Shown one piece after another: positions 1 to 64,000 of a stretch of DNA of 64,000 nt. How positions within the stretch are numbered: the first letter of the stretch is position 1; each line of letters begins with the position of its first letter. The notes under the pieces are model-generated. The model had not been told where the DNA came from, searched no databases, and worked only from the letters and a program-made list of their open reading frames with translations. The stretch lies in NCBI RefSeq assembly GCF_000775285.1, contig NZ_JJML01000026.1:56151-120150 (forward strand), given 5' to 3'. Origin of the DNA: Neosynechococcus sphagnicola sy1 (lineage in GTDB: Bacteria > Cyanobacteriota > Cyanobacteriia > Neosynechococcales > Neosynechococcaceae). The position numbers and the translations under genes are program-made.

Positions 1-1010
1 CGTTTGCCCCCGCCCCAGCAACCCTCTCCCGAGAAACCGGTCTGCTGCTCTATGAAGACATGGTGTTAGGGCGGCTATTTGAAGATAAGTGTGCTGAGAT
101 GTATTACCGGGGTAAAATGTTCGGCTTTGTCCATCTGTACAACGGCCAGGAAGCGGTTGCCTCCGGTGTGATCAAGTCGATGCGTTCTGACGACTATGTT
201 TGTAGTACCTACCGCGATCATGTCCATGCCCTGAGTGCAGGTGTCCCCGCCCGGGAAGTAATGGCGGAGTTGTTTGGGAAGGCAACGGGTTGCAGCAAAG
301 GCCGGGGTGGATCGATGCACCTGTTCTCTGCTGAGCATCGGTTGCTGGGTGGGTTTGCCTTTGTGGCGGAAGGGATTCCGGTGGCGACGGGAGCTGCCTT
401 TCAATCCCGCTATCGGCGTGAAGTCATGGGAGATGCCAGTGCTGACCAGGTAACGGCCTGCTTCTTTGGCGATGGCGCTTGCAATAATGGTCAGTTCTTT
501 GAGTGTCTGAATATGGCCGTGTTGTGGAAGTTGCCGATTCTCTTTGTGGTGGAAAACAATAAGTGGGCCATTGGGATGTCTCATGAGCGAGCAACCTCTG
601 TACCCGAAATCTATAAAAAAGCCGCCGCCTTTGGAATGCCTGGGATCGAAGTCGATGGCATGGATGTGCTTGCTGTGCATACTGTTGCCGAAGCTGCGAT
701 CGCCCGAGCCCGAGCCGGGGAAGGCCCCACCCTGATTGAAGCCCTTACCTATCGTTTCCGAGGCCATTCCCTGGCCGATCCGGATGAATTACGTTCGAAG
801 GATGAAAAAGATTTCTGGTTGGTGCGCGATCCTATTAAACGACTGGCGACTTACCTCACGGAGCAGCAGTTGGCAACGGCGGAAGAGCTCAAGGCCATTG
901 ATCGCAAAATCCAAGCGGTGATCGAAGAAGGAGTGAAATTCGCCGAGGAGAGCCCAGAACCCGACCCCAGTGAGCTTTATCGTTATATCTTTGTGGAAGA
1001 TGATGCCTAA
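1..1010 (+). CDS. pdhA: pyruvate dehydrogenase (acetyl-transferring) E1 component alpha subunit, 5'-partial
   Basis: The 316-aa ORF at 60..1010 has typical PdhA motifs ([21 protein letters not shown]-binding GDGA..NNGQFFE). The same frame stays open back to nt 3 (..[12 protein letters not shown]), so the true start lies upstream of the window. Confidence 0.9.
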
Positions 1011-1029
1011 GTGATCTCCCTGTGCAGCC

Positions 1030-1536
1030 CTATAGCAATGACTGGAGTAGCGACTGGGCTCGCTTCAGGAACTGCTGCCGAGAAGGCTCGGGCACCCGAG
1101 CCGCGAGGTGATTCAATAGGTCGGCTGTGGATCTTGCCTCTGGCACCAGCTGTTGGATCAATAAAGAGGCGATGGGGCCGATCGCCTCAGCCAGCAGTTG
1201 TTCGAGTTGTTTCTGCTGAGCGGCGGATAGGGCATTGCTGAACTTCAACTTAGGCGGACTGGTGGTGCCAGCGGGAGTTGTTTCTGGAGTGGTCGTTGTC
1301 TGGGATGGCGATGCAGCTGGCTTCTGAAACCAGAGGGTGAGTTCCGCTGAACTTTCGACTAGGACACAAAAGTCTCCCGTATCAAGATAGCCCCGACAAC
1401 ACTTGAGTGCTTCTTGACGACTGATCTTGGGAAAGGACTGTTTTTTGACAAAGACCCGACCCAGAAACCTGGCTTCTGCTGAGGTTGACTGGGAAGAACC
1501 CAATAGTTCTAAATCTTGATCGTGTAGTAGCAACAT
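1030..1536 (-). CDS. hypothetical protein carrying a single C-terminal IGPIA module (LEQLLAEAIGPIASLLIQQL...)
   Basis: 168-aa ORF. Its C-terminal ~55 aa matches the module found three times in the Ser/Thr kinase at 3646..5557. A Thr/Pro-rich linker precedes it. The N-terminal ~75 aa is uncharacterised. Confidence 0.5.
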   Translation of the reverse strand: MLLLHDQDLELLGSSQSTSAEARFLGRVFVKKQSFPKISRQEALKCCRGYLDTGDFCVLVESSAELTLWFQKPAASPSQTTTTPETTPAGTTSPPKLKFSNALSAAQQKQLEQLLAEAIGPIASLLIQQLVPEARSTADLLNHLAARVPEPSRQQFLKRAQSLLQSLL

Positions 1537-1754
1537 TAGAAACTCACGATAGTAACGCTGACAATCCTCTCAAGCCTTAAACCTTGTTGCATGGCAGCTG
1601 GTTACCTAGCTGGCTGGTGCTTAAATCCTGTGGTGATGGAATTTGCCGATGAGACGGCATCACACCGCTGATTTAGTTTCGACATTGTATCAGGACAATC
1701 CAAAATACATGCGTAAACTTACTTAAAGTAGGGTCTGAAGCCTGGGGGAAGTGA

Positions 1755-2612
1755 TCAGTGCTGGAATAGCGGGGCTGGTTGCTCATGGATGTGCGTTTCA
1801 ATCGGCTTCACCTTCTCAATAAAGCGGATGAGAAACCCATAGTCAGGGGGCGGCGCATTGGGAACATACCCAGCTTCCGTGGCGATCGCCGGGCTGGCCG
1901 CGTTCATCGCCTGCTGAATCAACTGCTGCTGGTTACGCTCCACACTGGGACTGATTAAGACCGCACCAGGGGGAATTTTGCGGCTGGTGTGCAGCACCCG
2001 AAAGGTGCCGACTGGGAATTGAGGGCGCAGGCGAGCGAATTCATCTTGGGCCATCGCCCCCGCAGTCACTGCCCCCTGATCCACCCACTCCAGAACTTTC
2101 TGGGGGGTAGGGGCGATCTGGACAGCTGCTAAGGTCAGGCCATACAAATCGTAGAGAGGCAGGTAATACCCCGTAGCAGAACCAGGCTGGGTCAGCGCCA
2201 CTCGATGATTGGCCAGATCAGAAATTTGCTTCATCGGGCTATCTTGTAGCACCACCAGCACCGAATGGAGATTATTCACCCCTTGCAGGGGGAACAGAGG
2301 GTGATATTGAGCTTTGGCAATGGCGATCGCGGTTAATCCTGGAGGAGCAAATACTAAAGACCAAGCTTGGCGCTGAATTTGCTCCAAAGCCTTGACCTCG
2401 TTATAGGCCGGTTCCAGTTCAATCTGCGTCCTTAACTGTCCGGATAAATAGGTAAGAAACTGCTGGTACTGATCCAGGGATCGATTGCCTTCACCATAGG
2501 TGACAATTCCAATTGTTAACTTTCCAGAACCATTTTGAGAAGCCGTCTGCAAAGCTGCACAACCCGATAGTAAGGCGAGGATCTGATACAAGAGGAGTCG
2601 ACGTGGAATCAT
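1755..2612 (-). CDS. PhnD/SsuA-type periplasmic substrate-binding lipoprotein (orphan; no ABC permease or ATPase nearby)
   Basis: 285 aa. Signal peptide with lipobox (LLSGC). Phosphonate-binding-like fold signature (KLTIGIV...YLPLYDLYGLTL...). No transporter partner genes are adjacent. Confidence 0.6.
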   Translation of the reverse strand: MIPRRLLLYQILALLSGCAALQTASQNGSGKLTIGIVTYGEGNRSLDQYQQFLTYLSGQLRTQIELEPAYNEVKALEQIQRQAWSLVFAPPGLTAIAIAKAQYHPLFPLQGVNNLHSVLVVLQDSPMKQISDLANHRVALTQPGSATGYYLPLYDLYGLTLAAVQIAPTPQKVLEWVDQGAVTAGAMAQDEFARLRPQFPVGTFRVLHTSRKIPPGAVLISPSVERNQQQLIQQAMNAASPAIATEAGYVPNAPPPDYGFLIRFIEKVKPIETHIHEQPAPLFQH

Positions 2613-2716
2613 GGTTGAAGCAACTAACTCAATGGGAACTGTGAGGCTCTGACTGTACTGATTGATATCCTAGTGCTAGGCTGTAACGTGATTTTCTTTT
2701 AATTTTCTACAGACTT

Positions 2717-3622
2717 ATGATGATCAAGCATTGGTCTCTTAGTAACAAATTTAGTTTGCTATTGCTATTAATTTTCATTGGAGCGGTCTTAATTAGTGGC
2801 GTAGCCTTGTCAAGAACATTGAATCAAGTGGCTGAGAGCGTCGTTCAGGCTAAAGCCAATCTGTTATTACAAACCATGCTCTCGGTGCGGACTTATACCT
2901 CCACCCAAGTGAATCCAGAATTGGCACCTCGGCTGGAGACGGAATCAGCATTTTTGCCCCAAACAGTACCGGGCTATGCGGCTCGGGAGACCTTTGAAGA
3001 CTTTCGCAAAAACCCTGAGTACAATGATTTCTTCTACAAAGAGGCTACCCTTAATCCCACAAACTTACGGGACAAAGCAGATGGTTTTGAGTCAGAGATA
3101 GTTGAAAGCTTCCGTAATAACTCCAGCCTTAAGGAACTCAGTGGGTATCGCTCGACACCGGGGGGTGAATTGTACTACATTGCTCGCCCGATGATTATTA
3201 AGAAAGAAAGCTGTCTTCGCTGTCATAGTACCGCAGAGGCTGCTCCCAAAAGTTTAATCGCCACCTACGGCAGTGAAAATGGCTTCGGGTGGAAATTGAA
3301 CGACATTGTGGGGGCACAAATAATTTCTGTTCCTGCTCGGGAGATTATCACCAGTGCCCAACGATCCTTTGTCACCATTATGGGAATTGTGATTGCAGCG
3401 TTTGCCATTGCCCTACTGGTGATGAATCTATTTCTCAGACGGGCGGTGATTCGGCCCCTGAATCGGATTGCCAAAGCTGCCAATGAAGTCAGTACTGGCA
3501 ACATGGCGGCGGAGTTTGATGTCCAGTCCCGTGATGAAATGGGAACCCTGGCCACGGCTTTTACCCGGATGAAAACCAGTCTGGTAATGGCTATGGAGAT
3601 GCTGAGTCAACGCCGAAATTAA
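2717..3622 (+). CDS. membrane sensor stub: TM, DUF3365-like periplasmic c-type haem (CxxCH) domain, TM, HAMP; no output domain
   Basis: 301 aa. N-terminal TM (LLLLIFIGAVLISGVAL). Periplasmic domain with CLRCH. Second TM (IMGIVIAAFAIALLVMNLFL) is followed by a complete HAMP domain (RPLNRIAKAANEVSTGN...MGTLATAFTRM), and the protein ends about 20 aa later. Confidence 0.6.
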   Translation: MMIKHWSLSNKFSLLLLLIFIGAVLISGVALSRTLNQVAESVVQAKANLLLQTMLSVRTYTSTQVNPELAPRLETESAFLPQTVPGYAARETFEDFRKNPEYNDFFYKEATLNPTNLRDKADGFESEIVESFRNNSSLKELSGYRSTPGGELYYIARPMIIKKESCLRCHSTAEAAPKSLIATYGSENGFGWKLNDIVGAQIISVPAREIITSAQRSFVTIMGIVIAAFAIALLVMNLFLRRAVIRPLNRIAKAANEVSTGNMAAEFDVQSRDEMGTLATAFTRMKTSLVMAMEMLSQRRN

Positions 3623-3645
3623 GACAGGGCAACGATTCCGATGGC

Positions 3646-5557
3646 TCAGCTGGAGGGTAGCAAGACCGCCTGAAACGCTTGAGCTTGCTGAGGGTTGGCA
3701 ATGCGTTGGACAAGGGCTGCCACCAACTGACTGCGAGAGGCATGGGGGATTTCAGCCAGTGCCTCTTTTACCACTAAGGGGGCAATGGGGCCAATCGACT
3801 TTGCCAGTTCAATCTCACATCGTTGGATAAAGTCACGATCGACGGGGGGGACTGGCTGGGCTGGTTTCTGGGGCGATCGCCCCTGTCAATTGGGTGGGAG
3901 AACGGGGATCAAAGTCTTCGAGGGACTGGGTTTGCAGGAGTTCATACACTTGGGCTTGCAGCGATCGCCGAGCTGCTTCCGGGACTTGCATCAGCAATCC
4001 TTGGATAAAGCTCTGCCAGGTTGCCGCCTGTTTCAGGGATTGTTGCAGCAGCAAGGGAGCCAGGGGGCCAATCGCCTGGGTCAGGAGGGCTTCTAGTTTG
4101 TGAGCTAGGGGGGGCGGTAAGTTCAAACGACTCGGAAGAGAAGATTGGACTTCCGTGGCGACAGGGGCAAGTTGGGTCGGATTCGCAGCTGGTTTTGCAA
4201 CTTCTAAGGATGCGGGGTTAAACAGCGATTGAATTTGTGCCTGCACCTGGGGACGTGATAGCGCTGGGATTTGATTTAATAAGCGTTCCAACAACTGGTC
4301 ACAGGTGAGTCCTTCGACTAAAGCTTGGTTTAACAACAGGGGCGCGATGGGACCAATGACTTGGGTCAGTAAAGTGGCCAATTCCCGTTGGGAATTCTGC
4401 GTTAGATCGGATAACTGGGTGGAAATTTTCTGCTCCATGGCCGTAGAGGGGAACTCCCCAGGGTTCTTCTCTGGAGGGGGCAGGGTTGTCGCTGGTGGAT
4501 TCGTGCCCTCTGGAACTGGGAGGGCAGCAGGTGGATTACTGGCAGGAGCCGCAGCATCTGCACCAACGGTCGTATCAAAATTGCCAGCAACCAAAGGACG
4601 GGTCGGAGAGATCAGGGGAGGGGAGATCGCCGCTCGCAGAGACCGCTGTAAAATCTCTACCGTTGAACATCGCTGGCTGGGCTGCTTTTGGAGGCACTGC
4701 ATCACCACGGCTTCTAAAGCGGAGGGCAAGGTCTCACACCCCGGTTGCGATCGCAGGGGCTTGGGGGGCAGGCTGGTGTGGGCTCGAATCCAAGAGCTTG
4801 CCGTTGATCCCCCGGTTTTGCCCATCAAACCAAAGGGGTCGGTACCGCTGAGCATCTCATAGAGCATCATCCCGAGACTGTAGATATCAGCCCGACCATC
4901 CAGATCCATTGCTACCTCTAGTTGCTCTGGGGACGCATAGTGGAAGGTGCCAATGAACATATCCGTTTGCAGATTCGTCAGTTCTGCTTCTCCATCTAGA
5001 ATTTTGGCAATGCCAAAGTCAAGAATTTTCACCAATTCACCCAAGCCCGTCGGCACCAGAAAAATATTGTCCGGTTTCAAATCACGGTGAACAATCTTGA
5101 CTCGCTCAACTGTCTGGCTACCCTGACGTTGCAGTACCACCCCCTGATGGGCGAGTTGTAACCCAGTACACACCTGGCTGATAATGGCGACCGTATGTTC
5201 AACTGCCAGTCGTTTTTCCCGCCGGAGTAACTGTCCTAAGGTCTGTCCACTCAAATACTCCATCACAAAAAATGGATGACCTTCTGGGGTGATGCCGTAG
5301 TCGCTGACTTGAACAATATTTTCGCTACTGAGGGCTGCACACAGACTCACCTCGCGGGCAAACCGCTTCCGTACCTCTTCCGTCTCCACCAAGGCAGCTT
5401 TCAAAAGTTTGAGTGCAACTTGCTTTCCCAGCAACATATCGATGGCTAGATACACCTCACCCATCCCGCCCTGGCCCAAACGCCGTTCCAGACGATAGCG
5501 GTTTTTTTCACCAATCAAGCGCTGATGTTGAGAATCAGGCTGGGGCAGGGAACTCAT
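3646..5557 (-). CDS. Ser/Thr protein kinase with C-terminal triple IGPIA repeat module (frameshift in a G7 run at 3844-3850)
   Basis: The 574-aa ORF at 3833..5557 has Hanks kinase motifs (GQGGMGEVY, VALK, HRDLKPDNIF, DFGIAK, SPEQ). A Pro/Ala-rich linker follows, then two ~55-aa repeats (LATLLTQVIGPIAPLLLNQ; LEALLTQAIGPLAPLLLQQ). A third repeat (ELAKSIGPIAPLVVKEALAEIPHASRSQLVAAL...LLPSS*) lies directly downstream in the +1 frame. It joins the kinase frame if the C7/G7 homopolymer is shortened by one base. Confidence 0.8.
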
Positions 5558-6086
5558 GTAGCAACTTCCCGTTGTGTGAGTGAACTGAAAACTTGATTCA
5601 CAGCATACCCAACAGATACCCTGGAACCCTACATTAATTTGCTGATCTGGTTGCAGATTGCCTGCTGGTCTAGGATCTGACCTCTGCTAGGTACAAAGCT
5701 TTTCTGGACAATTTTTTGCTCCCCATCACCATATCCCAAGCCGCCGCCAGCGTGTTGATCTGCCGCTGGAGAGTCTTTTGGCTGCTGCCATTTCAGCCCT
5801 GATCAAGGGTAACCCTTGATGATACCCAGGTGAAAACTCCCCAAACCGTATCCCCAAACCCTTGAACTGCTGGGCTGCATCCCTGAGGAGTTTTTTTTCA
5901 ATGAACCAACCCCCACCCTGTGGACTGGGGTTGCTGTCAAGACCGCTGCCAGACGCTACTATCAATTGCTCAAAGCACTATCCTGATGGAGTTGGAAGTG
6001 CAAAAATGAAGCCGGGGTAGGACTCCGGGTTTTTTGATCACCCCCCAGGGATCTAGATACAGTGGTCTAACTCAAGTGAACCGTTT

Positions 6087-7601
6087 GTGATTGAAGTAGA
6101 AGTCCATCAGCAACTCTATGCATTCCTGCGGGAACAGCGCCAACCCCATTGGCCGCATCATTTGACGATGGCGCGGTTGGTGGCGAGAGCATTGCGCTTG
6201 GAACGCAGTGCTTTAATGCAAACGGGAACCCAGGAACATTATCGCCTCAGTTATCTGATGCCGTTGTTGCTGTGGCCAGGGCCAGCGATGATTGTGGCCA
6301 CCGCTGCGGTGCAGCAATGGTTGCTGATGGTGGAAATTCCCCAACTACAGCAGTGGATCCAAACTCCGAAGCCGATGCTTCAGAGCGATCGCTGGCCAGA
6401 TCCAACTTTTGAGGGGTTACTGCTGACGACGCCCGAGATCTGGCTGCTGGATCGGATCACGGGCTTGGGAAAGTTTCCTGCAGGCATTCTGACCATTCTG
6501 GATGGCGTCGATGATTTAGAAGATTGGACACGATGCGCTCTTACCCTCGACTTGCATCCCCAGGACTGGCATCACCTGACGCTGGCTCATCCCCCCCTGC
6601 TAGAGGTAATCCGAGAGACCCAGATCCAACTGACCCGATCGGTGTTTCACCACCCGCCCAATCCCTATGAGTGCCACCTGATATCCCCAGGAGAGCGGGA
6701 GATTCTGAACTATCTCTACAACCGCCTCCAGGAGGTTCTCCCTCTCCATACCCCTCCCCTGTGGAGACAATTCTGGCAGCAATGGCAACTCTCGACCTCC
6801 TTGACGTGGATGACCATTGCTCGACCGTCAGGACAGTTTTCGCTACACACAGCTCCCTCGGATGTGGCAGACGTGCTAGGGACGGTGTGGTCTCAACAAC
6901 CGGTGATTTTGATTGGCAATGCTCTGGATTTAGAAGCGGAGGCAACGCTCTATCGCCAGCGCATCGGCATTCGTGATCTCACCTGTCTGAAATTTGCCCC
7001 CGACCGCCAGCAGGAGTTGATTCAGCTCTATCTTCCCGATCACTTGCCCATGCCGAATACACCGCAGTTTCAGCCCGCCCTGCTGCAGGAAATTCGCCAG
7101 ATGTTGGCATTGCGAGCGGTGACTCTAGATCTGACCGTGATCGTGGTCGGAGACATGCCCCTGAAGGCACAACTAGCAACGGTGCTAGCGGCGGAGTTTG
7201 GCTCCCGTGTGCAGGTCGAAAAAACCAGCCTGGAACCGAACGGAATTCTGGTCACGGGCTGGGAGTTCTGGCAACAGTATCAAGGCCAACTCCCCGCGCC
7301 CCGATTATTGGCGATCGCTACCCTCCCGATTCCCTCCCTTGAAAACCCCCTCGTCGCCGGACGGGTCGCCTATTACAAGCGATCTCACCAGGACTGGTTC
7401 CGGCTGTATTTATTACCGACGGCGTTAAGTACCCTCCAACGAGCGATCGCTCCCGTGCGATCCCAACAGGGAACGGTTGCCCTCTTTGACAGCCGGGTGT
7501 TGCATCGCAGCTATGGCAAGCAGGTGCTCACCGCTTTAAGTCCCCTGGCGCGGATTAACTATTTGGAGTCTGGTGTCCGGTTTTCTTCACTGCTGGATTA
7601 G
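6087..7601 (+). CDS. DinG/Rad3-family helicase-like protein with degenerate Walker A (probably non-catalytic paralogue)
   Basis: 504 aa. The N-terminus aligns to the DinG motif I region but reads MQTGTQEHYRLSYLMPLL rather than AGTGTGKTLAYLLP. The C-terminus matches DinG motifs V/VI (LPIPSLENPLVAGRV...QGTVALFDSRVLHRSYGKQVL). Confidence 0.5.
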   Translation: MIEVEVHQQLYAFLREQRQPHWPHHLTMARLVARALRLERSALMQTGTQEHYRLSYLMPLLLWPGPAMIVATAAVQQWLLMVEIPQLQQWIQTPKPMLQSDRWPDPTFEGLLLTTPEIWLLDRITGLGKFPAGILTILDGVDDLEDWTRCALTLDLHPQDWHHLTLAHPPLLEVIRETQIQLTRSVFHHPPNPYECHLISPGEREILNYLYNRLQEVLPLHTPPLWRQFWQQWQLSTSLTWMTIARPSGQFSLHTAPSDVADVLGTVWSQQPVILIGNALDLEAEATLYRQRIGIRDLTCLKFAPDRQQELIQLYLPDHLPMPNTPQFQPALLQEIRQMLALRAVTLDLTVIVVGDMPLKAQLATVLAAEFGSRVQVEKTSLEPNGILVTGWEFWQQYQGQLPAPRLLAIATLPIPSLENPLVAGRVAYYKRSHQDWFRLYLLPTALSTLQRAIAPVRSQQGTVALFDSRVLHRSYGKQVLTALSPLARINYLESGVRFSSLLD

Positions 7602-7728
7602 TTGCCATCCCAACTGATACCAGAAACGCGGTTTCCATCAGTACCTTGAGACAGTAAAGTTTTAGGACATTTGCTTGTGGCGACAGGGATTTTTTTGTAG
7701 CTTAAGTTACAGATTTAGCTTTGCATTT

Positions 7729-7959
7729 ATGAGTTTTAGTACTTTACAACCAGTTGTTCCCCTTGGGGATGGGCAGTCATTCCAGGCTGAGTTTAAATCA
7801 CAAACTGGAACCTGGGTAAAACTCCGGGATCTCCCAACCCCCTATAGCTTCGATGAGGCATTCTTACTCTGTGAAGTCTTGGGTGGCTCCTGGGTCGCTT
7901 GGGTGCCTGACTGCGGCGAAGTTCTTCTCCAACCTAGGGAGTTTTACCGTCTGCCCTAA
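7729..7959 (+). CDS. small hypothetical protein
   Basis: ORF 7675..7959. The likelier start is the ATG at 7729 (MSFSTLQPVV...). Low-GC leader. No recognisable domain. Confidence 0.3.
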   Translation: MSFSTLQPVVPLGDGQSFQAEFKSQTGTWVKLRDLPTPYSFDEAFLLCEVLGGSWVAWVPDCGEVLLQPREFYRLP

Positions 7960-7974
7960 GACAGCAAGATAGCT

Positions 7975-8859
7975 TCAGCGTTGTTGCTGGGGAAAGAAAA
8001 TCACAGGATGCCAACTGCGTCGCAGAATTTCACCCCCAAAGCTGGGGATGGAGAGTTCCCAGAATTTGCCACAGTGCTCAGAGGTAATGGCGATGGCGCT
8101 GATATCAAGTTCCTGAGCACTTGCGAGTACTTCTGTAACTGGATTTCCCCGCCGGATCTCTACCGTGACTGCTAGATTTCCAGACTCCAGATTCGTTTTC
8201 GCGATCGCCAGTTGAGCTTCCGCTTGCTGCACCTTTGTGGCATGAGCCAGAGCATCCTGACGGGTTCCTTCCTCAACCACCCAACAGAGCAAGCACTGGT
8301 GCAGGGAATCACTGACTTGGTGTTGGGCATAGTGCTGAATCTGCTGCACCAAGAATTGAGCGGAATCACTGCCATCGTAAGGCAGCAGCAGATAGCGAAA
8401 CAGATGCTGACAACGCAAAGCTAACTCTTCTGCGGTAAAAGCAGCGGTCATCGCAGGCCGCAAATTCAAAATCGGGATTTCAGCGCGTTGGGATACCGCG
8501 ATGGTGTTACTACCAAATAACTTTTCATTCAACAGGTTACGACTGGGCATCCCCATCAGGATTACTTCCGAGCCATAGGCTTTTGCCACCGCCAGTACCC
8601 GTTCCACAGGATCCCCTGACTGGACTTCTACAACCACCTCAACTCCGGTTGGCACTTGCTGCAAGGCAGATGATAGCCGAGTTTGGGCCTGTTCTATTTT
8701 TTCGGTGTCAATACGGGGAATGCCCCCTCCCTCGTTGAGGGGGACGCTGTGCAGAAACACCAAATGACGAATGCCCCCTGCCGCTAAGTCGGGGACAAAA
8801 TGAATGAGGCGGTGCAAGCCATCGGCAAAGTCAGTACAGACTAGGCAGCGCTGAAACAT
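7975..8859 (-). CDS. universal stress protein, tandem UspA domains
   Basis: 294 aa. Two USP-like halves with nucleotide-binding loops (ILMGMPSRNLLNEKLFGSNT; IAITSEH.G...GGEIL). Confidence 0.75.
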   Translation of the reverse strand: MFQRCLVCTDFADGLHRLIHFVPDLAAGGIRHLVFLHSVPLNEGGGIPRIDTEKIEQAQTRLSSALQQVPTGVEVVVEVQSGDPVERVLAVAKAYGSEVILMGMPSRNLLNEKLFGSNTIAVSQRAEIPILNLRPAMTAAFTAEELALRCQHLFRYLLLPYDGSDSAQFLVQQIQHYAQHQVSDSLHQCLLCWVVEEGTRQDALAHATKVQQAEAQLAIAKTNLESGNLAVTVEIRRGNPVTEVLASAQELDISAIAITSEHCGKFWELSIPSFGGEILRRSWHPVIFFPQQQR

Positions 8860-9125
8860 AAAAGTCCATCTCGGAAATCGATCAACCCAGGGATATTTCT
8901 CCCTTCACCCTACCACTCTTGTTGTGTTTGGCACTGGTCTTCTAAAGGATGATTGCTAGAATTGATGACAGAGATTGGATTCTAGCCTATGAATTGCCCA
9001 GATTGCCAGAGTCAACAGATCGTGAAAAACGGCAATTAAAAGACCAGTGCCTTGGCAATTCAATTCACGATGCTGGATTTAATCCTGGCTGTTGGTGGGC
9101 CGAGAAAATTTTTAAAAAAACGAGA

Positions 9126-9563
9126 TCATTGGGGGGCAACTGTAATTTTGGCCGCGATCGCCGCTGGTATTTCCTGACTCGTCAACTGGGAAGTAACCGG
9201 GTCAACAGTCGCACAAACCACGGTTAATTGTCCCCGTGCCACTTCAATATCTGGCTGCTGCGTGAGGTTGCGAAAAATAAAGGTGTAGGTCAGAGATTTG
9301 GGCTGTTTCTTAGCCACGATCAGGTGAACTTCCAATTGATCTTCAAACCGCAGGGGATGGCGGTAGTCGCAGGTAGCCTGAACACGCGGCCAGAGAAGGG
9401 GAGGTTGATCCCCCATGGATGGGAGAACTGAAATACCCAGGGAGCGAAAGAATGCATGTTCTGCTGCTTCCATCCAACGAAAGAAATGGGTGAAATGTGC
9501 CACTCCGGCCATGTCAGTTTCAGCGAATTCGACCTGTCGCTGCGTCTTAAATTGGTAGGTCAT
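9126..9563 (-). CDS. hotdog-fold acyl-CoA thioesterase (YbgC/4-hydroxybenzoyl-CoA thioesterase family)
   Basis: The ORF spans 9126..9740, but the conserved core begins at the Met at 9563 (MTYQFKTQRQVEFAETDMAGVAHFTHFFRWMEAAEHAFFRSLG), the typical family N-terminus. Confidence 0.6.
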   Translation of the reverse strand: MTYQFKTQRQVEFAETDMAGVAHFTHFFRWMEAAEHAFFRSLGISVLPSMGDQPPLLWPRVQATCDYRHPLRFEDQLEVHLIVAKKQPKSLTYTFIFRNLTQQPDIEVARGQLTVVCATVDPVTSQLTSQEIPAAIAAKITVAPQ

Positions 9564-9865
9564 ACGCTGGGGGGTGTCAAGGGCGAAAGAATCCAGCGAA
9601 CAGTTGCAGATTTCCCTGTTGGTACTCTTGATTTTACTGAACGAGGGAGGGGATTGAATGACAATTAACTGACCGACTGACGACAACGATCTTGTCCGGC
9701 CATCCTGATAAAGAGATAAAGATTCACACTGTTCCCACACTTAATACTAATCAAAAATGAAGTCAAGTAAGATATTGGGAGAGCAAATCAGGGATGGCAG
9801 GAAGACTAAAACTGGAAATCACGCAGAAAGCAGGATACTTGGAAAAAGCCTGAAACAGGCAAAAG

Positions 9866-10378
9866 GTGGGACCCAGAAAGAGCGATCGCAAATGCTGTGG
9901 TGGCTCAAAACAAGACGGGCGATCGCCAACATCAGGAGTTAAGTCGGCGATCGCCCTGTTGGATTCGATCCAGAAAAAAGTGACCTGCTTACAGCAACTT
10001 CAGACCACCCTGCAACTGGAAACCCTTCGTCCCCTGGTGGGTCGATCCGAACAGGTCTGCCAATTGCCGCCCCACCGTGGGGCCTATGATCTGGCACTGG
10101 TGCGAGCCGTGGGTACGGCATCGGTCTGTGCTGAATATGCCCTGCCCCTGTTGCGAGAGCGGGGGGGTGCCATTCTCTATCGGGGAGACAATGGACGGGG
10201 GAAGATACCACTGCCCTAGCCCCTGTTGTCGAGCAACTGGGTGGTCGAATCACCGCCATTGAGGCCGTCGTCACACCCATCAGCCAGAGCAGTCGTCATT
10301 ACCTGAGCCTAGAGAGGCAACGATCCACCCCCGCCGAATTTCCTCGGGCGGTGGGGATTCCAGCGAAATATCCCCTTT
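9866..10378 (+). pseudogene. rsmG: 16S rRNA (guanine527-N7)-methyltransferase RsmG/GidB-like gene, C-terminal two-thirds only; 5' part degenerate
   Basis: The frame from 9866 reads ..AIALLDSIQKKVTCLQQL...YDLALVRAVGTASVCAEYALPLLRERGGAILYRG, a strong RsmG match. The RsmG C-terminus (..ALAPVVEQLGGRITAIEAVVTPISQSSRHYLSLER...AVGIPAKYPL*) continues to 10378 after a 1-nt deletion in a G5 run (10197-10201). I could not find a recognisable SAM motif I or N-terminal region between the thioesterase start (9563) and 9866. That stretch is AT-rich and has stops in every frame. Confidence 0.45.
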
Positions 10379-10407
10379 AGGGAGGATCTGAATTGGTTGC
10401 TGGCTGC

Positions 10408-10644
10408 CCATCTCGTCATTGATACTGCTAAGGTCTAAGTTGAGCCATAATATTAAGTCATGCAATTGACTCTCAAAAACCTGGCCCGATGCTGAGGAGG
10501 TAAGCATTTATCAACGGTAAAATTTGTGTCTAGGGGCGCAACGTTGTCTTCAATACTGGCCTGAGGTTAATACCCTAGAGTTTTCTTCAACACGCTCTTA
10601 AAAAGATATAACTTTAGCACCGCCGCAAAAGACCAGGATCTCTT
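10408..10644 (+). promoter_or_regulatory. conserved leader, copy 1, upstream of radical SAM paralogue 1
   Basis: It shares blocks with 12462..12701 (ATTGATACTGCTAAGGTCT; CATGCARTTGACNCTCAAAA; CTGAGGAG; TTTATCAA). The 3' block of ~85 nt (CTGGCCTGARGTTRATACCYTAGA...TTCAANACGCTNTTAAAAANATATAACTTTARCA) is about 85% identical. It includes a candidate -35 TTCAAC/TTCAAG and -10 TATAAC. Confidence 0.45.
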
Positions 10645-12231
10645 ATGAACGTTTTACTCCTATATCCGCGCTTTCCCAAAAGCTTTTGGTCTTACGAAAA
10701 AATTCTAGAATTGGTCAATCGAAAAGTTCTGTTACCCCCCTTGGGTCTGGTCACGGTCGCTGCCATTCTGCCCCAAGACTGGGACTTTAAGCTGGTTGAT
10801 TGCAATATTCGTGCGGTGACTGATCTGGAATGGCAGTGGGCCGATCTCGTCATTATGTCCGCCATGATTGTCCAGAAAGACGATATTTTAGAGCAGATTC
10901 AGCTGGCCAAGCAATTTAGCAAACCTGTTGCTGTCGGGGGACCTTATCCAACCTCCATGCCGGAAGATATGGAAGCGGCAGGGGTGGATTATCTCATCTT
11001 GGATGAAGGGGAAATTACCCTACCCCTGTTTGTAGAAGCCTGGAATCGCGGCGATAAAAAAGGACGATTCACTGCCAATGGCGAGAAACCGTCTGTTACC
11101 GATACGCCTATCCCCCGCTATGACCTCCTCAGCCTGCGGGACTATGATTCTATGTCGGTGCAGTTTTCCCGTGGCTGTCCTTTCCAGTGTGAGTTTTGCG
11201 ACATTATTGTTCTTTACGGACGCAAGCCCCGCACCAAAACCCCGGAACAACTGCTGGGTGAATTGGACTATCTCTTCCAGTTGGGCTGGCGGGGCGGTGT
11301 GTTTATGGTAGATGACAACTTTATCGGCAATAAGCGCAACGTCAAACTCTTACTCAAGGAGCTAAAAGAATGGCAAAGATCCCATAAATATCCCTTCCGA
11401 TTCGATACGGAAGCATCATTGGATCTGGCCCAGGATCAAGAATTAATTGATCTGATGCTGGAGTGTAATTTTGCCGCCGTCTTTATGGGCATCGAAACGC
11501 CGGATGAAGACAGTTTACAGTTGACGAAAAAGTTCCAAAATACGCGCACACCGCTGTTGGAGTCCATCGATCGGGTGACGGAATCTGGTCTACGTGTGAT
11601 TGCGGGATTTATTATTGGATTTGACGGCGAAAAAGCAGGGGCAGGACAACGTATTGCCGATTTTGCCGAATTGACCGGCATCCCCACAACCACCTTTGCG
11701 ATGCTGCAAGCCTTACCCCATACTGCCCTCTGGCATCGTCTGGAAAAAGAAGGTCGTTTACACGCTAAAGACGGCAATATCAACCAAACAACGCTGATGA
11801 ATTTTGTTCCCACCCGCCCGGTGGAAGAGATTGCCGGCGAGTATGTTGAGGCATTTTGTCAACTCTATGAACCCTCTCATTACCTTGATCGGGTCTATCG
11901 TTACTTTCTCAAATTGGGAGCACCCCGTGTCAAACCGCCATTCAAATGGCCGGAATGGGTTGTGGTTAAAGCCTTACTAATTGTCTGTTGGCGACAAGGC
12001 ATCCTGCGCAAAACTCGTTGGAAATTCTGGCATCATTTGTTGGACATGGTGCGTCGTAATCCCGCCGTTGTCGAACAATATTTGGCTGTATGCGCCCACA
12101 ATGAACACTTTATGGAGTATCGTCAAATTGTCAGACATGAGATTGAAGAGCAGGTTGCCAAGTTTCTAGAAGGGGAAGCACGGCTCAAGCCTGAAATAGC
12201 AAAGATTGCAGAAGTTGTAGCTGTTTCTTGA
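10645..12231 (+). CDS. B12-binding domain-containing radical SAM protein (class B, DUF4070 C-terminal domain), paralogue 1
   Basis: 528 aa. N-terminal cobalamin-binding Rossmann region (LLPPLGLVTVAAILPQDW). Radical SAM core with CxxxCxxC (SRGCPFQCEFCDI). DUF4070-like C-terminus. Confidence 0.85.
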   Translation: MNVLLLYPRFPKSFWSYEKILELVNRKVLLPPLGLVTVAAILPQDWDFKLVDCNIRAVTDLEWQWADLVIMSAMIVQKDDILEQIQLAKQFSKPVAVGGPYPTSMPEDMEAAGVDYLILDEGEITLPLFVEAWNRGDKKGRFTANGEKPSVTDTPIPRYDLLSLRDYDSMSVQFSRGCPFQCEFCDIIVLYGRKPRTKTPEQLLGELDYLFQLGWRGGVFMVDDNFIGNKRNVKLLLKELKEWQRSHKYPFRFDTEASLDLAQDQELIDLMLECNFAAVFMGIETPDEDSLQLTKKFQNTRTPLLESIDRVTESGLRVIAGFIIGFDGEKAGAGQRIADFAELTGIPTTTFAMLQALPHTALWHRLEKEGRLHAKDGNINQTTLMNFVPTRPVEEIAGEYVEAFCQLYEPSHYLDRVYRYFLKLGAPRVKPPFKWPEWVVVKALLIVCWRQGILRKTRWKFWHHLLDMVRRNPAVVEQYLAVCAHNEHFMEYRQIVRHEIEEQVAKFLEGEARLKPEIAKIAEVVAVS

Positions 12232-12461
12232 ATATTCTTGCCTATAGCGGTTCTCAATTACCTGCGGTAGGTTCTGACTTCAGAATCCAGAAGGGTTGGG
12301 TGATTTTATCCCTCACAAGTTATAGCGTTGGTCAGGCAGATGAGGACATGATTCAGACTGTTAAACGCCAATGCTGGGAAACTGCCTGACACACCAACAC
12401 ACAAAAGTTTGTGGCGATGGCTATAAATTACTTATGCCATATCACCTCCAGTATTGATACT

Positions 12462-12701
12462 GCTAAGGTCTGATTAAGGCATTATGATTGAGCCATGCAG
12501 TTGACGCTCAAAAGTTGGGTCGGGTACTGAGGAGCAAGGGTTTATCAAAATAAATTTCACTTTAGTAGGTCGCTGCGCTGAGAAGGGTGATCTATGGGGC
12601 GATGGATCCTCTTCATATTGGCCTGAAGTTGATACCTTAGATTTTTTCAAGACGCTGTTAAAAACATATAACTTTAACATTTTACAAAAGGGCCAGGATT
12701 A
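12462..12701 (+). promoter_or_regulatory. conserved leader, copy 2, upstream of radical SAM paralogue 2
   Basis: See copy 1. The first two conserved blocks are locally rearranged relative to copy 1. The promoter-proximal block is conserved. Confidence 0.45.
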
Positions 12702-14304
12702 ATGATGAACGTTTTACTTCTATATCCGCGCTTTCCTAAAAGCTTTTGGTCTTTTGAAAAGACGCTGGCTTTGCTGGATCGCAAAGCGATGTTACCACCC
12801 TTGGGGTTGGTGACCGTTGCCGCAATTCTGCCCCAAGACTGGGAATTTAAGTTGGTTGATCGCAATGTGGGTGAAGTCACCCCAGGGGAATGGGAATGGG
12901 CTGATCTGGTGATCCTGTCTGCCATGATTGTGCAAAAAGAAGATTTGCTCCAGCAGATCCAGGAAGCGAAACGGCGAGGCAAGCGTGTTGCGGTGGGGGG
13001 ACCCTATGCTACTGCACTCCCCCATGAAGTCATGGAAGTGGGGGCAGACTATTTAATTCTGGATGAAGGGGAAATTACTTTACCTTTGTTTGTTGCCGCG
13101 ATCGCCCAAGGTGAAGCCTCCGGCATCTTCCGATCCAATGGTGAACGCCCTGACGTTACCACCACTCCGGTTCCTCGGTTTGACCTGCTGGAGTTTGATG
13201 CCTATGCCGAAATGTCCGTGCAATTTTCGCGGGGATGTCCCTTCCAGTGTGAATTCTGCGACATTATTGTGCTGTATGGCCGCAAGCCTCGCACCAAGGC
13301 TCCCAATCAACTGCTGCAAGAACTGAGTCGCCTCTACGAACTGGGGTGGCGACGGAGCAGTTTTTATGGTGGATGACAATTTCATCGGCAATAAGCGCAA
13401 CGTCAAACTGTTTCTCAAGGAATTGCAGCCCTGGATGGTGGCGCACCAGTATCCCTTCTCCTTCGCCACAGAAGCCTCAGTCGATCTAGCCAACGATCAG
13501 GAGCTGATGGATCTGATGGTGCTATGTAATTTTGGGGCTGTGTTTCTAGGGATTGAAACTCCCGACGAAGCGAGTTTAACCCTGACCCAAAAGTTTCAAA
13601 ACACGCGGGATTCCCTCAGTGGCGCCGTGAATGCCATTACCCGATCGGGGTTGCGAGTCATGGCAGGTTTCATCATTGGATTTGATGGTGAGAAACCCGG
13701 TGCTGGGGCAAGAATTGTCCAATTTGTCGAACAAACTGCCATTCCCACCGCACTGTTCAGTATGCTGCAAGCACTTCCAGACACAGCTCTCTGGCATCGC
13801 TTAGCAAGAGAAGGACGACTGCGTAGTAAGTCTGCCAATATTAACCAAACGACCTTAATGAACTTTGTGCCCACCCGTCCCCTGGAAGAGATTGCCTCTG
13901 AGTACGTAGAAGCCTTTGACCAGTTGTACGATCCAAAACGGTTCCTCGATCGCGCCTATCGTCATTTTCGGATTCTTGGAGAAGCCACCTATCCGAAGAA
14001 AGGGAAAGGGGCGAAGAAACCCATCAACTGGGTGACGATCCGGGCGTTACTAACGATCTGCTGGCGTCAGGGTGTCTTGCGCAAAACCCGGTGGCAATTC
14101 TGGTTCAATCTCTGGAGAATGGGGCGCTACAATCCTGGTGGCATCAGTAGCTATCTAGCTGTCTGTGCCCAAATTGAACATTTCTTGGAATATCGCCAAA
14201 TTGTCAGACGTGAGATTGAAGAGCAGGTTGCCCAGTTTCTAGCGGCAGAAGCGCTGACCAAACCGTTAGTCGCAGCAGTTGCAGAGGTCGCAGCTGTTTC
14301 TTGA
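12702..14304 (+). CDS. B12-binding radical SAM protein (DUF4070), paralogue 2; split by a 1-nt insertion in a T5 run (13361-13365)
   Basis: ORFs 12702..13376 and 13366..14304 together align end to end with paralogue 1 at about 70% aa identity. Reading the T5 run as T4 gives ...LGWRRSSFMVDDNFIGN.., colinear with paralogue 1 (LGWRGGVFMVDDNFIGN). Confidence 0.8.
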
Positions 14305-14724
14305 AATCTGAGCACTGGCGTGGGTGACAGGGCTGATGCAAGGGGCATGGAACAGATAGATGCTTGAGGTGTTCACTAGTTCTGCTGGATTGATCAGAGA
14401 TCGCCTTCAGGTGACTTCAAACAAGCAAGGCGCAGCCAATATGGTTGGGTTCAGAAGTGTTGAAGGTTAGCTTCAAGCTCAGAAATTGGGTTGCTTTTGT
14501 AGATCATGTATTTCACTTGAGGTGCCAATCAACCCAGTTAATGCCTCTATTCTCAATAAATAGGGCTTTAAAAGCCCTCCAAAGTCCAAATTGTAAAGTT
14601 TTGCCATCAAGATTCAACACTTCTGGGTTGCGTTGTATTCACGCTTTGCGACATTGACAAGATTCAACTCCGGCTGTGGCAGAATCTAGAGTAAGAGAAG
14701 CTTTATCCTGACTCAGCATTCCCC

Positions 14725-17700
14725 ATGATTGCAACTGCGACGATCCCAACCCTATCAAGTCAGTACGACCCTGCGATCGCCGAAGCGAAGTGGCAGCAAT
14801 TTTGGGAAGACCATCAAGTTTTCAAAGCGGATCCAAATCATCCCGGCGAGCCTTACTGTGTCGTGATTCCGCCCCCAAATGTCACCGGCAGTCTACACAT
14901 GGGGCATGCCTTTGAGAGCGCCCTGATCGATACTCTTGTCCGCTATCACCGCATGATTGGGCGGAATACGCTGTGGTTACCGGGAACTGACCACGCCAGT
15001 ATTGCGGTGAGCACAATTCTAGATAGAGAGTTACAAGCCCAGGGGAAGAGCCGTTCTGACGTGGGTCGCGAAGCGTATCTGAAACGTGCCTGGGAATGGA
15101 AATTAGAATCGGGTGGGACGATTGTCAATCAGTTGCGGCGGTTAGGGGTTTCTGTGGACTGGTCGCGGGAACGGTTCACCCTGGATGAGGGTTTATCAGC
15201 AGCCGTCATCGAAGCCTTCGTGCAGATGCATGAACAGGAGTTGATCTATCGGGGTGAGTATCTGGTTAACTGGTGCCCTGCGAGTCAGTCTGCGGTCTCT
15301 GATCTAGAAGTAGACAATCAAGAAGTCAACGGTCACCTCTGGCACTTTCGTTATCCCTTAACCGATGGCACGGGGTTTGTGGAAGTTGCCACCACCCGCC
15401 CAGAGACCATGCTGGGGGATACTGCCGTGGCGGTCAATCCAGGGGACGATCGCTACCAAGGAATCATTGGCAAAATGGTGCGACTGCCGATCGTGGATCG
15501 CGAGATTCCTATTATTGCCGATGAATACGTGGACTCGACCTTTGGAACTGGTTGTGTCAAGGTCACCCCTGCCCACGATCCCAATGACTTTGAAATGGGG
15601 AAGCGGCATCAGCTGCCCTTCATCAACATCATGAACAAAGATGGCTCCCTGAACGAGCATGCGGGGGAATTTCAGGGACAGGATCGCTTTCTAGCCCGCA
15701 AGCAGGTGGTCGCAAAGTTAAAGGCATTGGATTGTCTGGTCAAAGTCGAAGACTACAAGCACACAGTGCCCTATAGCGATCGCGGCAAGGTGCCAGTGGA
15801 ACCGCTGCTCTCAACCCAGTGGTTTGTCAAAATTGAACCCCTCGCCCAGCAAGCCCTGATCGCTCTTGATCAGCATCAATCTCCTGCCTTTGTACCTGAA
15901 CGGTGGACTAAGGTGTATCGAGATTGGTTGGTGAACTTGAAGGACTGGTGCATTTCCCGCCAACTGTGGTGGGGACACCAAATTCCCGCCTGGTATGTGG
16001 TCAGCCTCACCGAGGGCAAGATTACCGATCAAACCCACTTTTTTGTTGCCCGCACCGAGGCGGAAGCCCGACAGCAGGCCGAAGAGTTATTTGGCCCCGA
16101 TGTACAGTTGATGCAAGATCCCGATGTCCTCGATACCTGGTTTTCATCGGGACTCTGGCCTTTCTCTACCTTAGGCTGGCCCCAGCAAACAGCAGATTTG
16201 AGCCGTTACTATCCCACAACAACACTGGTAACGGGCTTCGATATCATCTTCTTCTGGGTGGCTCGGATGACGATGATGGCAGGACACTTCACGGGAGCAA
16301 TGCCCTTCCAGACGGTCTACATTCATGGACTGGTGCGGGATGAGAACAACAAGAAGATGTCCAAGTCAGCGAATAATGGCATTGATCCACTCTTGCTGAT
16401 GAACAAGTACGGCACCGATGCCCTGCGCTACACCTTAATTCGAGAGGTAGCTGGTGCTGGCCAGGATATCCGCATGGAATATAACCGCAAAACCGATGAA
16501 TCGGCCTCCGTGGAAGCGGCCCGTAACTTCACCAATAAGCTGTGGAATGCCTCCCGTTTTGTGATGCTGAACTTGGATGGTCAAACCCCAGAACAGTTGA
16601 CACTGAAGGATCTCAACAGTTTAGAAATGAGCGATCGCTGGATCCTGTCCCGGTATTACCAAACCGTGGAGCAAACCCGCAATTACCTGGATCATTATGG
16701 TCTCGGGGAAGCCGCCAAAGGACTCTATGAATTCATCTGGGGGGACTTTTGTGACTGGTACATTGAGTTAGTGAAGTCGCGGTTACAGGGGGATGACCCG
16801 ATTTCCCGCCGCACCGCCCAGCAAACCTTAGCCTTGGTGCTGGAAGGAATTCTCAAGCTGCTGCACCCGTTGATGCCCCACATTACGGAAGAAATCTGGC
16901 AAACCCTGACCCAGACAACGGTTCATGAAGAGGGGAATGGGAAGTCAGGGATTATAACCCTGGCGTTGCAACCCTACCCTGAGGCTGACCCCACCCTGAT
17001 TAACCCTGACTTAGAACAACAGTTTGAACTGTTGATCAATACGATTCGCACGATTCGCAATCTCCGGGCGGAGTCTGATATCAAGCCCAGTGTTAAGGTG
17101 CAAACCACCCTGCAAAGCGAAAGCCCACGGGAGCGGCAGATCCTGACGGCAGGAGCTACCTACATTCAAGACTTAGCCAAGGTGGACACCCTAGACATTG
17201 TTGAACCCCCTGCTCAGGTTCTGCCACCGCTTGATCCAGGAGTTGGGGATAGCAGCCCCCGTGCCCCCGTGCCCCCCATCATTGCTGAACCCGTTGCCGA
17301 TCGTAGAGTCGCGGCTCCAGCCCCCCAAGATCACCGTCCGATCTTGCTGATGGGTCTGGTGGTGGTTGCCCTGGTAGTGCTGAAAATGATTCAGTCTTTC
17401 TTGGCGGCTCTGAATACGATGCCCCTCTTGCCGGGGTGTTTTCAACTGGTGGGTCTAGTCTATACCTTGTGGTTCCTAGCCCGTTACGTGGTGCTGGCGA
17501 AATCCCGTCAGGAATTCTCCCAGCTGGTTCAAACCCAAATGGAACCGATTCTGGGACAGCCTCTGCCGGAGGCGATGTTAAAGCTGCGTTCCAGCCTGCA
17601 ACCACCCGTGGCGCTGCCGCTGTCACCCTCTCCGGAGATGGTTCTGAGGGGAGCACAACTCGGGAATCTAGAGAGAGTAGAAATCTTAGAACCTGTAATT

Positions 17701-17976
17701 GCTCCCCAGAAAATTCAAATGGCCGCCGGGGTGGTCGGCACCGTACAAGTATTAATTCCCCTCGCAGGGGTGGTTGATGTTGCGGCCTTGCGAGGGAAAT
17801 TACAAAAAGACCTGAGTAAGGTGGAGGCCGAGATCGCTTCGCTGTCTACTCGGTTGAGTCAACCTAACTTTGTCGATAAGGCCCGCGTTGAAGTTGTGCA
17901 GGGAGCCAAAGATAACCTAACAGAAGCAGAGAAACAGGCCAAAATCTTGCGCGATCGCCTATCAGGGTTAACTTAA
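14725..17976 (+). CDS. valS: valine--tRNA ligase with appended CAAD membrane-anchor insertion
   Basis: 1083 aa. Class I HIGH ([12 protein letters not shown]) and KMSKS motifs. Editing and anticodon-binding domains. C-terminal coiled coil. A ~110-aa insertion with two hydrophobic helices lies before the coiled coil. Confidence 0.95.
17209..17700 (+). other. CAAD-like insertion within valS: two predicted TM helices
   Basis: Residues ~830-990 of ValRS: a Pro-rich linker, then [24 protein letters not shown] and [25 protein letters not shown], followed by the normal C-terminal coiled coil. Canonical ValRS has no such insertion. Confidence 0.6.
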
Positions 17977-19279
17977 CTAAAGTGCACTTGATTGGTTTAT
18001 CCCTGCTGCAATCCAGGGGCAGAATTGGTGCAAGCCCCAAAATAAGCTACCTGCTAGGGCAGCAGCCATAGGAATGGTCAGCAACCAAGCGAGGAGAATT
18101 CCCCTTAACGTCTGTAACCGAATTTCTAGGGGTGATCGTCGCCCCCAACTTCGAATCAACCCAATGCCGACAACTGCACCGACGAGGGCATGGGACGTAG
18201 AAACGGGGAGACCCAGGCGTGAAGCCAACAGCACCGTCGCCGCTGTTGCCAATTCGGCACAAAAACCCGCACTGGGCTGGACGGGGGGTAATCTGTTCGC
18301 CAATGGTGGTAATTACCTGGTGACCCCAGACAGCTAACCCAGCTACGATCCCGGTACCACCCAAGACAAGCATCCACAGGGGGAGATGGAGGTGATCCGT
18401 GGGCACTGCCCCGGTTTGTTGGATTTGGACGATCACAGCCAGGGGGGCAATGGCATTCCCCACATCATTGGAACCATGGGCAAAGGCCACAAAACAGGCA
18501 CTCAGAACTTGAAAGTGAGCCATGATCTGTTCGGTGAGGTTTTGGGGGGAGAGTCCCACTTGGCTGCGGACTTGGGTGAGGCGTTGCCAACTGGAACCCG
18601 TCAACATCACCAGGGCGATCGCCCCCAGCCCCAGCGCCAAGCTATGGGTGGGCAGGACAAGATCTGGGAACAGCCATGTTTGCAGGTTCAGGCTCAGGGA
18701 AGGCAGCACCAAGACACCGAACACACTCAGCAGCAGGGCACTCAGCCAGGGAATCCATTCTTGCAACTGTTGCAGGGGATGGGGTTGATCAAGAATCCAA
18801 AATTGCATTCCCCGATAGCCCAGAGCAGCAAGTCCCCCACTCACCAAAGGTGTCACCATCCAGGTCAAGGCAATACCCTGGAGCGAGTGCCAGTCCACAG
18901 CCTCGACACCCCCAGCCACCCATCCAAACCCGGCGATCGCCCCTACCACTGCATGGGAGGAGGAGACCGGCCAACCAAACCCAGTCGCCACATTGAGCCA
19001 AATGCCACTGGCCAGCAACACTGTCCCCATCCCCAACAGCAATACCTCTGGCATGGCACCGAATGGGGCGGGATCGACCACCTGGATAGCCAGGGTTTCT
19101 GACACCTGCTGGCCGAAGCAGATCGCTCCTGTAAACTCTAAAATCCCCGCAATCACTAGGGCTTGCCTCAAGGTTACAGCCTTGGAACCCACGGATGTTC
19201 CCATGGAATTGGCCACATCATTGGCACCCAGATTCCAGGCCAGGTAAAAGGCCAGCAGACTCACGAGGAGAATCATCAT
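17977..19279 (-). CDS. pit: inorganic phosphate transporter, PiT family; split by a 1-nt indel in a G6 run (18283-18288)
   Basis: ORF 18047..19279 (MMILLVSLLAFYLAWNLGANDVANSMGTSVGSKA.., GSNDVGNAIAPLAVIV) loses the family signature after GEQIT. ORF 17977..18303 supplies the missing C-terminus (SAGFCAELATAATVLLASRLGLPVSTSHALVGAVVGIGL). The two join across the homopolymer. Confidence 0.85.
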
Positions 19280-19345
19280 CTTGAGACAGAACGGCGCGAT
19301 CGCTCGCCGCCTAAACTATATAGAGCCGTTTCAAATCTTCCAAGC

Positions 19346-19707
19346 ATGTCGATTCAAGTTTACGGAATCCCCAACTGCGGTACTTGCAAAAAAGCATTCA
19401 CCTGGCTGAACAATAACGGCGTTGCCTATGAGTTCATTAACACCCAGGAACACCCCCCACCCAAAAACTCATTCAGGGTTGGGTGCAGTCCTTAGGCGCA
19501 AAGCCAATGCGAAACACCTCTGGTCAATCCTACCGAGCCTTGGGCAGCGAAAAAGATAGCTGGACGGACGAGGAGTGGATCGCCGCCTTTGCTCAAGATG
19601 CGATGCTGCTGAAGCGCCCCCTGTTTGTCAAAGATGGGAAGGCAGTGCTGGTGGGGTTTCGGGATGCTGATGATATCATTCGTCAAACCTTGGGTCTAGG
19701 CTCCTAA
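19346..19707 (+). CDS. ArsC/Spx-family thioredoxin-fold protein (YffB-like); split by a 1-nt deletion in a C6 run (19453-19458)
   Basis: MSIQVYGIPNCGTCKKAFTWLNNNGVAYEFINTQEHPP| then ..TQKLIQGWVQSLGAKPMRNTSGQSYRALG...KRPLFVKDGKAVLVGF in the +2 frame. Reading the run as C7 restores a continuous YffB-like protein. Confidence 0.7.
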
Positions 19708-19770
19708 GGATGCGGGGGAGGAATGGGAGTTGCTATCATCGGAGCAATCCTGATTCCTGGCAAAGCTGCA

Positions 19771-20184
19771 ATGCGACTCCTTGGACTCTTGCTCGTGGGT
19801 GCCCTCTTGGCTTGTGTGCCCAAGTTACTCAGCTCAACCAGTCCCCCGGCTGCGGTTTCTAGCAATGGGTTTGTGTCAGCTCCCCTCCCCGATGCCATGG
19901 CAGCCAATCCGCATCAGGTCTTGGTTGTAGGGCCAGATTGTGATAGTCCCGAGGGGGTAAAAACTCGGGAGTTAACCCGTCAACTGATCCAACACAACAT
20001 CCCCGTTCAGCAAGCCAGCAGCGTTGCCTTTGGCTCCGACTCAGGCACGGACTTTGAAGCGATCGACCGTGTCGATCAAGTGATGCAAGCAGGTTCTCCT
20101 ATTGTTTTTGTCAGAGGCAAAGCCAAGGCGAATCCGGGCATTGAAGAAGTAATCGCGGAGTACCACCAACCCTCCTCCAAGTGA
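19771..20184 (+). CDS. hypothetical lipoprotein
   Basis: ORF 19723..20184. Probable start at [15 protein letters not shown], a signal peptide with lipobox. No known domain recognised. Confidence 0.4.
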
Positions 20185-20258
20185 GAAAATTCCCTGGTAA
20201 TCCGAAAGATTCACCAGAAACTTCTAGACTGGAAATACCTGTTGCTGACGTTCTCCCC

Positions 20259-20651
20259 ATGAGTGACTCCTCGGTACAATCTCGGTCGGTGTCGGAACCA
20301 GAACTCAAGTATGGTGAACGCTTGATTGCCGAAGGCCAACTCACCTTGTTCCCCAATCCCCGACTGGGACGCCGCTATGAGATTGCCATTACCCTGCCGG
20401 AATTCACCTGTAAGTGCCCCTTTTCTGGCTATCCAGACTTTGCCACCATTGCGATTACCTACGTGCCCGATGCCTCGGTTGTGGAGTTGAAGTCGCTAAA
20501 GCTCTACATCAACAGTTATCGCGATCGCTATATTTCCCACGAAGCAGCGGTGAATCAGATCTTGGATGACTTTGTGGCCGCTGCTGATCCCTTGGAGGTT
20601 CGGATCACAGGGGATTTTTACCCCCCGTGGGAATGTGCATACCGTGATTGA
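20259..20651 (+). CDS. queF: NADPH-dependent 7-cyano-7-deazaguanine reductase (preQ0 reductase), type I
   Basis: QueF motifs [17 protein letters not shown] and [11 protein letters not shown]. The start is taken at MSDSSVQ within ORF 20181..20651. Confidence 0.85.
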
Positions 20652-20675
20652 CGTTCGCCATCAAAAACAAGCCCC

Positions 20676-21447
20676 ATGTTAGCTAAACGAATTTTACCCT
20701 GCCTGGATGTGAAAGCGGGTCGGGTAGTGAAGGGGGTGAACTTTGTCGATCTCCGGGATGCTGGCGATCCGGTGGAACTGGCGCAAGCCTATAATCAGGC
20801 CGGAGCCGATGAGTTGGTATTCCTAGACATCACGGCCACCCATGAAGATCGCGGCATCATCCTGGACGTGGTTCACCGTACTGCCGAGCAGGTCTTTATT
20901 CCCCTGACGGTAGGGGGCGGGATTCAAAATTTAGACACCATTAAGCATTTGTTGCGAGCCGGAGCTGACAAGGTCAGTATTAACTCCGCCGCAGTCCGCG
21001 ACCCCGATCTGATTAATCGAGCCAGTCAACGATTTGGTAATCAATGTATTGTCGTCGCCATTGATGCGCGCCGACGAAGCGATCCAGCTCATCCGGGTTG
21101 GGATGTCTATGTCCGGGGAGGGCGAGACAATACCGGCATTGATGCCGTGCAGTGGGCACAGGAAATGGAGCAACGGGGGGCTGGGGAATTATTGATCACC
21201 AGCATGGATGCCGATGGTACTCAAGCAGGGTATGACTTAGAGCTGACCCGCCAGATTGCCGAAAAAGTTCAGATTCCCGTCATTGCCTCGGGGGGGGTCG
21301 GGCACCTGCGATCATATTCAGGCGGCATTGACGGAGGGTAGGGCAGAGGCCGCCCTCCTCGCCTCTTTGCTCCATTACGGTCAGTTGACGGTGGCTGAGA
21401 TCAAAGCCCATCTGGGGGCTCATGGTGTACCAGTGCGTACTTACTAG
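20676..21447 (+). CDS. hisF: imidazole glycerol phosphate synthase cyclase subunit HisF; split by a 1-nt insertion in a G8 run (21290-21297)
   Basis: [23 protein letters not shown]...IPVIASGG| then ..[45 protein letters not shown]. Reading the run as G7 makes it contiguous. Confidence 0.9.
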
Positions 21448-21475
21448 GTTTGGCCGGAGCAGTGATCGGATTTCA

Positions 21476-22063
21476 CTAAAATGCAGATTCTTCGAGATCA
21501 TCAAGGGGTGATTTTAATCCAAAATACTTCTGGATGGAAATCCCTATGGTGGCATCCCCTAAAGGCCACTGATCACCCAGCATGTATTGCCGATGATCCC
21601 AAATTGTCCGCAGATCCTTTTCCTTGGCCAGAAGTTCTTCTGGAGCTAACAGCTCCAGATGTTCATTGTATTTAAATATTTCCCGTGCCCTGTCAAAATT
21701 TTCCTCTGAAAACAAGGCTAGATCTTCCCAGGGCTCTGGTTCTCCCTCAACCCATTCCCAGGTAGATTGGCAACCGTCGAAAGACCAGCATAGTTTTCGT
21801 AGGATGTTTCCTTCCTTGGAATGTTCATATTCCAGTTGATCATTGCTGGTGTCTACACAAATAAAAATAGTTTCGCCAAATTGCAACGAGATCTCGGTTG
21901 TGAAGTAAGTTCCAGGTTCAAACAGTCCATCTAAATAGCTATCCCCAAAATCGCATACCACCCATTCCGAGTCAGGAATCCTACTGACTTGGCTAAAACG
22001 GTCTTTGAGGTTACTTTCAGTCGCTGGCGTTTTAATAAAAAACGCATTATAGAAGAGGCTCAT
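21476..22063 (-). CDS. hypothetical protein (AT-rich, acidic, Trp-rich; no recognisable domain)
   Basis: 195-aa ORF. Composition and codon usage are atypical for this genome. It lies immediately downstream of the stand-alone HD hydrolase on the same strand. Confidence 0.4.
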   Translation of the reverse strand: MSLFYNAFFIKTPATESNLKDRFSQVSRIPDSEWVVCDFGDSYLDGLFEPGTYFTTEISLQFGETIFICVDTSNDQLEYEHSKEGNILRKLCWSFDGCQSTWEWVEGEPEPWEDLALFSEENFDRAREIFKYNEHLELLAPEELLAKEKDLRTIWDHRQYMLGDQWPLGDATIGISIQKYFGLKSPLDDLEESAF

Positions 22064-22291
22064 TTTGCTTTTTCCCTTGCAACGATGCAGATGGGCGTCG
22101 CATCCAATTTCTAGGTTTGCGACTGATTGACCTTGTGCTTGCAGGAGATAGTCAAGACTTGATTCATAGCCCCATTTTATCTGATCAGAAATAGGTTATC
22201 AGTATGCCCGATAGATGATTGTCTGGCTCCGGATCTGCGCCGGACTCCTATTCCTCCCGACGCTCACCTGCGGTAGAGCACGGGGCTGCTG

Positions 22292-22876
22292 CTACTTTAG
22301 CTGAACTTTGTGCTCCAATTCAGTAACCACCTGATCTAAGCGTTCCACCAAGGGAGTCAGTCCCTTGGCCTTAAAGGCAGCTACCAATGAACGGTAATAC
22401 CAAAGGGTTCCATCCTTCTTACCATTGAAGCGGTTCCAGAGTTCATCGCCTAATGCGTTGTAATCTCGCAAGATCGACAGAGCATTATGCAGTTTGTCTG
22501 CGGCTGAAACGAGACGGACAGATGGACTGGCAGATTTGATATGGGTAATATAGGCTAACTTGAGATCTTTCCAAGGTAATTTGGTTTCTCCCTGACTGGT
22601 ATCTGCAACCGAATCGCTACACCCCTTCACGATCGCGGCAACTGTATCCCCGAATTGTTCCCGAATCGCCTCCAGGGTTGGCAACCCGCCCTGATCTTCC
22701 ACCGCATCATGGAGTAAAGCAGCGATCGCTTCATCTTCAGTAGCTCCATGCTCTAGAGCAATCATCGAAACTGCCATTAAGTGAGAAATATAGGGGGTGG
22801 CTGTGCCTTTGCGGGTCTGTTTGCTATGTAACGATGCAGCATATTCCAAAGCGTTATTGTAGCGATCACTCACCAT
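22292..22876 (-). CDS. stand-alone RelA/SpoT-type HD-domain (p)ppGpp-hydrolase-like protein (small alarmone hydrolase-like)
   Basis: 194 aa. HD hydrolase signature of the RelA/SpoT family (YISHLMAVSMIALEHGATEDEAIAALLHDAVED...VRLVSAADKLHNALSIL). No synthetase, TGS or ACT domains. Confidence 0.65.
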   Translation of the reverse strand: MVSDRYNNALEYAASLHSKQTRKGTATPYISHLMAVSMIALEHGATEDEAIAALLHDAVEDQGGLPTLEAIREQFGDTVAAIVKGCSDSVADTSQGETKLPWKDLKLAYITHIKSASPSVRLVSAADKLHNALSILRDYNALGDELWNRFNGKKDGTLWYYRSLVAAFKAKGLTPLVERLDQVVTELEHKVQLK

Positions 22877-23085
22877 GGGGAACCTCCTGTAAATGCAAAA
22901 CCCCCAGCGATGGCTAGGGGTCTATGGATACTTTTGGGGCAGGAAACCTGGGAACGGGCAAAGGTCTGGAGTGGGTTCACTTTCACGGCACGTTTCTCTG
23001 ACTGCCTACTTTTTTACTGTAACCATATTTTGAAGCTCTAGGGATATCGACCACCCGATCTGATGCCTAATTTAGTGCCATTGTC

Positions 23086-23721
23086 TCAGAGATAGATCAT
23101 ACTCCGACGGCTCTCAAAGTCATGTGTGGTTACGATTTCGGCGATCGCCCGCACGATCTTTGCCCCGCCTAGCTCTGATGGTTCGATGGGTGAAATAGGG
23201 GAGTAATCTGACGGCTGATCAAACATCACCCTCAGATCGATGACTGGCATTCCGGCTAAGAACGCTTCGCGGAAGATCACTTCATTGAATCCACCTAATG
23301 CGGCTTGCTCTGCGGCTCCCAGCCCAGGAATGGTGTCGTAAATGCTGCAAACTGCGGTGGGTTTCCCAACCGTGGAGAGCGATCTGAGCATCGCCCGATA
23401 GGAACTCTGAAAGTCCGTGTGGATTTTGTGGATGCGGCTCAGTGCTGCCCCTACCGTCAAAGTCATTGCCGAGAGGATACTGCTGGCGCTCAAGGCATCG
23501 TTGCCCCCCACGCTGACGACTAAGTGTGTCGTGTCTGAAGGCAGCTTCTTGAGCTGGGTGGCGACATCGGCAGTGATATTACCGTCCACCGCCAGCAAGG
23601 ATGCAATCCACCCTGGGGGAAGTGTTTGGCGGAGTTGATGAATTACGGGCGATCGGTCTGGGACGTAGCGGGCATTATCGAAGATGGAGTCCCCCACCAG
23701 TACTACATGTCCCATGTACAA
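23086..23721 (-). CDS. SGNH/GDSL-family hydrolase
   Basis: 211 aa. N-terminal GDS block (VVLVGDSIFDN), VGGND block, and a C-terminal catalytic D..H region. Confidence 0.6.
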   Translation of the reverse strand: MYMGHVVLVGDSIFDNARYVPDRSPVIHQLRQTLPPGWIASLLAVDGNITADVATQLKKLPSDTTHLVVSVGGNDALSASSILSAMTLTVGAALSRIHKIHTDFQSSYRAMLRSLSTVGKPTAVCSIYDTIPGLGAAEQAALGGFNEVIFREAFLAGMPVIDLRVMFDQPSDYSPISPIEPSELGGAKIVRAIAEIVTTHDFESRRSMIYL

Positions 23722-24279
23722 CTCCAGCAGATTTGAGGCTGAACTTTTGTTTCCAAGATTTTAATCCTTCAGTTCACTCCGGAGGTATAGCGGTTCCAGA
23801 TCGTCCATTAAAAGCTCAGCGATCGCCCTTCCTCAATCAGCTAATGTGCTCCAGTAGTACCTGATTAATATCAATTTGATAGCCAATTGCTCCAATGTAG
23901 CAAATCCTGCGGGAAACCCCGGACTATAGATGTGAATTTTGTTGACTTAAGAGCGGTTCAGTGTCGGGATGAATTGGCAAGCCCGTGCTGTATTGCCCAG
24001 TATATGCCTTTGGCGGAGCGTTGGCATAGCCTGCCGCAGGCATAGCTTTACAGCATCGGGTAGTTAACGCATTCTATTTCGCCCATTCTCGGACTTCATC
24101 TGAAAGTCCGAGAATGTTTCGAGTTGCTTAGCCAGCTTATCGGTTTGCTTTGACGTGCCCTACCCCTTAATTACGGCATTTAGAAAATAAGCTAATCAGC
24201 ATTTATTTTTTCGAGACGATCACCATGATGCATGGGTTTTGCGCCTAGTTTCATGCAGTTTGGACGCGCAACAGCTTAA

Positions 24280-25245
24280 TTAGCTTCCACTAACCCATTG
24301 GTTGGAGCTATTGAGTATCATCGTCTTCTCAAAGACTCCTACCTCATACATGACTGGAGCAGTTCGGGTCACTGTCTTTATATCTAGAACATCTCCTACT
24401 CTTCTTTCAGTGGCAGCTCCAACCCAATATACGGGAGTGGGTGTAAAAAAGTGCTGTAAATTTGGACCAGCTTGTTCAACAAATGTGCCGACTCCTGACA
24501 TTCCTATTCCTACCGAGAACTTGAGGTCAGGTAGATTACCCAAGTCGTTGATGACTAATGTTCCCTTATTTTCTGGATCTAGCTGTGGCGTACTCAGAGT
24601 TGGTGAACCTGCTGAATTATAGCCAAAAGTTGTTGAATTCAATGTTGTTGGATTTGCGTCCCTTGGCCCACTTGCCTTGTACTTGATTCCAGGCTTGAGG
24701 ATACCTGTATCACCCCAGACAAAATTGTAATCAATAAACCACTGGAATTCTATTGAATCCTGAGGAGCAATTGGATAAGGGCTGGCAAACCAAGCAAGTG
24801 ATAACATCGTGGATGTCTGTTTCGGCAATGTCTGGTAGACATATAAAACCCAATCCCGCCCTGAGTTGTTTTGGAGAGTCAAAAAATAGGGTTGAGCAGC
24901 TGCGACATCAAGATGGGGCGGTCGGTAGGCAATTGTGGTTACCAAACTCCCTTCGCCTGTGGTTACCAAACCCTCTTGATTGCTGCTTTCACACCCTGGT
25001 CCTTTTTGGCACGTAGACCTTGCATGGACATAGGGGGAACATGCATCATGCCCGTGATCTTTTAGCTTTTGCTTGAGCGCACGCACCGCGTCGTCTTTCG
25101 CAGCGTTGCACGCTTCTTCGCTACAGCCATCTCGTTCCCGATGTTCCTCCCATGAAGGGCAGCCTTTGGGGGCACTCCCTCCCACAAATGCTGTTGCTGA
25201 CATCCATCTGCCATTTGTGCTTGTTGTAGATTGTGTTGTTTCCAT
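24280..25245 (-). CDS. ORFan protein: Cys-rich N-terminal region plus Ser/Thr/Asn/Gly-rich beta-type C-terminal domain (AT-rich gene)
   Basis: 321-aa ORF. Eight Cys in residues ~28-90 (GCPSWEEHRERDGCSEEACNAAK...HDACSPYVHARSTCQKGPGCE). No signal peptide or TM. Low GC relative to its neighbours. Confidence 0.4.
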   Translation of the reverse strand: METTQSTTSTNGRWMSATAFVGGSAPKGCPSWEEHRERDGCSEEACNAAKDDAVRALKQKLKDHGHDACSPYVHARSTCQKGPGCESSNQEGLVTTGEGSLVTTIAYRPPHLDVAAAQPYFLTLQNNSGRDWVLYVYQTLPKQTSTMLSLAWFASPYPIAPQDSIEFQWFIDYNFVWGDTGILKPGIKYKASGPRDANPTTLNSTTFGYNSAGSPTLSTPQLDPENKGTLVINDLGNLPDLKFSVGIGMSGVGTFVEQAGPNLQHFFTPTPVYWVGAATERRVGDVLDIKTVTRTAPVMYEVGVFEKTMILNSSNQWVSGS

Positions 25246-25436
25246 GAAACATTTTCCTCCTTTCTAGGGGTATGAATTTTCTATCTAATTCGTCGCAACC
25301 AAGGCGATCTTTTCATGTTTAGAATGAGAGTTTTTCTCTTTTTTTCTCTGGATCGCTCATGAATCAATAATGAGGATTTTGTGTTCTCAACACCATTAAA
25401 GTTTGCAATTTTAAGAAAAAATCAAGGATTTAGCCT

Positions 25437-25583
25437 TAGAGGATGTTTTAAAAGGGTCGTCTTGAGCCTCAAATACGACTCAGTGGTGCAATCTAAAATC
25501 CATAAACCCTGATTCTGTCGTAGCGGTCTCTAGGTGGTCTGAGTGGTTGGATACACCCAGGAAGACTTTTAAAACATCCTCTT
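25437..25583. repeat. MITE-like element or long hairpin: ~20-bp near-perfect terminal inverted repeats flanking a ~95-bp core
   Basis: Left arm TTAGAGGATGTTTTAAAAG (25437-25456). Right arm CTTTTAAAACATCCTCTTAA (25563-25583), which is its reverse complement. The element lies inside a 1.2-kb AT-rich non-coding stretch. Confidence 0.45.
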
Positions 25584-26510
25584 AAAAATATTCCAAACCT
25601 AGGCTCTGTCTCGGTTGTAAATATCGAAGATCTAGTTATCTTTTCACCATTTCTAGAAGAGTTTTTTAACTTTATAAAAATCCCAAAGTTAAGGAATTTA
25701 CTTCTGATTTTCTTTTAGCAAAAGCATGCAGGTTTGAAATATCACATCTCCTGCTCCTAGATATAGAGACTATTATCAGCAGCATAAAATGTAACCATCT
25801 CAGGGTAGTACGGAGTTGATCGACTGGTGGACAGACTCATCCATGCTAGACTCCTAACTTTTGTGACGATTACCTGTCTCCAATCAGGCAGGTTAATCCT
25901 TTTGGCTGATTGATCTATCTCCAAGAGTATTTTTAACTGAAAACTTCAGAAGCTAAATACAGCAGGGCTTTAAGGCACTTCCGATAGGCACTTAGCAGCG
26001 GCTAAAGAAGAGAGCATTATTGAGGATTTTTAAATTTTGGATTTCTATTCTCTGAGCCTTTTATTACAAAAAATTATGGATATTTCAGAGAATAATGCAA
26101 AGCATAATCGTCAGAACTTACGTATCAAAAGTCGCTTTTATAACATTCTCATGGATTTAACTCTGGCTGGCGAATGATTAGTGTTTGATTTTTCTCTGGC
26201 CGAAGATATTTAGCTTCTTTATCAGTTCGAAAAACCTTTACTTTTCAATGATTTTTTCATGCTTAATGTGGGTTCGGCGAATTCAAACAATAGACAATAG
26301 TTAGGTAGCAGAATTGCCAGCCCAAAGGATATTTATCGTGCGCTGAGACCGAAGTCTCAGTAGAAATATAAAGATATCAGCATCAATTTTTACTCTTTAC
26401 CTGGGTAAGAGGTCTAGGGTAGATTGCTCCTTAACTTCCACTAAACCGACTGATTCTGGTTGAACCCTGGAACATCAAACAAAATTTTCTCGATCTTTTA
26501 TGAATCAATA

Positions 26511-27980
26511 ATGCAATCCCAATCGAGAAACCATGGGCGACGGCGAGGAGTTACTCTGACGGCTCGAGGCTCCAGGAAACTCAATCAGGCAAAAGCTAAT
26601 GCAGAAATTGAGCACAACTTTAAATACACACTCGAATCTCTCAGTGAGGAAACAGGTTTAACCTCCACGACCCTCAGCAAAATCTTTACCGGCTCGGCAG
26701 GCGTCGATAAGCGAACTTTGAAGTGCTGTTTCGCTGCTTTTAATCTCACCTTGTTAACGGAGGATTACCTCTACCTCAAACCTGCTCCCAACACTATTGC
26801 CGAGATTGGTTCTGGGCAAGCACCTGAAGCCTTCTTCAACCTTGATCCTGACTGCGATTCTCCTTCAGAGATGCTGCGCGAACCTAGGAATACCCCTCAA
26901 ACCCACAACATGGATCGACGACAAGACAAGCTGCAACCGCGTCTCCCAACCACTCCGGGCGGTCAGATGCCCCTAAGTTCAGTCTTTTACATTGACCGAC
27001 CCATCCTCGAATCTCTCTGTTATGAAGCTATTCAGCAACCTGGGGCGCTGCTAAATATCCGTGCCCCCAAGCAAATGGGCAAAACCTCCCTGATGACACG
27101 GATACTGGCTTACGCGAACACGCAAGGCTCTCTCACGGTTTCCCTGAGTTTGCAACTCGCAGATGCCGAGATTTTACAAAGCCTTGAAAGCTTCCTTAAA
27201 TGGTTCTGTGCCAGAGTCAGTCGGCAGTTGGGTGTGTCAAATGCGATCGCCGATTTTTGGGATCATTCCTTAGGCGGCAAATCAAATGCCACCGACTACT
27301 TCGAGGATGTTCTCTTAACCAACCTCGCTTGCCTGCTGGTGATGGCAATTGATGAACTCAATCAGCTTTTTGCCTACCCGGACATTGCTCGTGAATTTCT
27401 CTTACTGCTGCGAACCTGGTCTAAGCTAGCTAAAGCAAGGGTTCCAGATAGAAATCCTTGGTTTAAGCTCCGACTCGTAACGGTTTATTCCACTGAAATC
27501 TTGATGCCGCTCTCGATCAATCCCGCCCTCTTGAACACAGGGGTAGTGATCAACTTACCTGAATTTACCACTGCTCAGGTACAGGATCTATCAGAACGAT
27601 GTGGACAGGAGATCACCGCCCGACAAATCAAGCAATTAATTACCCTTTTGGGAGGACATCCCTATCGCTTGCAATTGGCATTCTATCATCTACAGCAGCA
27701 GACGATCACCCTGGAAGTACTGTTAGAAAACTCTGAGGTTGACTTGGCAATCTATGCTGAACATTTACAACAGCAGTGGTGGAACCTGCAACGCTATCCT
27801 GACTTATGGACAGTGTTTACCCAGATTGTCAGGCAGTTAGATCCAGTGGATTGCGGGGCCGAGGAAGGCTCCCAGTTACAACAGCTGGGCTTGGTACATC
27901 TGCAAGGGTTTCAGGCAAGCCTCGCTTGCGAGCTATTTCGTCCATTTTTCCGCAAGCGGCTGCCGGATCCAATCATCTAA
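26511..27980 (+). CDS. HTH (XRE-like) plus AAA-like domain ATPase (STAND-type NTPase family abundant in cyanobacteria)
   Basis: ORF 26460..27980. Probable start at MQSQSR. N-terminal helix-turn-helix (TLESLSEETGLTSTTLSKIFTG). P-loop NTPase (NIRAPKQMGKTSLMTRIL) with Walker B-like hhhhDE (LLVMAIDELNQ). Long helical C-terminus. Confidence 0.6.
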   Translation: MQSQSRNHGRRRGVTLTARGSRKLNQAKANAEIEHNFKYTLESLSEETGLTSTTLSKIFTGSAGVDKRTLKCCFAAFNLTLLTEDYLYLKPAPNTIAEIGSGQAPEAFFNLDPDCDSPSEMLREPRNTPQTHNMDRRQDKLQPRLPTTPGGQMPLSSVFYIDRPILESLCYEAIQQPGALLNIRAPKQMGKTSLMTRILAYANTQGSLTVSLSLQLADAEILQSLESFLKWFCARVSRQLGVSNAIADFWDHSLGGKSNATDYFEDVLLTNLACLLVMAIDELNQLFAYPDIAREFLLLLRTWSKLAKARVPDRNPWFKLRLVTVYSTEILMPLSINPALLNTGVVINLPEFTTAQVQDLSERCGQEITARQIKQLITLLGGHPYRLQLAFYHLQQQTITLEVLLENSEVDLAIYAEHLQQQWWNLQRYPDLWTVFTQIVRQLDPVDCGAEEGSQLQQLGLVHLQGFQASLACELFRPFFRKRLPDPII

Positions 27981-27984
27981 TGCC

Positions 27985-28941
27985 CTAGCCTCTCGACTCG
28001 TTCTCCGCCAAGGCATTGGCATCAAACCAACTCGCCCGCCAGGCATCCTCAGCCGCAGCGATCGCCCGCTCCTGCTGTTTTCGCTGATATTGTCCCTCCA
28101 AGGAAGAGAGTTGGGCAGACAAGCTCCGGATATGGTTGCGCCAGGACTTCACCGTAGCATCGGCGAATTCAATTTCCGCCAATCGGAGATGCACCGCCAC
28201 AATCCGCAATGGTAGAGCCTTGAGAAAAGAAATTTCTTCAGTATCGCCCTTGTCAGAACTTAAATCCGCAATGGCATCCAGGGTGAGATCGAGAATATTG
28301 GGGGGACTGGCAACGGTTTCGGTTACAGCATCGGTTTTTACGGCCATTTCTAGTAATGGTTCTGGAAGTCGCGGGGGTAAAATTTCCAACTGCTGCAAGT
28401 GGCGATTGACCTCCAGGGACACCTGACGGAGGGTGTGGGCGATCGCCTGTTCCAGGTGTTCTTGCCATTGCAGCAGTTCTCTAGGATCGGTGACGGGTTG
28501 GGGGGTAGTGTTCTGCGGCAATTCTGGAAGCTCCGCTATCTCCTTACTTGGTAAATCAGCGCTCTCTGGGGCAGCCTCTGCCACCTCCGGGTTAAAAAAT
28601 GCTTCGGGTTCAGTGGCAACCGGGAGAGGTGCTGTTATGGGTGGCAACGGAGTCATCCCTGGGGGATCTAATTGTTGCGTCAGATGGTGTTGGGCCTCTT
28701 TCGCCACTACCAGCAACGCTTGTTGCAGTTTTTGCCGCTGGCTGAATGAAAGTTGTAAAAAGGCCTGGGGAAAAGATTGGGTACAGATATAGTAACTAGC
28801 TAGGATGAGTTGCTGTCGGACAGACTGTCCCAGAGCTGCTAAATACTGCCCATAGCAGTGATAAAGCTGATCGGCGATTGCCGCGATCGCCAGCTTTAAC
28901 TCTGAAATATCTCGATCAATTCGCTCAACCGATCGCCCCAT
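27985..28941 (-). CDS. hypothetical protein (helical, Pro/Glu-rich central region)
   Basis: 318-aa ORF with good coding potential and no recognisable domain. Confidence 0.4.
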   Translation of the reverse strand: MGRSVERIDRDISELKLAIAAIADQLYHCYGQYLAALGQSVRQQLILASYYICTQSFPQAFLQLSFSQRQKLQQALLVVAKEAQHHLTQQLDPPGMTPLPPITAPLPVATEPEAFFNPEVAEAAPESADLPSKEIAELPELPQNTTPQPVTDPRELLQWQEHLEQAIAHTLRQVSLEVNRHLQQLEILPPRLPEPLLEMAVKTDAVTETVASPPNILDLTLDAIADLSSDKGDTEEISFLKALPLRIVAVHLRLAEIEFADATVKSWRNHIRSLSAQLSSLEGQYQRKQQERAIAAAEDAWRASWFDANALAENESRG

Positions 28942-29072
28942 GATGCAATCATCCGCTCACTGGATAGCAACCTACAGCGGGAAACGTTGGATAGGGTAGA
29001 CACCAGAAACCAGAATTTACCATTCTCCTGATTTCTAAATTCCCCATTTCCCTGCTTCCCGCCTTCAGTCAG

Positions 29073-29813
29073 CTATTTCTTCTTTTTGCTGGTTTTTTTA
29101 TCTTCCGGAGCTGGTTCTGGGCTAGGCGCTGGTTCTGGACTGGGAGCGGGTGCCGCTTGTTGACCCATCTGAGCTGCGACTTCATCGGCAAAGTTTGACT
29201 CTTCCTTCTCAATGCCCTCACCCAAGACAAACCGGGCAAAGCGTCGTACCTGGATATTCTCACCCAGTTGGGAGATCGCCTGCTTCACCAGCTCATCCAC
29301 GGTGATGTTTTGATCACGAATGTAGGGCTGATCCATCAAGGACAGTTCCTTCAAGCGCTTTTCAATCCGCCCTAGAACAATCTTTTCCTTGATATTTTCA
29401 GGCTTCCCAGAGAGGTCATCACGACCCATCTCAACGGCTTTCTCCCGCTCTGCAATGTCTGCGGGAATATCACTCACCTTCACGTACTCCACATTCTGGC
29501 AGGCTGCAACCTGCATGGCAATGTTTCGCACCAGGCTCTGAAACTCTTCCCGACGGGCAACAAAGTCGGTTTCACAGTTGACTTCAACCAGGACGCCCAC
29601 CCGGCCTCCAGTGTGGATGTAGCTACCCACAAGCCCCTCAGCCGCAACGCGCCCGGTCTTTTTCTCAGCCGAGGTGATGCCCTTTTGCCGCAGCCATTCC
29701 ATGGCCTTGGTCATGTCACCCTCATTTTCCTTGAGGGCTCGCTTGCAATCCATCATCCCTGCGCCAGTCTTTTCGCGCAGTTCTTTGACGAGCTGTGCTG
29801 ATATGTCTGCCAT
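29073..29813 (-). CDS. tsf: translation elongation factor Ts, with Pro-rich repeat ([15 protein letters not shown]) and poly-Lys C-terminal tail
   Basis: [27 protein letters not shown] (UBA-like N-terminus) and the EF-Ts core. The C-terminal ~30 aa are not part of the canonical EF-Ts core. Confidence 0.95.
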
Positions 29814-29859
29814 TGTGTTTTAGTTCCTACTTCGCTAAATTGACAGGTTTCAGTGATGC

Positions 29860-30651
29860 TTAAGCTTCTGTCTCCTCGTCATCATCCGGGATGAAAGCGT
29901 CTGCTTCTTCCTCGTCAAACTCTCCCTCAGCGCCCTCGTAATCTTCAAAGTCTTCGTCGGTCTCTAATTGACCGTGGCGACCTTCGTAGATAGCATCAGA
30001 GAGTTTACCCACTATTAGCTTAATCGAACGAATTGCGTCGTCGTTTGCCGGAATGGGAATATCGGCCAAATCCGGATCGCAGTTGGTATCCAACAAGGAC
30101 ACAATCGGAATCCCTAATTTCATGCATTCTTGCACCGCGTTATACTCACGCCGCTGATCGACAATCACCACGACATCGGGGAGGCGACGCATGGGCTTAA
30201 TACCACTCAGGTACTTTTGTAGCTTGGACAGTTCCCGCCGCAGCATGGAGGCTTCTTTCTTCGGTAAGAGATCCAACGCGCCGGTTTCTTCCCGCCGTTC
30301 CAGTTCCTTCAAGCGATCCACACGGGTTTTAATCGTTGCCCAGTTAGTGAGCATCCCCCCCAACCAGCGCTGGTTGACATAGTAAGCCCCACAGCGCAAG
30401 GCTTCTTGAGCAATTAACCCCGCAGCTTGGCGCTTGGTGCCAATGAATAAAAAGCGCTTGCCTTGCTCAGAGGCTGTCCGCATGTAGTTATAGGCATCAT
30501 CCATTAATTGGGCGGTCTGCACCAAATCGATGATGTGGACACCGTTGCGGGACGTATAAATGTAGGGAGACATCTTGGGGTTCCAGCGGCGAGTCTGGTG
30601 ACCAAAGTGAACCCCTGACTCCATCATTTGAGCCAACGAAAGTACGGGCAT
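29860..30651 (-). CDS. rpsB: 30S ribosomal protein S2
   Basis: [27 protein letters not shown]... Acidic C-terminal tail. Lies upstream of tsf, the conserved rpsB-tsf pair. Confidence 0.95.
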
Positions 30652-31130
30652 ATTCAACTCCTGATTCGGGTTAATCCTCCACCCAGGCGTATTTTGAGGT
30701 AGTGATCACAGAATTTAAGGCAATGAATGCCCTTTAATGGTCTACAACCCACTCAAAACACCCGAAACCCTGGATGTGCGATTTTTTGACAACTTCTCTA
30801 GGCTACCACAATTGTGTATTGATGGATTTTTTTGTCCGTGTCCCAACAACGCACCTCAATGGGTTATTAGCCTAGATCAATCCTGATGCACTGCAGATTT
30901 GAACTGGCGATTCATACTTGGGTTAAGCAACGCCCATGTTCCGTCATCTTGGGGCAAGGACGTATCCTGATTTGCTCAAAGCGTTAGAAACCGCATTTCC
31001 AGAAGTGACGGTAGAGAACTTACTCGGTTGGTTTACTCACTGCTGTTACTGTGCTTCAGTAAATTGATAACCGCTATAAGTCTTAGCTATTGATGGGGTT
31101 CTTGGGTGATCAGGAGGGATACCGTTACCA

Positions 31131-31509
31131 ATGAAGATACTACGTCAATGGTGCCTGGTGGGTCTTTTAGAGTTGTTGCTGTCGCTGGTGTTGATTGCGA
31201 TCGCACCGAGTTTTTTTAAACTCAAATCAGCCCCTGATTGGATTTTTGATCTGGATGATGGTTCTGAGTCTCTTCCTTGGATCTGTGGTCTATGTGAGTT
31301 ACAAGCTTCGGAGTGCCCAACAGGCTCGGCGGATATTTATCACTCGATTCCCAGAATATACCTACCTCAGCTGGCAGCCGTTTTTGCACCTCTCCCCAAC
31401 TCAAGTTCGCCATCAATTGGACATACTAACGGCGGTTCAGAACGATCCAGATTGGCAAGCACTGCACCTCTCTCCCCTTGATTTCCTCCATGGAGCCCGA
31501 AAGCAATGA
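31131..31509 (+). CDS. hypothetical two-TM membrane protein (possible frameshift in a T7 run at 31211-31217)
   Basis: ORFs 31131..31481 and 31195..31509 overlap in different frames. Reading the T7 run as T6 fuses a first TM (LVGLLELLLSLVLIAIA) to a second TM plus soluble domain (LIGFLIWMMVLSLFLGSVVYV...RFPEYTYLSWQPF...). Alternatively, only the 31195 frame (TTG start) is real. Confidence 0.3.
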
Positions 31510-32495
31510 AATTGATCGCGACAACCCCACCGTCTTTCCCAGGAATTCCCAGCTCAACCCTCTCTACCTGCCCACGGCTGTTATTCCTCACCGGGATTTT
31601 AGGGATCAGCCTCAGTGCCTGTGGGGTTGTTCCCGGTACCAACATCAGGACTGTGGAACCGGGCTTTGCAGGGTTGAAAATTCAATTGTACGGCGGCGAT
31701 AAAGGCATTGAAAATGCCGAGGTGGTGACCGGACGGGTCTGGTACAACGGCTATACGGAAGAAGTGGTTGTCTTCCCCACATTTGTGAATACCTATCCCT
31801 TCACTCAAGCAGCCACAGAAGGTTCCCCCACGGATGAGGCAATTGTGTTTTCCGTCGGCGGTAGCCCGGTGTCTGCGGATGTGGGGATTTCCTTTGGATT
31901 TTCCACCGAGTTATTGCCGGGACAGACGAGAAAAACGAAATTACATCAGTTTTATGAAACCTATCGCAAAACCCCCGATCAATTCCGTGCCAATGAATTA
32001 CGCAATGGTCTACGAAACTGCTTTTCTAGTGTTGCCGAAAATCTCAAACTCACCCCTTCGATGCTCTCGACCAACCAACAACGGTTGGTGAATGGCGTGA
32101 TCGATTGTACGCAAAAGCGATTTCCCAATGTGGTGGTTCAAGATATTTCTCTCTTGGGGCCACTCCGATTGCCACCGGATATCCAGAAGAGTATTAATGA
32201 GCAATTTGCAGCTCAACAAGCAGCACAAACCTCGGAGTCGAATCGCCGCAAAGTTGAAGCGGAAGCTGCTGCCAATGTGGCCCGTGCCAAGGGAGAAGCT
32301 CAAGTGACGATTGAGCAAGCCCGTGCCGAAGCTGAATCCAATCGTCTCCGAGCCAACTCAATTACACCGCAATTATTGGAGTGGGAGCGGCTGCGGGTGG
32401 AGCGAGCGCGGGTGGACAAATGGGATGGTCAGCAGGCTCCGGTGATCCAGAGTCCCAATGTGCAATTGGGGGGGAACGCTAAACGAAATCCCTAG
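31506..32495 (+). CDS. SPFH/band-7 (prohibitin/HflC-like) family lipoprotein
   Basis: 329 aa. Signal peptide plus lipobox (LSACG). SPFH core. C-terminal Ala/Glu-rich coiled coil (EAEAAANVARAKGEAQVTIEQARAEAE). Confidence 0.6.
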   Translation: MKLIATTPPSFPGIPSSTLSTCPRLLFLTGILGISLSACGVVPGTNIRTVEPGFAGLKIQLYGGDKGIENAEVVTGRVWYNGYTEEVVVFPTFVNTYPFTQAATEGSPTDEAIVFSVGGSPVSADVGISFGFSTELLPGQTRKTKLHQFYETYRKTPDQFRANELRNGLRNCFSSVAENLKLTPSMLSTNQQRLVNGVIDCTQKRFPNVVVQDISLLGPLRLPPDIQKSINEQFAAQQAAQTSESNRRKVEAEAAANVARAKGEAQVTIEQARAEAESNRLRANSITPQLLEWERLRVERARVDKWDGQQAPVIQSPNVQLGGNAKRNP

Positions 32496-32543
32496 CATGC
32501 TGATGCTAGGGAATGTTCGTGAACTACTTACTGAATCACTGAT

Positions 32544-33213
32544 CTATGAATCGCTGACAGGAACGGTGCCTGTGGTGCGGCGATCGCGGAGATAGGCAAA
32601 GACACTTTTGTCCCCGATATCTGCGGGAATATCTTGGAAGGCTTTGCGCAGGGCAAAGATCACAAACAACCCCGCCCACAACCCCAGCAGCTTCTGTTCA
32701 ACACCCAGAGACAGCAACCCACTCCAGTGCCCCAAGAGCAACAATGGAATCATTGGGGTAAGAAATTTGGTTTCTAGGCGATTAAAGCAAACGGCTTCTT
32801 TGAAGAAAATCCCCGTTAAGGCCGCAAAGGTAAAGCCAACCCCCAGCAGGGTCAATGGTTGATGATAGATTGTCAGCACCAGGGGTGTCGGACTTAGAAG
32901 GGCGATCGCCCCAGCGGCTACGACTCCGATCACCCAAAACAGTTGCAGCAGGCGATGCAGGAACGCCATGTAAATGTGGATCGTGAGCAGGCTGACCCCC
33001 AAAGCCAGACAAAAAATACCGTAGAGTCCGGTAAGGGCTGACAACACCCCGGGATTCTGACTTTGCCACAGGGCTAAACCTGTTCCCAGGGCAAAGCTGA
33101 GAGCGGCAATTCCCAAACTGATGCGATAGATCACGACCCCACGGCGATCGCCCTGGGTAATGGTATATTCACCAAACTGTCCTTGGTAAAGAGTTGGTGC
33201 AGTGGATTGAGTC
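32544..33213 (-). CDS. integral membrane protein (about 6 TM), conserved hypothetical
   Basis: ORF 32544..33263. Probable start at MTQSTAPTLYQGQFGEYTI. Multiple hydrophobic helices. Confidence 0.5.
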
Positions 33214-33358
33214 ATGGCTGGGTACCAGTTTTTAGCGTTAAGTTCACAAACTACGAGAGGCACTGGCTCAAGTCTATCGAGGGACGCGATCGCACTACAA
33301 TGCAGAAGTCAACCACCCCCTCCGTTAATTGTTCCTCGTCCATGGGTGTCAAGCCTCA

Positions 33359-34346
33359 ATGAAGCTCACTGCACCACACGTCAGCATTGTCATCCCTGTC
33401 TACAACTGCGAACGATACATCCATCAGGCATTGACCAGTATTCTCAGCCAATCCTATCCCTCCTACGAGGTGATTGTGGTAGATGATGGTTCCACCGATC
33501 AGACGCGGCAGCAGCTCCAGTTATTTTGGCCGTTGATTTGCTATGAGTACCAGCCAAATCAGGGGGTTTCCAGTGCTCGGAATCGAGGCATCAACTTAGC
33601 GAAAGGCGAATTAGTTGCCTTTCTAGATGCGGACGACGTTTTTTTTGCCCAATAAGTTAGCCGCTCAGGTTGCCGTGTTCGATGCCCAGCCGGAGCTAGG
33701 CATTGTCCATAGTGGCTGGCGGCGAGTTACCCAGGACGGCGACCCCTTAACAGACGTGGAACCCTGGCACCATACGCCGCGCCTGAACCTGGAAAATTGG
33801 CTGCGCTGGAAGCCAATTTTACCCAGTGCCATGATGTTCCGTCGCAGTTGGCTAGAGCGAGCCGGAGGCTTTGATCCGCAGTTACACCAGGCAGAAGATA
33901 CTGATTTAGTGCTGCGGTTGGCTTACTTGGGCTGCAAAGCCGATTGGTTACGGCAGATTACGGTTTGCTATCGTCAACATGGACAAAGTGCCTTTAACCA
34001 GAGTTTGGCTCAGGCTAGATCCTTGGAAATCGTCATTGATCGAGTCTTTGCTCAACCAGAACTACCCGTCCCAGTGCGAATGATGGAAAACCATATCCGG
34101 TACAACACCTTTGTCTGGATTGCCTGGTTGCTCTATCACACGGGTAGCCCCAAGATCATGGTGCAGTACTTACAACGGTCTTGGCCCTACACACCCTACT
34201 CCACTGTTGAGACCATCGTCAACTGGTTGGAAAGTTTTAGCCAGTTTACGAGGGGCGTTGGCGGCAGCCTAGACGCAGATGCCCTAGGGCAGTCACCCGA
34301 GTGGCAACAGTTGATGCACTGGGTGCTAGACAGCCCTAAGTGCTAG
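33359..34346 (+). CDS. family 2 glycosyltransferase; split by a 1-nt insertion in a T8 run (33639-33646)
   Basis: VSIVIPVYNCERYIHQALTSILSQSYPSYEVIVVDDGSTDQT...LVAFLDADDVF| then (L)PNKLAAQVAVFDAQPELGIVHSG.. in the next frame. Reading the run as T7 gives a contiguous GT2 with DxD. Confidence 0.8.
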
Positions 34347-35079
34347 AGACGAGGGTAGACATCTCAGTTAGGATTTTCTGCATCTGCTTTTGCAGCCATT
34401 CTTCGTACAATTCCTCCATTAAGCTGTTTCGAGTTGCCTCATCCAATTGAGCGCTCAGAAGTTTTTCCAGGCGAATAATTACAATCCACTCGTCTAGGGG
34501 AAAGGGTGCCCACAGTTGCCCCGGTTGACTCATGCCAAGAATACGGGCAACCGTAGGATGAGGGCTACTCAGGGGAATGGGACCAATTACTCCCCCTCGC
34601 TGAGCCTCTGGCCCCTGGGAGTATTGGGTTGCCAGGTCACTAAAGGTCTGCTCTCCCTCCTGTAAGCGGAAATATAACTCTTGGGCAAGGCTGATGTCTT
34701 TGGTACGAATTAGGGAATACATCACCCGATCCAGGGCTGGCTTCCGTTTCATAAAGTAGGACTCGACCTTCGACCCAAAGGTGGACTGCTTGAATTGCCC
34801 AATCAAAAATTGGCGCACTGCTGCGTCACGCAGATGCTCGGAGGTCATGCCTTGCTGTTGTAGCCATGCCGCTTGGGCTTCGGGAGTCAAGAGTTGATGC
34901 TGCTGACAGAAAGCTTCGAGGGCGAGCTGGGGATCTACTTCAGTCTTGGTGAACGGTGCGATCGCGGCATCTAGAACTAAATGACGCACGAATTGGGGCA
35001 TTAATTGATATCGGCATAAACGATTCGGCAATTCATGGAGGGGAATCACTGTCTCGCCAACTTGGAATCGCTTCACCAT
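34336..35079 (-). CDS. PpiC-type (parvulin) peptidyl-prolyl cis-trans isomerase domain protein
   Basis: ORF 34336..35259. Probable start at MVKRFQVGETV. The C-terminal half has a rotamase-like block (RVMYSLIRTKDISLAQELYFRLQEGEQTFSDLATQYSQGPEAQRGGVIGPIPL). Confidence 0.55.
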   Translation of the reverse strand: MVKRFQVGETVIPLHELPNRLCRYQLMPQFVRHLVLDAAIAPFTKTEVDPQLALEAFCQQHQLLTPEAQAAWLQQQGMTSEHLRDAAVRQFLIGQFKQSTFGSKVESYFMKRKPALDRVMYSLIRTKDISLAQELYFRLQEGEQTFSDLATQYSQGPEAQRGGVIGPIPLSSPHPTVARILGMSQPGQLWAPFPLDEWIVIIRLEKLLSAQLDEATRNSLMEELYEEWLQKQMQKILTEMSTLVSST

Positions 35080-35496
35080 ATGATCTCTGTCCAAATTGCT
35101 TCCTAATTGCAAAAAAGATAATTCGCTGGTATCGGGGTAGTCTCGCCCCCTCAACGAAGCACGATCGGGTTGCGCTGGGCAACGCCATGATTCAGGCACC
35201 TCGGTCTCCATTCCCCTGGATAAACCCAATCCTGCCCCCATGGGAGGAATAGGGGACAAAAACTACCTGGATAATTTAGGTATAGCATCTAGCATTGGCC
35301 GTTGACCCCTTAGGTCGCGTCATACATCATAGTATTGATACAAGGGTTTGAGGATATTTTTAGGTTTAGTCTGTATCTATATTTAAGCTTCAGGGACTGG
35401 GGAGTTAACAGACCGTTCCAGTTTCTTAGCTCATTAGTTTATCTGTGCAATTCAGGATCGATGATGCTGATCCGGTGAACGAGCTGACTTCAATCT

Positions 35497-38463
35497 ATGG
35501 AAACTTCAAGCATGGCCTCGACGGTGAATCCAACTGTGAATCCAGAATTAGTGGCTCGTTATTTCACAGAGCAAGCGGCAGCCTTCTTGTCTCAGGGCAA
35601 GCATTTAGAGGCGATCGCGGCCTGCGAAAATGCCCTGAGCACCGATGCCAATTCAGCATTGGCCAGCAAACTACTGGGTAACGCCCTCCAGAGTCAAGGC
35701 CGCATTCCAGAAGCCATGCAAGCCTATCAACGGGCTGTGACCCTGGCACCGGAAATGGCAGAGGTTCACGCCAATTTAGGGAGCCTGTACGCTCAACAAC
35801 ACCAATGGCAGCAAGCAGTGGCCTGTTTCCAGCAGGCAATTACTTTGAAGCCCGATTTTGCCGGAGCCTATCGTAACCTGGCAAAGGTTTGGACCCAGAT
35901 TAATGAACCCACCGCTGCCGCCAACTGTTGGTTCCATGCCCTCACCCTGGAACCCGACACGGTTAAACCCGCCGAACATGTCAACCTGGGGAATACCCTG
36001 TTGCAGCAAGGCCAACTCCCCCAGGCCATTCGCTGTTATCGTCAGGCCATCCAATTAGATCCCAATTTTGCAGGTGCCTACCAGAACCTCGCGGAGGCCC
36101 TGCGCCAGCAAGGAGCCTTAGACGAAGCGGTGGTCTATTACCGCAAGGCCATTGAACTCAATGCCACGGGACAGGGAATCCCCCATACCGTAATCACCAG
36201 CCAACCGAACCCGACCGTTAGCCCGGTCAAAAACGGCTACCATCCCAATACTGAAGCCATTGAAGCCCATCTACAAGAGGCTCAGACTTATTATCAGCAA
36301 CGGCAGTGGCCCCAGGCGATCGCCGCCTGTCAACGGGTACTCCAGATCAAACCCGATGCAGCCCTCGCCTATAAAATTCTTGGGAATTCCCTGCAAGTTC
36401 AAGGGCAGACAGAGCAGGCGATGCAATGTTATCAGCAGGCGATCGCCCTCGACCCCAGCATGGCAGAGGTATTTGCCAATCTGGGGAGTCTGTATGCCCA
36501 GAAACAACAGTGGCAACCTTCGATTGCCCACTACCAGCAGGCACTGGCGCTCAAACCAGACTTTGCGGGGGCCTACCGCAACTTAGCAAAGGTCTGGACA
36601 CAGGCAGGTAACCCTGCTGAGGCGGCTGAGTGTTGGTATCAAGCCTTCCAGCTAGAACCTGATCAGAGTAGCCCTGAATCCCTGGTAAACCTGGGCAATT
36701 CTCTCCTCACTCACGGAAAGCTAGAGTCCGCGATTCACTGTTATCAAGGTGCCTTGAAGTTAAACCCTCATTTTGCGGGGGCTTACCAGAATTTGGCCGA
36801 AGCCCTGGGACGACAAGGGAAATCCCAGGAAGCAACGACCTATTATCGACGGGCCATTGAGCTGATGACGGCGGGGGGAAACACGCCTTCCCAGCAGCTG
36901 GAGAGTCTGCCCCCTCCCACTCCCCTGCCGACCCAGGAGAGGTTACCTAGCCCCATTCCCCTGCCTATCCGCAATGGGGTCGTCCCCCCATCCATCGCCC
37001 CCAAGCCTGAAGATTCAAAGCCTGAAGATCCAGGCATCTACCTTCAACAAGCGAAAACCTATTATCAGCAGCAGGCATGGAGTCAGGCGATCGCCGCCTG
37101 TGAACGAGCTTTGCAACTGAAACCTGATCTTGCTGTGGCTGGCAAGATGATGGGCAATTCTCTGGAAGCCCTGGGACGGATTCCGGAAGCGATTCGCATC
37201 TATGAACGCGTGGCGCAAATTGAACCCAACCTTGCGGAAGTCCAGGCTAAACTAGGTCGCCTCTATACACGGGAACAACAGTGGCAGTCGGCGATCGCCT
37301 GTTACCAGCAAGCGATCGCCCTCAAACCCAGCTTTGCGGAGGCCCACCGAGATCTCGCCACCCTCTGGCAACAAGTGGGGCAGGCCGATGAGGCTAGTGC
37401 TGCTTTGTACCAAGCCTTCACCCTCAATCCAAAACTAGCGACGACGGAGGATCTCCTGACGCTAGGCAATACCCTAGTGGAACAGGGGAAGGTGGCAGAA
37501 TCCCTCGCCTGTTATCGGCAAGCTGTCCAAATGGGTTCTGGCTCCTATGCGGCCTATCACAACCTCGGTGAGTTGCTCAGTAGTCAGGGACAGTGGCAAG
37601 AAGCCATTAGCTTTTATCAACAAGCCCTCCAGCAGCATCCTCAGCATCCTGACTCTCTCTACAGTCTGGGTAAAGCCCTAGCAGCCCAGGGTGACGGCGC
37701 AGCAGCCATTTCAGCCTATCGGCAGGCCATTGCGGCGAAGGCCGACTTTACCGATGCCTATATCAGCCTTGTCAATTTGCTAGAGCAGCAACAAGACTGG
37801 GCAGCCGTTATCCCCTGCTACCAGAAACTCGCAGCACTCCAACCCAACTTCTGGGAAGCCCACCACAAACTGGGGGATGCCCTGCAAAAAGAACAGCGCT
37901 GGTCAGAAGCGGCAACGGCCTATCAACAGGCGATTGAACTGAATGAAAACTTTAGCTGGTCTTACAACAATCTTGGAGAAGTGCTGATCAAAGCCGACCG
38001 CTGGCAGGACGCTATTGCTCCCCTGCGACGGGCGATCGCGCTCAAACCCGACTTCCACTGGTCTTACTACAGCTTGGCTGAAGCCTTGTTTCACGAACAG
38101 GAATGGGGGGAGGCGATCGCTTGTTACCGCCATGCCCGACAATTGGCTGCGGACATTCCCTATCTGCACCAAAAGCTCGGCGATGCGCTATTTAAGCGAG
38201 CCCAAGGCGATTTGCGAGAAGCGCTGAATTGCTTCAATCAGGCAATCTTGGAAAATCCAGATGACTTGCAAAACTATCATAAAGCGCTGGAAATTAAACC
38301 CGATGATACGGAACTATACCTGAAATTGGGGAATGTGCTGTTCCGCCATCATCAGTTGGATGGTGCCATTGTTTTTTACCAAATGGCGCTGCAACTGGAA
38401 CCCGATAATAGCAGTATCACCTACCTACTGAACCAAGTGTTGTTCAAAAAGAACCATGGCTAG
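35497..38463 (+). CDS. large tetratricopeptide-repeat (TPR) protein, 988 aa, with an internally triplicated ~200-aa super-repeat
   Basis: More than 25 TPR units. Three near-duplicate blocks (..NLGSLYAQ.QQWQ.....YQQAI.LKPDFAGAYRNLAKVWTQ...). Pro-rich linkers lie between the blocks. Confidence 0.85.
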   Translation: METSSMASTVNPTVNPELVARYFTEQAAAFLSQGKHLEAIAACENALSTDANSALASKLLGNALQSQGRIPEAMQAYQRAVTLAPEMAEVHANLGSLYAQQHQWQQAVACFQQAITLKPDFAGAYRNLAKVWTQINEPTAAANCWFHALTLEPDTVKPAEHVNLGNTLLQQGQLPQAIRCYRQAIQLDPNFAGAYQNLAEALRQQGALDEAVVYYRKAIELNATGQGIPHTVITSQPNPTVSPVKNGYHPNTEAIEAHLQEAQTYYQQRQWPQAIAACQRVLQIKPDAALAYKILGNSLQVQGQTEQAMQCYQQAIALDPSMAEVFANLGSLYAQKQQWQPSIAHYQQALALKPDFAGAYRNLAKVWTQAGNPAEAAECWYQAFQLEPDQSSPESLVNLGNSLLTHGKLESAIHCYQGALKLNPHFAGAYQNLAEALGRQGKSQEATTYYRRAIELMTAGGNTPSQQLESLPPPTPLPTQERLPSPIPLPIRNGVVPPSIAPKPEDSKPEDPGIYLQQAKTYYQQQAWSQAIAACERALQLKPDLAVAGKMMGNSLEALGRIPEAIRIYERVAQIEPNLAEVQAKLGRLYTREQQWQSAIACYQQAIALKPSFAEAHRDLATLWQQVGQADEASAALYQAFTLNPKLATTEDLLTLGNTLVEQGKVAESLACYRQAVQMGSGSYAAYHNLGELLSSQGQWQEAISFYQQALQQHPQHPDSLYSLGKALAAQGDGAAAISAYRQAIAAKADFTDAYISLVNLLEQQQDWAAVIPCYQKLAALQPNFWEAHHKLGDALQKEQRWSEAATAYQQAIELNENFSWSYNNLGEVLIKADRWQDAIAPLRRAIALKPDFHWSYYSLAEALFHEQEWGEAIACYRHARQLAADIPYLHQKLGDALFKRAQGDLREALNCFNQAILENPDDLQNYHKALEIKPDDTELYLKLGNVLFRHHQLDGAIVFYQMALQLEPDNSSITYLLNQVLFKKNHG

Positions 38464-38600
38464 CTGAATGAGCCTAGCTCAAGATTCTAGGCATTTGCAT
38501 TCCCTAGGGGATGGACTGCACGCTTGAATAGGCGACCGCCATTCCACGGGAGATAGCGGGAAACACGCTATAGTGACGGGAGAGTTTTACAGTAGTCGCG

Positions 38601-39183
38601 TTGTGCTCTATGGCATTAGAAGACAAGGATTCGGGTACCGCTTCTCCGTTTAGTTTGGGGAATTTTCTCCGGGAGAATGTGCCGATCCTGGTTCTTGCCC
38701 TATTCTTGGCTGTTTTGATTCGCGCCTTGGTAGCTGAGCCGCGGTTTATTCCCTCGGATTCCATGCTACCCACCCTGCAAGTAGGCGATCGCCTGATTGT
38801 TGAAAAGCTATCCTATCGATTTCGCCCCCCTGCCAAGGGGGACATTGTTGTGTTTGAGCCGACCCCCCCAGCTGCAAGTTTTGGGGTTTCATGCCGATGA
38901 TGCCTTTATTAAGCGCGTGATTGCAGCCTCGGGCCAGACAGTGGCGATCGCCCAGGGGAGGGTCTATCTGAATCAGCAACCCCTCCAGGAAGCTTACATT
39001 GCCGCAGCTCCAGAGTATCGATGGGGGCCGCAGCAGGTACCCGACCAGACTTATTTTGTCATGGGGGATAATCGCAACAATAGCAATGACTCCCACATAT
39101 GGGGATTTCTCCCACAGCAGAACATTATTGGTCGTGCCTGCTTTCGCTTCTGGCCCCTGAATCGGTTTGGCCCCGTCGGTTAG
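38601..39183 (+). CDS. lepB: signal peptidase I; split by a 1-nt insertion in a C7 run (38863-38869)
   Basis: ..[39 protein letters not shown]| then [28 protein letters not shown]...[21 protein letters not shown] in the +1 frame. SPase I boxes B-E are all present. Reading the run as C6 joins the two parts. Confidence 0.85.
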
Positions 39184-39190
39184 GTTGGCC

Positions 39191-39703
39191 TCAAAACCGC
39201 AGGTAGTGCATTAACTCTGTCACCAAGGTCGCGGGCAGGGAGAGCCGTTGTTGTAAATCAGCTAGATTGCGATAAAGACCCGTTTGCTGCCGTTGTTCGA
39301 CGAGGGCTTTTGCCAGCCCTGCATCCATCCCCGGAATTGCCAGTACGTGCTCAAGGGCAGCGGTGTTGACATTCACTGTGGTCACAGTAAAGATACTGTC
39401 GGCATCATAAAAATGAAAGCTTAAAACGGGTTCTAAAGGCTTCAGCCGCTGCACAGGTAGGCTCAAAGCAGCCGCCAGATCTTCTAAGCAGTGGAACTGA
39501 ACCCCTGATTGACTCAGATTGACTAGCATTCGGGCTTGATGAATCGAGAGACCGGGTAATCGCAACCAGTCATCCACACAGGCTTGATTGGCATCAATTT
39601 TGACCCCTAGGGAGGCGGCAATCTGAATTTCCTGGAGCGATCGCAGCCGATAATAGGGATCATTGAGAATGCGCGATCGCAGGGAGGCAGGGAAGGGGTT
39701 CAA
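39191..39703 (-). CDS. ComEA-like protein with tandem helix-hairpin-helix motifs
   Basis: 170 aa. Two HhH units (IDANQACVDDWLRLPGLSIHQARMLV; VNVNTAALEHVLAIPGMDAGLAKALVEQR). Confidence 0.5.
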   Translation of the reverse strand: MNPFPASLRSRILNDPYYRLRSLQEIQIAASLGVKIDANQACVDDWLRLPGLSIHQARMLVNLSQSGVQFHCLEDLAAALSLPVQRLKPLEPVLSFHFYDADSIFTVTTVNVNTAALEHVLAIPGMDAGLAKALVEQRQQTGLYRNLADLQQRLSLPATLVTELMHYLRF

Positions 39704-39832
39704 AGCTTCAGCAGCGGGGAACAGTTTTTGGATACTCTATCATGGTGACGCATCCTCCCGAAGATCTGCGGGACTTCAACTTTGCAAGGGGGGGATTTAT
39801 GTCCCTTCTAATCATCAAATCGATCTATAGAC

Positions 39833-40621
39833 ATGAGCATATTGACAAGAATTCAATACAAATTGCGCCAGTCTGGCGTGCGGGGTCTTGTCGCGAGTGG
39901 GTTGCGCTATCTGGCAAATCGCATTGACCCTAAGCTGGGACACAACAACGCAGGGAAACAACAAACCAATGAATTTCTTACATGGGTTCGCTTCGCAGTC
40001 CCAGGGATGTTGGGGCAGGGCAATGTAGACGCAATGGAGTATGCGGTGGCGAACATGCCACCGGGGAAGCCAGTATTGGAAATCGGTTCATTTTGTGGCC
40101 TATCGACTGTCGTCTTGTCTTCCTTGCTTGACAAGCACTCGAAGAATAATCCGATTTTTACTTGCGATAAATGGGAATTTGAAGGCCAACAACTTGGAGC
40201 GCCTCTCGGAGACTCACCATCCGTTACTCATGATGCTTATCAAGCATATGTGAAAAGTACATTTATTCGCAGCATGCAGACCTTCACTGCCAACAGACTA
40301 CCCTATACTATCGAGTGTTTGTCTGACGAATTCTTTCTCGGCTGGTTTAATCACCAGAAGGTTGTTGATGTATTTGATCGCCCAGTAACGCTTGGGGGTG
40401 AGATTAGTTTTTGTTACATTGATGGGAATCATACGTACGAGTTTGCAAAACGAGATTTTGAGAATACTGATAAGGCGCTGGTTTCCGGCGGATTCATTCT
40501 TTTCGATGACTCTGCTGACTTTAGTCACTGGGAAGTCAATCAATTAACTCGGGAAATTGCCTCAGGGCATCAATATAAATTGGTTTCAAGAAATCCAAAT
40601 TACCTTTTCCGAAAGCTGTGA
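39833..40621 (+). CDS. class I SAM-dependent methyltransferase (Methyltransf_24/TylF-like family)
   Basis: 262 aa. SAM motif I (VLEIGSFCGLST). Acidic loop (ILFDDSADF). Low-GC gene. Confidence 0.6.
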   Translation: MSILTRIQYKLRQSGVRGLVASGLRYLANRIDPKLGHNNAGKQQTNEFLTWVRFAVPGMLGQGNVDAMEYAVANMPPGKPVLEIGSFCGLSTVVLSSLLDKHSKNNPIFTCDKWEFEGQQLGAPLGDSPSVTHDAYQAYVKSTFIRSMQTFTANRLPYTIECLSDEFFLGWFNHQKVVDVFDRPVTLGGEISFCYIDGNHTYEFAKRDFENTDKALVSGGFILFDDSADFSHWEVNQLTREIASGHQYKLVSRNPNYLFRKL

Positions 40622-40661
40622 AACAGAACGGAAGATAACAAGCCACAGATGCGCGTGATCT

Positions 40662-41069
40662 TTAGACAATTTGATCGAGTAATTGTCGCCGTTTTTGCTC
40701 AAACTCGTACTCAGAAATCAGCCCATCCTCCCGCAGTTGATCCAGTTGACGCATCGCTCCCGCTACATCTTCAACCCGTTGGGCGATGGCGGTAGGGGGT
40801 GGCGAGATCGAGGCGGCAGGATACTGGGATAGGATCGGGACAACGCCGCCATTAAAATTGGCATCAAACTGTGTTGGGTCTTGGGTGAGGTACCAAACCC
40901 CTTCGATGGCACTGGCTACATGGGGAATTGGCGTCCAAGACAGCAGCAGGTACACCACGCCCCAACCAAATTGCCCCAGATACAGCTTGTGGAGCCCAGC
41001 AACGGGAATCACGGTGCCGATGAAGGCCAGAAGGATAGCAATCATCCGACTTTTGGGCTTACTCAACAT
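40662..41069 (-). CDS. TM2 domain plus C-terminal SHOCT domain membrane protein
   Basis: ORF 40662..41090. TM2-like N-terminus (KSRMIAILLAFIGTVIPVAGLHKLYLGQFGWGVVYLL). C-terminal SHOCT motif (LREDGLISEYEFEQKRRQLLDQI). Confidence 0.55.
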   Translation of the reverse strand: MLSKPKSRMIAILLAFIGTVIPVAGLHKLYLGQFGWGVVYLLLSWTPIPHVASAIEGVWYLTQDPTQFDANFNGGVVPILSQYPAASISPPPTAIAQRVEDVAGAMRQLDQLREDGLISEYEFEQKRRQLLDQIV

Positions 41070-41315
41070 ACTGAAGCACAACAATTGCAACCACTTACTT
41101 TGAAGATGACAGATCCCCCATCACTCTGCCACTCTCTGGGGCAAATCACCGCAACTTTGCCCTCGGATATCTGGTCTTGTAGACTCAGAAATCTCGCCAG
41201 AGTTCCGGGCGATGGCCGGAGGCCGATCTAGCGACCGAGGAGTGACTCCGCCCATGACCATGGTGGAATCATGGTTTAATTCAGGTAGATCTGCCCTGGA
41301 ATTTAACCCATTTTT

Positions 41316-42005
41316 ATGCCGCTGCCGACCGTTATTCTCCCTGGATATTTTGCCGGTGCGGAAGCCTATCGTGGCCTGGAGCAGTTTTTCCAAGCCAAGG
41401 GATATCCAGTGGTCACAGTGCCACTGCGGCGGCAGGACTGGCTGCCGACGGTTGGTGGACGTTCCATGGCTCCAATTTTGCAGCCCCTCGATCGCACCAT
41501 CCAGCAGGTGCTGCAACAATACCAGGTATCCCAGGTGAACCTGGTGGGGCATTCGGCCGGGGGTTGGATTGCCCGGATTTATCTGGGGGCACAGCCCTAT
41601 TGGGGGCGTTCAGGGGGAGAACCCTGGGCGGCTCACCCTCAGATCAAGACCCTGGTGACCCTGGGCACTCCCCATCGCAGTCGGGAGCGTTGGACACTCA
41701 GGAATCTAGACTTTGTAAATACCCATTATCCGGGGGCATTCTACCCTAACGTTCGTTATGTCTGTGTCGCGGGGAAAGCTATCTATGGAGAACGCCGCTG
41801 GGGTGCCTGGATTGCTTACAGTAGCTATCAACTGACGGATGGACAGGGGAATGTCTGGGGGGATGGGATTATCCCGATTGCGGCTGCCCACTTAGAGGGA
41901 GCCGAGAATGTGGTGCTCGACCAAGTTCAACACTCCCCCAAACCAGGCAGTTTATGGTATGGATCTCCCGAGGTCTTGCCATCCTGGATATCATATTTAC
42001 AGTAG
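41316..42005 (+). CDS. alpha/beta-fold hydrolase (lipase/esterase-like; GHSAGG nucleophile elbow)
   Basis: 229 aa. GHSAGG motif. Typical alpha/beta hydrolase topology. Confidence 0.6.
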   Translation: MPLPTVILPGYFAGAEAYRGLEQFFQAKGYPVVTVPLRRQDWLPTVGGRSMAPILQPLDRTIQQVLQQYQVSQVNLVGHSAGGWIARIYLGAQPYWGRSGGEPWAAHPQIKTLVTLGTPHRSRERWTLRNLDFVNTHYPGAFYPNVRYVCVAGKAIYGERRWGAWIAYSSYQLTDGQGNVWGDGIIPIAAAHLEGAENVVLDQVQHSPKPGSLWYGSPEVLPSWISYLQ

Positions 42006-42204
42006 CAATCTCCATTGGTTTGCCGCTGTTCATTCCCCAGTTTGATCAAGAAGTTCCAGAAGATGATGGTTCCACCAGACTCTAAAAATCAGCAAATTTC
42101 AATGACGCCCCTCCTCACCTATCCCGGCTGAAGAGGATGCTGCAGCTCCACTCACCCTATCGCCTGGGGTGATCGTTATTAATTCGGAATTGGAATCTTT
42201 ATTT

Positions 42205-42924
42205 ATGGGAAAAATTTTAGTCATTGAAGATGAGGATGCCATTCGCTCCAATATCTTAGAAATGCTGGAGGATGAAGGCATGGAAGCCGTCGGAGCTGCC
42301 AATGGCCTCCTGGGTGTCCTGTGGGCACAAAATCATGTTCCTGACCTCGTGATTTGCGACATTATGATGCCGGAATTGGATGGGTATGGGGTGTTAACGG
42401 CGTTGAAAAGTAACCCGACAACCGAGTTAGTGTCCTTCATTTTCTTGACAGCAAAGGCAGAGAAAAGTGATACCCGTTATGGGATGAACCTGGGGGCAGA
42501 CGACTACCTAACCAAGCCCTTCACGAAAAAAGAATTACTGTCAGCCATCCATACCCAGCTGAAAAAACATGCAGCAGTGACAACCCGTGTGAATATGGAA
42601 CGTTATCGGGTTGAGGCCATTGAGCAGCGACTCCAAGAGCTGAATTTAGTCGCCAATGCGGAAGGAGATGTGTTGCGCGACTTCTTTGAACAACTCACCA
42701 ACCCCGTGACGCGCTGCAAACTCGCCATTTATATGTTGGAAAATGATGCTACCGGTGATGGCCGCAGACCGACTTTAGATCATCGCAGCGATCTCTACCT
42801 TGACATTCTCCAAACAGAATTTACCCAGAACCCCGAGTTGTTCCAACAGTGTATTAAATCCCCCCAGCTGCTGTCGCTGTCAACGCTGAAACTTCTGCGC
42901 CAGCATGGCTTAATTCCCAGCTAA
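42205..42924 (+). CDS. response regulator (CheY-like receiver) with uncharacterised ~120-aa C-terminal domain
   Basis: Receiver motifs (KILVIEDED...; DLVICDIMMPELDG; FLTAK). ORF 42169..42924, start at MGKIL. Confidence 0.75.
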   Translation: MGKILVIEDEDAIRSNILEMLEDEGMEAVGAANGLLGVLWAQNHVPDLVICDIMMPELDGYGVLTALKSNPTTELVSFIFLTAKAEKSDTRYGMNLGADDYLTKPFTKKELLSAIHTQLKKHAAVTTRVNMERYRVEAIEQRLQELNLVANAEGDVLRDFFEQLTNPVTRCKLAIYMLENDATGDGRRPTLDHRSDLYLDILQTEFTQNPELFQQCIKSPQLLSLSTLKLLRQHGLIPS

Positions 42925-42937
42925 ATGTTGTCAGCCC

Positions 42938-44953
42938 ATGGAGCAGCTAGACGCACCTCTGATCTTGATCGCGGATGACCAAAAGGTTATGCGCTATCAA
43001 CTCCGTGAGGTGATGGAACAGGCGGGATATCGCGTGCAAGAAGCCTGGGATGGGGGGCAGTGTCTGGAACTCTATAGCCAGAACCAGCCAGACATTGTGT
43101 TACTAGATGCCATCATGCCGGTGATGGATGGCTTCACCTGCTGTGCTCAACTTCAGCAACTCCCTGGGGCTCAATATTCTCCCGTACTGATGATTACGGC
43201 TCTGGAAGATCAAGAATCGGTGGATCGGGCCTTTGAAGTCGGAGCCACGGATTACATCACCAAACCCATTCACTGGGCAGTACTGTTGCAACGGGTAAGA
43301 CGCCTGATTCAACAGTCCCGACTCTATCGACAGCTAGAAGCCGCCAACCAAACCCTGGAGATTCGGGTTCAGGAACGCACAGCGGCTTTGCGGCAATCGA
43401 ATGAGCAACTCCAACGGGAAATTGCCCAACACAAACTAGCACGGGCTGCCTTGCAACTGACCACAGAGCGGCTCCAGGCGGTCATTGATGCTGTGCCGGG
43501 ACTGGTGTCTTGGATCAGTTCTGATCTTCAGTACCTTGGGGTGAATCGCTACTTGGCCCAGGCCTTTAACCATACCCCTGAGGCTTTTGTTGGTAAGTCT
43601 GTTGGCTTTCTAGATGGCGAAACAGAGCTACAAAAATCTGATTTTAATACCTTTGTCCATGAGTTTTTTGCCAGTGAGGTGATTACGGCGACTCGAGAAC
43701 TGATCGTTGAGATTGAGGCTGTCCCCCAAAACTATTTGGTCATTGCCCAAGCCTATCAACAGGGACAGGCGGCGGTGTTTGTGGGCATTGACATCACTGC
43801 TCAGAAACGAGGTGAGGCCGCTCTTCAAGAAAGTGAGCAGTTGTTCCGTTCCTTAAGCGCCTGTTCCCCCGTGGGCATTTTTCTGGCAGATACGACGGGG
43901 CACTGTACCTACACCAACCCCTGCTTCCAGACAATCGCGGGCTTTACCTTTGAAGAAGCTTTGGGAGAGGGGTGGTTAGAATTTGTCCATCCCAGTGATC
44001 GCCCCCTGGTGGTCAACGAATGGCAAGCCTATACCCAGGAAGCCAGGGAATTCTCCATTGAGTTTCGGTTTCAGCCCCCCGTGGGCTTGGGGCGTTGGGT
44101 AGCTGCCCGCACCTCTCCCATGTTCACAGACAACGGCAAACTGCTGGGTCATGTAGGAACGGTGGAAGATATTACCGAAAGCAAGCAGGCCGCCGAAGAT
44201 ATTCGCAAGGCATTGGAAAAAGAAAAGGAACTGGGGGAGCTGAAGTCCCGCTTCATTACCATGGTTTCCCATGAACTGCGGACACCCTTGACCACCATCC
44301 AATCTTCTACAGAACTGCTGGCGGATGCTGGTTATAAGTGGTCTGAAGAACGGCAGAAGCGTCATTTTCAGCAAATTTACACCGCCATTCATCGCATGAC
44401 CAGCTTGCTGGGGAATGTTCTAGCCATTAGCAAGGCCGAAGCTGGAAAGTTAGAATATCGACCTACGCTCCTCGATCTGTCCCGATTTTGTCTCGATTTA
44501 GTCGAGGAGGTGAAGCAAATTGCCGATAGTAGTCACAACATCCTGTTCTTTCAGGACGGCAACTGCGGGTCAGCTTCGATGGATCAGACTCTGTTGCGTC
44601 ATATCCTCACCAACTTATTGCTAAATGCCATCAAGTACTCCCCCAACAGCCCCACGGTTTGGTTTAAGCTCACCTGTCAGTCCCAGGAAGCCATATTTCA
44701 AATTCAAGATCAAGGTATTGGCATTCCCGAGGAGGACTTGCGACAGTTGTTTGCCTCCTTTCATCGAGCTCGCAATGTGGGAAATATCCCCGGCACGGGT
44801 TTGGGACTCGCCATTGTCAAAAACTGTGTGCAACTCCATGGGGGCAAAATTGCGATCGCCAGCAAAGTCGGTAAAGGCACCCGATTTACCATTACCCTGC
44901 CCCTCCAGAGCCTCGTTGAACCCCTCACTCGTGAGGTTCTCAATCCCCAATAG
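42938..44953 (+). CDS. hybrid sensor histidine kinase: N-terminal receiver, coiled coil, two PAS-like regions, HisKA, HATPase_c
   Basis: 671 aa. Receiver (LILIADDQ..DAIMPVMDG). H-box (MVSHELRTPLT). N, G1 and G2 boxes (LLLNAIKYS; DQGIGIP; GTGLGLAIV). Confidence 0.85.
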   Translation: MEQLDAPLILIADDQKVMRYQLREVMEQAGYRVQEAWDGGQCLELYSQNQPDIVLLDAIMPVMDGFTCCAQLQQLPGAQYSPVLMITALEDQESVDRAFEVGATDYITKPIHWAVLLQRVRRLIQQSRLYRQLEAANQTLEIRVQERTAALRQSNEQLQREIAQHKLARAALQLTTERLQAVIDAVPGLVSWISSDLQYLGVNRYLAQAFNHTPEAFVGKSVGFLDGETELQKSDFNTFVHEFFASEVITATRELIVEIEAVPQNYLVIAQAYQQGQAAVFVGIDITAQKRGEAALQESEQLFRSLSACSPVGIFLADTTGHCTYTNPCFQTIAGFTFEEALGEGWLEFVHPSDRPLVVNEWQAYTQEAREFSIEFRFQPPVGLGRWVAARTSPMFTDNGKLLGHVGTVEDITESKQAAEDIRKALEKEKELGELKSRFITMVSHELRTPLTTIQSSTELLADAGYKWSEERQKRHFQQIYTAIHRMTSLLGNVLAISKAEAGKLEYRPTLLDLSRFCLDLVEEVKQIADSSHNILFFQDGNCGSASMDQTLLRHILTNLLLNAIKYSPNSPTVWFKLTCQSQEAIFQIQDQGIGIPEEDLRQLFASFHRARNVGNIPGTGLGLAIVKNCVQLHGGKIAIASKVGKGTRFTITLPLQSLVEPLTREVLNPQ

Positions 44954-44980
44954 CCCTGACAGTGAAGCTGCAACCTGACC

Positions 44981-46456
44981 TCACTGGTGGCGGATGCGAT
45001 CGTAAATTGCCACATAGCTCTCACCCGGATGATTCCAGGAATAGTCGTAATCCATGCCCTGGGTAACCAGTTGGGCAAAGGCTTGGGGATGGTGTTGCCA
45101 CAGTTCCAGGGCGCGATCGATCGCGGATTCGATGGCAGTGTGATCCGTCTGGAAGAAAACATAGCCATTGCGTGCGTCTGGGGGATGAGACTCGTCGTAG
45201 TCGCGATCGAAGACCGTATTCACCAACCCGCCCACACCCCGCACAATTGGAACCGTGCCATACTTCAAGCCAATCATCTGGGTCAATCCACAGGGCTCGT
45301 AGTGGCTGGGAACGACAATCATATCGGCACCCGCATAAATCAGGTGGGAGAGTTCTTCGTTAAAGCCCAGTTCTAAATGCACATCTGGATGGTTGTTCAA
45401 ATGCTGTTTCTCATGCCAGAACCAGGAATGAATTCCCGGTTCTGTTGCTGCCCCCAGCAAGACAAACTGAGCCCCCTGTTGCAGGGCATAGTAAATGCCA
45501 TGGTGAACCAGATGCACCCCTTTTTGCTGGTCGAGACGACCAATGTAACAGATGATGGGTTTGTCAGTATCTTGCAACAGCAACCGTTGCCGCAGCGCCT
45601 GTTTATTTTTCACCTTGCCTTCCCGATTTTCTGCGGTGTAAGGGTGAGGAATGTAGCGATCAATTTCGGGATTCCAAATATCGTAGTCAATGCCGTTTAA
45701 GACACCGGAAAATTTATGTTGATGCAAGTGGAGCGTATGCCCCAATCCACAGCCCATATCTGTGTAGTGAGCTTCCCAGGCATGATTGGGAGAAACCGTC
45801 GTCACGTAGTTTGAGAACACAATTCCCCCCTTCATGTAGTTCAAAGCAAAGGGATTAAAATTGTCTTTGAGCCGTTCGTCCTGAAAATAATAGGTCGCAT
45901 TATTCAGTCCCGTAGCCTGGAGGATGTCAGCCCCGGCGATTCCCTGATGTTTGAAGTTGTGGATGGTATAACAGACACGCTGATGTTCCATCCCATGGTA
46001 CTTATACATCTCAAAAAGCATGACGGGAATTAGTCCCGTTTGCCAATCATGGCAATGGATCACATCTGGGCGTTTGTTACTTTTTAATAAAAACTCCAGC
46101 GCTGCTTTACTAAAGAAAGCAAATCGCATCGGGTCATCTGAGCACCCGTAATAGCAGCCGCGATTAAAGAAATAATCATCCGAGTTAGGCTCAATAAAGA
46201 AGCACAGCCGCCCATGAACCCAACCACAATCGACCTGACAACGAATTGCCCCGTCATACCAGGGAACTAACAAGTCACGGTAGGCATCATGGAGTCCCCA
46301 AATGTGGTCATACCGCATACAGTCGTACTTGGGCAGAATCAGCTCAACGGTATGACCGCGATTCTCTAACTCCCGACTGAGTCCATAAACCACATCACCC
46401 AAGCCTCCAGCTTTGATGACAGGGGCACACTCAGAGGCAACCTGTACGATGTACAT
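44981..46456 (-). CDS. glgA: glycogen (starch) synthase
   Basis: 491 aa. MYIVQVASECAPVIKAGGLGDVVYGLSREL, the ADP-glucose binding KxGGL motif. GT5 family core. Confidence 0.9.
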   Translation of the reverse strand: MYIVQVASECAPVIKAGGLGDVVYGLSRELENRGHTVELILPKYDCMRYDHIWGLHDAYRDLLVPWYDGAIRCQVDCGWVHGRLCFFIEPNSDDYFFNRGCYYGCSDDPMRFAFFSKAALEFLLKSNKRPDVIHCHDWQTGLIPVMLFEMYKYHGMEHQRVCYTIHNFKHQGIAGADILQATGLNNATYYFQDERLKDNFNPFALNYMKGGIVFSNYVTTVSPNHAWEAHYTDMGCGLGHTLHLHQHKFSGVLNGIDYDIWNPEIDRYIPHPYTAENREGKVKNKQALRQRLLLQDTDKPIICYIGRLDQQKGVHLVHHGIYYALQQGAQFVLLGAATEPGIHSWFWHEKQHLNNHPDVHLELGFNEELSHLIYAGADMIVVPSHYEPCGLTQMIGLKYGTVPIVRGVGGLVNTVFDRDYDESHPPDARNGYVFFQTDHTAIESAIDRALELWQHHPQAFAQLVTQGMDYDYSWNHPGESYVAIYDRIRHQ

Positions 46457-46741
46457 CCCTACTCCTTACTGAAATGTCAACAGATCAACTGAACTTCACA
46501 AAAGTATATATTTTTTGGGTAAAGAATGTGGACGAATTGCTCCTATGGAACCAGCCCGGAGAAACCGCAATGACTGGAGAGGGTTCTAGCGACCGAGGAG
46601 CAGCTATACCAATGACTATCACCAAGTTAGCCCTAGGATTCAACCTACATCCCTGGGTCAGGGTTGTCGAATATGATCAACCATGAATTCGCTAAGCATG
46701 GGGTGAAACAAGAACCCATTGGCACTCACTGAGGAAAATCG

Positions 46742-48239
46742 ATGTCTGCACAACTAAGGTCTCCTGGTTTATCGAATTTAGAGGCAATGAATTCCGGTTT
46801 ACCCAATATTTGTGGGCAGGAAGCGGCAATCAGTGCCGTCGTGAATCATCCTGATCCGGTATTTTTATCCACGACAAATCTCCGCCAGGAAGATATCACC
46901 GCAGGATTTGCCTGTGCGTTGCACATGCATCAGCCCACCATTCCGGGAGGCACCCAGGGTGCCTTAATCAGCAACCTTCAGTACATGTTTGAGCACCCAG
47001 GGGAGGGTGATAACCATAATGCCAGTGTGTTTGCCTGGTGTTACTCCCGCATGGGGGACTTGATTCCAGAATTAGTCTCCCAGGGATGTAATCCCCGCAT
47101 CATGCTTGACTACTCGGGCAATCTCCTGTGGGGACTGCAGCAAATGGGTCGCCATGACATCCTCACCCGTCTGAAACGCATCACCTGTGAGTCCCAATAT
47201 CAGCCCTATGTGGAATGGCTGGGAACCATGTGGAGTCATGCGGTGGTTCCCTCCACCCCGATTCCTGATATCAAGCTGCACATTCAAGCTTGGCAACAGT
47301 CCTTCGCTGCGATTTTTGGGGAGGCAGCTCTGAAGCGGGTGAAGGGCTTTTCCCCCCCGGAAATGCATTTGCCCAATCACCCAGACACGCTGTATGAGTA
47401 CATCAAAGCCTTGAGAGATTGCGGCTATCGCTGGCTGATGGTTCAAGAGCATTCCGTTGAAAATCTAGATGGGTCAGGATTACGGCAGCAACAGAAATAT
47501 ATTCCCCATCGCCTGGTAGCTCGGAATTCCCAGGGTGATAGCGTCTGGATCACGGCGCTGATTAAAACCCCAGGGGTCGGATACCAAGTTAGTAGCTCAG
47601 ATGCAACCTTACTTTGAAGCCAAAGGATGGGGCAGACAGACCCTAGGCGATCGCACCATTCCCTCCCTGGTGACTCAAATTGCCGATGGGGAAAACGGTG
47701 GGGTGATGATGAATGAATTTCCCCGCGACTTTCCCAGAATTTGGCAGGAGATTCGCCAACAGGGTGACGGGCGCTCCGGTGTCGTGGGTTTGAATGGCAC
47801 GGAGTACTTAGAAATGATCACAGCAGCGGGCGTCAGTCCCGAAGATTACCCAACCTGTCAGGCGGTACAGCAACACCAGATTTGGCAGCGCGTCAACCCG
47901 GAAGAGGCCACCTCCGCAGCGGTGGAGCAGGCAATCCAGGATCTGAAGCAAACCGATCACCGCTTCCACATGGATGGGGCATCCTGGACTAACAACCTCA
48001 GTTGGGTGGCCGGCTACGAAAACGTTCTCGAGCCGATGAATCAACTCAGTGCGGCCTTCCATCAGAAATACGATCCACTGGTGCAATCTGACCCCAATGT
48101 TACCCAGCGGCCTGACTATCAGGAAGCCCTGTTATATAACCTGTTGCTACAAACCAGTTGTTTTCGTTACTGGGGTCAGGGTGCTTGGACGGAGTATGCC
48201 CGTGAGATCTATCGTCGCGGAGCCGCCTTATTGACTTGA
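46742..48239 (+). CDS. glycoside hydrolase family 57 protein; split by a frameshift near 47560-47640
   Basis: ORF 46742..47617 carries the GH57 hallmark (ALHMHQPTIP). ORF 47601..48239 (+1 frame) is colinear with the GH57 C-terminal half. The combined length of ~500 aa fits cyanobacterial GH57 enzymes. I could not pin the exact indel site (candidates are the A4, C4 and G4 runs at 47563-47576). Confidence 0.65.
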
Positions 48240-48280
48240 GGATCGGTGCCGTCAGGTTGGTCGTCGATAACTAGGCTCGA

Positions 48281-48505
48281 TCAGGACAGCGAAGCGATCG
48301 CTGTGAACTTGGATGATCCAGCGAAGGATGGTTGGAGCTGTTGCACTTTGCGGCTGAGTAATGCCTCCACTAGCTGCTGGAGCGCCTCCAGATCAGCTGG
48401 GTCAGTTTGCTGCGACCACATGAGGTCATTCAGTTGCTGTTCTTGGGGGAAGGTGAGGACTCGACTTTCCAATACGGTCTCAATCAAAGTTTGAAGCTTC
48501 ATCAT
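48281..48505 (-). CDS. small hypothetical protein (74 aa)
   Basis: Protein-like composition (MMKLQTLIETVLESRVLTFPQEQQLNDLMWSQQTDPADLEALQQLVEALL...). No domain assignment. Confidence 0.35.
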   Translation of the reverse strand: MMKLQTLIETVLESRVLTFPQEQQLNDLMWSQQTDPADLEALQQLVEALLSRKVQQLQPSFAGSSKFTAIASLS

Positions 48506-48730
48506 GGCTCTCCATCACGGTCAATTCAGCTGCTCCTAGTTTGCGGGAATCAGCATCAGGCTGAATTCGCAGCTTCACGGATTTTTGCGGGGTCGGGTGC
48601 CGATCCCGTGGCGGACAACCCCATTCCTTCGGGGTTCTGCGGAGAGCTTTCTTCATGTTTTGCAACAATTGCACCTCTGGTACTATAGTCAGACGAGCCC
48701 CTTCAGCGTCATGCAATTTCTATCCCTGGT

Positions 48731-49471
48731 ATGTCTACACCCGAGAAGCTGTACGAAGGTAAGGCAAAAATCCTCTATAAAACTGAGGATCCAGACATCC
48801 TATTAACCGTTTTCAAGGACGATGCCACGGCCTTTAATGCCCAAAAGCGGGGCAGTATTTCTGGGAAGGGGGAGATGAACTGCGCGATTTCGAGTTATCT
48901 ATTCCAGGAGTTAGCGGCTAGTGGCATTCCCAATCACTTTATTGATCGGCCCACGGCAACTGAAATGCGGGTACAGGCTCTGAAGATCGTGCCCTTAGAG
49001 GTGGTCGTGCGCAACATTGCTGCGGGGAGCCTGTGTCAGCAAACGGGGCTGACCTTGGGCACGATTTTGCCCTATCCCCTCGTCGAGTTCTATTACAAAA
49101 ATGATGCCCTAGGAGATCCCCTGCTCACCCGCGATCGCCTACTGCTGCTGGAATTGGCTACACCGGATCAGATCGAACAATTGCAGCATCTGGCACTGCG
49201 AGTCAACGAGATGCTCTCAGCATTTTTTCAAAGATGTGCTATTAACCTAGTGGACTTCAAATTAGAGTTTGGCCTCGATCGCCAACAAAATCTCATCTTG
49301 GCGGACGAAATCAGTCCCGATACTTGCCGTCTCTGGGATCAAACGGTGAATGACCCCAATCGTCGCATCTTGGACAAAGATCGATTTCGTCAGGATTTAG
49401 GTGAAGTGGCGGCTGCTTACCAACTCGTTTTAGAGCGGGTATTGACCCAGGTCACCACCCAGGGTGTCTAA
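48731..49471 (+). CDS. purC: phosphoribosylaminoimidazole-succinocarboxamide synthase (SAICAR synthetase)
   Basis: LYEGKAKILY...LEVVVRN.AAGS.. These are PurC signature blocks. Confidence 0.95.
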   Translation: MSTPEKLYEGKAKILYKTEDPDILLTVFKDDATAFNAQKRGSISGKGEMNCAISSYLFQELAASGIPNHFIDRPTATEMRVQALKIVPLEVVVRNIAAGSLCQQTGLTLGTILPYPLVEFYYKNDALGDPLLTRDRLLLLELATPDQIEQLQHLALRVNEMLSAFFQRCAINLVDFKLEFGLDRQQNLILADEISPDTCRLWDQTVNDPNRRILDKDRFRQDLGEVAAAYQLVLERVLTQVTTQGV

Positions 49472-49696
49472 GCAAAATAGAGGGCTTGACCCTTTCCGTA
49501 GTCCCAGGTTGGCAGCAGCTGTCTCGGCGCTGACCAACGTTATGACTCCTAAACGGTCTTTTCAGGCAACCTGCCAATCTGACAGAGCCGCGATGCGGTA
49601 GAATTTCACCATTTGCTTTGCCCTGCTGGCCGATGGATTTTATGGACCTGTCCAAACACAGGATGTGGTGTGGAAGTGCTTATTAAATCGAACAAA

Positions 49697-51904
49697 ATGC
49701 GCCTATCTCCCGTATTGGTGGCAGCCGTTGCGACAACGGCAACCCTTTGCGCTGCCAGCCCCACCCGAGGACAGGCTTTAGATGCCCGACTGCTCGAGAC
49801 GGAAGCCCTGGTAGCTTCCCAGGTCAACGAGCCGCATCCTTCAGTGGGGGAAGGATACCCTCAGGCTGCACCCATCCCTGACACGGTGCTAGCACAGCAA
49901 CCAGCCTCGGCTCCCCCTAGCCCCGCTGCCGATGGGCCTCCACCAGAACAACCCGCTGCCCCAGGAACGCCGTCCCAGATACAGCAGGCTCCCGATCAGT
50001 TTCGGTTCAACTTCACCCCCCAGAACACATCTCCAAATCCTATCCAGGTTGATCTCACTCCCCCCCAACCGGCACAACCAACGGTGCCGTCTCCCATTCA
50101 GACTCAACCCGCTGCAACCGATGAGTCAGAACCCCGGGTTTTGGTTTCAGAGGTGTTCGTTGAGGGGGTCGATGGCACCCTCCAAGATGCGGTTTATGGA
50201 GCCATCCGTACCCAGCCAGGGAGAACTGCAACCCGCTCCCAACTGCAAGCGGATGTGAATGCAATTTTTGCCACAGGTTTTTTCGCCACTGTCCGGGTTG
50301 ACCCCTCGGATACGCCCCTGGGAGTGCGCGTTACCTTTGTGGTTCAACCTAATCCGGTGTTGACGAAGGTACAGGCCACTGGCATTAAGGTGCTGCCACC
50401 CGCTGTAGTTGAGAAAATCTTCAGCCCCCAGTATGGCTCGACGTTAAGCTTCCGCAAGTTGCAGGACGGCATCAAAGAGCTGAATAAGTGGTATCAGGAT
50501 AACGGCTATGTGCTCGCCCAGGTTGTCGGTTCTCCCAAGGTGGCAGATGACGGCACCGTCACCCTGGAAGTTGCCGAGGGTCAGATTGAGGAAATTAAGA
50601 TTCGCTATGTCAGCAAAGAGGGCGAAGAAGTCGATGCCAAGGGGCGGCCAATTCGCGGTCGGACTCGCCCCTATGTGATCACCCGTGAGTTACAGCTGAA
50701 ACCGGGAGATGTCTTTAACCGTAATACCATTCAAACCGATCTACAGCGGGTGTTTGGTTTGGGAATTTTTGAGGATGTGAAGGTTGCCCTCAATCCCGGT
50801 AAGGATCCTCGTCAAGTTGTGGTGGTCTTGAATGTGGCCGAGAAAAATAGCGGCTCCATCGCCGCTGGTGCTGGGTTCAGTTCTGCCAGTGGTTTGTTTG
50901 GAACCCTTAGCTATCAGCAGCAAAATTTCCGGGGCCGCAACCAGAAAATTGGGGCAGAGTTGGTTTTGGGTACGCGAGAATTATTATTTGATTTGAGCTT
51001 CACCGATCCCTGGATCAAGGGTGACCCCTACCGCACCTCCTTCACGACGAATATTTTCCGACGGCAGTCCATTTCTTTGGTGTTTGACGGCGATGATACG
51101 ACGATTCGATTACCCAATGGGGATGAACCACGGGTACAACGGGTGGGGGGGGGCTTTAGTTTTTCCCGTCCCTTGGCAAAAAATCCGTTTGTGAAAGCGA
51201 ATTGGGTGGCCTCCCTGGGCATGATCTACCAACACGTAACGATTCGGGATGCCGATGGGGTTCTCAGTCCCCGCGCCAATACCGGGGAACTCTTGAGTTT
51301 TAGTAACTCCGGGGTGGATGACCTGACCACGATTGTCTTTGGTCTCACCCGCGATCGCCGGAATGATCCGCTCCTGCCCACTAAGGGTTCCCTGCTGCGC
51401 ATGGGTATGGAGCAGTCGATTCCCGTTGGTTCCGGCAGCATTCTGTTTAACCGTGTCCGCGCCAGCTATACCTACTTTATTCCAGTGCGTTTTGTCAGCT
51501 TCAGACCCGGCCCCCAGTCTTTGGCCTTTAACTTCCAAACCGGCGGGGTTTTTGGGGATCTCCCCCCCTATGAAGCCTTTGCCTTGGGAGGGAGTAACTC
51601 CGTCCGGGGATATGCCGATGGGGAACTGGGCAGTGGTCGGTATTTTGTTCAGGGTACGGCTGAATATCGCTTCCCATTGTTTTCGATTCTCAGTGGTGCG
51701 TTGTTCTTTGATGCAGCCAGTGACCTAGGCTCTGGCAGTTCTGTGCCGGGGGATCCATCCGGTGCGCGGGGTTTGCCGGGTAGTGGCTTTGGCGGAGGTC
51801 TAGGGGTTCGTATTAATTCACCCATTGGCCCCATCCGCGTTGACTATGGTATTAACAACGAGGGGGATGGTCGCTTTTCCTTCGGGATTGGACAGCGGTT
51901 CTAA
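49697..51904 (+). CDS. bamA: Omp85/BamA-family outer membrane protein assembly factor (Pro-rich N-terminus, POTRA domains, C-terminal beta-barrel)
   Basis: ORF 49613..51904. Probable start at [22 protein letters not shown], a signal peptide. POTRA-like repeats. Bacterial surface antigen barrel with a terminal aromatic residue (..GIGQRF*). Confidence 0.85.
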
Positions 51905-51954
51905 TGCAATCAGCAGCAGACTCCCAGCACCTGCAATCGCCTGGGGAACTTAGA

Positions 51955-52810
51955 ATGCCAGTGGGAATCCGGTCGCAAGTCCAGCACACACTCCGGGCCG
52001 TAGTCGAACAGGTTGGGATTGGTCTCCATACCGGCCAAACGACCCAGGTGCAAATTTGTCCGGCAGCGATTGATCGGGGTCGGGAGTTTGTGCGAGTTGA
52101 TCTACCGACTGCGCCGACGATTCCAGCAGCGATTGGGCAGGTGTATCCAACGGCGCTTTCCACGGAGTTGGCGGTCGGCGAGGCCAGAATCCGTACCGTG
52201 GAGCATTTATTGGCCGCGTTGCTGGGGTTGGGGGTGGACAATGTTCAAATTCGGGTGGATGGCCCCGAAATCCCGCTATTGGATGGCTCGGCTCAGGGTT
52301 GGGTGCAGGCGATCGCCGCCGTGGGCTTGCAATCTCAAGCCGTGCCTCGCTCCTGGGCTGTCCTAAGGCAACCCCTGTGGGTGCAGCAGGGAGATGCCTT
52401 TGTGGCTGCCCTTCCGGCTGGGGAGCATCGCTTTACCTATGGTATTGACTTTGAACTGCCCGCTATTGGCAATCAATGGCACAGTTGGTCCCCCACGGAA
52501 ACCGCAGCTAGCTTTACAGAAGCGATCGCCCCAGCGCGTACCTTTGGGTTAGCCCATCAAATTGAGTACCTGCGAAGCCAGGGCTTGATTCAGGGCGGCA
52601 GTCTGGAAAATGCCCTTGTGTGTGGGCCAGAGGGATGGCTCAACCCCCCCCGTGCGATTTTTGAATGAGCCGGTGCGCCATAAACTTCTAGACTTATTAG
52701 GAGATCTCAGTTTATTGGGGACACTGCCCCAGGCTCACTATCTAGCCTATAAGGCCAGCCATGCCTTGCATTTGCAGTTGGCGCAATCCCTGGTCTCTCA
52801 GATGTCCTGA
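51955..52810 (+). CDS. lpxC: UDP-3-O-acyl-N-acetylglucosamine deacetylase; split by a 1-nt insertion in a C8 run (52644-52651)
   Basis: ..[26 protein letters not shown].. then EGWLNPP| followed by [35 protein letters not shown] in the next frame. Reading the run as C7 restores full-length LpxC. Confidence 0.9.
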
Positions 52811-52874
52811 GCCGTCCCTGCCATTGATCTAGATCAGGAGATCCTCCCTATCCGCACCTATTGATGTCTGCCCT

Positions 52875-53389
52875 ATGTCTCCACTGACTGATACCCATAC
52901 CACTACACCGAGTACACCCGCCGTTCCCCTTGATACACCTCTGGCAGCACCTGCCACCATTTTCACCGTTGAGGATATCCACAAACTGCTCCCCCATCGC
53001 TATCCCTTTGCCTTGGTGGACAAGATTATTGAGTATGTTCCGGGGAAACGGGCAGTGGGGGTGAAAAATGTGACCTTCAATGAGCCGCATTTCCAGGGGC
53101 ATTTTCCCGGTCGCCCGATTATGCCAGGGGTGTTAATTGTGGAAGCCATGGCCCAGGTGGGGGGGTGGTCATGACCCAAATGCCAGAGATGCCGCAGGGA
53201 GGACTGTTTTTGTTCGCTGGGATTGATGGTGTGCGCTTCCGTCGCCCGGTGGTACCGGGGGATCAACTGATCCTGACCGTGGAACTGCTCTGTATCAAAC
53301 GCCGTCGCTTTGGCAAAATGCAGGGGGTTGCCGAGGTCGGCGGTCAGCGGGCGGCAGAAGGGGAGTTGATGTTTTCCCTCGTAGATTAG
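52875..53389 (+). CDS. fabZ: 3-hydroxyacyl-ACP dehydratase FabZ; split by a 1-nt deletion in a G7 run (53159-53165)
   Basis: ..[60 protein letters not shown]| then [31 protein letters not shown]. Confidence 0.9.
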
Positions 53390-53484
53390 CGCCTCCTCAT
53401 TGGTGAATGGCTAGCATTGTGTCATTGTTCTCCAGCATCCCTAGACAACCTGCTTCTCTCTCAACCTCGCAGCCAGTCGCTTCT

Positions 53485-54309
53485 ATGACAACCTTGATCC
53501 ATCCCACTGCTGTTATCCATCCCACGGCTGAGATCCACTCGACGGTTCAGGTTGGCCCCTATGCTGTGATTGGAGCCGATGTCAAAATTGGAGCAGAAAC
53601 CGTGATTGGGGCCCATGTCGTCATAGAAGGGCCGACAGAGATTGGCGATCGCAATCAAATCTTTCCGGGGGCTGCCATTGGGATGGAGCCCCAAGACCTC
53701 AAGTACGACGGCTCTCCGAGTTGGGTGAAGATTGGCAATGACAATCGGATTCGGGAATATGTCACCATCAATCGCGCCACCCGTGCCCCGGAAGCTACCC
53801 TGATTGGCAACAACAATCTCCTGATGGCCTATGCCCATGTGGCCCACAATTGTGTGCTTGAGAATCAGGTGATCATTGCCAACGGTGTCGCCTTGGCAGG
53901 GCATGTGCAGGTAGAATCCCAGGCTCGCATTAGCGGCATTCTGGGAGTGCATCAATTTGTGCACATTGGGCGACTGGCCATGGTGGGGGGGATGAGTCGG
54001 ATTGATCGGGATGTACCGCCCTATATGCTGGTGGAGGGCAATCCCTCCCGGGTGCGATCGCTCAACTTAGTAGGACTGCGACGAGCCAATTTTACGGAAC
54101 TCGAGGCGGGACAGGTGTTTCAATCCCTGAAAAAGGCCTTTCGTCTGCTCTACCGGGAGGGCTTACCCCTGAGTGCAGCCCTAGACCAACTGGATTTGCT
54201 CCCCGATAGCGAGCCCTTGCAACATCTGCGCCAGTTTTGCCGTAGTGCACAAACCCCGGAACGGCGGGGCTTGATTCCCAGTCGCCGTTCCGCAGCCATG
54301 GAATCCTGA
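53485..54309 (+). CDS. lpxA: acyl-ACP--UDP-N-acetylglucosamine O-acyltransferase
   Basis: Hexapeptide-repeat left-handed beta-helix (IHPTAVIHPTAEIHSTVQVGPYAVIGADVKIGAETVIGAHVVIEG...). LpxA C-terminal helical domain. Start at the MTTLIHP Met within ORF 53407..54309. Confidence 0.9.
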   Translation: MTTLIHPTAVIHPTAEIHSTVQVGPYAVIGADVKIGAETVIGAHVVIEGPTEIGDRNQIFPGAAIGMEPQDLKYDGSPSWVKIGNDNRIREYVTINRATRAPEATLIGNNNLLMAYAHVAHNCVLENQVIIANGVALAGHVQVESQARISGILGVHQFVHIGRLAMVGGMSRIDRDVPPYMLVEGNPSRVRSLNLVGLRRANFTELEAGQVFQSLKKAFRLLYREGLPLSAALDQLDLLPDSEPLQHLRQFCRSAQTPERRGLIPSRRSAAMES

Positions 54310-55526
54310 TGACCCGCATCTTTATTAGTACCGGGGAAGTCTCTGGGGATCTCCAAGGTGCGCTGTTAATTGCTGCTTTGCGTCGTCAAGCTCAGCAACT
54401 GGGAATTCCCTTGGAAATTGCCGCCCTCGGCGGCGATCGCATGGCAGCGGCAGGGGTCGACCCTGTTGGGGAAAACCCAGCCACATTGGCTCCATTGGAC
54501 TCCTGGAATCCCTCCCCTATTTGCTGCCAACCCTGACCGTGCAGCGCCAAGCCAAACGCTATCTGCGGCAGTACTCCCCCGATGTGATTGTCCTGATTGA
54601 CTATATGGGGCCAAATCTTGGCATTGGGTGGTTTGCCCGTCAGCATTATCCCCAGGTGCCCATCGTCTACTACATTGACCCCCCAGGAATGGGTGTGGTC
54701 CCTGAATCAACGCAATACTCGGCGGATTGTCCAGTTCACCGATCAGCTCCTGGCAGTGTTTCCCGGTGAAGCCCATTACTATCAGCAGCAAGGGGCGGCG
54801 GTTACCTGGGTTGGGCATCCCCTGTTGGATCAAATGTCCACAGCTCCCAGTCGAGAACAAGCGCGGCTGGCCTTGGGCATTGCCCCCAATCAATGGGCGA
54901 TCGCCTTGGTACCCGCCTCTCGCCAGCAGGAGTTGCAGACTTTATTACCCGTGATCCTAGAAGCTGCCCGTCAGCTGCAAGCCCAGATCCCCAATACTGA
55001 CCCCCAGCAACCCTTATTTTGGATTCCCCTTTCTTTAGAAGCCTATCGTGCTCACCTGCAACAGGCGATCGCCGCTGCTGGGTTACGGGCCCAACTGGTG
55101 CCAGACAGGGGGCATCCCCAAGGGGATTGGTTACGGCGCTGTGCGATCGCGGCGGCGGATTTAGCCATCACTAAATCTGGCACGGTGAATCTGGAAATCG
55201 CTCTCATGCAGGTACCCCAGGTGGTAATCTATCGGGTTAGTCCATTCACCGCTTGGGTGGCGCAGCATCTCTTGAAGTTCTCCATTCCCTTCATGGCCCC
55301 CCCTAACCTGGTGACAATGCGCCCGATTGTGCCGGAATTACTCCAGGGAAAGGCCACCGCTCCCAATATTGTCCGGGAATCCTTAGATCTCCTCCTCAAC
55401 CCTACTCGACGGCAGCAAATTCAGCAGGACTATCAAGCCATGCGGCAGTCTTTGGGGGAGCCTGGAGTTGCCGATCGCGCAGCTCTGGCAATTTTGAAAC
55501 TAGACCTATTGCGTCAATCAAAATGA
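54309..55526 (+). CDS. lpxB: lipid-A-disaccharide synthase; two compensating homopolymer indels (about 54471-54480 in an A4C3 run; C6 at 54679-54684)
   Basis: Three ORFs (54309..54536, 54521..54769, 54597..55526) are colinear with LpxB: MTRIFISTGEVSGDLQGALL.. then (S)IGLLESLPYLLPTLTVQRQAKRY..VLIDYMGPNLGIGW..VYYID then PQEWVWSLNQRNTRRIVQFTDQLLAVFPGEA... Confidence 0.85.
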
Positions 55527-55740
55527 CTACAACCTCCCAGGTGTAAGCGTTCTGATATAACTGCTTTTTCCCGGGCAGACGAAACTTCCCAGATCTCATC
55601 AGTAAGGCTTCTACTTTATGGATCAGACGGCACACCCCTGACTCACTCAGTCTCCATCTGGTGGCCATGGGAATGGATAGGCGATTTCCTGGCTCTAAAC
55701 CACAGAGTCCTCTGGAGCTTGGGGGGAGGATGCGAGGGGT

Positions 55741-56928
55741 TTAGGAGAACCCTGATCTGCCGCCGTCATCGGCACCTCCGGGGGAACCTTCACCGCCACC
55801 AACTGACCCAGGCCACTGACCCCCCCCCCATTGATCCAGCACATCTCTGACGAGAATTTCCCGCAGCCACACCTGCCCCACCACCGTTAAGGGAATCGCC
55901 ATCACCAAGCCAAAAAAGCCGAAGATCGTGGCAAAAAAGACTTGGCACAGTAAGGTGAGGGCAGGGAGCAAGGCCACCTGCTGCGCCATGATGTAGGGTG
56001 TCAGCAGACTACTTTCAAACTGCTGGATGCCAAAGTAAAGAATCAATACAAATACGGCCTTCAAACCGTCATCCAAGAGGGCGATCGCCATGGGCGGCAC
56101 GACGCTAAAGGCTGGCCCCACATTGGGGATAAAATTTAGCAGCCCCGCCAGCACGGCATTCGCAAGGGGGAGTTTTACCTGTAATAGGAACAGCCCCAGC
56201 CAACTCAGAATCGAGATCACACCCATACTCATCAGTGCCCCCACAATCCAAGCGGCCAGGGCAGTTTCCGTGTGACTTAAGATCTCCGCCATCCGAGGGC
56301 GATAGAAGGCTGGGAACAGCCGGATGAACAGCTGGCGATAGCCTTGCGGGTTGGCCAGAAACATCAGGGCCAAGACCAGCAGCAACAGCAGGTTTAACAC
56401 AAAATTCAAGGACCCAGAAACCAGCACCAGCGACCCCCCCAGCAACCGATTTGCGTAGGGGCGCATCTGCTGCAACAGATGTTCACTGTCGGGGATCACC
56501 TCCTCCACCTGTTGGGGCAACTGCACCTTAAAGCTATTCAACCAGTGGGTGATCCGGTCGAGTCCTTGAGGCACCAGCAGTTGGAGCTCCTGAAACTGTT
56601 CCGTGAACGGCGGCACGATCAGAAAAAACACCAGGGTGAAGAACAGCACGAGAACGCCTACCGCTGCGAGCACCGCCCAGGGTCGTTGCATTCCCAGCCG
56701 TTGCCAGCGCCGGGCCAGACGATTGAGCGCCGTTGCCAGCACCACGGCGGTAAACACCAGTAACAGTAACTGTCGAATCTGCCACAGGATGTATAAGGAC
56801 AGCATCAATGCGATCAAACCCAGCCATGCGCCAAATTTCACAGCCCAGACTCCCTTGATGAAGGTTCGCGTTGCTCCCAGAGCTGTCTTTGAGCATTGCC
56901 TGTGATCGAGAATCGTCGGGCGCGCCAA
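55741..56928 (-). CDS. AI-2E (PerM/UPF0118) family transporter
   Basis: 395 aa with ~8 TM helices. Family-typical loops (..LLNFIPNVGP..). TTG start predicted. Confidence 0.75.
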   Translation of the reverse strand: MARPTILDHRQCSKTALGATRTFIKGVWAVKFGAWLGLIALMLSLYILWQIRQLLLLVFTAVVLATALNRLARRWQRLGMQRPWAVLAAVGVLVLFFTLVFFLIVPPFTEQFQELQLLVPQGLDRITHWLNSFKVQLPQQVEEVIPDSEHLLQQMRPYANRLLGGSLVLVSGSLNFVLNLLLLLVLALMFLANPQGYRQLFIRLFPAFYRPRMAEILSHTETALAAWIVGALMSMGVISILSWLGLFLLQVKLPLANAVLAGLLNFIPNVGPAFSVVPPMAIALLDDGLKAVFVLILYFGIQQFESSLLTPYIMAQQVALLPALTLLCQVFFATIFGFFGLVMAIPLTVVGQVWLREILVRDVLDQWGGGQWPGSVGGGEGSPGGADDGGRSGFS

Positions 56929-57454
56929 CCTAAAATCGCCGCCATGATCAGCGTCGGCACGACCACCGCGATCGCCGCCGTCGTAGACGTTGCGTTCAGG
57001 GGCAGCAGTTTGCCACCATATTTGATCAGCAGGGATAGCAAGACAGAAAGCAGCAGGACTTTGTTAAGAAAACTCAGATTACTACGCATCAGCAGGGAAA
57101 ATAGGAATTTCAAATCAGATCCAGTGAGATCTACAGTCACATCTACAACTGTGAGCCGACAATAACAACCCCTGTAAAATTGCTCACAATTGAAAATATT
57201 ATTAACAAAATCAACACATTCGCTAGAATGAGGTGCAAACTACGCAATTGCAAGGATCAATGCCCTTGCCAATGGCTGATAGATCTCCTTCTGGTGGGTT
57301 AACGTGTTTTATTGGTACTTGTCAACTATTAAGCCTCCGATCGGGTCGCCAGATAGTGTTAAGCTATCTGACCGGAGGAAAGAGATCTGGCTTTGGGGGA
57401 GGGGTTGGCCTCCTCCCGATTTTCCCACCTGTGTGAACAAGCTGTCTTAGCCCC

Positions 57455-58876
57455 ATGACGACTGTACCTGCTCCTAAATCGTCACCCCAGCCTGCGGATC
57501 GAAGCAATTCGACCCCCGTGTTTGCCTTGAAGGAACTGGTGGCTCGGTTACACCGGGAACAGCACAAAACCCAGGACTTGCTTAGTTCTCTCGGCTATGC
57601 CCTCCGCAGCTTTAACAATTTAAACCAATTTTTGGAACTGATCCCGCTGATGGCGAGCCGCGTCACCGATGCAGACGGGGGGGCATTATTTTTATTCAAA
57701 CCTAACGGTCAGGTGAGTTTGGCACGTCTGCATTGTCAAGATAGCTCCCACTGTCAAGATATCCGCAGGGCACTGGAAACCGTTTCCCGCCAGGTAACGA
57801 CTACCTCGTTGGCAACTGCCACCCCTGGCCCCACCGGGGTGATCCCCACCTACAGAGGCATGGCGGCACTGGACTATCAAGTGAGTCATTATCTGGGGTC
57901 GGAGATTCAACTGTTTGGCACTGCGATTCTCGTCAAAAATGTGGAACGCGGACGACTTTACGTCTTTAGCGAAGATCCAACCTACGATTGGACTGAAACC
58001 CGGCAAAAGTTAGTCCGTCTCGTTGCCGATCAAACTGCGGTGGCGATCGCCAATGAGGAACTCAAGATCGAGCTGCGCAATAAGGAACGGTTGGATCGGG
58101 AGTTGGAAATTGGGGCGGAAATTCAGCGCCAACTCCTGCCTCGCCAGTGTCCCCAAATTGCTGGGGTGGCCTTAGCAGCTCATTGCAAAACAGCCAACCG
58201 CGTCGGGGGCGACTACTACGATTTCATTCCCGTCCATCATGCCGCTAGCCCGGTAGAAGATAGCCAGTCCAGTTGTTGGGGGTTGGCGATCGGGGATGTC
58301 ATGGGTAAGGGCGTCCCGGCGGGGCTGATTATGACCATGACCCGGGGAATGCTGCGGGCTGAGGTTTTAAACGGCCACTCCCCCGCCCGGATTCTGCAAC
58401 ATCTGAACTTGGTGTACTACGCAGATCTAGAAAATTCCCACCGCTTCGTTACCCTGTTTTATTCCGAATATGACCCCCAAACCCAGATTCTCCACTATAG
58501 CAATGCGGCTCATCATCCGCCCTTACTCTGGCAGGCGGCAACGAATACCATTAAACGCCTGGATACCCTGGGAATGTTGATTGGCTTAGATGCCAGTACC
58601 CAATACCAGGATGCTCAGGTGCAGCTCTCCCCCGGTGATACCTTAATCTATTACACCGATGGGTTCACCGATGCGGGGAATCAAAGTGGCGATCGCTTTG
58701 ATGAAGAGAATCTGATCCGCGCCTTTCGCTGGGCCTGTGAGCATTGCTTGAACCCCCAAGAGATTCTAGAGTATCTATTTGATCAGGTACAGCAGTTTAT
58801 TGGCTCCCATCGCTGTAACGAAGATGATATGACCTTGATTGTGATGCAGGTGAAACCTCAAGCGGTCAGCAGCTGA
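57455..58876 (+). CDS. GAF domain plus PP2C-type (SpoIIE/RsbU-like) serine phosphatase
   Basis: 473 aa. N-terminal GAF-like region. C-terminal PP2C_SIG motifs (GGDYYDF; GDVMGKGVPAGLIMT; YYTDGFTDA). Confidence 0.8.
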   Translation: MTTVPAPKSSPQPADRSNSTPVFALKELVARLHREQHKTQDLLSSLGYALRSFNNLNQFLELIPLMASRVTDADGGALFLFKPNGQVSLARLHCQDSSHCQDIRRALETVSRQVTTTSLATATPGPTGVIPTYRGMAALDYQVSHYLGSEIQLFGTAILVKNVERGRLYVFSEDPTYDWTETRQKLVRLVADQTAVAIANEELKIELRNKERLDRELEIGAEIQRQLLPRQCPQIAGVALAAHCKTANRVGGDYYDFIPVHHAASPVEDSQSSCWGLAIGDVMGKGVPAGLIMTMTRGMLRAEVLNGHSPARILQHLNLVYYADLENSHRFVTLFYSEYDPQTQILHYSNAAHHPPLLWQAATNTIKRLDTLGMLIGLDASTQYQDAQVQLSPGDTLIYYTDGFTDAGNQSGDRFDEENLIRAFRWACEHCLNPQEILEYLFDQVQQFIGSHRCNEDDMTLIVMQVKPQAVSS

Positions 58877-58902
58877 AGTGATAGGTAAGTGGGTAGACAT
58901 CG

Positions 58903-59898
58903 ATGATTGAAGTTGAACATCTCAGTAAAACCTACGGCACCCATCGTGCCATTACCGATGTCACCTTTCGGGTAGAGCAGGGTGAAATTCTGGGCTTTCT
59001 GGGCCCCAATGGGGCTGGCAAAACCACCACCATGCGCATCTTAACCGGATATCTCCCTGCCACCGAAGGCACTGCCCGAATTGCGGGCTGGGAGGTGCAC
59101 GAGAACTCCATGGCGGTGCGGCGACAAATTGGTTACCTGCCCGAAACGCCCCCCCTCTATCCCGAAATGACCGTCGAAGGGTTTCTGCATTTTGTTGCCC
59201 GGATCAAAGGGGTGAATGGCGGCGATCGCCCCACTCGAGTAGCAGCCGCCTTGTCCAGTTGTGGGCTGCAAGAAAAGCGGGACGTGTTAATTCGCAAACT
59301 TTCCAAAGGGTTCAAGCAGCGGGTAGGGATTGCCCAAGCCATCGTCCATGATCCCCCGGTGATTATCCTCGATGAGCCGACGGTGGGTCTCGATCCGCGG
59401 CAGATTATTGAAGTTCGGAATTTGATTAAGAATTTAGGGGGCGATCGCACTATTATTCTGTCCACCCACATTCTGCCGGAAGTCAGCATGACCTGTAACC
59501 GGGTAGCGATCATCCATCGGGGTCGGGTCGTTGCCATTGATTCCCCCGATCATTTGGGGTCCCAACTGACGGCGGGCACTGCCTACGAATTGGAGGTGGC
59601 AGGGGATGTGCTCCTGGCTCAGCAGACCCTAGAGCAGGTAGCCGGGGTGGAACGGCTGGAAATCCTCAGCAGTGAAGGTCTGGCTGCCGATCGCTGTAAA
59701 CTGCACGTGACCACAGCGGTAGGCACCGACCCTGGACGAGAGCTGGCTGTGGCGCTGGTAGCAGCGAACCTGGGATTATACGAAATGCGCCGCAGTCAAG
59801 CGACCCTGGAAGACGTGTTCCTGCAACTAACCACCGAGGAAACAGCCATCAACGCCACACTGGAGAAATTTGATTCAAGCGAGGACGCAGCAGCCTAA
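58903..59898 (+). CDS. ABC transporter ATP-binding protein (ABC-2 exporter type)
   Basis: Walker A GPNGAGKTT. Signature LSKGFKQRV. Walker B ILDEPTVGLD. C-terminal accessory domain. Confidence 0.85.
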   Translation: MIEVEHLSKTYGTHRAITDVTFRVEQGEILGFLGPNGAGKTTTMRILTGYLPATEGTARIAGWEVHENSMAVRRQIGYLPETPPLYPEMTVEGFLHFVARIKGVNGGDRPTRVAAALSSCGLQEKRDVLIRKLSKGFKQRVGIAQAIVHDPPVIILDEPTVGLDPRQIIEVRNLIKNLGGDRTIILSTHILPEVSMTCNRVAIIHRGRVVAIDSPDHLGSQLTAGTAYELEVAGDVLLAQQTLEQVAGVERLEILSSEGLAADRCKLHVTTAVGTDPGRELAVALVAANLGLYEMRRSQATLEDVFLQLTTEETAINATLEKFDSSEDAAA

Positions 59899-60702
59899 AT
59901 GAGGATGATCATGGGAAACATTGTGGCTATTTATCGTCGGGAGTTACAGGGGTATTTTGCCTCGCCCTTGTGCTATGCGATTGCTGGCGTCTTTTGGTTC
60001 TTGGCTGGCATCTTTTTTGTCTCAGTGCTGCTGGGGCCAGAGGGGATTTTAGTTCAGGCCGCCATGCGGGATCAGCTTGGTGGCGGCACGGCTCCGCCCC
60101 TGGATGTTGCCTCCGAATTTCTCAAATTCTTTCTGGGGCTTTTGGGTTCCCTGTCCCTATTTATTCTGCCGATTCTTTCCATGGGGCTGTATGCCGAGGA
60201 ACGCAAGCGCGGTACCTTAGAACTCTTGGCAACTTCACCGATTACCAATTGGGCGGTCGCCATTGGCAAGTTATTAGCCGTCCTTACCTTTTTTGTCTCG
60301 ATGATTTTGCCCCTGATGATCTACGAGGCGATCGCCCTCAGTCATGCCAACCCACCCTTTCAACCTGTGTTATTGCTGGTGGGACACCTGGGATTATTGC
60401 TGTTGGCTGCCGGGATTTTATCCCTGGGGATGTTCATTTCTTCCCTCACCGACAGCACCATTCTGGCAGCCGTCCTCACCTTTGCTTTGGTGCTGTTTCT
60501 CTGGGTGATTGATGTCGTTGCCAAAGGCATTGGCGGCCCCCTGGGGAGTGCCCTAGAGCATCTCTCGTTACTGAGTAACTACAACAATTTGGTGCAGGGT
60601 GTGATTGACACCAGCAGCCTGATTCTCTTTGGCAGCTATATTGTCCTTGGTCTGTTTCTCACAGCTCAGTCCATTGATGCCCTGCGATTCCAGCGTTCCT
60701 AG
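59899..60702 (+). CDS. ABC-2 family transporter permease
   Basis: 267 aa with 6 predicted TM helices. Translationally coupled to the upstream ATPase (TAA/ATG overlap). Confidence 0.7.
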   Translation: MRMIMGNIVAIYRRELQGYFASPLCYAIAGVFWFLAGIFFVSVLLGPEGILVQAAMRDQLGGGTAPPLDVASEFLKFFLGLLGSLSLFILPILSMGLYAEERKRGTLELLATSPITNWAVAIGKLLAVLTFFVSMILPLMIYEAIALSHANPPFQPVLLLVGHLGLLLLAAGILSLGMFISSLTDSTILAAVLTFALVLFLWVIDVVAKGIGGPLGSALEHLSLLSNYNNLVQGVIDTSSLILFGSYIVLGLFLTAQSIDALRFQRS

Positions 60703-61512
60703 ACTTAACCCTGTATTGCAGTATTTTCCTCCAACAAACTCAGTGGGATGGTCCGGGAGAATTGATCCCAGGGCAGGGGCGGTACGGTCACCCCTGTCTT
60801 CTGTCAGCACCGCTGAAAATAACGGGCGGTGACAGGAGATCATGCCTCTTGGGGGCAGTGAACAAAAAAATACACTCGAATCCCCTACTGAAGCCATTGA
60901 CTGATTTGCCCCACCCATTCATCAAGATAGGGCTGGTTCAGTGCCAATTGGGGGTGGCAAGTCAACGACAAAGAAGGTATACAACGATCTAGGGATTGAT
61001 CTCATTAATCCTGCAAGTTACAGACAGTCTCTTCACAAAATTTACAGAAAATTCCAAGCATGACTCTCGGAAAGCTGATGATGAGACTTGCTAATATCAA
61101 CCTGGGCTTTTCCATATTTTTAGTTGAAGATGATAGACTTTGATCAGAAGTGATCAGGGTTGTGGTGAGGAGTTTTAGCTGTCGATCTCTCAATGTTGGC
61201 AATTCTGAATCCGTTGTCTTTCGCAACATTACGGACGGTTCCACTCGCAAGTTTGTCTCATATTTGTAATGTTGAATATTGAGAGAGCAGCCAATTAAAT
61301 CAACGACTCGTTTGAATATCCAAAGCTCTTAGTTATCAATGCTTTCAGGCAGCATCTATGCAAAAAAACGTTTAGCCTGTTGTGCTTTTTAGATACATTT
61401 GAAGTAGGGACTGGTGTGACTAGATCAATACAAAGCCCCTGGCGGCTGATCTAAGTTTTTCGAGGTTCTCTTGAAAATTTAATCCCAGACAGCTACTTCA
61501 CTCAGTTTAAAA

Positions 61513-61890
61513 ATGGAGGCGAAGCTAATGTCAAAAACAATTACGAACCTGACACTCCCGGTTGTGACAGAGGTGGTGGAAACGGTTCTAGAACTGTATC
61601 CAGATCATCCTTATCAACAAGCATTTGCATCTCCAGATCTCCGCGATAAGCTGATTGCCCACATCCTCAGCCGCATTCCCAATCAATACACAGCGATTGA
61701 TAACGACGATGACGATAGTATGCCCAGTCAGCTCTCGTCTTCCACCTATGGCTCAGAATTGAAATTGCAAATTGAATCGATTGTCTATGATGGAATTCAG
61801 CACGTCTTTACGGCGAATGCAGAGTGGATTTCCCATCATGTTCCTGAATCAGTGACGGCAGGCACAGATCCCTCCCACTGGTTTGGTTAG
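61513..61890 (+). CDS. hypothetical acidic protein (125 aa)
   Basis: ORF with a good RBS (GGAGG, 8 nt upstream). Lies in an AT-rich leader region. No assignable domain. Confidence 0.4.
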   Translation: MEAKLMSKTITNLTLPVVTEVVETVLELYPDHPYQQAFASPDLRDKLIAHILSRIPNQYTAIDNDDDDSMPSQLSSSTYGSELKLQIESIVYDGIQHVFTANAEWISHHVPESVTAGTDPSHWFG

Positions 61891-61915
61891 CCGTCTGAGT
61901 CCAAGGGACAAGGGT

Positions 61916-62653
61916 TCAGAGGGAGGCTTGGGGGTTGCGATTCAACCCATAGGGGATAGGATCAGTGCGTCCTAGTTCCGCAAAAGCAGTGAGCCGCAGC
62001 TGGCAGGCATCACAAGTACCACAGGCCTCATCACCTCCGGCATAGCAGGACCAGGTAAGTTCCCACGGCACCCCTAAGCGATCGCCCAGTTCGATGATGG
62101 CTGTTTTTTTTAAGGTGATCAGGGGGGTAACGATGGCGATCGCCGTGCCTTCTCGTCCCTGTTTGGTTCCCAACTGAAAGACGGTTTGCATGGCTTGAAT
62201 ATAGTCAGGACGGCAGTCTGGATAGCCAGAGTAATCGAGACTATTGACCCCGAGATAGACCCGTTCAGCGGCGATCGTCTCGCCATAGGCAAGGGCAAAG
62301 CTGAGAAAAATTGTATTTCGAGCTGGCACATAAGTCACAGGAATAGTCTGACTCATCTCCGCCAGAGAACGGCTTTGGGGTAAATCAATTTCGACATCGG
62401 TGAGAGCAGAGCCCCCCCACTGCCGCAGATCAAAACTGACCACCTGATGATCGATAACACCGGCACACTGGGCAATGGTTCGGGCTGCGGTTAATTCCCG
62501 CCGATGGCGCTGCTGATAGTCAAAGGAGAGGGCATAACAGTCGCAGCCATCTGCTTGGGCTTGGTACAGTACCGTTGCCGAATCCAGTCCCCCCGATAGC
62601 AATATTACAGCTTTCACAGTTCCGGCTCCTGGGTTGATCGAGTTTAACTTCAT
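61916..62653 (-). CDS. queC: 7-cyano-7-deazaguanine synthase
   Basis: AVILLSGGLDSATVL PP-loop. C-terminal Zn-binding Cys cluster (CYAGGDEACGTCDAC). Confidence 0.9.
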   Translation of the reverse strand: MKLNSINPGAGTVKAVILLSGGLDSATVLYQAQADGCDCYALSFDYQQRHRRELTAARTIAQCAGVIDHQVVSFDLRQWGGSALTDVEIDLPQSRSLAEMSQTIPVTYVPARNTIFLSFALAYGETIAAERVYLGVNSLDYSGYPDCRPDYIQAMQTVFQLGTKQGREGTAIAIVTPLITLKKTAIIELGDRLGVPWELTWSCYAGGDEACGTCDACQLRLTAFAELGRTDPIPYGLNRNPQASL

Positions 62654-62893
62654 CGTATATTTTCACGATCCGAATCAGGGCGATGGTCAAAGACCGCTCT
62701 CCGAGCATCGCCCCTAGTCGGAGGGAGATCTTCTTGACTAAACCTTGACTAAACAATGAGTGATGCCATTACGGGGCTGAAGACCGTAACCTTGCACCCT
62801 CCTCAAGATGGCAAGATCGCCCATTTTTAGGGGTTTTCGTTGCCGGGATATCCACGTAGGATGGGATCAATCTAGGTAAAGCAGGCGACGCTG

Positions 62894-63100
62894 ATGAACA
62901 GCAATGATCTGGCACAATACCTCGAAGCAACGGATAGTGTTTTCAAACCCTGGCTGCTGATGCGATTCTGTCTTCAAAATCTGAAGCAGCATCCGTCCAG
63001 CTTCCCCCCAGAAGATGACCCTCTGGAAATGGCTGATATCCACCCGGATCTTATGAACCTTTGGGAAGGGTGGCAGGGAGTTGAAGATGAAGTCTTCTAA
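62894..63100 (+). CDS. small acidic hypothetical protein (68 aa)
   Basis: ORF only. It overlaps an antisense ORF of equal plausibility. Confidence 0.2.
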   Translation: MNSNDLAQYLEATDSVFKPWLLMRFCLQNLKQHPSSFPPEDDPLEMADIHPDLMNLWEGWQGVEDEVF

Positions 63101-64000
63101 ACCTTCCCCTCGCAACAAAAACATGACTAGATCGAACAAGCCAACGGTTGAGATCAACCTCAGTGACCCACAGTACTACTACAACCGCGAAGTCAGCTGG
63201 CTGGAATTTAACAATCGGGTTCTCAGTGAAGCCTTTGACCCCCGCACCCCTTTACTGGAACGCCTGAAGTTTCTCGCCATCTTCAGCTCTAATTTAGACG
63301 AGTACTTCATGGTCAGGGTTTCAGCCATTAAAGAACAGATTGAGGCAGGGGTGACCCAACTCACTCCCGATGGTTTAACCCCTTCAGAACAACTTGCAAC
63401 CATCTATCAACGGCTGCGTCCTACGGTGATCAAGCAGCATCAACACTTTGAGCAGGAACTCCGACCCTTACTTGCTGCCCAGGGCATTCATCTCTTAGAC
63501 TACATTGATCTCAGCCAGGAACAACGCACCTACCTTCAGAATTATTTTGAACAACAAATTTTCCCGGTGCTGACCCCTCTGGCCGTTGATCCAGGTCATC
63601 CTTTTCCCTTCATTTCAAACCTCAGTCTCAATTTGGCAGTCGTGGTCAAAGATGGGGAAACGGGAGCCGAACTGTTTGCCCGGGTCAAAGTTCCCAACTC
63701 CCTGCCGCGAGTTTTTATCGTTGCCAGAGGAGTTGCGCCTCACCCATGAAAATCAGCCAGTGGCTTGGACTGGGGTGCCCCTGGAACAGGTGATCGCCCA
63801 CAACCTGGAGTTTTTGTTCCCAGGGATGAATATTCAGGAGTACCACCCCTTCCGGATTACGCGGGATGCCGATGTGGAACTGCAAGAAGATGAGGCAGAT
63901 GATCTGTTGCAGGCGATTGAAGAAGTGCTCCGCCAGCGACGCTTTGGCGGCTCTGTGGTGCGCTTAGAAATTCAAGCTTCCATGCCAGAAACCGTTCGCA
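63081..64000 (+). CDS. ppk: polyphosphate kinase 1, 3'-partial; 1-nt insertion in a T5 run (63712-63716)
   Basis: ..YYNREVSWLEFNNRVLSEA...LDEYFMVRVS.. The +1 frame then continues as LPRVLSLPEELRLTHENQPVAWTGVPLEQVIAHNLEFLFPGMN... to the window end. Confidence 0.9.

Follow-up and report, generated by a model that had tools for sequence, protein, structure and literature searches.

The four-gene cluster examined here, from the cyanobacterium Neosynechococcus sphagnicola, would encode a cyanobacterial Cache_heme-HAMP (CHH) system with a kinase output in trans, a reading to which we assign a probability of about 0.7. All four genes were present at the coordinates given in an earlier note, made from the letters of this 64-kb stretch of DNA (the window) alone, and they are listed with their features in Table 1. 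The note had proposed that the genes are functionally linked and that the sensor signals in trans. Both proposals, and a docking role for the module repeated in the kinase, are supported by sequence and by analogy, because the sensor is homologous to a CHH receptor, the module DUF8082 is shared, and a complex of the corresponding Pseudomonas proteins has been published. Receptor and bundle homology, the bundle fold and the conserved gene pairing were observed directly in this analysis.

Table 1. Genes and features of the cluster, in positions of the window
Feature	Position	Strand	Details
Small protein	1030-1536	-	168 aa
DUF8082 module of small protein, type A	1051-1236	-	HMM E 3.7e-18; type A 76 vs type B 38 bits
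N-terminal alpha/beta domain of small protein	about 1312-1536
PhnD-like lipoprotein	1755-2612	-	285 aa
Divergent intergenic region, PhnD-like gene / sensor gene	2613-2716		104 nt
Sensor, CHH-type receptor	2717-3622	+	301 aa
CLRCH haem-c attachment motif of sensor	3212-3226	+	residues 166-170
HAMP of sensor, predicted DUF8082 docking site	3431-3583	+	residues 239-289
DUF8082 module 3, type B	3646-3846	-	IGPIAPLVVKEAL; out of kinase frame; stop codon 3646-3648
Hanks-type Ser/Thr kinase as ORF	3833-5557	-	574 aa
G7 run (C7 on coding strand)	3844-3850		breaks kinase frame
DUF8082 module 2 of kinase, type A	3947-4126	-	IGPLAPLLLQQSL; HMM E 9.6e-14; type A 60 vs type B 23 bits
DUF8082 module 1 of kinase, type A	4226-4411	-	IGPIAPLLLNQAL; HMM E 1.3e-13; type A 56 vs type B 23 bits
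Catalytic domain of kinase	about 4643-5497		Pkinase E 1.4e-46

The sensor consists of an N-terminal transmembrane segment, a periplasmic sCache_heme domain (Tll0287-like/DUF3365; PF11845, E 1.5e-44), a second transmembrane segment and a cytoplasmic HAMP domain (PF00672, E 1.1e-13), the hydrophobic stretches spanning residues 6-36 and 214-245. It ends 12 residues past HAMP and carries no output domain, as the earlier note had described it. The note had also considered that this stub might be a gene fragment. Judged by its sequence family, however, it is a complete protein: the best 120 homologues were 283-386 aa long with the same two domains, and the family is a conserved cyanobacterial one of about 299 aa whose members always end after HAMP. 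The residues C166, C169 and H170 were invariant in all 22 orthologues aligned. Both cysteines of the sensor sit in the CLRCH motif, therefore it has no axial cysteine ligand, and this absence is the mark of NO-binding 'Cluster 2' proteins (bioRxiv 10.64898/2026.02.01.703092). Tll0287 of Thermosynechococcus (PDB 5b82) shares PF11845 and the CxxCH haem-c site, but this stand-alone sCache_heme protein is soluble, has only that one domain, ligates its haem axially through Cys and His and is presumed to have a redox role (bioRxiv 10.64898/2026.02.01.703092), whereas the sensor here is a two-transmembrane receptor with HAMP and without the axial cysteine.

Over its full length the sensor was 38% identical to the CHH receptor of Pseudomonas azotoformans (E 3e-68), which was described together with its Ser/Thr kinase in May 2026 by Deshpande, Xu, Dunleavy, Zhulin and Crane (bioRxiv 10.64898/2026.05.25.727664). 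The neighbourhood, called undescribed in the earlier note, is thus of a kind that was already described in that preprint. Cryo-EM of the Pseudomonas complex showed that four-helix bundles of the kinase dock on the receptor HAMP, every bundle touching one HAMP subunit, with one kinase per receptor dimer; nanomolar binding, haem-NO chemistry and ligand-dependent phosphorylation were also reported (bioRxiv 10.64898/2026.05.25.727664). The two systems have in common the architecture and length of the receptor, the lack of the axial cysteine, an adjoining soluble PknB-like kinase, and a kinase tail of DUF8082 four-helix bundles with an IGP(I/L)A helix, type A then type B. They differ in host (cyanobacterium here, proteobacterium there), in gene order (convergent here, whereas the Pseudomonas genes form an operon on one strand together with that for a PP2C phosphatase) and in the number of bundles (three, A-A-B, in the corrected kinase described below, against two). 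No PP2C phosphatase was found in the sensor-kinase gene cluster of N. sphagnicola. A free single-bundle protein is additional here, and where N. sphagnicola has the conserved head-to-head PhnD-like gene, the Pseudomonas locus encodes a 282-aa protein whose FecR-like match is weak. The residue phosphorylated in the Pseudomonas HAMP, Thr256 (bioRxiv 10.64898/2026.05.25.727664), aligns with Met263 of the sensor, a column occupied by Met or Leu in 22 of 22 cyanobacterial orthologues aligned; therefore, receptor phosphorylation at that site cannot be the read-out here.

The gene pairing was widely conserved. A DUF8082-module gene lay convergent just past the sensor gene in 62 of 79 related genome loci, so that the neighbourhood check proposed in the earlier note came out strongly positive, and the terminal type-B module in related loci ended at most 23 nt from the sensor stop. 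When the search was reversed, starting from 17 metagenome DUF8082 loci with good flanking sequence, a CHH receptor was found in 10 and another Cache-HAMP stub in 3 more.

The protein encoded head-to-head with the sensor is a lipoprotein (lipobox LSGC, Cys18) and a clear member of PF12974 (E 2.9e-30). As the earlier note had seen, it has no ABC transporter beside it: the 64 kb of the window, read in all frames, yielded no ABC-ATPase signature of the LSGGQ type. It would be possible, if rather doubtful, that the sensor and kinase work as described while this lipoprotein merely serves transport, as the binding protein of an ABC permease and ATPase that are encoded elsewhere, its adjacency reflecting only co-regulation or history. 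Its family membership agrees with such a role, and so does its absence beside Nostoc-type sensors and beside non-cyanobacterial CHH sensors, which means that it is not essential to the sensor system; transport genes are also noted to be enriched near the related STAC/Af1503-type receptors (PMC4834066). Its score was, however, far under the PhnD equivalog cut-off (46 vs 261 bits) and far under the curated phosphate/phosphonate subfamily cut-offs. The kept adjacency also speaks against this reading: an orthologue (46-64% identity) was divergent from the sensor within 1 kb in 36 of 77 loci from several cyanobacterial orders, the gene lay within 8 kb of the sensor in 42 of 80 loci, and the head-to-head gap had a median of 172 nt (37 loci). 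A promoter search of the intergenic region gave no significant match.

The sole solved relative of the PhnD-like protein found by sequence was XAC2383 (PDB 5ub3, E 2e-7), which in Xanthomonas citri is paired as a PF12974 periplasmic binding protein with the membrane diguanylate cyclase XAC2382. In both cases an orphan PhnD-family binding protein is found beside a membrane signalling receptor, not a transporter, though the similarity is distant. XAC2382 reportedly lacks a haem domain and carries a GGDEF output itself. As a neighbour of the sensor, the PhnD-like protein is specific to cyanobacteria, and its kept adjacency and its relative XAC2383, a sensory binding protein, make it a plausible putative partner of the sensor.

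The kinase showed the motifs VALK47, HRD157 and DFG180 and no transmembrane segment, which bears out its description as a soluble Hanks-type kinase. Precomputed annotation placed PF26309 (DUF8082) on it. The earlier note gave it three repeats and a stop 24 nt from that of the sensor, reading through a frameshift that it did not mention. The third module does exist, but the open reading frame as sequenced runs no further than 3833 and contains just two; three-frame translation placed the third in another reading frame, without a start codon of its own. Deletion of one base in the G7 run gave a kinase of 636 aa with modules A-A-B, ending at the stop codon of module 3, with 23 nt between it and the stop codon of the sensor. 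The frameshift is probably a sequencing error, and the true kinase is most likely the 636-aa form. A sequencing artefact is the likeliest cause because two further homopolymer frameshifts were found in the window, breaking two conserved genes, a GT2 glycosyltransferase and an LpxB-like gene, which points to systematic errors at homopolymers in the data.

A real frameshift would leave the kinase with two type-A bundles and the type-B bundle as a dead remnant, in a system that is decaying or in which the small protein supplies the bundle. The Logan assembly of run SRR29904084, an independent assembly, has the same G7 and is 100% identical over 8,959 nt, with the kinase gene called as 574 aa, and the missing start codon of the third module agrees with a remnant. 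We nevertheless regard this as improbable, as the out-of-frame module is intact and scored best of the four (HMM match 3661-3846, E 9.2e-23; type B 82 vs type A 48 bits), and several relatives share the short distance at which the corrected kinase ends from the sensor stop. The kinase as sequenced lacks type B, the only type retained in single-module partners such as those of Nostoc, and this counts against the CHH reading of the cluster.

The repeated IGPIA module, which the earlier note could not assign to a named family, corresponds to Pfam PF26309 (DUF8082). An HMM built from related loci and run over the 64 kb found exactly four copies, all within the gene cluster. In the structure model, kinase modules 1 and 2 formed four-helix bundles (pLDDT >90), and the modelled bundles were joined by linkers of about 30 residues, as in the Pseudomonas kinase. 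The published helix IGPLARFLVRKSLN was matched exactly in the Pseudomonas kinase, which also carries PF26309. DUF8082 was found fused to cyclases, histidine kinases, caspases, TIR domains and kinases, and also together with non-haem Cache-HAMP stubs; the modules track output-less HAMP receptors regardless of the fused enzyme.

The top PDB match of the DUF8082 profile was Af1502 (E 0.0052, of modest significance over 26 aligned residues; E 0.31 with a cyanobacteria-only profile), whose sequence includes ...ELKKEIGPIAKIFLNKAMES. Af1502 is a STAC domain encoded directly after the output-less HAMP receptor Af1503 in Archaeoglobus fulgidus, is a monomer in solution and a dimer in the crystal, and has a proposed role in solute-transport regulation, a function not shown there (PDB 5a1q; PMC4834066). 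STAC and DUF8082 share a four-helix bundle of about 65 residues, a conserved (L/I)GPxxA motif where helix 1 meets helix 2, and genetic coupling to receptors with HAMP as the sole cytoplasmic part. The HAMP of Af1503 was also the closest solved structure to the sensor HAMP stretch (E 1.7e-5). Af1502 is archaeal and free-standing, unlike the DUF8082 kinase tails, and because so many proteins contain four-helix bundles, the match in fold is a weak argument by itself. No literature link of STAC to DUF8082 or to CHH kinases was found.

By analogy with Pseudomonas, the module is supported as a protein-protein docking domain; this part of the earlier proposal holds, while the module-module binding that it envisaged is not expected, as the bundles of the solved homologue bind HAMP subunits. 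That the modules serve self-association or recruitment of the small protein, the sensor being merely a neighbour, would fit the multiple copies per protein, the free single-copy protein and the Af1502 crystal dimer, but is very improbable given the bundle-HAMP contacts and single kinase per receptor dimer of the solved homologue, the monomeric Af1502 in solution, the way the modules track output-less HAMP receptors regardless of the fused enzyme, and the single module of Nostoc partners.

The single module copy noticed in the small protein is genuine, its match being too strong for chance (Table 1), and PF26309 is annotated on this protein as well. Its N-terminal alpha/beta domain is followed by a disordered Pro/Thr linker and one type-A bundle, and it was modelled with strands in residues 2-71 and helices in 105-167 (pLDDT 85). 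At a Calothrix locus a homologue with the same architecture occupies the position of the kinase.

Every functional step in N. sphagnicola is an inference, as are the parts played by the small protein and by the binding protein, and what the kinase phosphorylates. The receptor would form a dimer in the membrane, and its periplasmic domain would carry a c-type haem attached at C166/C169/H170. Because the axial cysteine is missing, the distal haem side would be open, so NO or another small gas is probably the ligand. The PhnD-like lipoprotein may act on the haem domain as a periplasmic ligand-binding co-sensor. On the cytoplasmic side, where the receptor would offer HAMP alone, the soluble kinase is predicted to attach to the HAMP subunits through its C-terminal DUF8082 bundles, which are STAC-like and have the IGPIA turn where helix 1 passes into helix 2, and movement of HAMP on ligand binding would change which targets the tethered kinase phosphorylates. 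The small protein is predicted to bind there too, through its type-A bundle, and would be a competitor at this HAMP site or else an adaptor for its N-terminal domain.

The locus would therefore be a variant within a known kind of signalling system, one whose description is very recent. What is new relative to the preprint is the variety of DUF8082 fusions, the non-haem stubs, the match to Af1502/STAC and the PhnD-like neighbour.

All four genes that the earlier note had described as a linked signalling neighbourhood were present in the window (Table). HAMP domains normally pass signals on within one protein, and receptors that end on a HAMP domain have been puzzling since Af1503, the output-less HAMP receptor of Archaeoglobus fulgidus, became the structural model for HAMP. 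The sensor of the cluster, which is 100% identical to the annotated protein of Neosynechococcus sphagnicola sy1, is a receptor of this kind. Its haem-c motif, CLRCH, occupies residues 166-170 of a periplasmic sCache_heme domain (PF11845), and C166, C169 and H170 were invariant in an alignment of 22 orthologues. Two hydrophobic segments (residues 6-36 and 214-245) were found, and the sole cytoplasmic domain is a HAMP at residues 239-289 of 301, with the stop 12 residues later. Homologues numbered 4,930 proteins at E <1e-10; the best 120 of them were 283-386 aa long, had the same two domains, were 60-70% identical and came from many cyanobacterial genera. Since all 22 aligned orthologues terminate right behind the HAMP, the stub without output recognized in the earlier note is a complete protein and not a fragment.

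Genes of the sensor cluster in the window
Gene product	Position	Strand	Domain matches
Small protein, 168 aa	1030-1536	-	PF26309 DUF8082
Binding protein, 285 aa	1755-2612	-	PF12974 'Phosphonate-bd' E 2.9e-30, LSGC lipobox
Sensor, 301 aa	2717-3622	+	Tll0287-like/DUF3365 E 1.5e-44, HAMP E 1.1e-13
Hanks-type Ser/Thr kinase	starts 5557	-	Pkinase E 1.4e-46

C166 and C169 are the only cysteines of the sensor, and none lies outside CxxCH. By the criterion that NO-binding 'Cluster 2' proteins have no axial Cys (10.64898/2026.02.01.703092), the sequence of the window sensor would therefore place it in the sensor type. The same work renamed the DUF3365/Tll0287 domain sCache_heme, and reported that a signalling-type member from Pseudomonas azotoformans without the axial Cys binds NO tightly.

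The kinase contains VALK, HRD and DFG, and has no TM segment. Its match to NF033483 was confined to the catalytic domain, so that it is a soluble PknB-like kinase without TM or PASTA domains. The earlier note had given it three copies of the IGPIA module. Three modules do exist, but the ORF as sequenced is 574 aa long, stops at 3833 and contains only two of them; a G7 run at 3844-3850 precedes the third (KSIGPIAPLVV...), which is read in a different frame. When one base was removed, the kinase became 636 aa long with its stop at 3646-3648. The distance between the kinase and sensor stops, given earlier as 24 nt, is 23 nt, and is obtained only after this correction, as the shift had gone unmentioned.

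The frameshift is most likely a sequencing artefact, because the out-of-frame third module is intact and has the top score of the four modules (E 9e-23), several relatives likewise end at most 23 nt from the sensor stop, and the window contains two further homopolymer breaks. One is a T8 run at 33639-33646 that splits a family-2 (GT2) glycosyltransferase; deletion of one T joins the upstream frame VSIVIPVYN...DDGSTD...LDADDVF to the ORF at 33627-34346 to give 338 aa, and the break looks like a homopolymer sequencing error. The other is a C6 run at 54679-54684 that splits an LpxB-like lipid-A-disaccharide synthase (ORF 54597-55526); deletion of one base extends this ORF to 398 aa with the N-terminus still garbled, and there may be a second shift further upstream. 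A real mutation in the kinase gene is less likely than an artefact, although the Logan assembly of run SRR29904084 was identical to the window over 8,959 nt, the G7 run included. Programmed +1 frameshifting at the C7 run was also considered, but the site is without the usual features of such frameshifting, and the two other homopolymer breaks favour sequencing error. We keep the artefact reading as the most likely one, and flag the assembly of the window as prone to homopolymer errors.

The module itself, which the earlier note could not assign to a named domain family, is DUF8082 (PF26309) in precomputed annotation, with matches at E <=1e-5 on the 168-aa protein, the 574-aa kinase and a Pseudomonas kinase described below. 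The lack of an hmmscan match is due to the Pfam copy that we scanned, which predates PF26309. Against Pfam and NCBIfam models the module reached sub-threshold noise only (NGO1945_C, E 0.0045; HvfC RRE, E 0.07), and neither the kinase tail nor one module by itself had a match when PDB was searched by sequence. An HMM built only from cyanobacterial sequences, taken from relatives of the sensor locus, detected four copies in the 64 kb of the window, each of them inside the cluster. With a nominal database size of one million, the same HMM recognized two domains in each of the proteobacterial kinases, at E 1e-16 to 1e-24. The modules were divided into two subtypes, type A being internal and type B C-terminal, and their order was A-B in the Pseudomonas kinase, A-A-B in the frame-corrected window kinase, A in the small protein and B in single-module partners. 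AlphaFold modelling gave four-helix bundles with pLDDT >90 for both the small protein and the kinase tail, joined by disordered linkers of about 30 residues, in agreement with the described tail of the Pseudomonas kinase.

When one genome per species was scanned, at least 557 places encoded a relative of the sensor, from which 80 loci with 8-kb flanks were kept. A module-bearing gene was convergent with the sensor and immediately 3' of it in 62 of the 79 loci with enough flank, and a PhnD-like orthologue of the binding protein (46-64% identical) faced the sensor head-to-head at a distance of up to 1 kb in 36/77 loci (median gap 172 nt) and anywhere within 8 kb in 42/80, these counts not being independent events because about one third of the loci come from Nostoc species. 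Co-occurrence of stub and IGPIA genes in related genomes, which the earlier note had proposed as a check, is thus borne out. Loci of the Nostoc type have a single-module kinase, and the PhnD-like gene is absent from them. When all flanking ORFs were clustered, neither a phosphatase, a response regulator nor any other additional conserved partner emerged, the remaining clusters being Nostoc synteny or generic families. Scans of the cluster for promoters, terminators and repeats were uninformative.

Some loci showed other arrangements. L036 (5155-13680) has three tandem sensor genes; two of them are each accompanied by a DUF8082 partner, and one by a PhnD-like gene. L023 and L026 (both at about 7900-10040) have two consecutive sensors and lack a module gene. 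In Leptolyngbya sp. BL-A-14, one sensor/DUF8082 locus is on a 122-kb plasmid (CP166618.1) with two module genes downstream, a location which hints that the cassette is horizontally mobile. The MAG contig of L026 (CALRKB020000011.1) is labelled 'Rhizobium sp. Q54' and contains a typical cyanobacterial sensor and PhnD-like locus; the label is probably the result of mis-binning or contamination.

To the best of our knowledge, the first partner for a HAMP-ending receptor was reported in 2026 in Pseudomonas. The Cache_heme-HAMP (CHH) receptor in that work has the architecture Cache_heme-TM-HAMP with no output domain, and is bound with nanomolar affinity by an operon-linked PknB-like kinase through two C-terminal four-helix bundles with conserved helices IGPLARFLVRKSLN and IGPIARIVVSRALR (bioRxiv 10.64898/2026.05.25.727664). 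According to the same preprint, each bundle is located under one HAMP subunit in a 3.47-A cryo-EM map, one kinase is bound per receptor dimer, phosphorylation of HAMP Thr256 is enhanced by NO, and a shared operon of receptor and kinase, commonly including PP2C, is frequent but not defining. Its deposited models (PDB codes 35YV and 35YX) have helix 2 with IGPIA packed under HAMP AS-1. With the catalytic-domain alignment from its supplement, we retrieved the homologous kinase of Pseudomonas sp. HN11 (P0121), whose catalytic domain is 96% identical to that published for P. azotoformans and which has the exact IGPLARFLVRKSLN and PF26309. The receptor encoded beside P0121 matches the window sensor at full length, with 38% identity across 293 residues (E 3e-68).

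The window locus shares with the Pseudomonas CHH system PF11845 with CxxCH, two TM segments, a HAMP-only cytoplasmic part and a soluble PknB-like kinase with a tail of small four-helix bundles that contain the conserved IGP(I/L)A helix. The earlier ideas of a HAMP-only haem sensor that signals to the kinase in trans, and of the module as a docking domain, are probably right, and are experimentally shown in the Pseudomonas homologue; for the same reason, the neighbourhood cannot be called undescribed, as its kind is already known. New here are the cyanobacterial form of the system, accompanied by a binding protein and a free single-bundle protein, the range of enzymes bearing the bundle, and, probably, the identity of the bundle with the STAC family of Af1502, the small protein encoded beside Af1503.

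The two systems also differ. Receptor, kinase and PP2C are on one strand in Pseudomonas, whereas the genes are convergent in the window and in most cyanobacterial loci, and PP2C is absent from the gene table of the window locus. Pseudomonas Thr256 aligns with Met263 of the window sensor, and each of the 22 aligned cyanobacterial orthologues has Met or Leu there, so that phosphorylation of this receptor position cannot be the output here. The PhnD-like neighbour is missing from the Pseudomonas locus. A 282-aa protein is encoded 30 nt upstream of the Pseudomonas receptor (L082, 6233-7081, +), with no precomputed Pfam match and a weak match to FecR (E 0.0026), and the preprint text names only kinase and phosphatase in the operon (10.64898/2026.05.25.727664). 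This gene was rejected as a counterpart of the PhnD-like gene, as BLASTP gave E 1.4 and FecR was its only match.

The range of bundle partners was analyzed with 41 sensor-adjacent DUF8082 proteins. A protein kinase domain was present in 28 and an adenylate/guanylate cyclase domain in nine, some of which had a kinase domain too; HisKA_3 with HATPase_c was found in two, caspase in two and TIR in one. Caspase (Peptidase_C14), NarL-type HisKA_3 + HATPase_c and TIR domains occur with bundles beside CHH sensors (L019, 8908-11022; L047, 8919-10223; alignment A2), which suggests that effectors of the cell-death or immunity type can be wired to a CHH receptor. A degenerate DNA pattern for ELAxxIGP(I/M)A retrieved 120 metagenome stretches, 94 of them with true modules. 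Among the 17 true-module stretches with adequate flanks, a CHH receptor was within 3.5 kb in 10 and a different Cache-HAMP stub in three. L083 and L180 exemplify DUF8082 proteins that directly adjoin an output-less receptor with a non-haem Cache domain: in L083 (4421-6654), DUF4388-wHTH-DUF8082 precedes a dCache_2/sCache_2-HAMP stub and a cytochrome c3-like gene, and in L180 (1428-4676), REC-kinase-DUF8082 precedes an sCache-HAMP stub. The varied partner enzymes and the non-haem stubs indicate that the bundle follows output-less HAMP receptors, and not kinases or haem.

The binding protein scored 46.1 bits against the PhnD equivalog TIGR03431 (cut-off 261.1) and 50.1 bits against the subfamily model TIGR01098 (cut-off 112), far under both cut-offs, and there was no ABC ATPase signature, and with it no PhnC/PhnE neighbour, anywhere in the 64-kb window. 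We therefore rejected its identity as the PhnD of a phosphonate transporter, and assign it to the broad PF12974 family only; 'orphan', as the earlier note had called this lipoprotein, is fair. The only solved relative in the sequence search was 5ub3, XAC2383 (E 2e-7), reportedly a periplasmic protein that partners XAC2382, a membrane diguanylate cyclase. As in the XAC2383 type, the binding protein adjoins a membrane receptor, and in the metagenome sample the PhnD-like gene was found only alongside cyanobacterial-type sensors. From the relationship to XAC2383, the conserved head-to-head position and the missing transporter, we infer that the binding protein may be a co-sensor.

In the small protein, the N-terminal ~75 residues (1312-1536, -) form a confident alpha/beta domain in the AlphaFold model and match no Pfam family. 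An exhaustive search found this domain elsewhere fused to DUF8082, to two DEP domains, to DUF4278-like 'YRG' tails, and to PAS and Ser/Thr kinase domains (P0242, P0251, P0254, P0257, P0296 and others). The sensor partner at the Calothrix locus L043, a protein of 164 aa, has the architecture of the small protein, with N-terminal domains 38% identical (E 4e-15). Likeness of the domain to a kinase N-lobe was seen only in weak fold-search matches, and hhalign did not support it. Foldseek with the small-protein model against PDB returned nothing below E 0.3, and in a word-based search the small protein matched nothing but itself.

Af1502, a 68-aa protein translationally coupled to the archetypal HAMP-only receptor Af1503, is the founding member of the STAC domain, whose defining features are the LGPx(x)A motif that links helices 1 and 2 and the coupling to receptors with only HAMP (PMC4834066). 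DUF8082 is likewise a four-helix bundle of 60-90 residues with (L/I)GPx(x)A joining helices 1 and 2, and it is genomically coupled to HAMP-only receptors, at the cyanobacterial loci and at metagenome loci that include non-haem Cache-HAMP stubs. Af1502 was the rank-1 PDB match of DUF8082 profiles, with E 0.31 for 26 cyanobacterial modules and E 0.0052 for 50 diverse ones, in alignments of 20-26 residues (segment YKKLLDELKKEIGPIAKIFLNKAMES). The best solved match to the HAMP of the window sensor was the HAMP of Af1503. At the end of the sensor HAMP (3560-3622, +), the stretch F-x-R-M-K-T-S-L-x-M-A-M-E-M-L recurs almost unchanged in Af1503 (RLRRSLKVAMESLEE), the Pseudomonas receptor and the non-haem stubs; it may mark receptors that end on a HAMP, or contribute to the docking surface. 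The CHH preprint makes no mention of STAC, Af1502 or Af1503 (10.64898/2026.05.25.727664), and our literature search found no paper mentioning DUF8082. Homology between STAC and DUF8082 is likely, not proven.

Taken jointly, these results can be read as follows, with a probability that we put at roughly two in five. DUF8082 and Af1502 would be one ancient, portable family of HAMP-docking adaptors, through which output-less Cache-HAMP receptors, with or without haem, would drive any enzyme that bears a bundle, the partners seen being Ser/Thr kinase, nucleotide cyclase, histidine kinase, caspase, TIR and a DUF4388 protein. Cyanobacteria would have added the PhnD-like protein as the third part of a split receptor, feeding a second signal into the haem domain, and free single-bundle proteins such as the 168-aa protein would compete for the docking site. 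If this is true, the partner of Af1503, the textbook HAMP model, would be Af1502 bound under the Af1503 HAMP. Binding of bundle and HAMP in cyanobacteria, binding of Af1502 and Af1503, and signalling dependent on the binding protein are predicted.

The 2026 Pseudomonas work, the window locus and its relatives together suggest a general solution for receptors that end on HAMP: a docking bundle shared by cyanobacteria, proteobacteria and probably archaea is attached to many output enzymes, and in cyanobacteria is combined with a periplasmic binding protein. A likely role is thereby assigned to a Pfam domain of unknown function, DUF8082, and to a conserved family of cyanobacterial receptors, encoded at no fewer than 557 places in the scanned species genomes.

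Follow-up and report, generated by a model that had tools for sequence, protein, structure and literature searches.

Background and related systems

Frameshifts within the poly(A) tracts of insect endosymbiont genes are reportedly rescued by transcriptional slippage, in work attributed to Tamas et al. in 2008. The locus described here also has frameshifts within homopolymers of needed genes; however, the endosymbiont tracts are A/T runs of at least 9 nt in reduced, AT-rich genomes, whereas the runs here are mostly G/C, of 4–8 nt, and the organism is free-living with a GC content of 52%. At the contingency loci of Haemophilus, Neisseria and Campylobacter, a change in homopolymer length likewise shifts the reading frame, but those tracts are long and located towards the 5′ ends of restriction-modification or surface genes, while the hits here are in housekeeping genes, at arbitrary positions. 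'Nostoc azollae' is an example of a genuinely pseudogene-rich cyanobacterial genome and shares the large number of broken genes per kilobase. Decay of this kind leaves several lesions in a gene and lesions of mixed types, namely stop codons, deletions and IS elements, a picture that rsmG alone resembles here.

The locus also resembles the consensus errors of 454, Ion Torrent and early long-read sequencing, in the ±1 changes within runs, the mixture of over- and under-calls, the dependence on run length, the cure by a single base and the split ORFs in conserved, essential genes. It differs from them in that an independent-looking k-mer assembly from the SRA repeats the same run lengths. In cyanobacterial Nanopore assemblies, the same homopolymer effect was cured by polishing (10.1101/2024.08.22.609136).

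Frame-breaking lesions in the window

The sequence analysed (the window) is a stretch of 64,000 nt within a 147.5-kb contig (147,498 nt) of the draft genome of Neosynechococcus sphagnicola sy1, a free-living cyanobacterium that has been grown and imaged in culture. The source assembly is the 2014 draft GCA_000775285.1 (4.33 Mb, 118 contigs, GC 51.59%), and the proteins of the window are on record, in identical form, as KGF724xx/WP_0365337xx. We found 16 frame-breaking lesions spread over 15 of the ∼55 genes in the window (about a quarter), a density of ∼1 frameshift per 4 kb:

3844–3850, minus strand: Ser/Thr kinase, C-terminal region; C7 on the coding strand, 1 nt too long
10182–10190, plus strand: rsmG remnant; 2-nt GA insertion, GGGGAGACAATGG where GGGGACAATGG is expected (at about 10186–10190)
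13361–13365, plus strand: second B12-binding radical SAM/DUF4070 gene; T5, 1 nt too long
18283–18288, minus strand: Pit/PHO4 phosphate transporter (pit); C6 on the coding strand, 1 nt too long
19453–19458, plus strand: ArsC/Spx-family gene; C6, 1 nt too short
20621–20626, plus strand: queF (preQ1 synthase); C6, 1 nt too long
21290–21297, plus strand: hisF; G8, 1 nt too long
31211–31217, plus strand: small two-helix membrane protein; T7, 1 nt too long
33639–33646, plus strand: family-2 glycosyltransferase (GT2); T8, 1 nt too long
38863–38869, plus strand: lepB (signal peptidase I); C7, 1 nt too long
47568–47571, plus strand: GH57-family gene; C4, 1 nt too long (true run C3)
52644–52651, plus strand: lpxC; C8, 1 nt too long
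53159–53165, plus strand: fabZ; G7, 1 nt too short
54468–54475, plus strand: lpxB, break 1, in GGGGAAAA, which holds two 4-nt runs; 1 nt too short
54679–54684, plus strand: lpxB, break 2; C6, 1 nt too long
63712–63716, plus strand: ppk (polyphosphate kinase 1); T5, 1 nt too long

The first-pass annotation had proposed that every disrupted gene is broken inside a homopolymer run of 5–8 nt. Fifteen of the 16 lesions are indeed changes of ±1 nt within mononucleotide runs, here of 4–8 nt, the exception being the 2-nt GA insertion of rsmG. Most sites fall within the proposed range of lengths; the GH57 site (C4) and the first lpxB break both lie in 4-nt runs. Twelve of these lesions make the run too long by one base and three make it too short by one. 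All 12 runs that had been listed with coordinates are present where they had been placed, and at each of them a change of one base lengthens the ORF. Profile alignments that cross the junction in a single stretch identify the run as the true junction for 11 of these, and not for rsmG. The queF lesion was absent from that list.

No nonsense codons or larger lesions were found in the broken genes besides rsmG, and none of the 14 repaired genes contains an in-frame stop. Both halves of each split gene (rsmG apart) remain fully conserved. The remaining genes of the window have complete profile coverage, and essential genes that are intact include valS, rpsB, tsf, bamA, lpxA and purC. Rfam and tRNA scans of the window gave no matches. 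A C10 run is found at 55820–55829, in the tail of an AI-2E transporter gene.

One-base corrections restore conserved proteins

Correcting the run by one base had been expected to restore a full-length, colinear protein in every case. This holds for 14 genes, with lpxB requiring two corrections, and fails for rsmG. Essential genes are among those affected, as had been pointed out: fabZ, lpxC, lpxB, lepB and hisF are all split.

The corrected hisF product matches TIGR00735 in a single stretch over positions 1–254 of 254 (E = 6e-117), and corrected lepB matches TIGR02227 over 4–162 of 162 (E = 2e-44). The match of uncorrected queF to Pfam QueF ends at position 64 of 81; correction restores the C-terminus and gives a TIGR03139 match over 6–114 of 115. 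The two lpxC pieces match positions 1–219 and 217–267 of the 268-position LpxC profile, and the corrected product matches TIGR00325 over 3–274 of 297. Its junction, GWLNPPVRF, fits the pattern GW(L/I)NPPLRF / GWLNPP(L/V)RF that is invariant in 28 LpxC homologs. The best 120 homologs include 119 other LpxC proteins of 231–332 aa, mostly full length, and no second copy from N. sphagnicola.

For fabZ, tblastn alignments change frame precisely at 53159–53165, and the corrected product matches TIGR01750 over 2–140 of 141. A three-frame comparison of lpxB with its homologs places the first frame change between MAAAG and (K)PSHIGSIG. At the second break, shortening C6 to C5 restores VYYIDP|QEWVW, where homologs read VYYIAPQEWVW (motif VYYI(A/D)PQEWVW). 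With both corrections, lpxB matches TIGR00215 over 2–382 of 382.

Deleting one base extends the kinase ORF from 617 to 679 aa. The downstream piece of 79 aa is the third copy of an internal repeat with an IGPIAPL motif, matching the two upstream copies in BLASTP with E = 1e-5 and 5e-4 and also the protein encoded at 1033–1569 with E = 1e-4. The radical SAM ORF at 13361 increases from 325 to 541 aa on correction; NCBIfam matches span the corrected junction in one stretch, and its sequence LGWRRSSFMVDDNF matches LGWRGGVFMVDDNF of the intact tandem paralog at 10618–12228. Correction of pit lengthens its ORF from 422 to 445 aa; PHO4 positions 271–350 of 350 are matched by the downstream piece, and a PitA stretch (299–414) crosses the corrected junction. 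The corrected ArsC/Spx protein, of 120 aa, matches TIGR01617 over 1–110 of 117 in a single stretch (E = 3.5e-37).

The GT2 ORF lengthens from 239 to 338 aa, with profiles crossing the corrected junction in one stretch (e.g. EpsD 8–221). The two ppk pieces match positions 1–70 and 61–153 of the 183 in the PP_kinase profile; after correction, residues 4–291 align in one stretch to 8–285 of 707, the gene running past the end of the window.

Two further breaks had been put forward, the second of them tentatively, and both are real. The first, a GH57 break near 47.6 kb, was located at the C4 run, where correction restores the junction ITALIKTQGSDTKLVAQMQP, invariant in 30 homologs. The corrected protein of 498 aa shares 75–80% identity, across 100% of its length, with homologs of 494–501 aa, and it is from the sources of these homologs that the GH57 name is taken. 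No second N. sphagnicola copy was present among the best 120 homologs. The second is the membrane protein near 31.2 kb, whose homologs have 123–130 aa and align from exactly the T7 run onwards; the fused 125-aa protein aligns with them end to end, and the invariant residues W7, L19, A25, P26, N30 and S31 span the junction.

Lesion frequency depends on run length

Grouping the coding runs by length gave 2 hits among 678 4-mers (0.3%), 2 among 208 5-mers (1.0%), 4 among 59 6-mers (6.8%), 4 among 21 7-mers (19%) and 3 among 4 8-mers (75%). The probability of a lesion thus climbs steeply with run length, as is expected of an artefact. Runs of at least 5 nt make up only ∼3% of the sequence, and at eight sites the stop-bounded window around the junction holds its own longest run there, with p = 0.0026–0.076 each (p = 0.0026 for GT2 and p = 0.009 for hisF). 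The coincidence of lesions with runs is far beyond chance.

Runs of at least 7 nt occur at 0.53 per kb in this genome, compared to 0.14 per kb in 26 related loci of similar GC content, a ∼3–4-fold excess. Among runs of at least 6 nt, nine of the 11 hits are in G/C runs. Long runs inside intact ORFs are common, for example a T8 in queC and a G9 in bamA. The in-frame G9 counts against an artefact, as its survival would be somewhat lucky if 75% of 8-mers fail.

The rsmG remnant is an exception

The break in rsmG had been assigned to the G5 run at 10197–10201. This assignment proved incorrect: the lesion lies upstream and is a GA insertion within GGGGAGACAATGG, since every homolog reads YRG-x-W at this place. 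The motif, YRG-x-W(T), is also read in a second RsmG fragment from Neosynechococcus (P0250). After any repair, rsmG matches profile positions 70–152 of 183 only. The N-terminal ∼100 aa (the N-terminal half) is missing together with the SAM-binding motif; a search of all frames between 9560 and 9950 gave no GxGxG. Because of the 2-nt insertion and the loss of the N-terminal half, rsmG is probably a true, eroded pseudogene of a dispensable gene. Mixed lesions and lost conserved segments, the marks of genome decay, were seen in rsmG and in none of the other 14 genes.

Comparison with read-derived assemblies and other genomes

We compared the window with Logan, a set of k-mer assemblies (k = 31), using two SRA runs from 2024, SRR29904084 and SRR29904083. 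The SRR29904084 assembly is 100% identical to the window over 38244–59493 and 20515–22870, with 0 differences in 23.6 kb, and these stretches take in nine frameshift sites, all with the run lengths of the window. The splits in hisF and lepB are likewise present in its contigs (L082 and L084, respectively), and the SRR29904083 assembly gives the same split lpxC, fabZ and lpxB gene calls. Should the two runs consist of independent reads of the strain at high accuracy, this agreement would count against an artefact. A literature search found no paper citing SRR29904084. No platform for GCA_000775285.1 was stated in the literature searched, the 2014 genome paper lying outside that search. Logan contig ends were considered as marks of error-prone homopolymers and rejected; they fall at GTAGCGATCA-type motifs in conserved coding motifs, with one in a TPR repeat.

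A scan of GTDB species found no relative close enough for a comparison of run lengths (LpxA at most 76%), and the closest relatives in the protein searches, which took in JGI data, had 72% identity for LpxC and 80% for GH57. Exact look-up of ten corrected full-length proteins in a collection of 15 billion proteins returned no intact alleles. An ENA protein (P0122) in the same cluster as the hisF fragment was set aside, since it belongs to another organism whose synteny differs. A single ORF runs through the frameshift site in 28 LpxC, 30 GH57 and 9 membrane-protein homologs, and likewise in LpxB and FabZ of related genomes. Judged from these alignments, the sites lack the conservation across orthologs that would mark programmed frameshifting or transcriptional slippage.

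The origin of the frameshifts

The 15 run-length lesions are very probably sequencing or assembly artefacts, with rsmG, probably a true pseudogene, as the exception. The first-pass annotation had reached the same reading for all of the lesions; it is best supported for 15 of the 16 and does not extend to rsmG. Essential, single-copy genes are hit in a cultured strain and other types of lesion are absent, which makes an artefact the best explanation. What can be read directly from the sequence is where the lesions lie and in which direction they go, how they depend on run length and how exactly a one-base fix restores each protein. We infer that it is the sequence record that is in error, rather than the DNA of the cell. 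The consensus would have miscalled run length by one base at many places, the likely cause being a chemistry or basecalling that reads run length from signal intensity (flow-based or early long-read, the platform being our inference). Targets would be plentiful because the genome is truly rich in G/C runs. A miscall within a gene would shift the frame, and gene callers would then output two fragments or a pseudogene.

It is unlikely that the frameshifts are real in sy1 DNA, for instance in a polyploid lineage deficient in mismatch repair that gathers slippage mutations in G/C runs, while wild-type genome copies or slippage, transcriptional or ribosomal, preserve function. Slippage mutation too scales with run length, and the excess of long runs, the G/C bias of the hits and the agreement of the contigs from the two 2024 runs at every run length over 23.6 kb all fit such a lineage. 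However, about a quarter of the genes would be lost, fabZ, lpxC, lepB and hisF among them, despite photoautotrophic growth in culture, and no second LpxC or GH57 copy was detected among the best 120 homologs of each. Several breaks are in runs of 4–5 nt, where slippage rescue is not known, and the gene halves are perfectly conserved, with no nonsense or other lesions. That every run length is correct, with about a quarter of the genes truly frameshifted and the strain surviving by polyploid heterozygosity or slippage recoding at short G/C runs, we regard as quite improbable.

The contig might instead be a redundant, decaying duplicate, from a second replicon or a co-cultured sister strain, with functional copies elsewhere. 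The second RsmG fragment, labelled N. sphagnicola (WP_420805873.1), is 91% identical and lies on a different contig (33,641 nt), and a published survey flagged five of 47 ribosomal proteins of the assembly as contaminant. We nevertheless consider a duplicate very unlikely: neither the LpxC nor the GH57 search had a second copy among its best 120 homologs, the intact essential genes lie on the same window, and decay would not leave otherwise pristine genes whose lesions are all ±1 in runs. Mass phase variation, in which the runs would be contingency loci switching genes on and off, has a single point in its favour, that the breaks lie in simple runs. It is hardly credible, as the tracts, of 4–8 nt, lie in housekeeping biosynthetic genes (hisF, fabZ, lpxB/C, lepB, queF and ppk) rather than in surface or restriction-modification genes. 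They also occur anywhere in the ORF, at lengths down to 4–5 nt, and the amino acids are the same in homologs, which show no tract-dependent switch.

Consequences for the genome record

Fragments are already carried by the annotation, such as the 99-aa FabZ entry WP_338038645.1, and Prodigal calls LpxC as 254 + 66 aa, FabZ as 99 + 72 aa and LpxB as 75 + 277 aa. Real run lengths would make sy1 a remarkable example of a strain that tolerates frameshifting en masse, but the evidence favours the opposite reading. If they are artefacts, the assembly needs polishing or re-sequencing. The only public Neosynechococcus genome would then hold many truncated or split protein entries, which have already spread to RefSeq, UniRef and Logan-derived catalogues. 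Frameshift errors in sy1 would therefore bias tables of gene presence, counts of pseudogenes and estimates of completeness, as well as any phylogenomic or selection analysis that draws on this genome.

Run-length correction restores the split genes

All 12 of the homopolymers named in the first-pass annotation as sites of frame breaks were present at their coordinates, and at each of these sites the addition or removal of one base in the run produced a longer ORF. Before repair, the two LpxC pieces abutted on the profile (positions 1–219 and 217–267 of 268), as did the three LpxB pieces (1–44, 46–117 and 116–370 of 374). The fabZ pieces matched positions 1–64 and 80–137 of 138 on the FabA profile, and the ppk pieces 1–70 and 61–153 of 183 on the PP_kinase profile. 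Corrected proteins were compared with full-length equivalog models, giving single-stretch matches.

Model positions matched in one stretch by the corrected proteins
hisF: 1–254 of 254
lpxC: 3–274 of 297
fabZ: 2–140 of 141
lepB: 4–162 of 162
arsC-related: 1–110 of 117
lpxB (two repairs): 2–382 of 382
queF: 6–114 of 115
ppk: 8–285 of 707

Comparison with homologs places the frame-break junctions at the runs. In tblastn searches with FabZ of relatives, the frame changed exactly at 53159–53165. Shortening the LpxB C6 run to C5 results in VYYIDP|QEWVW, and the corrected LpxC junction reads GWLNPPVRF, where homologs have an invariant GW(L/I)NPPLRF. The corrected GH57 junction, ITALIKTQGSDTKLVAQMQP, is invariant in 30 homologs, and that of the second radical-SAM gene, LGWRRSSFMVDDNF, agrees with the intact tandem paralog; these B12-binding radical SAM/DUF4070 paralogs lie at 10618–12228 (intact) and 12678–14301 (split at T5). 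The downstream piece of the kinase is the third copy of an internal repeat.

We then surveyed the whole window, scoring every ORF for codon usage, mapping about 55 genes and scanning the leftover ORFs against Pfam. This added a frameshift in queF, at C6 20621–20626. The membrane protein at 31.2 kb, tentatively proposed as split, proved to have homologs of 123–130 aa whose alignment begins exactly at the T7 run; the fused protein (125 aa) aligns throughout, with invariant residues on either side of the junction. For the gene called GH57 the frameshift stood. The gene has no Pfam or NCBIfam match but its name is carried by its homologs, the corrected 498-aa protein being 75–80% identical over its full length to ∼500-aa proteins named GH57 at source. 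The proposed run range of 5–8 nt did not hold for GH57 (C4) or the first lpxB break (GGGGAAAA), both of which lie in runs of four.

Other features were also noted. A Methyltransf_24 gene (39812–40618) has a codon-usage score of 0.022 per residue, against ∼0.2 in its neighbours, and may have been acquired from elsewhere. Upstream of an AAA_35-domain gene (26454–27977) is a 1.2-kb AT-rich stretch (25200–26450; GC 34–40% against 52% overall) with no ORF of at least 60 aa and no Rfam or tRNA match. The adjoining 327-aa ORF (24283–25263, minus strand) has no family match and was not selected by codon usage. The cyanobacterial HIP1 palindrome GCGATCGC occurs 70 times (1.09 per kb). On an unrelated cyanobacterial metagenome contig (ERZ23487348, scaffold_1501; 10001–10768), hisF is called as two pieces of 81 and 129 aa, possibly a further case of an assembly in which this gene is broken.

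Frameshifts and run length

Of the coding runs of 4, 5, 6, 7 and 8 nt, 2/678, 2/208, 4/59, 4/21 and 3/4, respectively, carried a frameshift, with an extra base in 12 cases and a missing base in three. At eight sites, finding a run as long as that observed within the stop-codon-bounded region had a per-site p of 0.0026–0.076 relative to random windows of equal size. Runs of at least 7 nt occur at 0.53 per kb, ∼3.8 times the density in 26 GC-matched loci from related cyanobacteria (0.14 per kb). Most of them lie inside intact ORFs, and these are therefore real features of this genome. Examples of runs of this length are G9 in bamA (51145–51153), C10 (55820–55829), T8 in queC (62104–62111) and C7 in rpsB (30355–30361). 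In the AI-2E transporter (55741–55900, minus strand), the Pfam domain ends ∼37 residues before the stop, and a predicted glycine-rich tail, which may or may not be in frame, comes after the G10 run (coding strand; C10 at 55820–55829).

rsmG differs from the other genes

A one-base error in a G5 run had been proposed for rsmG. This was not upheld: every rsmG homolog has YRG-x-W, so the window carries two extra bases (GA) in GGGGAGACAATGG. After repair, only profile positions 70–152 of 183 are covered, and neither the N-terminal part nor the GxGxG SAM-binding motif is present in any frame of 9560–9950. The gene is dispensable and has probably undergone true pseudogenisation. A second Neosynechococcus RsmG fragment (WP_420805873.1), also with the YRG-x-W motif, is a C-terminal fragment of 113 aa, 91% identical and labelled N. 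sphagnicola, on a different contig (33,641 nt); it could stem from another strain present in the culture or the assembly, or from a more recent assembly.

Genome and read-derived contigs

The window is of cyanobacterial origin, with a GC content of 51.7%; the assembly (GCA_000775285.1/GCF_000775285.1) comprises 4.33 Mb in 118 contigs at 51.59% GC. A published survey flagged 5 of 47 ribosomal proteins of GCA_000775285.1 as contaminant. The 99-aa FabZ fragment has an identical GenBank/RefSeq entry under Neosynechococcus sphagnicola sy1, on a contig of 147,498 nt, as do PurC, the first radical-SAM protein, the SpoIIE/PP2C phosphatase and the ABC ATPase. For LpxA, identity to the GTDB species representatives does not exceed 76%. 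None of the papers searched states the sequencing platform, which may have been a flow-based one.

Logan assemblies of SRA runs, built at k = 31 from data of any platform after removal of singleton k-mers, contain matching contigs. Those of SRR29904084 agree with the window at 100% identity across 38244–59493 and 20515–22870, and in the sibling run SRR29904083 the lpxC, fabZ and lpxB gene calls are split likewise (>2 million contigs for SRR29904083/SRR29904084). The matching contigs (L082, L084 and L001) end at 20515, 22870, 45649/45676 and 59493, with an L084/L001 overlap of 28 nt. Four of the five distinct ends are within 13 nt of TAGCGATC, and GTAGCGATCA has exactly three copies in the 64 kb, every one at a contig end. 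A conserved D-R-Y tripeptide is encoded at three of the four motif-associated ends and V-A-I-I at the fourth. Our guess is that the ends reflect k-mers common to other cyanobacteria in the same run.

Artefact or pseudogenisation

We consider it likely that the frameshifts, other than the lesion in rsmG, are artefacts. A viable cell with fabZ, lpxC, lpxB, lepB and hisF all broken is near-impossible, and sy1, a free-living organism, grows in culture; an independent study (10.1101/2021.11.01.465933) cultivated and imaged it. No second lpxC or GH57 copy of this species was found among the best 120 homologs per search, which also argues for artefact. So does the uniformity of the lesions; in-frame stops, large deletions and insertion elements were not seen in the window's conserved genes. 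Moreover, conservation is complete in both halves of each gene, and the stop codon falls where it is typical for the family.

Against this must be weighed the uncertain origin of the SRA runs, whose Logan data repeat the run lengths and splits of the window and so make the artefact reading less certain. SRR29904083 and SRR29904084 could be a late deposit of the original, error-prone reads, a simulation based on the assembly, or real re-sequencing; of these, only the last would overturn that reading. Ten corrected full-length proteins had no exact match in a 15-billion-protein collection, and the homolog search found no close relative for run-length comparison.

We conclude that the window shows a defect in the quality of a public draft genome, severe though of an ordinary kind, together with what is probably one true pseudogene, rsmG. 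The main use of this result is as a caution for users of the N. sphagnicola sy1 genome.

Follow-up and report, generated by a model that had tools for sequence, protein, structure and literature searches.

Two paralogous genes that stand head to tail in Neosynechococcus sphagnicola sy1 each follow an upstream region, and these two regions resemble each other more closely than do the cores of the genes behind them. This raises the question of whether the upstream DNA is a regulatory element held in place by purifying selection, as an earlier note on this sequence had proposed, or whether the likeness has another origin. We addressed it in a window of 64 kb, the whole stretch of DNA analysed, using domain and RNA family searches, comparison with orthologous loci from other cyanobacteria and alignment of the two copies with each other.

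Two old cobalamin-dependent radical SAM paralogues

The locus contains two genes with the B12-binding/Radical_SAM/DUF4070 combination, at 10645-12231 and 12705-14304, and is laid out as follows.

10418..10644, plus strand: upstream region, copy 1, beginning 38 nt past the stop codon of an rsmG remnant
10645..12231, plus strand: gene 1, intact, 528 aa, clade-A 'HpnP-like' B12-binding radical SAM/DUF4070 protein
12232..12452, plus strand: spacer of 221 nt from the stop of gene 1 to the duplicated region; unique, with no counterpart upstream of copy 1
12453..12704, plus strand: upstream region, copy 2, colinear with copy 1, with a 28-nt insertion at 12581-12608
12705..14304, plus strand: gene 2, clade-B paralogue, its frame broken by one inserted base
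13360..13360, plus strand: inserted G, a single base in a non-homopolymer context (A-G-T)

The gene 1 product is a 100% match to an N. sphagnicola sy1 protein. Both proteins matched the N-terminal B12-binding domain PF02310 (51.3 and 45.3 bits, cut-off 32.1) and the radical SAM core PF04055, and in both the CxxxCxxC motif reads CPFQCEFC. Identity between them is 68.9% at the protein and 67% at the nucleotide level. By their domains, genes 1 and 2 classify as class B (cobalamin-dependent) radical SAM/DUF4070 enzymes, and the earlier description of a tandem pair about 70% identical holds. That description had, however, treated gene 2 as a whole gene and missed a 1-nt insertion: gene 2 is not one intact reading frame but lies in two pieces (12702-13376 and 13366-14304), and deletion of G13360 brings back GWRRSIFMVDDNF, a motif found in 120/120 of the best clade-B homologues. 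An extra base in the T5 run of gene 2 was also considered and was ruled out by the comparison with 120 orthologues, which pointed to G13360. The additional base could be genuine, in which case it would be an inactivating mutation of very recent date, or it could stem from an error in the assembly; the sequencing technology behind the sy1 assembly did not emerge from a literature search. Gene 2 probably starts at the ATG at 12705, which aligns with the start of gene 1 and follows the common CCAGGAT at the same distance of 5 nt.

The same three domains (B12-binding, radical SAM with CxxxCxxC, and DUF4070) make up the hopanoid C-2 methylase HpnP, and the earlier note had left open whether either gene encodes it. 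The combination is not specific to HpnP, as HpnP-like proteins have it too, and for N. sphagnicola sy1 another protein, KGF73531, has been published as HpnP (Hoshino et al. 2023, PMC10697835, supplement). KGF73531 aligns with gene 1 end to end at 35% identity (E = 2e-106), and in our neighbour-joining tree genes 1 and 2 fall into clades of their own with HpnP as the outgroup. On these sequence comparisons, genes 1 and 2 are not HpnP, and their candidacy is excluded. Scores for HpnR, BchE and other NCBIfam equivalogs stayed below cut-off (best 77-93 bits vs 251-775). Both genes instead fit the 'HpnP-like' uncharacterised protein of many cyanobacteria (PMC10697835), and 'HpnP-like' proteins remain unassigned (bioRxiv 10.1101/2025.07.29.667474), in line with the earlier view of the pair as DUF4070 class-B enzymes with no assigned substrate. 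From the 35% identity to HpnP and the common three-domain architecture alone, a C-methylase activity that depends on B12 and SAM and is directed at a non-hopanoid substrate is probable for both enzymes.

The two genes have long been separate. Between them, four-fold sites are 34% identical (55/163), which amounts to saturation, and third codon positions are 46% identical. In the tree, built by neighbour joining on Kimura distances with 100 bootstraps and with the organism's HpnP as root, clade B was monophyletic in 92/100 replicates and the two local genes were sisters in 0/100. Orthologues of gene 2 in Nostocales, Oculatella and others are 85-90% identical to it, well above the 69% of its neighbour gene 1, and the best orthologue of gene 1 in the collections is 84% identical. 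By this phylogeny, genes 1 and 2 are old paralogues belonging to clades A and B, both of which are found in other cyanobacteria.

The duplicated upstream region and its distribution

Copies 1 and 2 of the upstream region are homologous, with 71-76% identity over ~222 ungapped plus 31-35 gap columns in global alignments whose score lies 17-19 sd above that of 300 shuffles (shuffle identity 42-52%). Strict gap penalties were used for these alignments; cheap gap extension lifted controls and shuffles to 68-78% identity. Conservation is highest in a promoter-proximal block, with 82% identity over 72 columns and 85% over 60 nt by blastn. The common blocks and the well-conserved proximal block that the earlier note had seen are thus real, and two of its details needed correction: the homology starts at 10418 and not at 10408, and the blocks, described as shuffled modular operators, are strictly colinear, the 28-nt insertion in the second leader being the sole large difference. 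The upstream region has a GC content of 0.40-0.41, compared with 0.52 for the window. Three candidate elements occur in both copies.

10460..10495, plus strand: upstream ORF of 11 codons, MQLTLKNLARC*; its counterpart at 12495-12530 reads MQLTLKSWVGY*, with the same length and the same stop
10607..10614, plus strand, also 12667-12674: putative -10-like element TATAAC/TAACTT inside the best-conserved block, uncalled by a consensus scan
10633..10639, plus strand, also 12693-12699: Shine-Dalgarno-like CCAGGAT, common to both copies, 5 nt before the ATG

The consensus scan called no plus-strand sigma-70 promoter in either leader. Its one call was on the minus strand, TTGAGA-18-TATTAT at 10476-10447, and overall, sites were as frequent as in shuffled sequence. 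Inspection by eye gave no convincing NtcA, Fur/Zur, LexA, RpaB (HLR1), Pho-box, NdhR or CIRCE-like sites. TTGATA-like hexamers recur in the leaders; these were chosen post hoc.

Within the 64 kb window, neither the 19-mer ATTGATACTGCTAAGGTCT nor any other block occurs outside the two leaders, and no further leader copies were detected. The two leaders were compared with 85 fetched loci by blastn (word size 7) and as an nhmmer profile, and both searches found the leader absent at 86 orthologous genes (80 of clade A and 6 of clade B, at 82 loci). Part of what the earlier note had itself named as evidence against its reading was therefore found, namely a lack of conservation of the leader blocks at orthologous loci, and the leader is lineage-specific. 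In metagenomes, the 19-mer gave three chance matches, none of which extended beyond 19-24 nt. Where tandem pairs occur in other genomes, the genes are separated by a spacer of 46-83 nt or by another ORF.

Mosaic structure of gene 1 and probable partial homogenisation

The homology of the leaders runs on into a 96%-identical start of the coding sequence, and a second stretch of high identity lies near the other end of the genes.

10645..10692, plus strand, counterpart 12705-12752: 5' coding part of the putatively homogenised tract, 46/48 nt (96%) and 14/16 codons identical
12118..12168, plus strand, counterpart 14191-14241: 3' high-identity block, 48/51 nt (94%) identical

Local nucleotide identity between genes 1 and 2 reaches 0.88 (nt 1-60) and 0.90 (nt 1501-1560), compared with 0.60-0.77 in the same windows for A-B pairs of four other genomes. 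Among 33 residues that distinguish the clades, 30 are in the A state in gene 1 and only two in the B state, at positions 13 and 504, which are the first and the last of the diagnostic sites (chance 1 in 528). S13 thus places a clade-B state in the 5' tract of a clade-A gene, and the 3' block includes V504, likewise of clade-B state, and encodes the common derived motif EIEEQVA.FL. Both FPKS and EIEEQVA.FL deviate from the clade-A norm. Shared derived residues are located in the C-terminal tail, in which identity is 65% within the N. sphagnicola genome and 34% between genomes. The pattern has the marks of a gene-conversion mosaic, with a phylogenetic signal that switches along the gene and with identity that is raised at synonymous sites as well.

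We therefore consider it probable that the two genes are old paralogues between which the upstream region and the gene ends were later copied, by gene conversion or as a segmental copy. The starting point would have been a tandem of clade-A and clade-B paralogues of the cyanobacteria-wide 'HpnP-like' cobalamin-dependent radical SAM family. In the Neosynechococcus lineage the two would then have been partly homogenised, through gene conversion or through a segmental copy by which gene 1 became chimeric. One tract would comprise the ~230-bp upstream region and the first ~16 codons, and the other roughly the last 25-40 codons. Because the ends of gene 1 are both of clade-B character, the diagnostic residues identify gene 2 or a clade-B gene as the donor. 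The upstream tract boundary (10418 / 12453) has no flanking homology, so that a simple conversion would need an illegitimate junction. Each gene would now stand behind its own copy of a promoter and 5'UTR, consisting of TATAAC/TAACTT, then CCAGGAT, then the ATG, and with these predicted elements duplicated the two genes are probably transcribed separately and regulated alike.

Partial homogenisation would also account for the observation from which we set out. The cores of the coding sequences are ancient, the leader tract, which extends into the first 16 codons, is younger, and a comparison of leader with coding sequence thus mixes two ages. The greater likeness of the leader, compared with the coding cores, would reflect its lower age and not an unusual constraint, and the step from better conservation to purifying selection on a common cis element, which the earlier note had taken, lacks support. 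The leader has diverged (~25-29% mismatches, plus indels) at least as much as the synonymous sites of the coding tracts homogenised with it (~3 changes in ~25 synonymous sites, a tiny sample), a comparison over some 25 sites that faintly suggests neutral drift of the leader. Concerted evolution or gene conversion between paralogues is familiar from tufA/tufB in enterobacteria and from the cyanobacterial psbA copies. Such cases share with this locus high-identity tracts that take in synonymous sites and non-coding flanks within diverged paralogues, and a phylogenetic signal that is discordant along the gene. Unlike tufA/tufB and psbA, the paralogues here are very old and were homogenised only in short terminal tracts and the promoter region; since these tracts have drifted and gained indels, conversion is not ongoing.

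Other readings of the upstream region

Selection could still have acted on parts of the duplicated DNA. The blocks may be protein-binding operator or promoter modules under purifying selection, used by one lineage-specific regulator for both paralogues, a reading that we regard as unlikely but as the most serious competitor, and one that overlaps in part with the preferred explanation, as homogenisation would then merely have made the raw material. Between blocks identical at 19/19 and 8/8 positions lie stretches that align poorly, a small dyad survives the two differences between TCTTAAAAAGA and TGTTAAAAACA, TTGATAC/TTATCAA-type hexamers are recurrent, and matches in the leader cluster mildly (permutation p = 0.02-0.04; with the other alignment 0.008-0.23). 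This mild clustering, which includes the perfect 19-mer, means that some selection on sub-elements since the copying is possible. However, the heterogeneity is weak and alignment-dependent (run lengths gave p = 0.23), the choice of motifs was made with the data in view, none could be matched to a known operator of cyanobacteria, and other copies are lacking both in the 64 kb and at orthologous loci. A more specific version, in which the 19-mer at 10418, CATGCARTTGACNCTCAAAA, CTGAGGAG, TTTATCAA and the 60-70-nt proximal block are sites or a short leader element of a new lineage-specific regulator, appears to us more doubtful still. If it were true, this regulator would co-control both HpnP-like paralogues, perhaps with cobalamin, SAM or the enzyme product as the signal, and the homogenisation would have been fixed since co-regulation was advantageous. 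The 11-codon upstream ORF (MQLTLK...) in each leader might in turn be a regulatory leader peptide or a substrate peptide, given that length, start and stop agree between the copies and that codons 1-6 differ at two sites only, both of them synonymous. Yet two of two changes at third positions are expected by chance in about 1 of 9 cases, and the copies disagree at every one of the last five codons. The ORF lacks a Shine-Dalgarno sequence in front of it, falls short of a typical RiPP precursor at 11 aa, and was not seen at other loci; a role as either kind of peptide is very improbable and the likeness probably coincidental.

Cobalamin riboswitches are the usual cis-regulators of B12-related genes and occupy a 5' leader of about this length, and the enzymes encoded here are cofactor-dependent. 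Nevertheless, we give very little credence to a structured cis-regulatory RNA, that is, a novel riboswitch or attenuator sensing B12, SAM or a pathway metabolite. Rfam returned nothing relevant for the whole window at the gathering score and one irrelevant match only for 10200-14700 at E<=10; the cobalamin riboswitch (RF00174) was absent at either threshold, as the earlier note had stated. Some hairpin is present in both leaders just upstream of the proximal block, but the two are unlike in sequence and lack U-tracts, folding energies show no excess over shuffled controls (MFE z-scores +0.6 and -0.1), and the consensus fold of -13.9 kcal/mol over 271 columns, derived from two sequences only, contains 2 trivial compensatory pairs, in short stems of 4-6 bp. 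From the best -10-like element to the ATG it is only ~30 nt, and transcription from there would leave out most of the 'leader'. The region is absent from all orthologous loci, a known RNA directly upstream of an orthologue was found at 0/14 loci, and the one cobalamin riboswitch match near orthologues lies ~2 kb away on the opposite strand (locus L002). The novel leader RNA suggested earlier as a regulator is hence unsupported. Equally improbable is a mobile or repeated element inserted independently before each gene: the region is AT-richer than its surroundings and its upstream boundaries are sharp, but only two copies exist, they are alike in orientation and in register with the start codon, their homology enters the coding sequence, terminal repeats are missing, and the three metagenome matches to the 19-mer do not extend beyond 19-24 nt.

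Partial homogenisation of old paralogues remains our preferred reading, and the locus is most likely a product of ordinary genome evolution and not a preserved special regulatory RNA. It carries a caution: higher similarity of non-coding than of coding DNA between paralogues is not by itself a sign of purifying selection on a regulatory element, as partial gene conversion can leave flanks and gene ends younger than the body of the gene. It is settled that neither gene is this organism's hopanoid 2-methylase and that both belong to a cyanobacteria-wide 'HpnP-like' clade pair. Finally, the mosaic suggests that both enzymes were placed under the same type of promoter, which hints at related roles.

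The gene pair, its neighbours and the encoded enzymes

The genes under study represent two old cyanobacterial paralogue clades, A (gene 1) and B (gene 2), and stand beside a further disrupted gene:

10645-12231, + strand: gene 1, 528 aa, with B12-binding, Radical_SAM and DUF4070 Pfam domains
12702-13376 plus 13366-14304, + strand: gene 2, two ORFs with the same three Pfam domains
9866-10380: fragment of rsmG, the upstream neighbour, matching GidB profile positions 74-151 of 184

An earlier note on this DNA had described two class-B radical SAM genes lying head to tail and about 70% identical, and this description holds: the domains were found, both proteins carry the CPFQCEFC cluster motif, and identity is 68.9% for protein and 67% for coding DNA. 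The gene 1 product matches a protein of N. sphagnicola sy1 at 100% identity, which places the window in this strain. Gene 2 probably starts at ATG 12705, which aligns with the gene 1 start and, in both copies, has a common CCAGGAT 5 nt away. Its frame is broken, giving two ORFs instead of one intact ORF. Without G13360 the motif GWRRSIFMVDDNF is regained, which 120/120 best clade-B homologues have in exactly this form; this identifies the lesion as one extra nucleotide in a stretch that is not a homopolymer, either a true, very recent mutation or pseudogenisation, or a local assembly error. All other long ORFs of the window are intact except rsmG, whose remnant changes frame at least once near 10190-10215 and in which the N-terminal SAM-binding part was not recognisable; the two disrupted genes, rsmG and gene 2, lie within 4.5 kb. 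Downstream, the valyl-tRNA synthetase (14725-17976) has at residues 869-944 a CAAD membrane-anchor domain (PF14159), a known cyanobacterial peculiarity.

The proteins reached none of the curated NCBIfam equivalogs (top matches 77-93 bits against cut-offs of 251-775), and among solved structures even the closest are remote (AprD4, E = 4e-9). HpnP, left open as a candidate in the earlier note, is ruled out, since the published HpnP of N. sphagnicola sy1 is another protein, KGF73531 (Hoshino et al. 2023, PMC10697835), to which gene 1 is only 35% identical; the squalene-hopene cyclase of this strain is KGF72746 (same reference). Genes 1 and 2 fit the description of the additional uncharacterised HpnP-like protein of many cyanobacteria (Hoshino et al. 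2023, PMC10697835), a group still without assigned function according to a 2026 preprint (bioRxiv 10.1101/2025.07.29.667474). By analogy with HpnP, their predicted activity would be cobalamin/SAM-dependent C-methylation of a non-hopanoid substrate. At 28-34 of 80 clade-A loci, hemE (uroporphyrinogen decarboxylase), an SDR/epimerase-like gene and the radical SAM gene follow one another on one strand, an arrangement occurring mainly in Nostocales and Microcoleaceae (fetched loci L023-L080, e.g. L029 1238-5539). This neighbourhood may point to tetrapyrrole metabolism, or may be inherited synteny only.

Age of the gene pair and mosaic structure of gene 1

Genes 1 and 2 are 34% identical at four-fold degenerate sites (55/163) and 46% at third codon positions. 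Silent sites are thus saturated. The best gene 1 orthologues (70-84% identical) come from many cyanobacterial orders and gene 2 orthologues at 85-90% from Nostocales, Oculatella, Geitlerinema and others, and both types occur in tandem, with the same clade-specific signatures, in four other genomes (two Pseudanabaena, Pantanalinema and a Nostocales MAG). With the organism's own HpnP as root, an NJ tree showed clade B as monophyletic in 92/100 bootstraps and the two Neosynechococcus genes as sisters in 0/100. On these data the coding duplication is ancient and older than the split of the cyanobacterial lineages sampled.

In 60-nt windows, identity between the two genes rises to 0.88 (nt 1-60) and 0.90 (nt 1501-1560), where the A and B copies of the other four tandem-pair genomes reach 0.60-0.77; against their own orthologues in these windows, gene 1 scores 0.77 and 0.65 and gene 2 scores 0.79 and 0.65. 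At 30 of 33 clade-diagnostic residues gene 1 agrees with clade A, and at exactly two with clade B, positions 13 (S; T in 76/80 fetched clade-A orthologues) and 504 (V), which are the first and last diagnostic positions (chance 1 in 528). The C-terminal tails share residues rare in both clades, with 65% identity within this genome versus 34% between genomes, and the EIEEQVA.FL motif was not found elsewhere in clade A or B. High-identity ends, B-state terminal residues and common tail residues indicate that gene 1 is a mosaic, a clade-A core with clade-B-like termini. The common upstream region is contiguous with its 5' tract.

Within-genome A/B tails are also somewhat alike in the tandem pairs of two other loci, L019 and L045 (42-44% versus a 34% background; LDLAS/LDLAS and EEKAEAVV/EERAEVLV), which points to weak homogenisation of 3' ends as a recurrent process in this family.

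The common upstream region

10418-10644: leader copy 1, before gene 1
12453-12704: leader copy 2, before gene 2
10607-10614 and 12667-12674, + strand: best -10-like element (TATAAC/TAACTT), ~30 nt before the ATG

The leader copies are clearly homologous, with 71-76% identity over ~222 ungapped columns using sensible gap penalties and an alignment score 17-19 sd above shuffles (shuffle identity 42-52%). All blocks reported in the earlier note were found, and its promoter-proximal block is indeed better conserved than coding DNA (82-85% versus 67%). The blocks are not locally shuffled as had been thought; they are colinear, and the one larger change in layout is a stretch of 28 nt inserted into copy 2 (12581-12608). 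The rest of the 64 kb window contained no further copies.

There is no evidence for the novel regulatory RNA that had been considered: no Rfam family reached its gathering score, the MFE z-scores are +0.6 and -0.1, and the consensus fold reaches only -13.9 kcal/mol over 271 columns. The earlier statement that a cobalamin riboswitch is lacking agrees with these searches, which at E<=10 gave only one irrelevant weak match, inside the CDS. None of 14 loci had a known RNA directly upstream of the orthologue. Synechococcus sp. Tobar12-5m-g has a cobalamin riboswitch (L002 1855-2045, minus strand) ~2 kb upstream of its clade-A gene, on the opposite strand and hence serving another gene. In an uncultured cyanobacterium (L012 75-258), two tandem copies of NsiR1, a nitrogen stress-induced sRNA, lie ~1.4 kb ahead of the clade-A gene.

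A sigma-70 consensus scan called no plus-strand promoter in the leaders. Should the -10-like element act as the promoter, the 'leader' would be mostly upstream DNA, not transcript. Just upstream of it, 10596-10606 (TCTTAAAAAGA, copy 1) and 12656-12666 (TGTTAAAAACA, copy 2) differ at two positions that mirror each other, and retain a 4-bp dyad. The top sigma-70-like match of the region (10476-10447, minus strand, TTGAGA-18-TATTAT, 10/12) is oriented away from gene 1, and copy 2 has a similar TTGAGC...CATAAT at the equivalent location; the match is possibly a divergent or antisense promoter. An 11-codon uORF (MQLTLK...) common to both leaders, with its last five codons all different, is probably a coincidence.

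Homogenisation versus selection

Were the leaders as old as the gene duplication, 71-76% identity with order kept would need very strong constraint. Conservation was looked for at 86 orthologous genes, 80 of clade A on fetched loci and six of clade B (the four tandem copies and two loci besides), and blastn and an nhmmer profile detected the leader at none of them; in tandem pairs elsewhere the second gene follows 46-83 nt after the first, or after another ORF in L045. The homology also runs on into the coding sequence, where two of the first 48 nt differ and 14/16 codons are identical, compared with only 49% of same-amino-acid codons over the whole gene; close to the 3' end, a block of 51 nt has three differences. 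The leader thus appears to be younger than the genes.

The earlier note had taken a leader better conserved than the coding sequence as a sign of purifying selection. This argument fails if the leader belongs to a younger tract: its divergence (~25-29% mismatches plus indels) is not below that at synonymous sites in the coding tracts homogenised along with it (~3 changes in roughly 25 such sites by codon alignment count), so that its excess similarity over the cores needs no special selection. Matches within the leader cluster mildly (one permutation test gave p = 0.02-0.04, another 0.008-0.23), and some constraint on sub-elements is possible, namely the promoter, the SD-like CCAGGAT and candidate operators. 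Partial homogenisation of the tandem paralogues is the simplest reading, either by gene conversion from gene 2 to gene 1, or by duplication of a leader plus clade-B unit, the core of one copy later being swapped for clade-A sequence. By either route, the event would have occurred after the A/B split, yet long enough ago for substantial drift. Collectively, the feature is real and its explanation ordinary, namely tandem paralogues of ancient origin that evolved partly in concert, the promoter region included; the residual novelty lies in possible lineage-specific operator sites and in the role of a conserved enzyme family.

What the first reader, a model, noticed from the sequence alone, without database searches (positions are those of the whole stretch)
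21448..26510. AT-rich island with ORFans, stand-alone ppGpp-hydrolase-like HD protein, MITE-like repeat and a STAND-like HTH-ATPase at its edge
Between hisF and the HTH/AAA-like ATPase, base composition drops sharply in three places: 21476-22280, 23730-24280, and most strongly 24280-26460. This stretch contains two proteins with no recognisable homologues (21476..22063 and 24280..25245), a 194-aa RelA/SpoT-family HD hydrolase with no synthetase partner, an SGNH hydrolase, a 1.2-kb non-coding AT-rich stretch carrying a 20-bp terminal inverted repeat element, and a perfect 13-bp palindrome plus 13-bp-stem hairpin at 24033-24110. Composition and content suggest horizontally acquired accessory DNA. 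Small alarmone hydrolases occur as antitoxins to toxic alarmone synthetases and in anti-phage contexts. STAND/AAA-like ATPases with an N-terminal HTH are also plausible defence or signalling modules. No known complete defence system is recognisable.
Basis: partly seen in the sequence, partly recalled or inferred. Interest (0 to 1): 0.55.

Follow-up and report, generated by a model that had tools for sequence, protein, structure and literature searches.

The report
HTH-ATPase regulator, box array, swappable cargo
The "AT-rich island" is mostly unrelated neighbouring genes, but its right half is one copy, hit by a small transposon, of a widespread and undescribed cyanobacterial module in which a DNA-binding ATPase sits next to a conserved 200-bp DNA element that precedes a different cargo gene in each genome.

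Summary
The window comes from Neosynechococcus sphagnicola. The composition dip is real: 25.2-26.3 kb is the lowest-GC stretch of the 64 kb. Both "ORFans" have homologues. ORF 24280..25245 is a RhiA-family beta-sandwich protein. ORF 21476..22063 belongs to a small family related to DUF6928. The HD_4 hydrolase is an ordinary, widespread cyanobacterial gene with no synthetase partner. PADLOC finds nothing, and no island hallmarks are present.

The real feature is a module. The HTH-AAA_35 ATPase (26511..27980) has hundreds of cyanobacterial relatives at 60% identity or more. In 16 loci examined it is transcribed divergently from a cargo gene. Cargo varies: RhiA-like, lipase, S8/PatG protease, MACPF, peptidoglycan hydrolases, a radical-SAM peptide cluster. 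About 200 bp of conserved non-coding DNA lies 56-334 nt upstream of every cargo start. It carries CTTAA(C/G)TTT boxes at fixed spacing. It shows no RNA structure, no conserved ORF and no Rfam match.

In this window a 143-bp MITE (16-bp inverted ends, TTA duplication) splits that element. Removing it in silico restores one contiguous match.

Most likely the ATPase is a nucleotide-dependent transcription factor that controls the neighbouring cargo promoter. This is inferred, not shown.

The parts
21476..22063 (-). 195-aa protein of a small ~180-aa family distantly related to DUF6928. Function unknown. Not part of the module.
   Evidence: 78 relatives at E<=1e-3 among 1.84e9 representatives. 4 of the 36 aligned sequences hit PF21997. 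No Pfam, NCBIfam or PADLOC hit for the protein itself. GC3 0.42.
22292..22876 (-). Stand-alone RelA/SpoT-type HD hydrolase domain protein (HD_4). Neighbour, not part of the module.
   Evidence: PF13328 E=1.5e-22. The sequence shows the motifs LLHDAVED and AADKLHN. 7997 homologues at E<=1e-10, best hits Cyanothece PCC 7425 76% and Synechococcus PCC 6312 72%. Contexts are not conserved.
23086..23721 (-). SGNH/GDSL-like protein, a weak match. Neighbour.
   Evidence: Lipase_GDSL_2 E=1e-6, 29.8 bits, below the 32.9 cut-off. GDS and GGND motifs are visible in the translation. GC3 0.62.
24084..24116 (.). Perfect 13-bp-stem hairpin with a 7-nt loop, 164 nt downstream of the RhiA-like gene. Possibly its terminator, though there is no U-tract on that strand.
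   Evidence: Inverted repeat I10. Not picked up by the terminator scan.
24280..25245 (-). Cargo gene. RhiA-family protein of 321 aa: Cys-rich, disordered N-terminal ~100 aa plus a ~210-aa double beta-sandwich.
25369..25435 (-). Promoter-proximal part of the conserved cis-element (profile positions 156-223): ...CTAAATCCTTGATTTTTTCTTAAAATTGCAAACTTTAATGGTGTTGAG...
   Evidence: blastn against Okeania L031: 87% over 47 nt, E=3e-8. nhmmer 33.2 bits.
25436..25438 (.). TTA target-site duplication, left copy.
   Evidence: Read directly from the sequence.
25439..25581 (.). 143-bp MITE with perfect 16-bp terminal inverted repeats (GAGGATGTTTTAAAAG), inserted in the variable spacer of the cis-element.
   Evidence: Inverted repeat I2. 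Folds at z=-4.3 and -4.0. 15 orthologous elements lack it. Excision restores one contiguous 67.4-bit hit. A related element with similar ends and a TTA duplication is at Nostoc sp. C117 L006 1736-1932.
25582..25584 (.). TTA target-site duplication, right copy.
   Evidence: Read directly from the sequence.
25592..25706 (-). Distal part of the conserved cis-element (profile positions 23-145), including the palindrome TTAACTTT-N11-AAAGTTAA at 25666-25692.
   Evidence: nhmmer 22.0 bits. blastn block shared with L031, L088, L091 and L090. Box positions.
25707..26510 (.). AT-rich spacer (32-40% GC) with no detectable conservation, no credible ORF and no Rfam match. It presumably holds the regulator's own promoter.
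   Evidence: tblastn with neighbour proteins from other loci finds no pseudogene remnant.
26511..27980 (+). Regulator: N-terminal XRE-type HTH (~res 11-90), disordered linker (~92-161), AAA_35 P-loop NTPase with conserved Walker A and B, then a helical domain and a small beta-hairpin (winged-helix-like) domain.

Best explanation
The finding merges two things.

(1) Positions 21.4-23.8 kb hold three unrelated chromosomal genes on the minus strand: a DUF6928-related protein, a stand-alone HD_4 hydrolase and an SGNH-like protein.

(2) Positions 24.3-28.0 kb hold one copy of a widespread cyanobacterial regulatory module. It has three parts:
- An HTH-AAA_35 ATPase.
- An AT-rich divergent intergenic region that contains a conserved DNA element of about 200 bp. 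The element has 3-5 CTTAA(C/G)TTT boxes at fixed spacing (about 20, 37 and 64 nt) and two palindromes.
- A cargo gene that starts 56-334 nt beyond the element. The cargo differs from locus to locus; here it is a RhiA-family beta-sandwich protein.

Proposed mechanism (inferred, not shown): the HTH domain binds the boxes; nucleotide-dependent (and presumably signal-dependent) oligomerisation of the AAA_35 domain on the array switches the cargo promoter, probably as an activator. The regulator plus its target element therefore acts as a portable switch that has been coupled to many different output genes. Many of these encode lytic, membrane-active or secreted products.

In N. sphagnicola a 143-bp MITE has inserted into the element with a TTA duplication, and two boxes have diverged. 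This copy may therefore be rewired or decaying.

Shown: the conserved gene arrangement, the element, its non-RNA and non-coding nature, and the MITE insertion. Inferred: DNA binding, the sign of regulation, the signal and the biological role.
For: Pairing of AAA_35 and RhiA:
- Among 79 RhiA loci from reference genomes, an HTH-AAA_35 gene lies divergently upstream only in cyanobacteria: Okeania L031 (67% identical regulator), Gloeocapsa L068 and Nostoc C117 L036.
- One metagenome locus (L092) shows the same arrangement.

Arrangement:
- In 16 loci with a regulator 55-74% identical to this one, the regulator is divergent from a gene across a 0.4-1.3-kb intergenic region of 28-41% GC.

Element:
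- All-against-all blastn finds a block 70-88% identical in the intergenic regions, whatever the cargo.
- An nhmmer profile finds it in every such locus, E from 1e-26 to 1e-59, always on the cargo strand. It also finds a second copy 74 nt upstream of a MACPF gene in L096, where no regulator is adjacent.
- A 31-nt core pattern is exact in 8 loci.
- The rest of each intergenic region is unalignable.
- Boxes cluster in the element with conserved spacing.

Not RNA, not coding:
- RNAalifold gives -9.9 kcal/mol (8 sequences) and -1.4 / -2.2 kcal/mol (15 sequences, either strand), with no compensatory pairs in the 15-sequence alignment and one in the 8-sequence one.
- Rfam finds nothing.
- Indels are not multiples of three, and in-frame stops occur in L093 and L091.

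Regulator:
- The HTH region and Walker A/B are highly conserved.
- The architecture is HTH, linker, AAA+ core, helical domain and a small beta-hairpin domain.

MITE:
-.

Cargo list:
-.
Against: - No experiment or transcript data exist: no mapped transcription start site, no binding data.
- No sigma-70-consensus promoter is predicted inside the element in three loci tested. Counts were at or below the shuffled expectation. That fits an activator-dependent promoter, but it is also simply an absence of evidence.
- The AAA_35 model is only moderately confident (pLDDT 66, pTM 0.40), and its structural matches are generic AAA+ proteins.
- The protein has no obvious sensor domain.
- The regulator's own upstream region shows no conserved box, so autoregulation is not indicated.
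- The sample of loci is small (about 16) and comes from only two scans.
- More distant AAA_35 relatives (<=44% identity: L036, L099-L102) lack the element. The rule therefore holds for one clade only.
Confidence: 0.6

Rival explanations
1. The whole stretch 21.4-26.5 kb is a horizontally acquired accessory or defence island.
For: - Low GC3 in the 195-aa ORF and in RhiA, and a very AT-rich 1.2 kb.
- A MITE is present.
- In Synechococcus PCC 6312 the HD_4 orthologue lies between prophage-like small ORFs and a type I restriction-modification system with toxin-antitoxin genes.
- Much of the cargo in sister modules looks like effectors: MACPF, lipase, peptidoglycan hydrolases.
Against: - No tRNA. 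No integrase or recombinase domain in the six ORFs scanned. No flanking repeats that would mark boundaries.
- PADLOC finds nothing.
- SGNH, AAA_35 and the 318-aa ORF have host-like GC3.
- The best HD_4 hits are other cyanobacteria.
- The intergenic AT-richness is shared by all orthologous modules.
- None of the 195-aa ORF, HD and SGNH co-occurs with the module in about 100 other loci.
Confidence: 0.2
2. The conserved 200-nt element is a structured RNA, either a cis-regulatory leader or a small RNA, that controls the cargo.
For: - It lies between the presumed promoter region and the cargo start.
- It contains a palindrome that could form a 10-bp hairpin.
Against: - There is no consensus structure on either strand, and the covariation term is positive, meaning a penalty.
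- The left arm of the palindrome varies without compensation, while the right arm is invariant.
- The element tolerates a 143-bp insertion here.
- Rfam finds nothing.
Confidence: 0.05
3. The element is a recombination or attachment site, and the locus is an integron-like platform where cargo cassettes are exchanged. Alternatively it is an iteron-type replication origin served by an Orc/Cdc6-like AAA+ protein.
For: - Variable cargo sits directly beside a conserved site, next to a conserved divergent gene.
- L096 has two tandem element-gene units.
- The region is AT-rich with repeated boxes.
Against: - No recombinase, transposase or replication genes were seen in the gene tables of the loci examined.
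- The element keeps a tight distance to the cargo start (mostly 56-170 nt) but a loose one to the regulator (100-970 nt).
- It also occurs in front of a gene that has no adjacent regulator.
- The loci are chromosomal, and one contig carries at least two paralogues.
- The module is absent from viral contigs, and close relatives are absent from plasmids.
Confidence: 0.08
4. The HD_4 protein is the antitoxin (small alarmone hydrolase) of a toxic alarmone-synthetase module, or part of an anti-phage system.
For: - Small alarmone hydrolases can neutralise toxSAS toxins (PMC7229694).
- The RSH hydrolase motifs are intact.
Against: - No RelA_SpoT synthetase domain is present in the neighbours, here or in L109 and L110.
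- The gene is separated from both neighbours by more than 200 bp.
- About 8000 close homologues exist as stand-alone genes across cyanobacteria.
Confidence: 0.03

Closest known systems
STAND/LAL-type ATP-dependent transcription activators (MalT, AfsR/SARP-LAL, GutR); comparison from established knowledge
   Same: - A P-loop NTPase domain fused to an HTH.
- The gene sits beside its target genes.
- The target promoter carries an array of repeated boxes upstream of a weak core promoter.
- Nucleotide-driven oligomerisation is the expected switch.
   Different: - The HTH is N-terminal and XRE-like, not a C-terminal LuxR or SARP type.
- The NTPase is Pfam AAA_35, not the MalT/NB-ARC type.
- There is no C-terminal TPR or other sensor repeat domain.
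- The protein is only 489 aa.
- The effector ligand is unknown.
RhiR-rhiABC of Rhizobium leguminosarum, and the PSMB/RhiA family of Pectobacterium (PMC13490719)
   Same: The cargo protein is a RhiA-family member (PF27136). It has the same all-beta, two-lobed fold type, and the gene is under a dedicated adjacent regulator.
   Different: - No rhiB, rhiC, rhiI or LuxR-type RhiR is present.
- The regulator is an HTH-AAA_35 ATPase.
- The N. sphagnicola protein has an extra Cys-rich N-terminal ~100 aa.
- The ligand is unknown.
NTP-dependent conflict systems of multicellular bacteria (Kaur et al. 2020, PMC7159879)
   Same: - Concentrated in cyanobacteria.
- An AAA+/STAND-like NTPase is combined with a changing repertoire of effector-like proteins such as peptidases, lipases and pore-formers.
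- A newer Pfam release labels the N-terminal HTH of one relative HTH_VMAP-M9.
   Different: - There are no vWA or MoxR partners.
- The effectors are separate genes linked through a cis-element, not fused domains.
- AAA_35 is not mentioned in that paper.
- Walker motifs are intact, unlike in the iSTAND proteins.
Bacterial MITEs with 3-bp TTA/TNA target duplications (IS5-type); comparison from established knowledge
   Same: - 143 bp with perfect 16-bp terminal inverted repeats.
- A TTA duplication.
- A strong fold-back structure and no ORF.
- A related copy in another cyanobacterium.
   Different: - The parent IS is not identified.
- Copy number in the N. sphagnicola genome could not be measured.
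Small alarmone hydrolases (SAH) of the RelA/SpoT superfamily
   Same: A single HD_4 domain of about 190 aa with the conserved HD and ED motifs.
   Different: There is no partner synthetase. The protein belongs to a large family that seems to be inherited vertically in cyanobacteria. Its substrate has not been tested.

Membership tests
RhiA family (PF27136) | Significant sequence match to the family and its conserved core | tested here: met
   Precomputed PF27136 hit for this exact protein. The alignment with 45 homologues has 15 invariant columns including GIGMSG. 127 confirmed hits in reference genomes (79 loci kept), including Rhizobium rhiA loci. The local Pfam copy lacks this model.
RhiA family (PF27136) | rhiABC operon under the quorum-sensing regulator RhiR | tested here: not met
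   No LuxR-type gene and no rhiB/C-like neighbours. The neighbours are the AAA_35 regulator and an SGNH-like gene.
AAA_35 (PF14516) P-loop NTPases | Full-length match to the domain, with Walker A GK[ST] and Walker B hhhhDE | tested here: met
   E=2.2e-120 over profile positions 2-330 of 331. K187-Q-M-G-K191 and S193 are invariant, T192, D281 and E282 nearly so, in 33 sequences.
STAND NTPases | NBD, helical domain and winged-helix module followed by a C-terminal repeat sensor (TPR, WD40 or LRR) | tested here: inconclusive
MalT/LAL transcription activators | C-terminal LuxR-type HTH and a MalT-type NTPase | tested here: not met
   The HTH is N-terminal and XRE-like (HTH_3, E=0.003). There is no GerE/LuxR hit.
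Operator array / activator-dependent promoter | Repeated short boxes at fixed spacing, conserved in sequence but not in RNA pairing, at a fixed distance from the regulated gene's start | tested here: met
   Boxes at intervals of about 20, 37 and 64 nt in L088, L095 and L096, and 64 plus about 58 nt in L089 and L091. The element lies 56-334 nt from the cargo start in 16 loci. No covariation.
Operator array / activator-dependent promoter | Binding by the cognate regulator, and regulator-dependent transcription | not testable with these tools
   Needs EMSA or footprinting, reporter fusions and TSS mapping.
Structured non-coding RNA | Conserved secondary structure supported by compensatory changes, or a match to a known family | tested here: not met
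   RNAalifold gives -1.4 and -2.2 kcal/mol with 0 compensatory pairs in 15 sequences. Four Rfam searches found no match at gathering score and only chance-level sub-threshold hits.
MITE | Terminal inverted repeats, target-site duplication, no ORF, small size | tested here: met
   16-bp perfect TIR, TTA on both sides, 143 bp. No ORF lies wholly within it; one 43-aa chance ORF overlaps its left half.
MITE | Insertion polymorphism: empty sites in homologous sequences | tested here: met
   15 orthologous elements lack it. In-silico excision turns two partial hits (33.2 and 22.0 bits) into one of 67.4 bits spanning profile positions 23-223.
MITE | Multiple copies in the host genome | not testable with these tools
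   There is one copy in the 64-kb window. The host genome was not returned by the reference-genome scan. Indirect hints: a Logan contig breaks inside the element, and a related element exists in Nostoc C117.
Genomic island | Integrase or tRNA boundary, flanking direct repeats, uniformly atypical composition, absence from relatives | tested here: not met
   No tRNA in the window. No integrase domain in the six ORFs scanned. Composition is mixed. Absence from relatives could not be tested.
Known anti-phage defence systems (PADLOC-DB v2) | A match of any component to a defence-system model | tested here: not met
   0 families for all six proteins at E<=0.01.
toxSAS-SAH toxin-antitoxin modules | SAH gene adjacent to, and co-transcribed with, a small alarmone synthetase toxin | tested here: not met
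   No RelA_SpoT synthetase domain in the neighbours, here or in L109 and L110. Intergenic gaps are 228 and 209 bp.

The most novel reading that the evidence does not exclude
HTH-AAA_35 regulators with their CTTAA(C/G)TTT box array are a previously unrecognised, clade-wide cyanobacterial switch. It wires one conserved ATP-dependent sensor and transcription factor to interchangeable effector genes: MACPF pore-former, lipases and phospholipase-like proteins, S8/PatG proteases, peptidoglycan hydrolases, a radical-SAM peptide cluster and RhiA-like binders. In other words, it would be a transcriptionally coupled conflict, programmed-lysis or antagonism system in which the effector is exchanged as a separate gene behind a portable promoter, not as a fused domain.
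Probability: 0.3. Interest if true: 0.8.

Novelty: new variant of a known kind. Interest (0 to 1): 0.55.

Why it matters
AAA_35 proteins number in the thousands in cyanobacteria. They are annotated only as "AAA-like domain-containing protein", or wrongly as "serine/threonine protein kinase" or "TIR protein". No paper in the searched library mentions PF14516.

This analysis links one large clade of them to a defined 200-bp DNA target and to specific neighbouring output genes. That gives the family a testable function. It also gives a way to predict its regulon from sequence, by scanning for the element.

It offers a first regulatory handle on cyanobacterial RhiA-like, MACPF, lipase and cell-wall-hydrolase genes, which may act in lysis, antagonism or defence.

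The MITE insertion shows how a mobile element can rewire or disable such a switch.

For genome scanning, the case shows that an "AT-rich ORFan island" can be a composite of ordinary genes and one conserved regulatory module.

Tried and rejected
- Pseudogene remnants in the 1.2 kb. tblastn with sigma-factor, TPR, Uma2 and other neighbour proteins from RhiA loci found nothing.
- Known RNA families. Four Rfam searches found no match at gathering score and only chance-level sub-threshold hits.
- Structured RNA. There is no consensus fold or covariation on either strand.
- A small ORF in the element. The L031 reading frame is interrupted by stops in L093 and L091, and indels are not multiples of three.
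- The 29-nt direct repeat 25344-25372 / 26485-26513 as an autoregulatory operator or an insertion scar. The copy at the regulator's start is not conserved in other loci, so it is treated as local or chance similarity. The first copy overlaps the conserved 3' end of the element.
- TIR-AAA_35 fusions as support for a STAND-effector logic. The "TIR protein" annotation on a Calothrix plasmid is wrong; the protein is HTH + AAA_35.
- Phage or plasmid carriage. The element pattern and the protein are absent from viral contigs. Only relatives below 46% identity occur on plasmids.
- An ECF sigma factor as part of the module here. A sigma gene precedes RhiA in several cyanobacteria and Acidobacteriota, but none was found near this locus.
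- Literature on AAA_35. Searches found nothing relevant.
- Sigma-70 promoter consensus in the element. None was found.
- Structure of the 195-aa protein.

Full report
SOURCE AND OBSERVATION

The 321-aa ORF is 100% identical to a protein of Neosynechococcus sphagnicola, so the window is from that cyanobacterium. A Logan contig is base-for-base identical to window 24018-25464.

The composition claim holds. Window GC is 51.7%, and 300-bp windows have an sd of 4.8%. All windows from 25201 to about 26300 lie at 32-39% GC, the lowest values in the 64 kb.

GC3 is low for ORF 21476..22063 (0.42) and ORF 24280..25245 (0.40). It is intermediate for the HD gene (0.48). It is host-like for the SGNH-like gene (0.62), the ATPase (0.52) and the 318-aa ORF beyond it (0.53).

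THE GENES

Neither "ORFan" is an orphan.

- ORF 24280..25245 is a RhiA-family protein (PF27136, a model newer than the local Pfam copy). The protein search found 45 other homologues. The reference-genome scan gave 127 confirmed hits (79 loci kept), covering Rhizobium, Pseudomonas, Serratia, actinomycetes, Bacteroidota, Acidobacteriota and seven cyanobacteria.
- Its AlphaFold model is confident over most of residues ~110-321. That region is all-beta and forms two sandwich lobes. The Cys-rich N-terminal 100 residues are disordered.
- A 2026 paper reports that a RhiA-like protein of Pectobacterium binds plant secondary metabolites with sub-micromolar affinity (PMC13490719). The family is therefore plausibly a small-molecule binder.
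- ORF 21476..22063 has 78 relatives at E<=1e-3 in an exhaustive search. Four of the 36 aligned sequences match DUF6928. Its function is unknown.
- The HD protein is a genuine RelA/SpoT-type hydrolase domain. It belongs to a very large family of stand-alone cyanobacterial proteins of about 190 aa. Its best hits are in Cyanothece PCC 7425 (76%) and Synechococcus PCC 6312 (72%).
- The genomic contexts of the HD gene in those two organisms are unrelated to each other and to this window. None contains an alarmone synthetase.
- The SGNH assignment is below Pfam's threshold.
- PADLOC matches none of six proteins. There is no tRNA and no Rfam family in the window.

THE CONSERVED PAIR

Among the 79 RhiA loci, tblastn with the window's ATPase hits only cyanobacterial loci, and always divergently upstream of RhiA. 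The hits are Okeania sp. SIO2B3 (L031, 67% identity, directly adjacent), Gloeocapsa (L068, 44.5%) and Nostoc sp. C117 (L036, 35%). In the last two an ECF-type sigma gene lies in between.

None of the other genes in the finding has a homologue in any RhiA locus. The HTH-AAA_35 gene and the RhiA-like gene therefore belong together. The three genes to their left do not.

A FAMILY OF REGULATORS WITH CHANGING NEIGHBOURS

The ATPase has 1581 homologues at E<=1e-60. The best 120 are at least 60% identical and almost all from cyanobacteria, including Nostoc, Okeania, Lyngbya and Nodularia. Two lie on one 8.3-Mb contig.

I examined 17 metagenome loci and five genome loci. Wherever enough upstream sequence was present, the regulator is transcribed divergently from another gene. 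The intergenic region between them is 0.4-1.3 kb long and 28-41% GC.

The other gene differs from locus to locus:

| Cargo | Loci |
|---|---|
| RhiA-like | window, L031, L092 |
| Lipase_3 | L091 |
| S8 subtilase with PatG domains | L093, L095 |
| 717-aa protein with a weak lysophospholipase hit, then a MACPF protein | L096 |
| FG-GAP propeller | L098 |
| Peptidase_S74 | L106 |
| Peptidase_M15_4 and Amidase_2, both with peptidoglycan-binding domains | L107 |
| 65-aa ORF with radical-SAM and C39-like peptidase genes | L105 |
| Proteins without a Pfam match | L088, L089, L104, L108 |

THE CONSERVED ELEMENT

All-against-all blastn of these intergenic regions shows one shared block of about 180-260 nt at 70-88% identity. 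The block is independent of the cargo. Everything else is unalignable.

A profile of eight copies (alignment A4) finds the element in every locus of this regulator clade, with E from 1e-26 to 1e-59. It is always on the cargo strand, 56-334 nt (mostly 56-170 nt) from the cargo start and 100-970 nt from the regulator start.

L096 has a second copy 74 nt upstream of the MACPF gene, with no regulator beside it. Regulators that are 44% identical or less lack the element, or show only a weak trace in L068.

The most conserved stretches are AAGTTAAG, CTGAAA, CTTAACTTTTTTCTTAAA and AAACTTTG. They resolve into:
- 3-5 CTTAA(C/G)TTT boxes at intervals of about 20, 37 and 64 nt;
- a palindrome TTAACTTTGG-N7-CCAAAGTTAA;
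- in many copies, a second palindrome AAAGTT-GCA-AACTTT.

The element is not a structured RNA. RNAalifold energies are -9.9 kcal/mol (8 sequences) and -1.4 / -2.2 kcal/mol (15 sequences, either strand). The 15-sequence alignment has no compensatory pairs and the 8-sequence one has a single one. The left palindrome arm drifts while the right arm is invariant.

It matches no Rfam family. It has no conserved reading frame. No sigma-70-consensus promoter is predicted in it.

THE MITE

In the window the element appears as two pieces, 25369-25435 and 25592-25706. Between them lies a 143-bp element, 25439-25581. It has perfect 16-bp terminal inverted repeats (GAGGATGTTTTAAAAG) and is flanked by TTA on both sides (25436-25438 and 25582-25584).

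Removing 25439-25584 in silico turns two partial profile hits (33.2 and 22.0 bits) into one contiguous hit of 67.4 bits over profile positions 23-223. Fifteen orthologous elements lack the insertion.

A related element with similar ends and a TTA duplication lies downstream of the AAA_35 gene of Nostoc sp. C117 (L006 1736-1932).

The window's copy is also the most divergent of all. Two boxes are changed: CCTTGATTTTTT replaces CCTTAACTTTTTT, and CTAGATCTTCGAT replaces CTTAAGTTTTCGAT.

THE REGULATOR

The N-terminal HTH region and the Walker A and B motifs are invariant or nearly so across 33 homologues.

No solved structure is related by sequence. No paper in the library mentions PF14516.

Public annotations as "serine/threonine protein kinase" and "TIR protein" are not supported by domain searches.

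MECHANISM

The simplest reading is an ATP-dependent transcription factor whose HTH recognises the box array in front of the neighbouring gene. The comparison with MalT and LAL-type regulators rests on established knowledge. In those proteins, nucleotide- and ligand-driven oligomerisation on repeated boxes activates a promoter that lacks a good core consensus.

The following are inferred and untested: that the protein binds the element, the sign of regulation, the signal and the physiological role.

The cargo repertoire suggests lysis, antagonism or conflict functions, because it includes a pore-former, lipases, proteases, cell-wall hydrolases and a peptide cluster. Scavenging exo-enzymes under a nutrient-sensing regulator would fit as well.

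RIVALS

- A single acquired island is not supported by boundaries, content or uniform composition. It cannot be excluded for the 195-aa ORF and the RhiA gene, and synteny with close relatives could not be checked.
- An RNA element is disfavoured by the structure tests.
- A toxSAS-SAH module is excluded by the absence of a synthetase.

VERDICT

The island and defence interpretation is only partly supported.

What is really there is an ordinary trio of genes plus one MITE-disrupted copy of a widespread regulator-operator-cargo module that appears to be undescribed. I rate it a new variant of a known kind (NTPase-coupled, neighbour-controlling transcription regulators). Interest is moderate, and would be higher if the conflict-system reading proves true.

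Noticed in passing
window 20676-21447: hisF appears frameshifted. ORF 20676..21341 (221 aa) ends prematurely, and an overlapping ORF 21256..21447 in another frame carries the HisF C-terminus. This is either a sequencing error or a pseudogene. The C-terminal ~90 aa of the upstream transporter-like ORF 18047..19279 also look out of frame.
   Followed up: no
L002, L004/L008, L029, L036, L068 (cyanobacteria); L038, L054, L061, L082 (Acidobacteriota): An ECF-type sigma-70 gene lies directly upstream of the RhiA-family gene in many loci. This is a second recurrent regulatory association of RhiA, and it is absent in N. sphagnicola.
   Followed up: partly
L002 9162-16808; L004 9253-15041: In Planktothricoides and Microcoleus the RhiA-like gene is followed by ATP-grasp ligases, methyltransferases or an acetyltransferase, and an ABC exporter. 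This looks like a graspetide-type peptide cluster.
   Followed up: no
L096 1317-2926: A second copy of the conserved element (2752-2926) lies 74 nt upstream of a MACPF (perforin-like) gene, directly downstream of the first cargo gene. These are two tandem element-gene units behind one regulator.
   Followed up: partly
L111 (Calothrix brevissima NIES-22 plasmid5) 2902-6399: The gene annotated "TIR protein" is HTH + AAA_35 with no TIR domain. The next gene fuses an AAA_35-like domain to HisKA + HATPase_c, so AAA_35 also occurs as the N-terminal module of a histidine kinase.
   Followed up: partly
window 26511-27980: NCBI names this protein "serine/threonine protein kinase". No kinase domain is detectable, only HTH + AAA_35. 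The same misnaming recurs in Okeania, Symploca and Richelia entries.
   Followed up: yes
window 25344-25372 and 26485-26513: A 29-nt direct repeat (24/29 identical, core ATGAATCAATAATG). One copy is at the 3' end of the conserved element and the other overlaps the regulator's start codon. The second copy is not conserved in other loci, so its meaning is unclear.
   Followed up: partly
L109 (Synechococcus sp. PCC 6312) 1-20609: The HD_4 orthologue sits between a run of small unannotated ORFs with an integrase fragment and a type I restriction-modification system that is interleaved with PIN and HepT/MNT toxin-antitoxin genes. A second, weaker HD_4 gene lies 9 kb away.
   Followed up: no
window 23086-23721: The SGNH-like protein has the GDS and GGND blocks. 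Where the catalytic DxxH block is expected, it appears to read PIEPSE (Glu in place of His). It may be a non-canonical or inactive member.
   Followed up: no
window 24018-24046 and 25464: The identical Logan contig ends at the GCATAGCCTGCCGCAGGCATAGC palindrome on one side and inside the MITE on the other. This suggests that both sequences are repeated elsewhere in the genome.
   Followed up: no
window ~2501-2800 and 61001-61500: These are the only other stretches below 40% GC in the window. They were not examined.
   Followed up: no
L031 7990-8577: In Okeania the RhiA-like cargo is followed by a 195-aa protein with a phage tail collar domain (PF07484).
   Followed up: no
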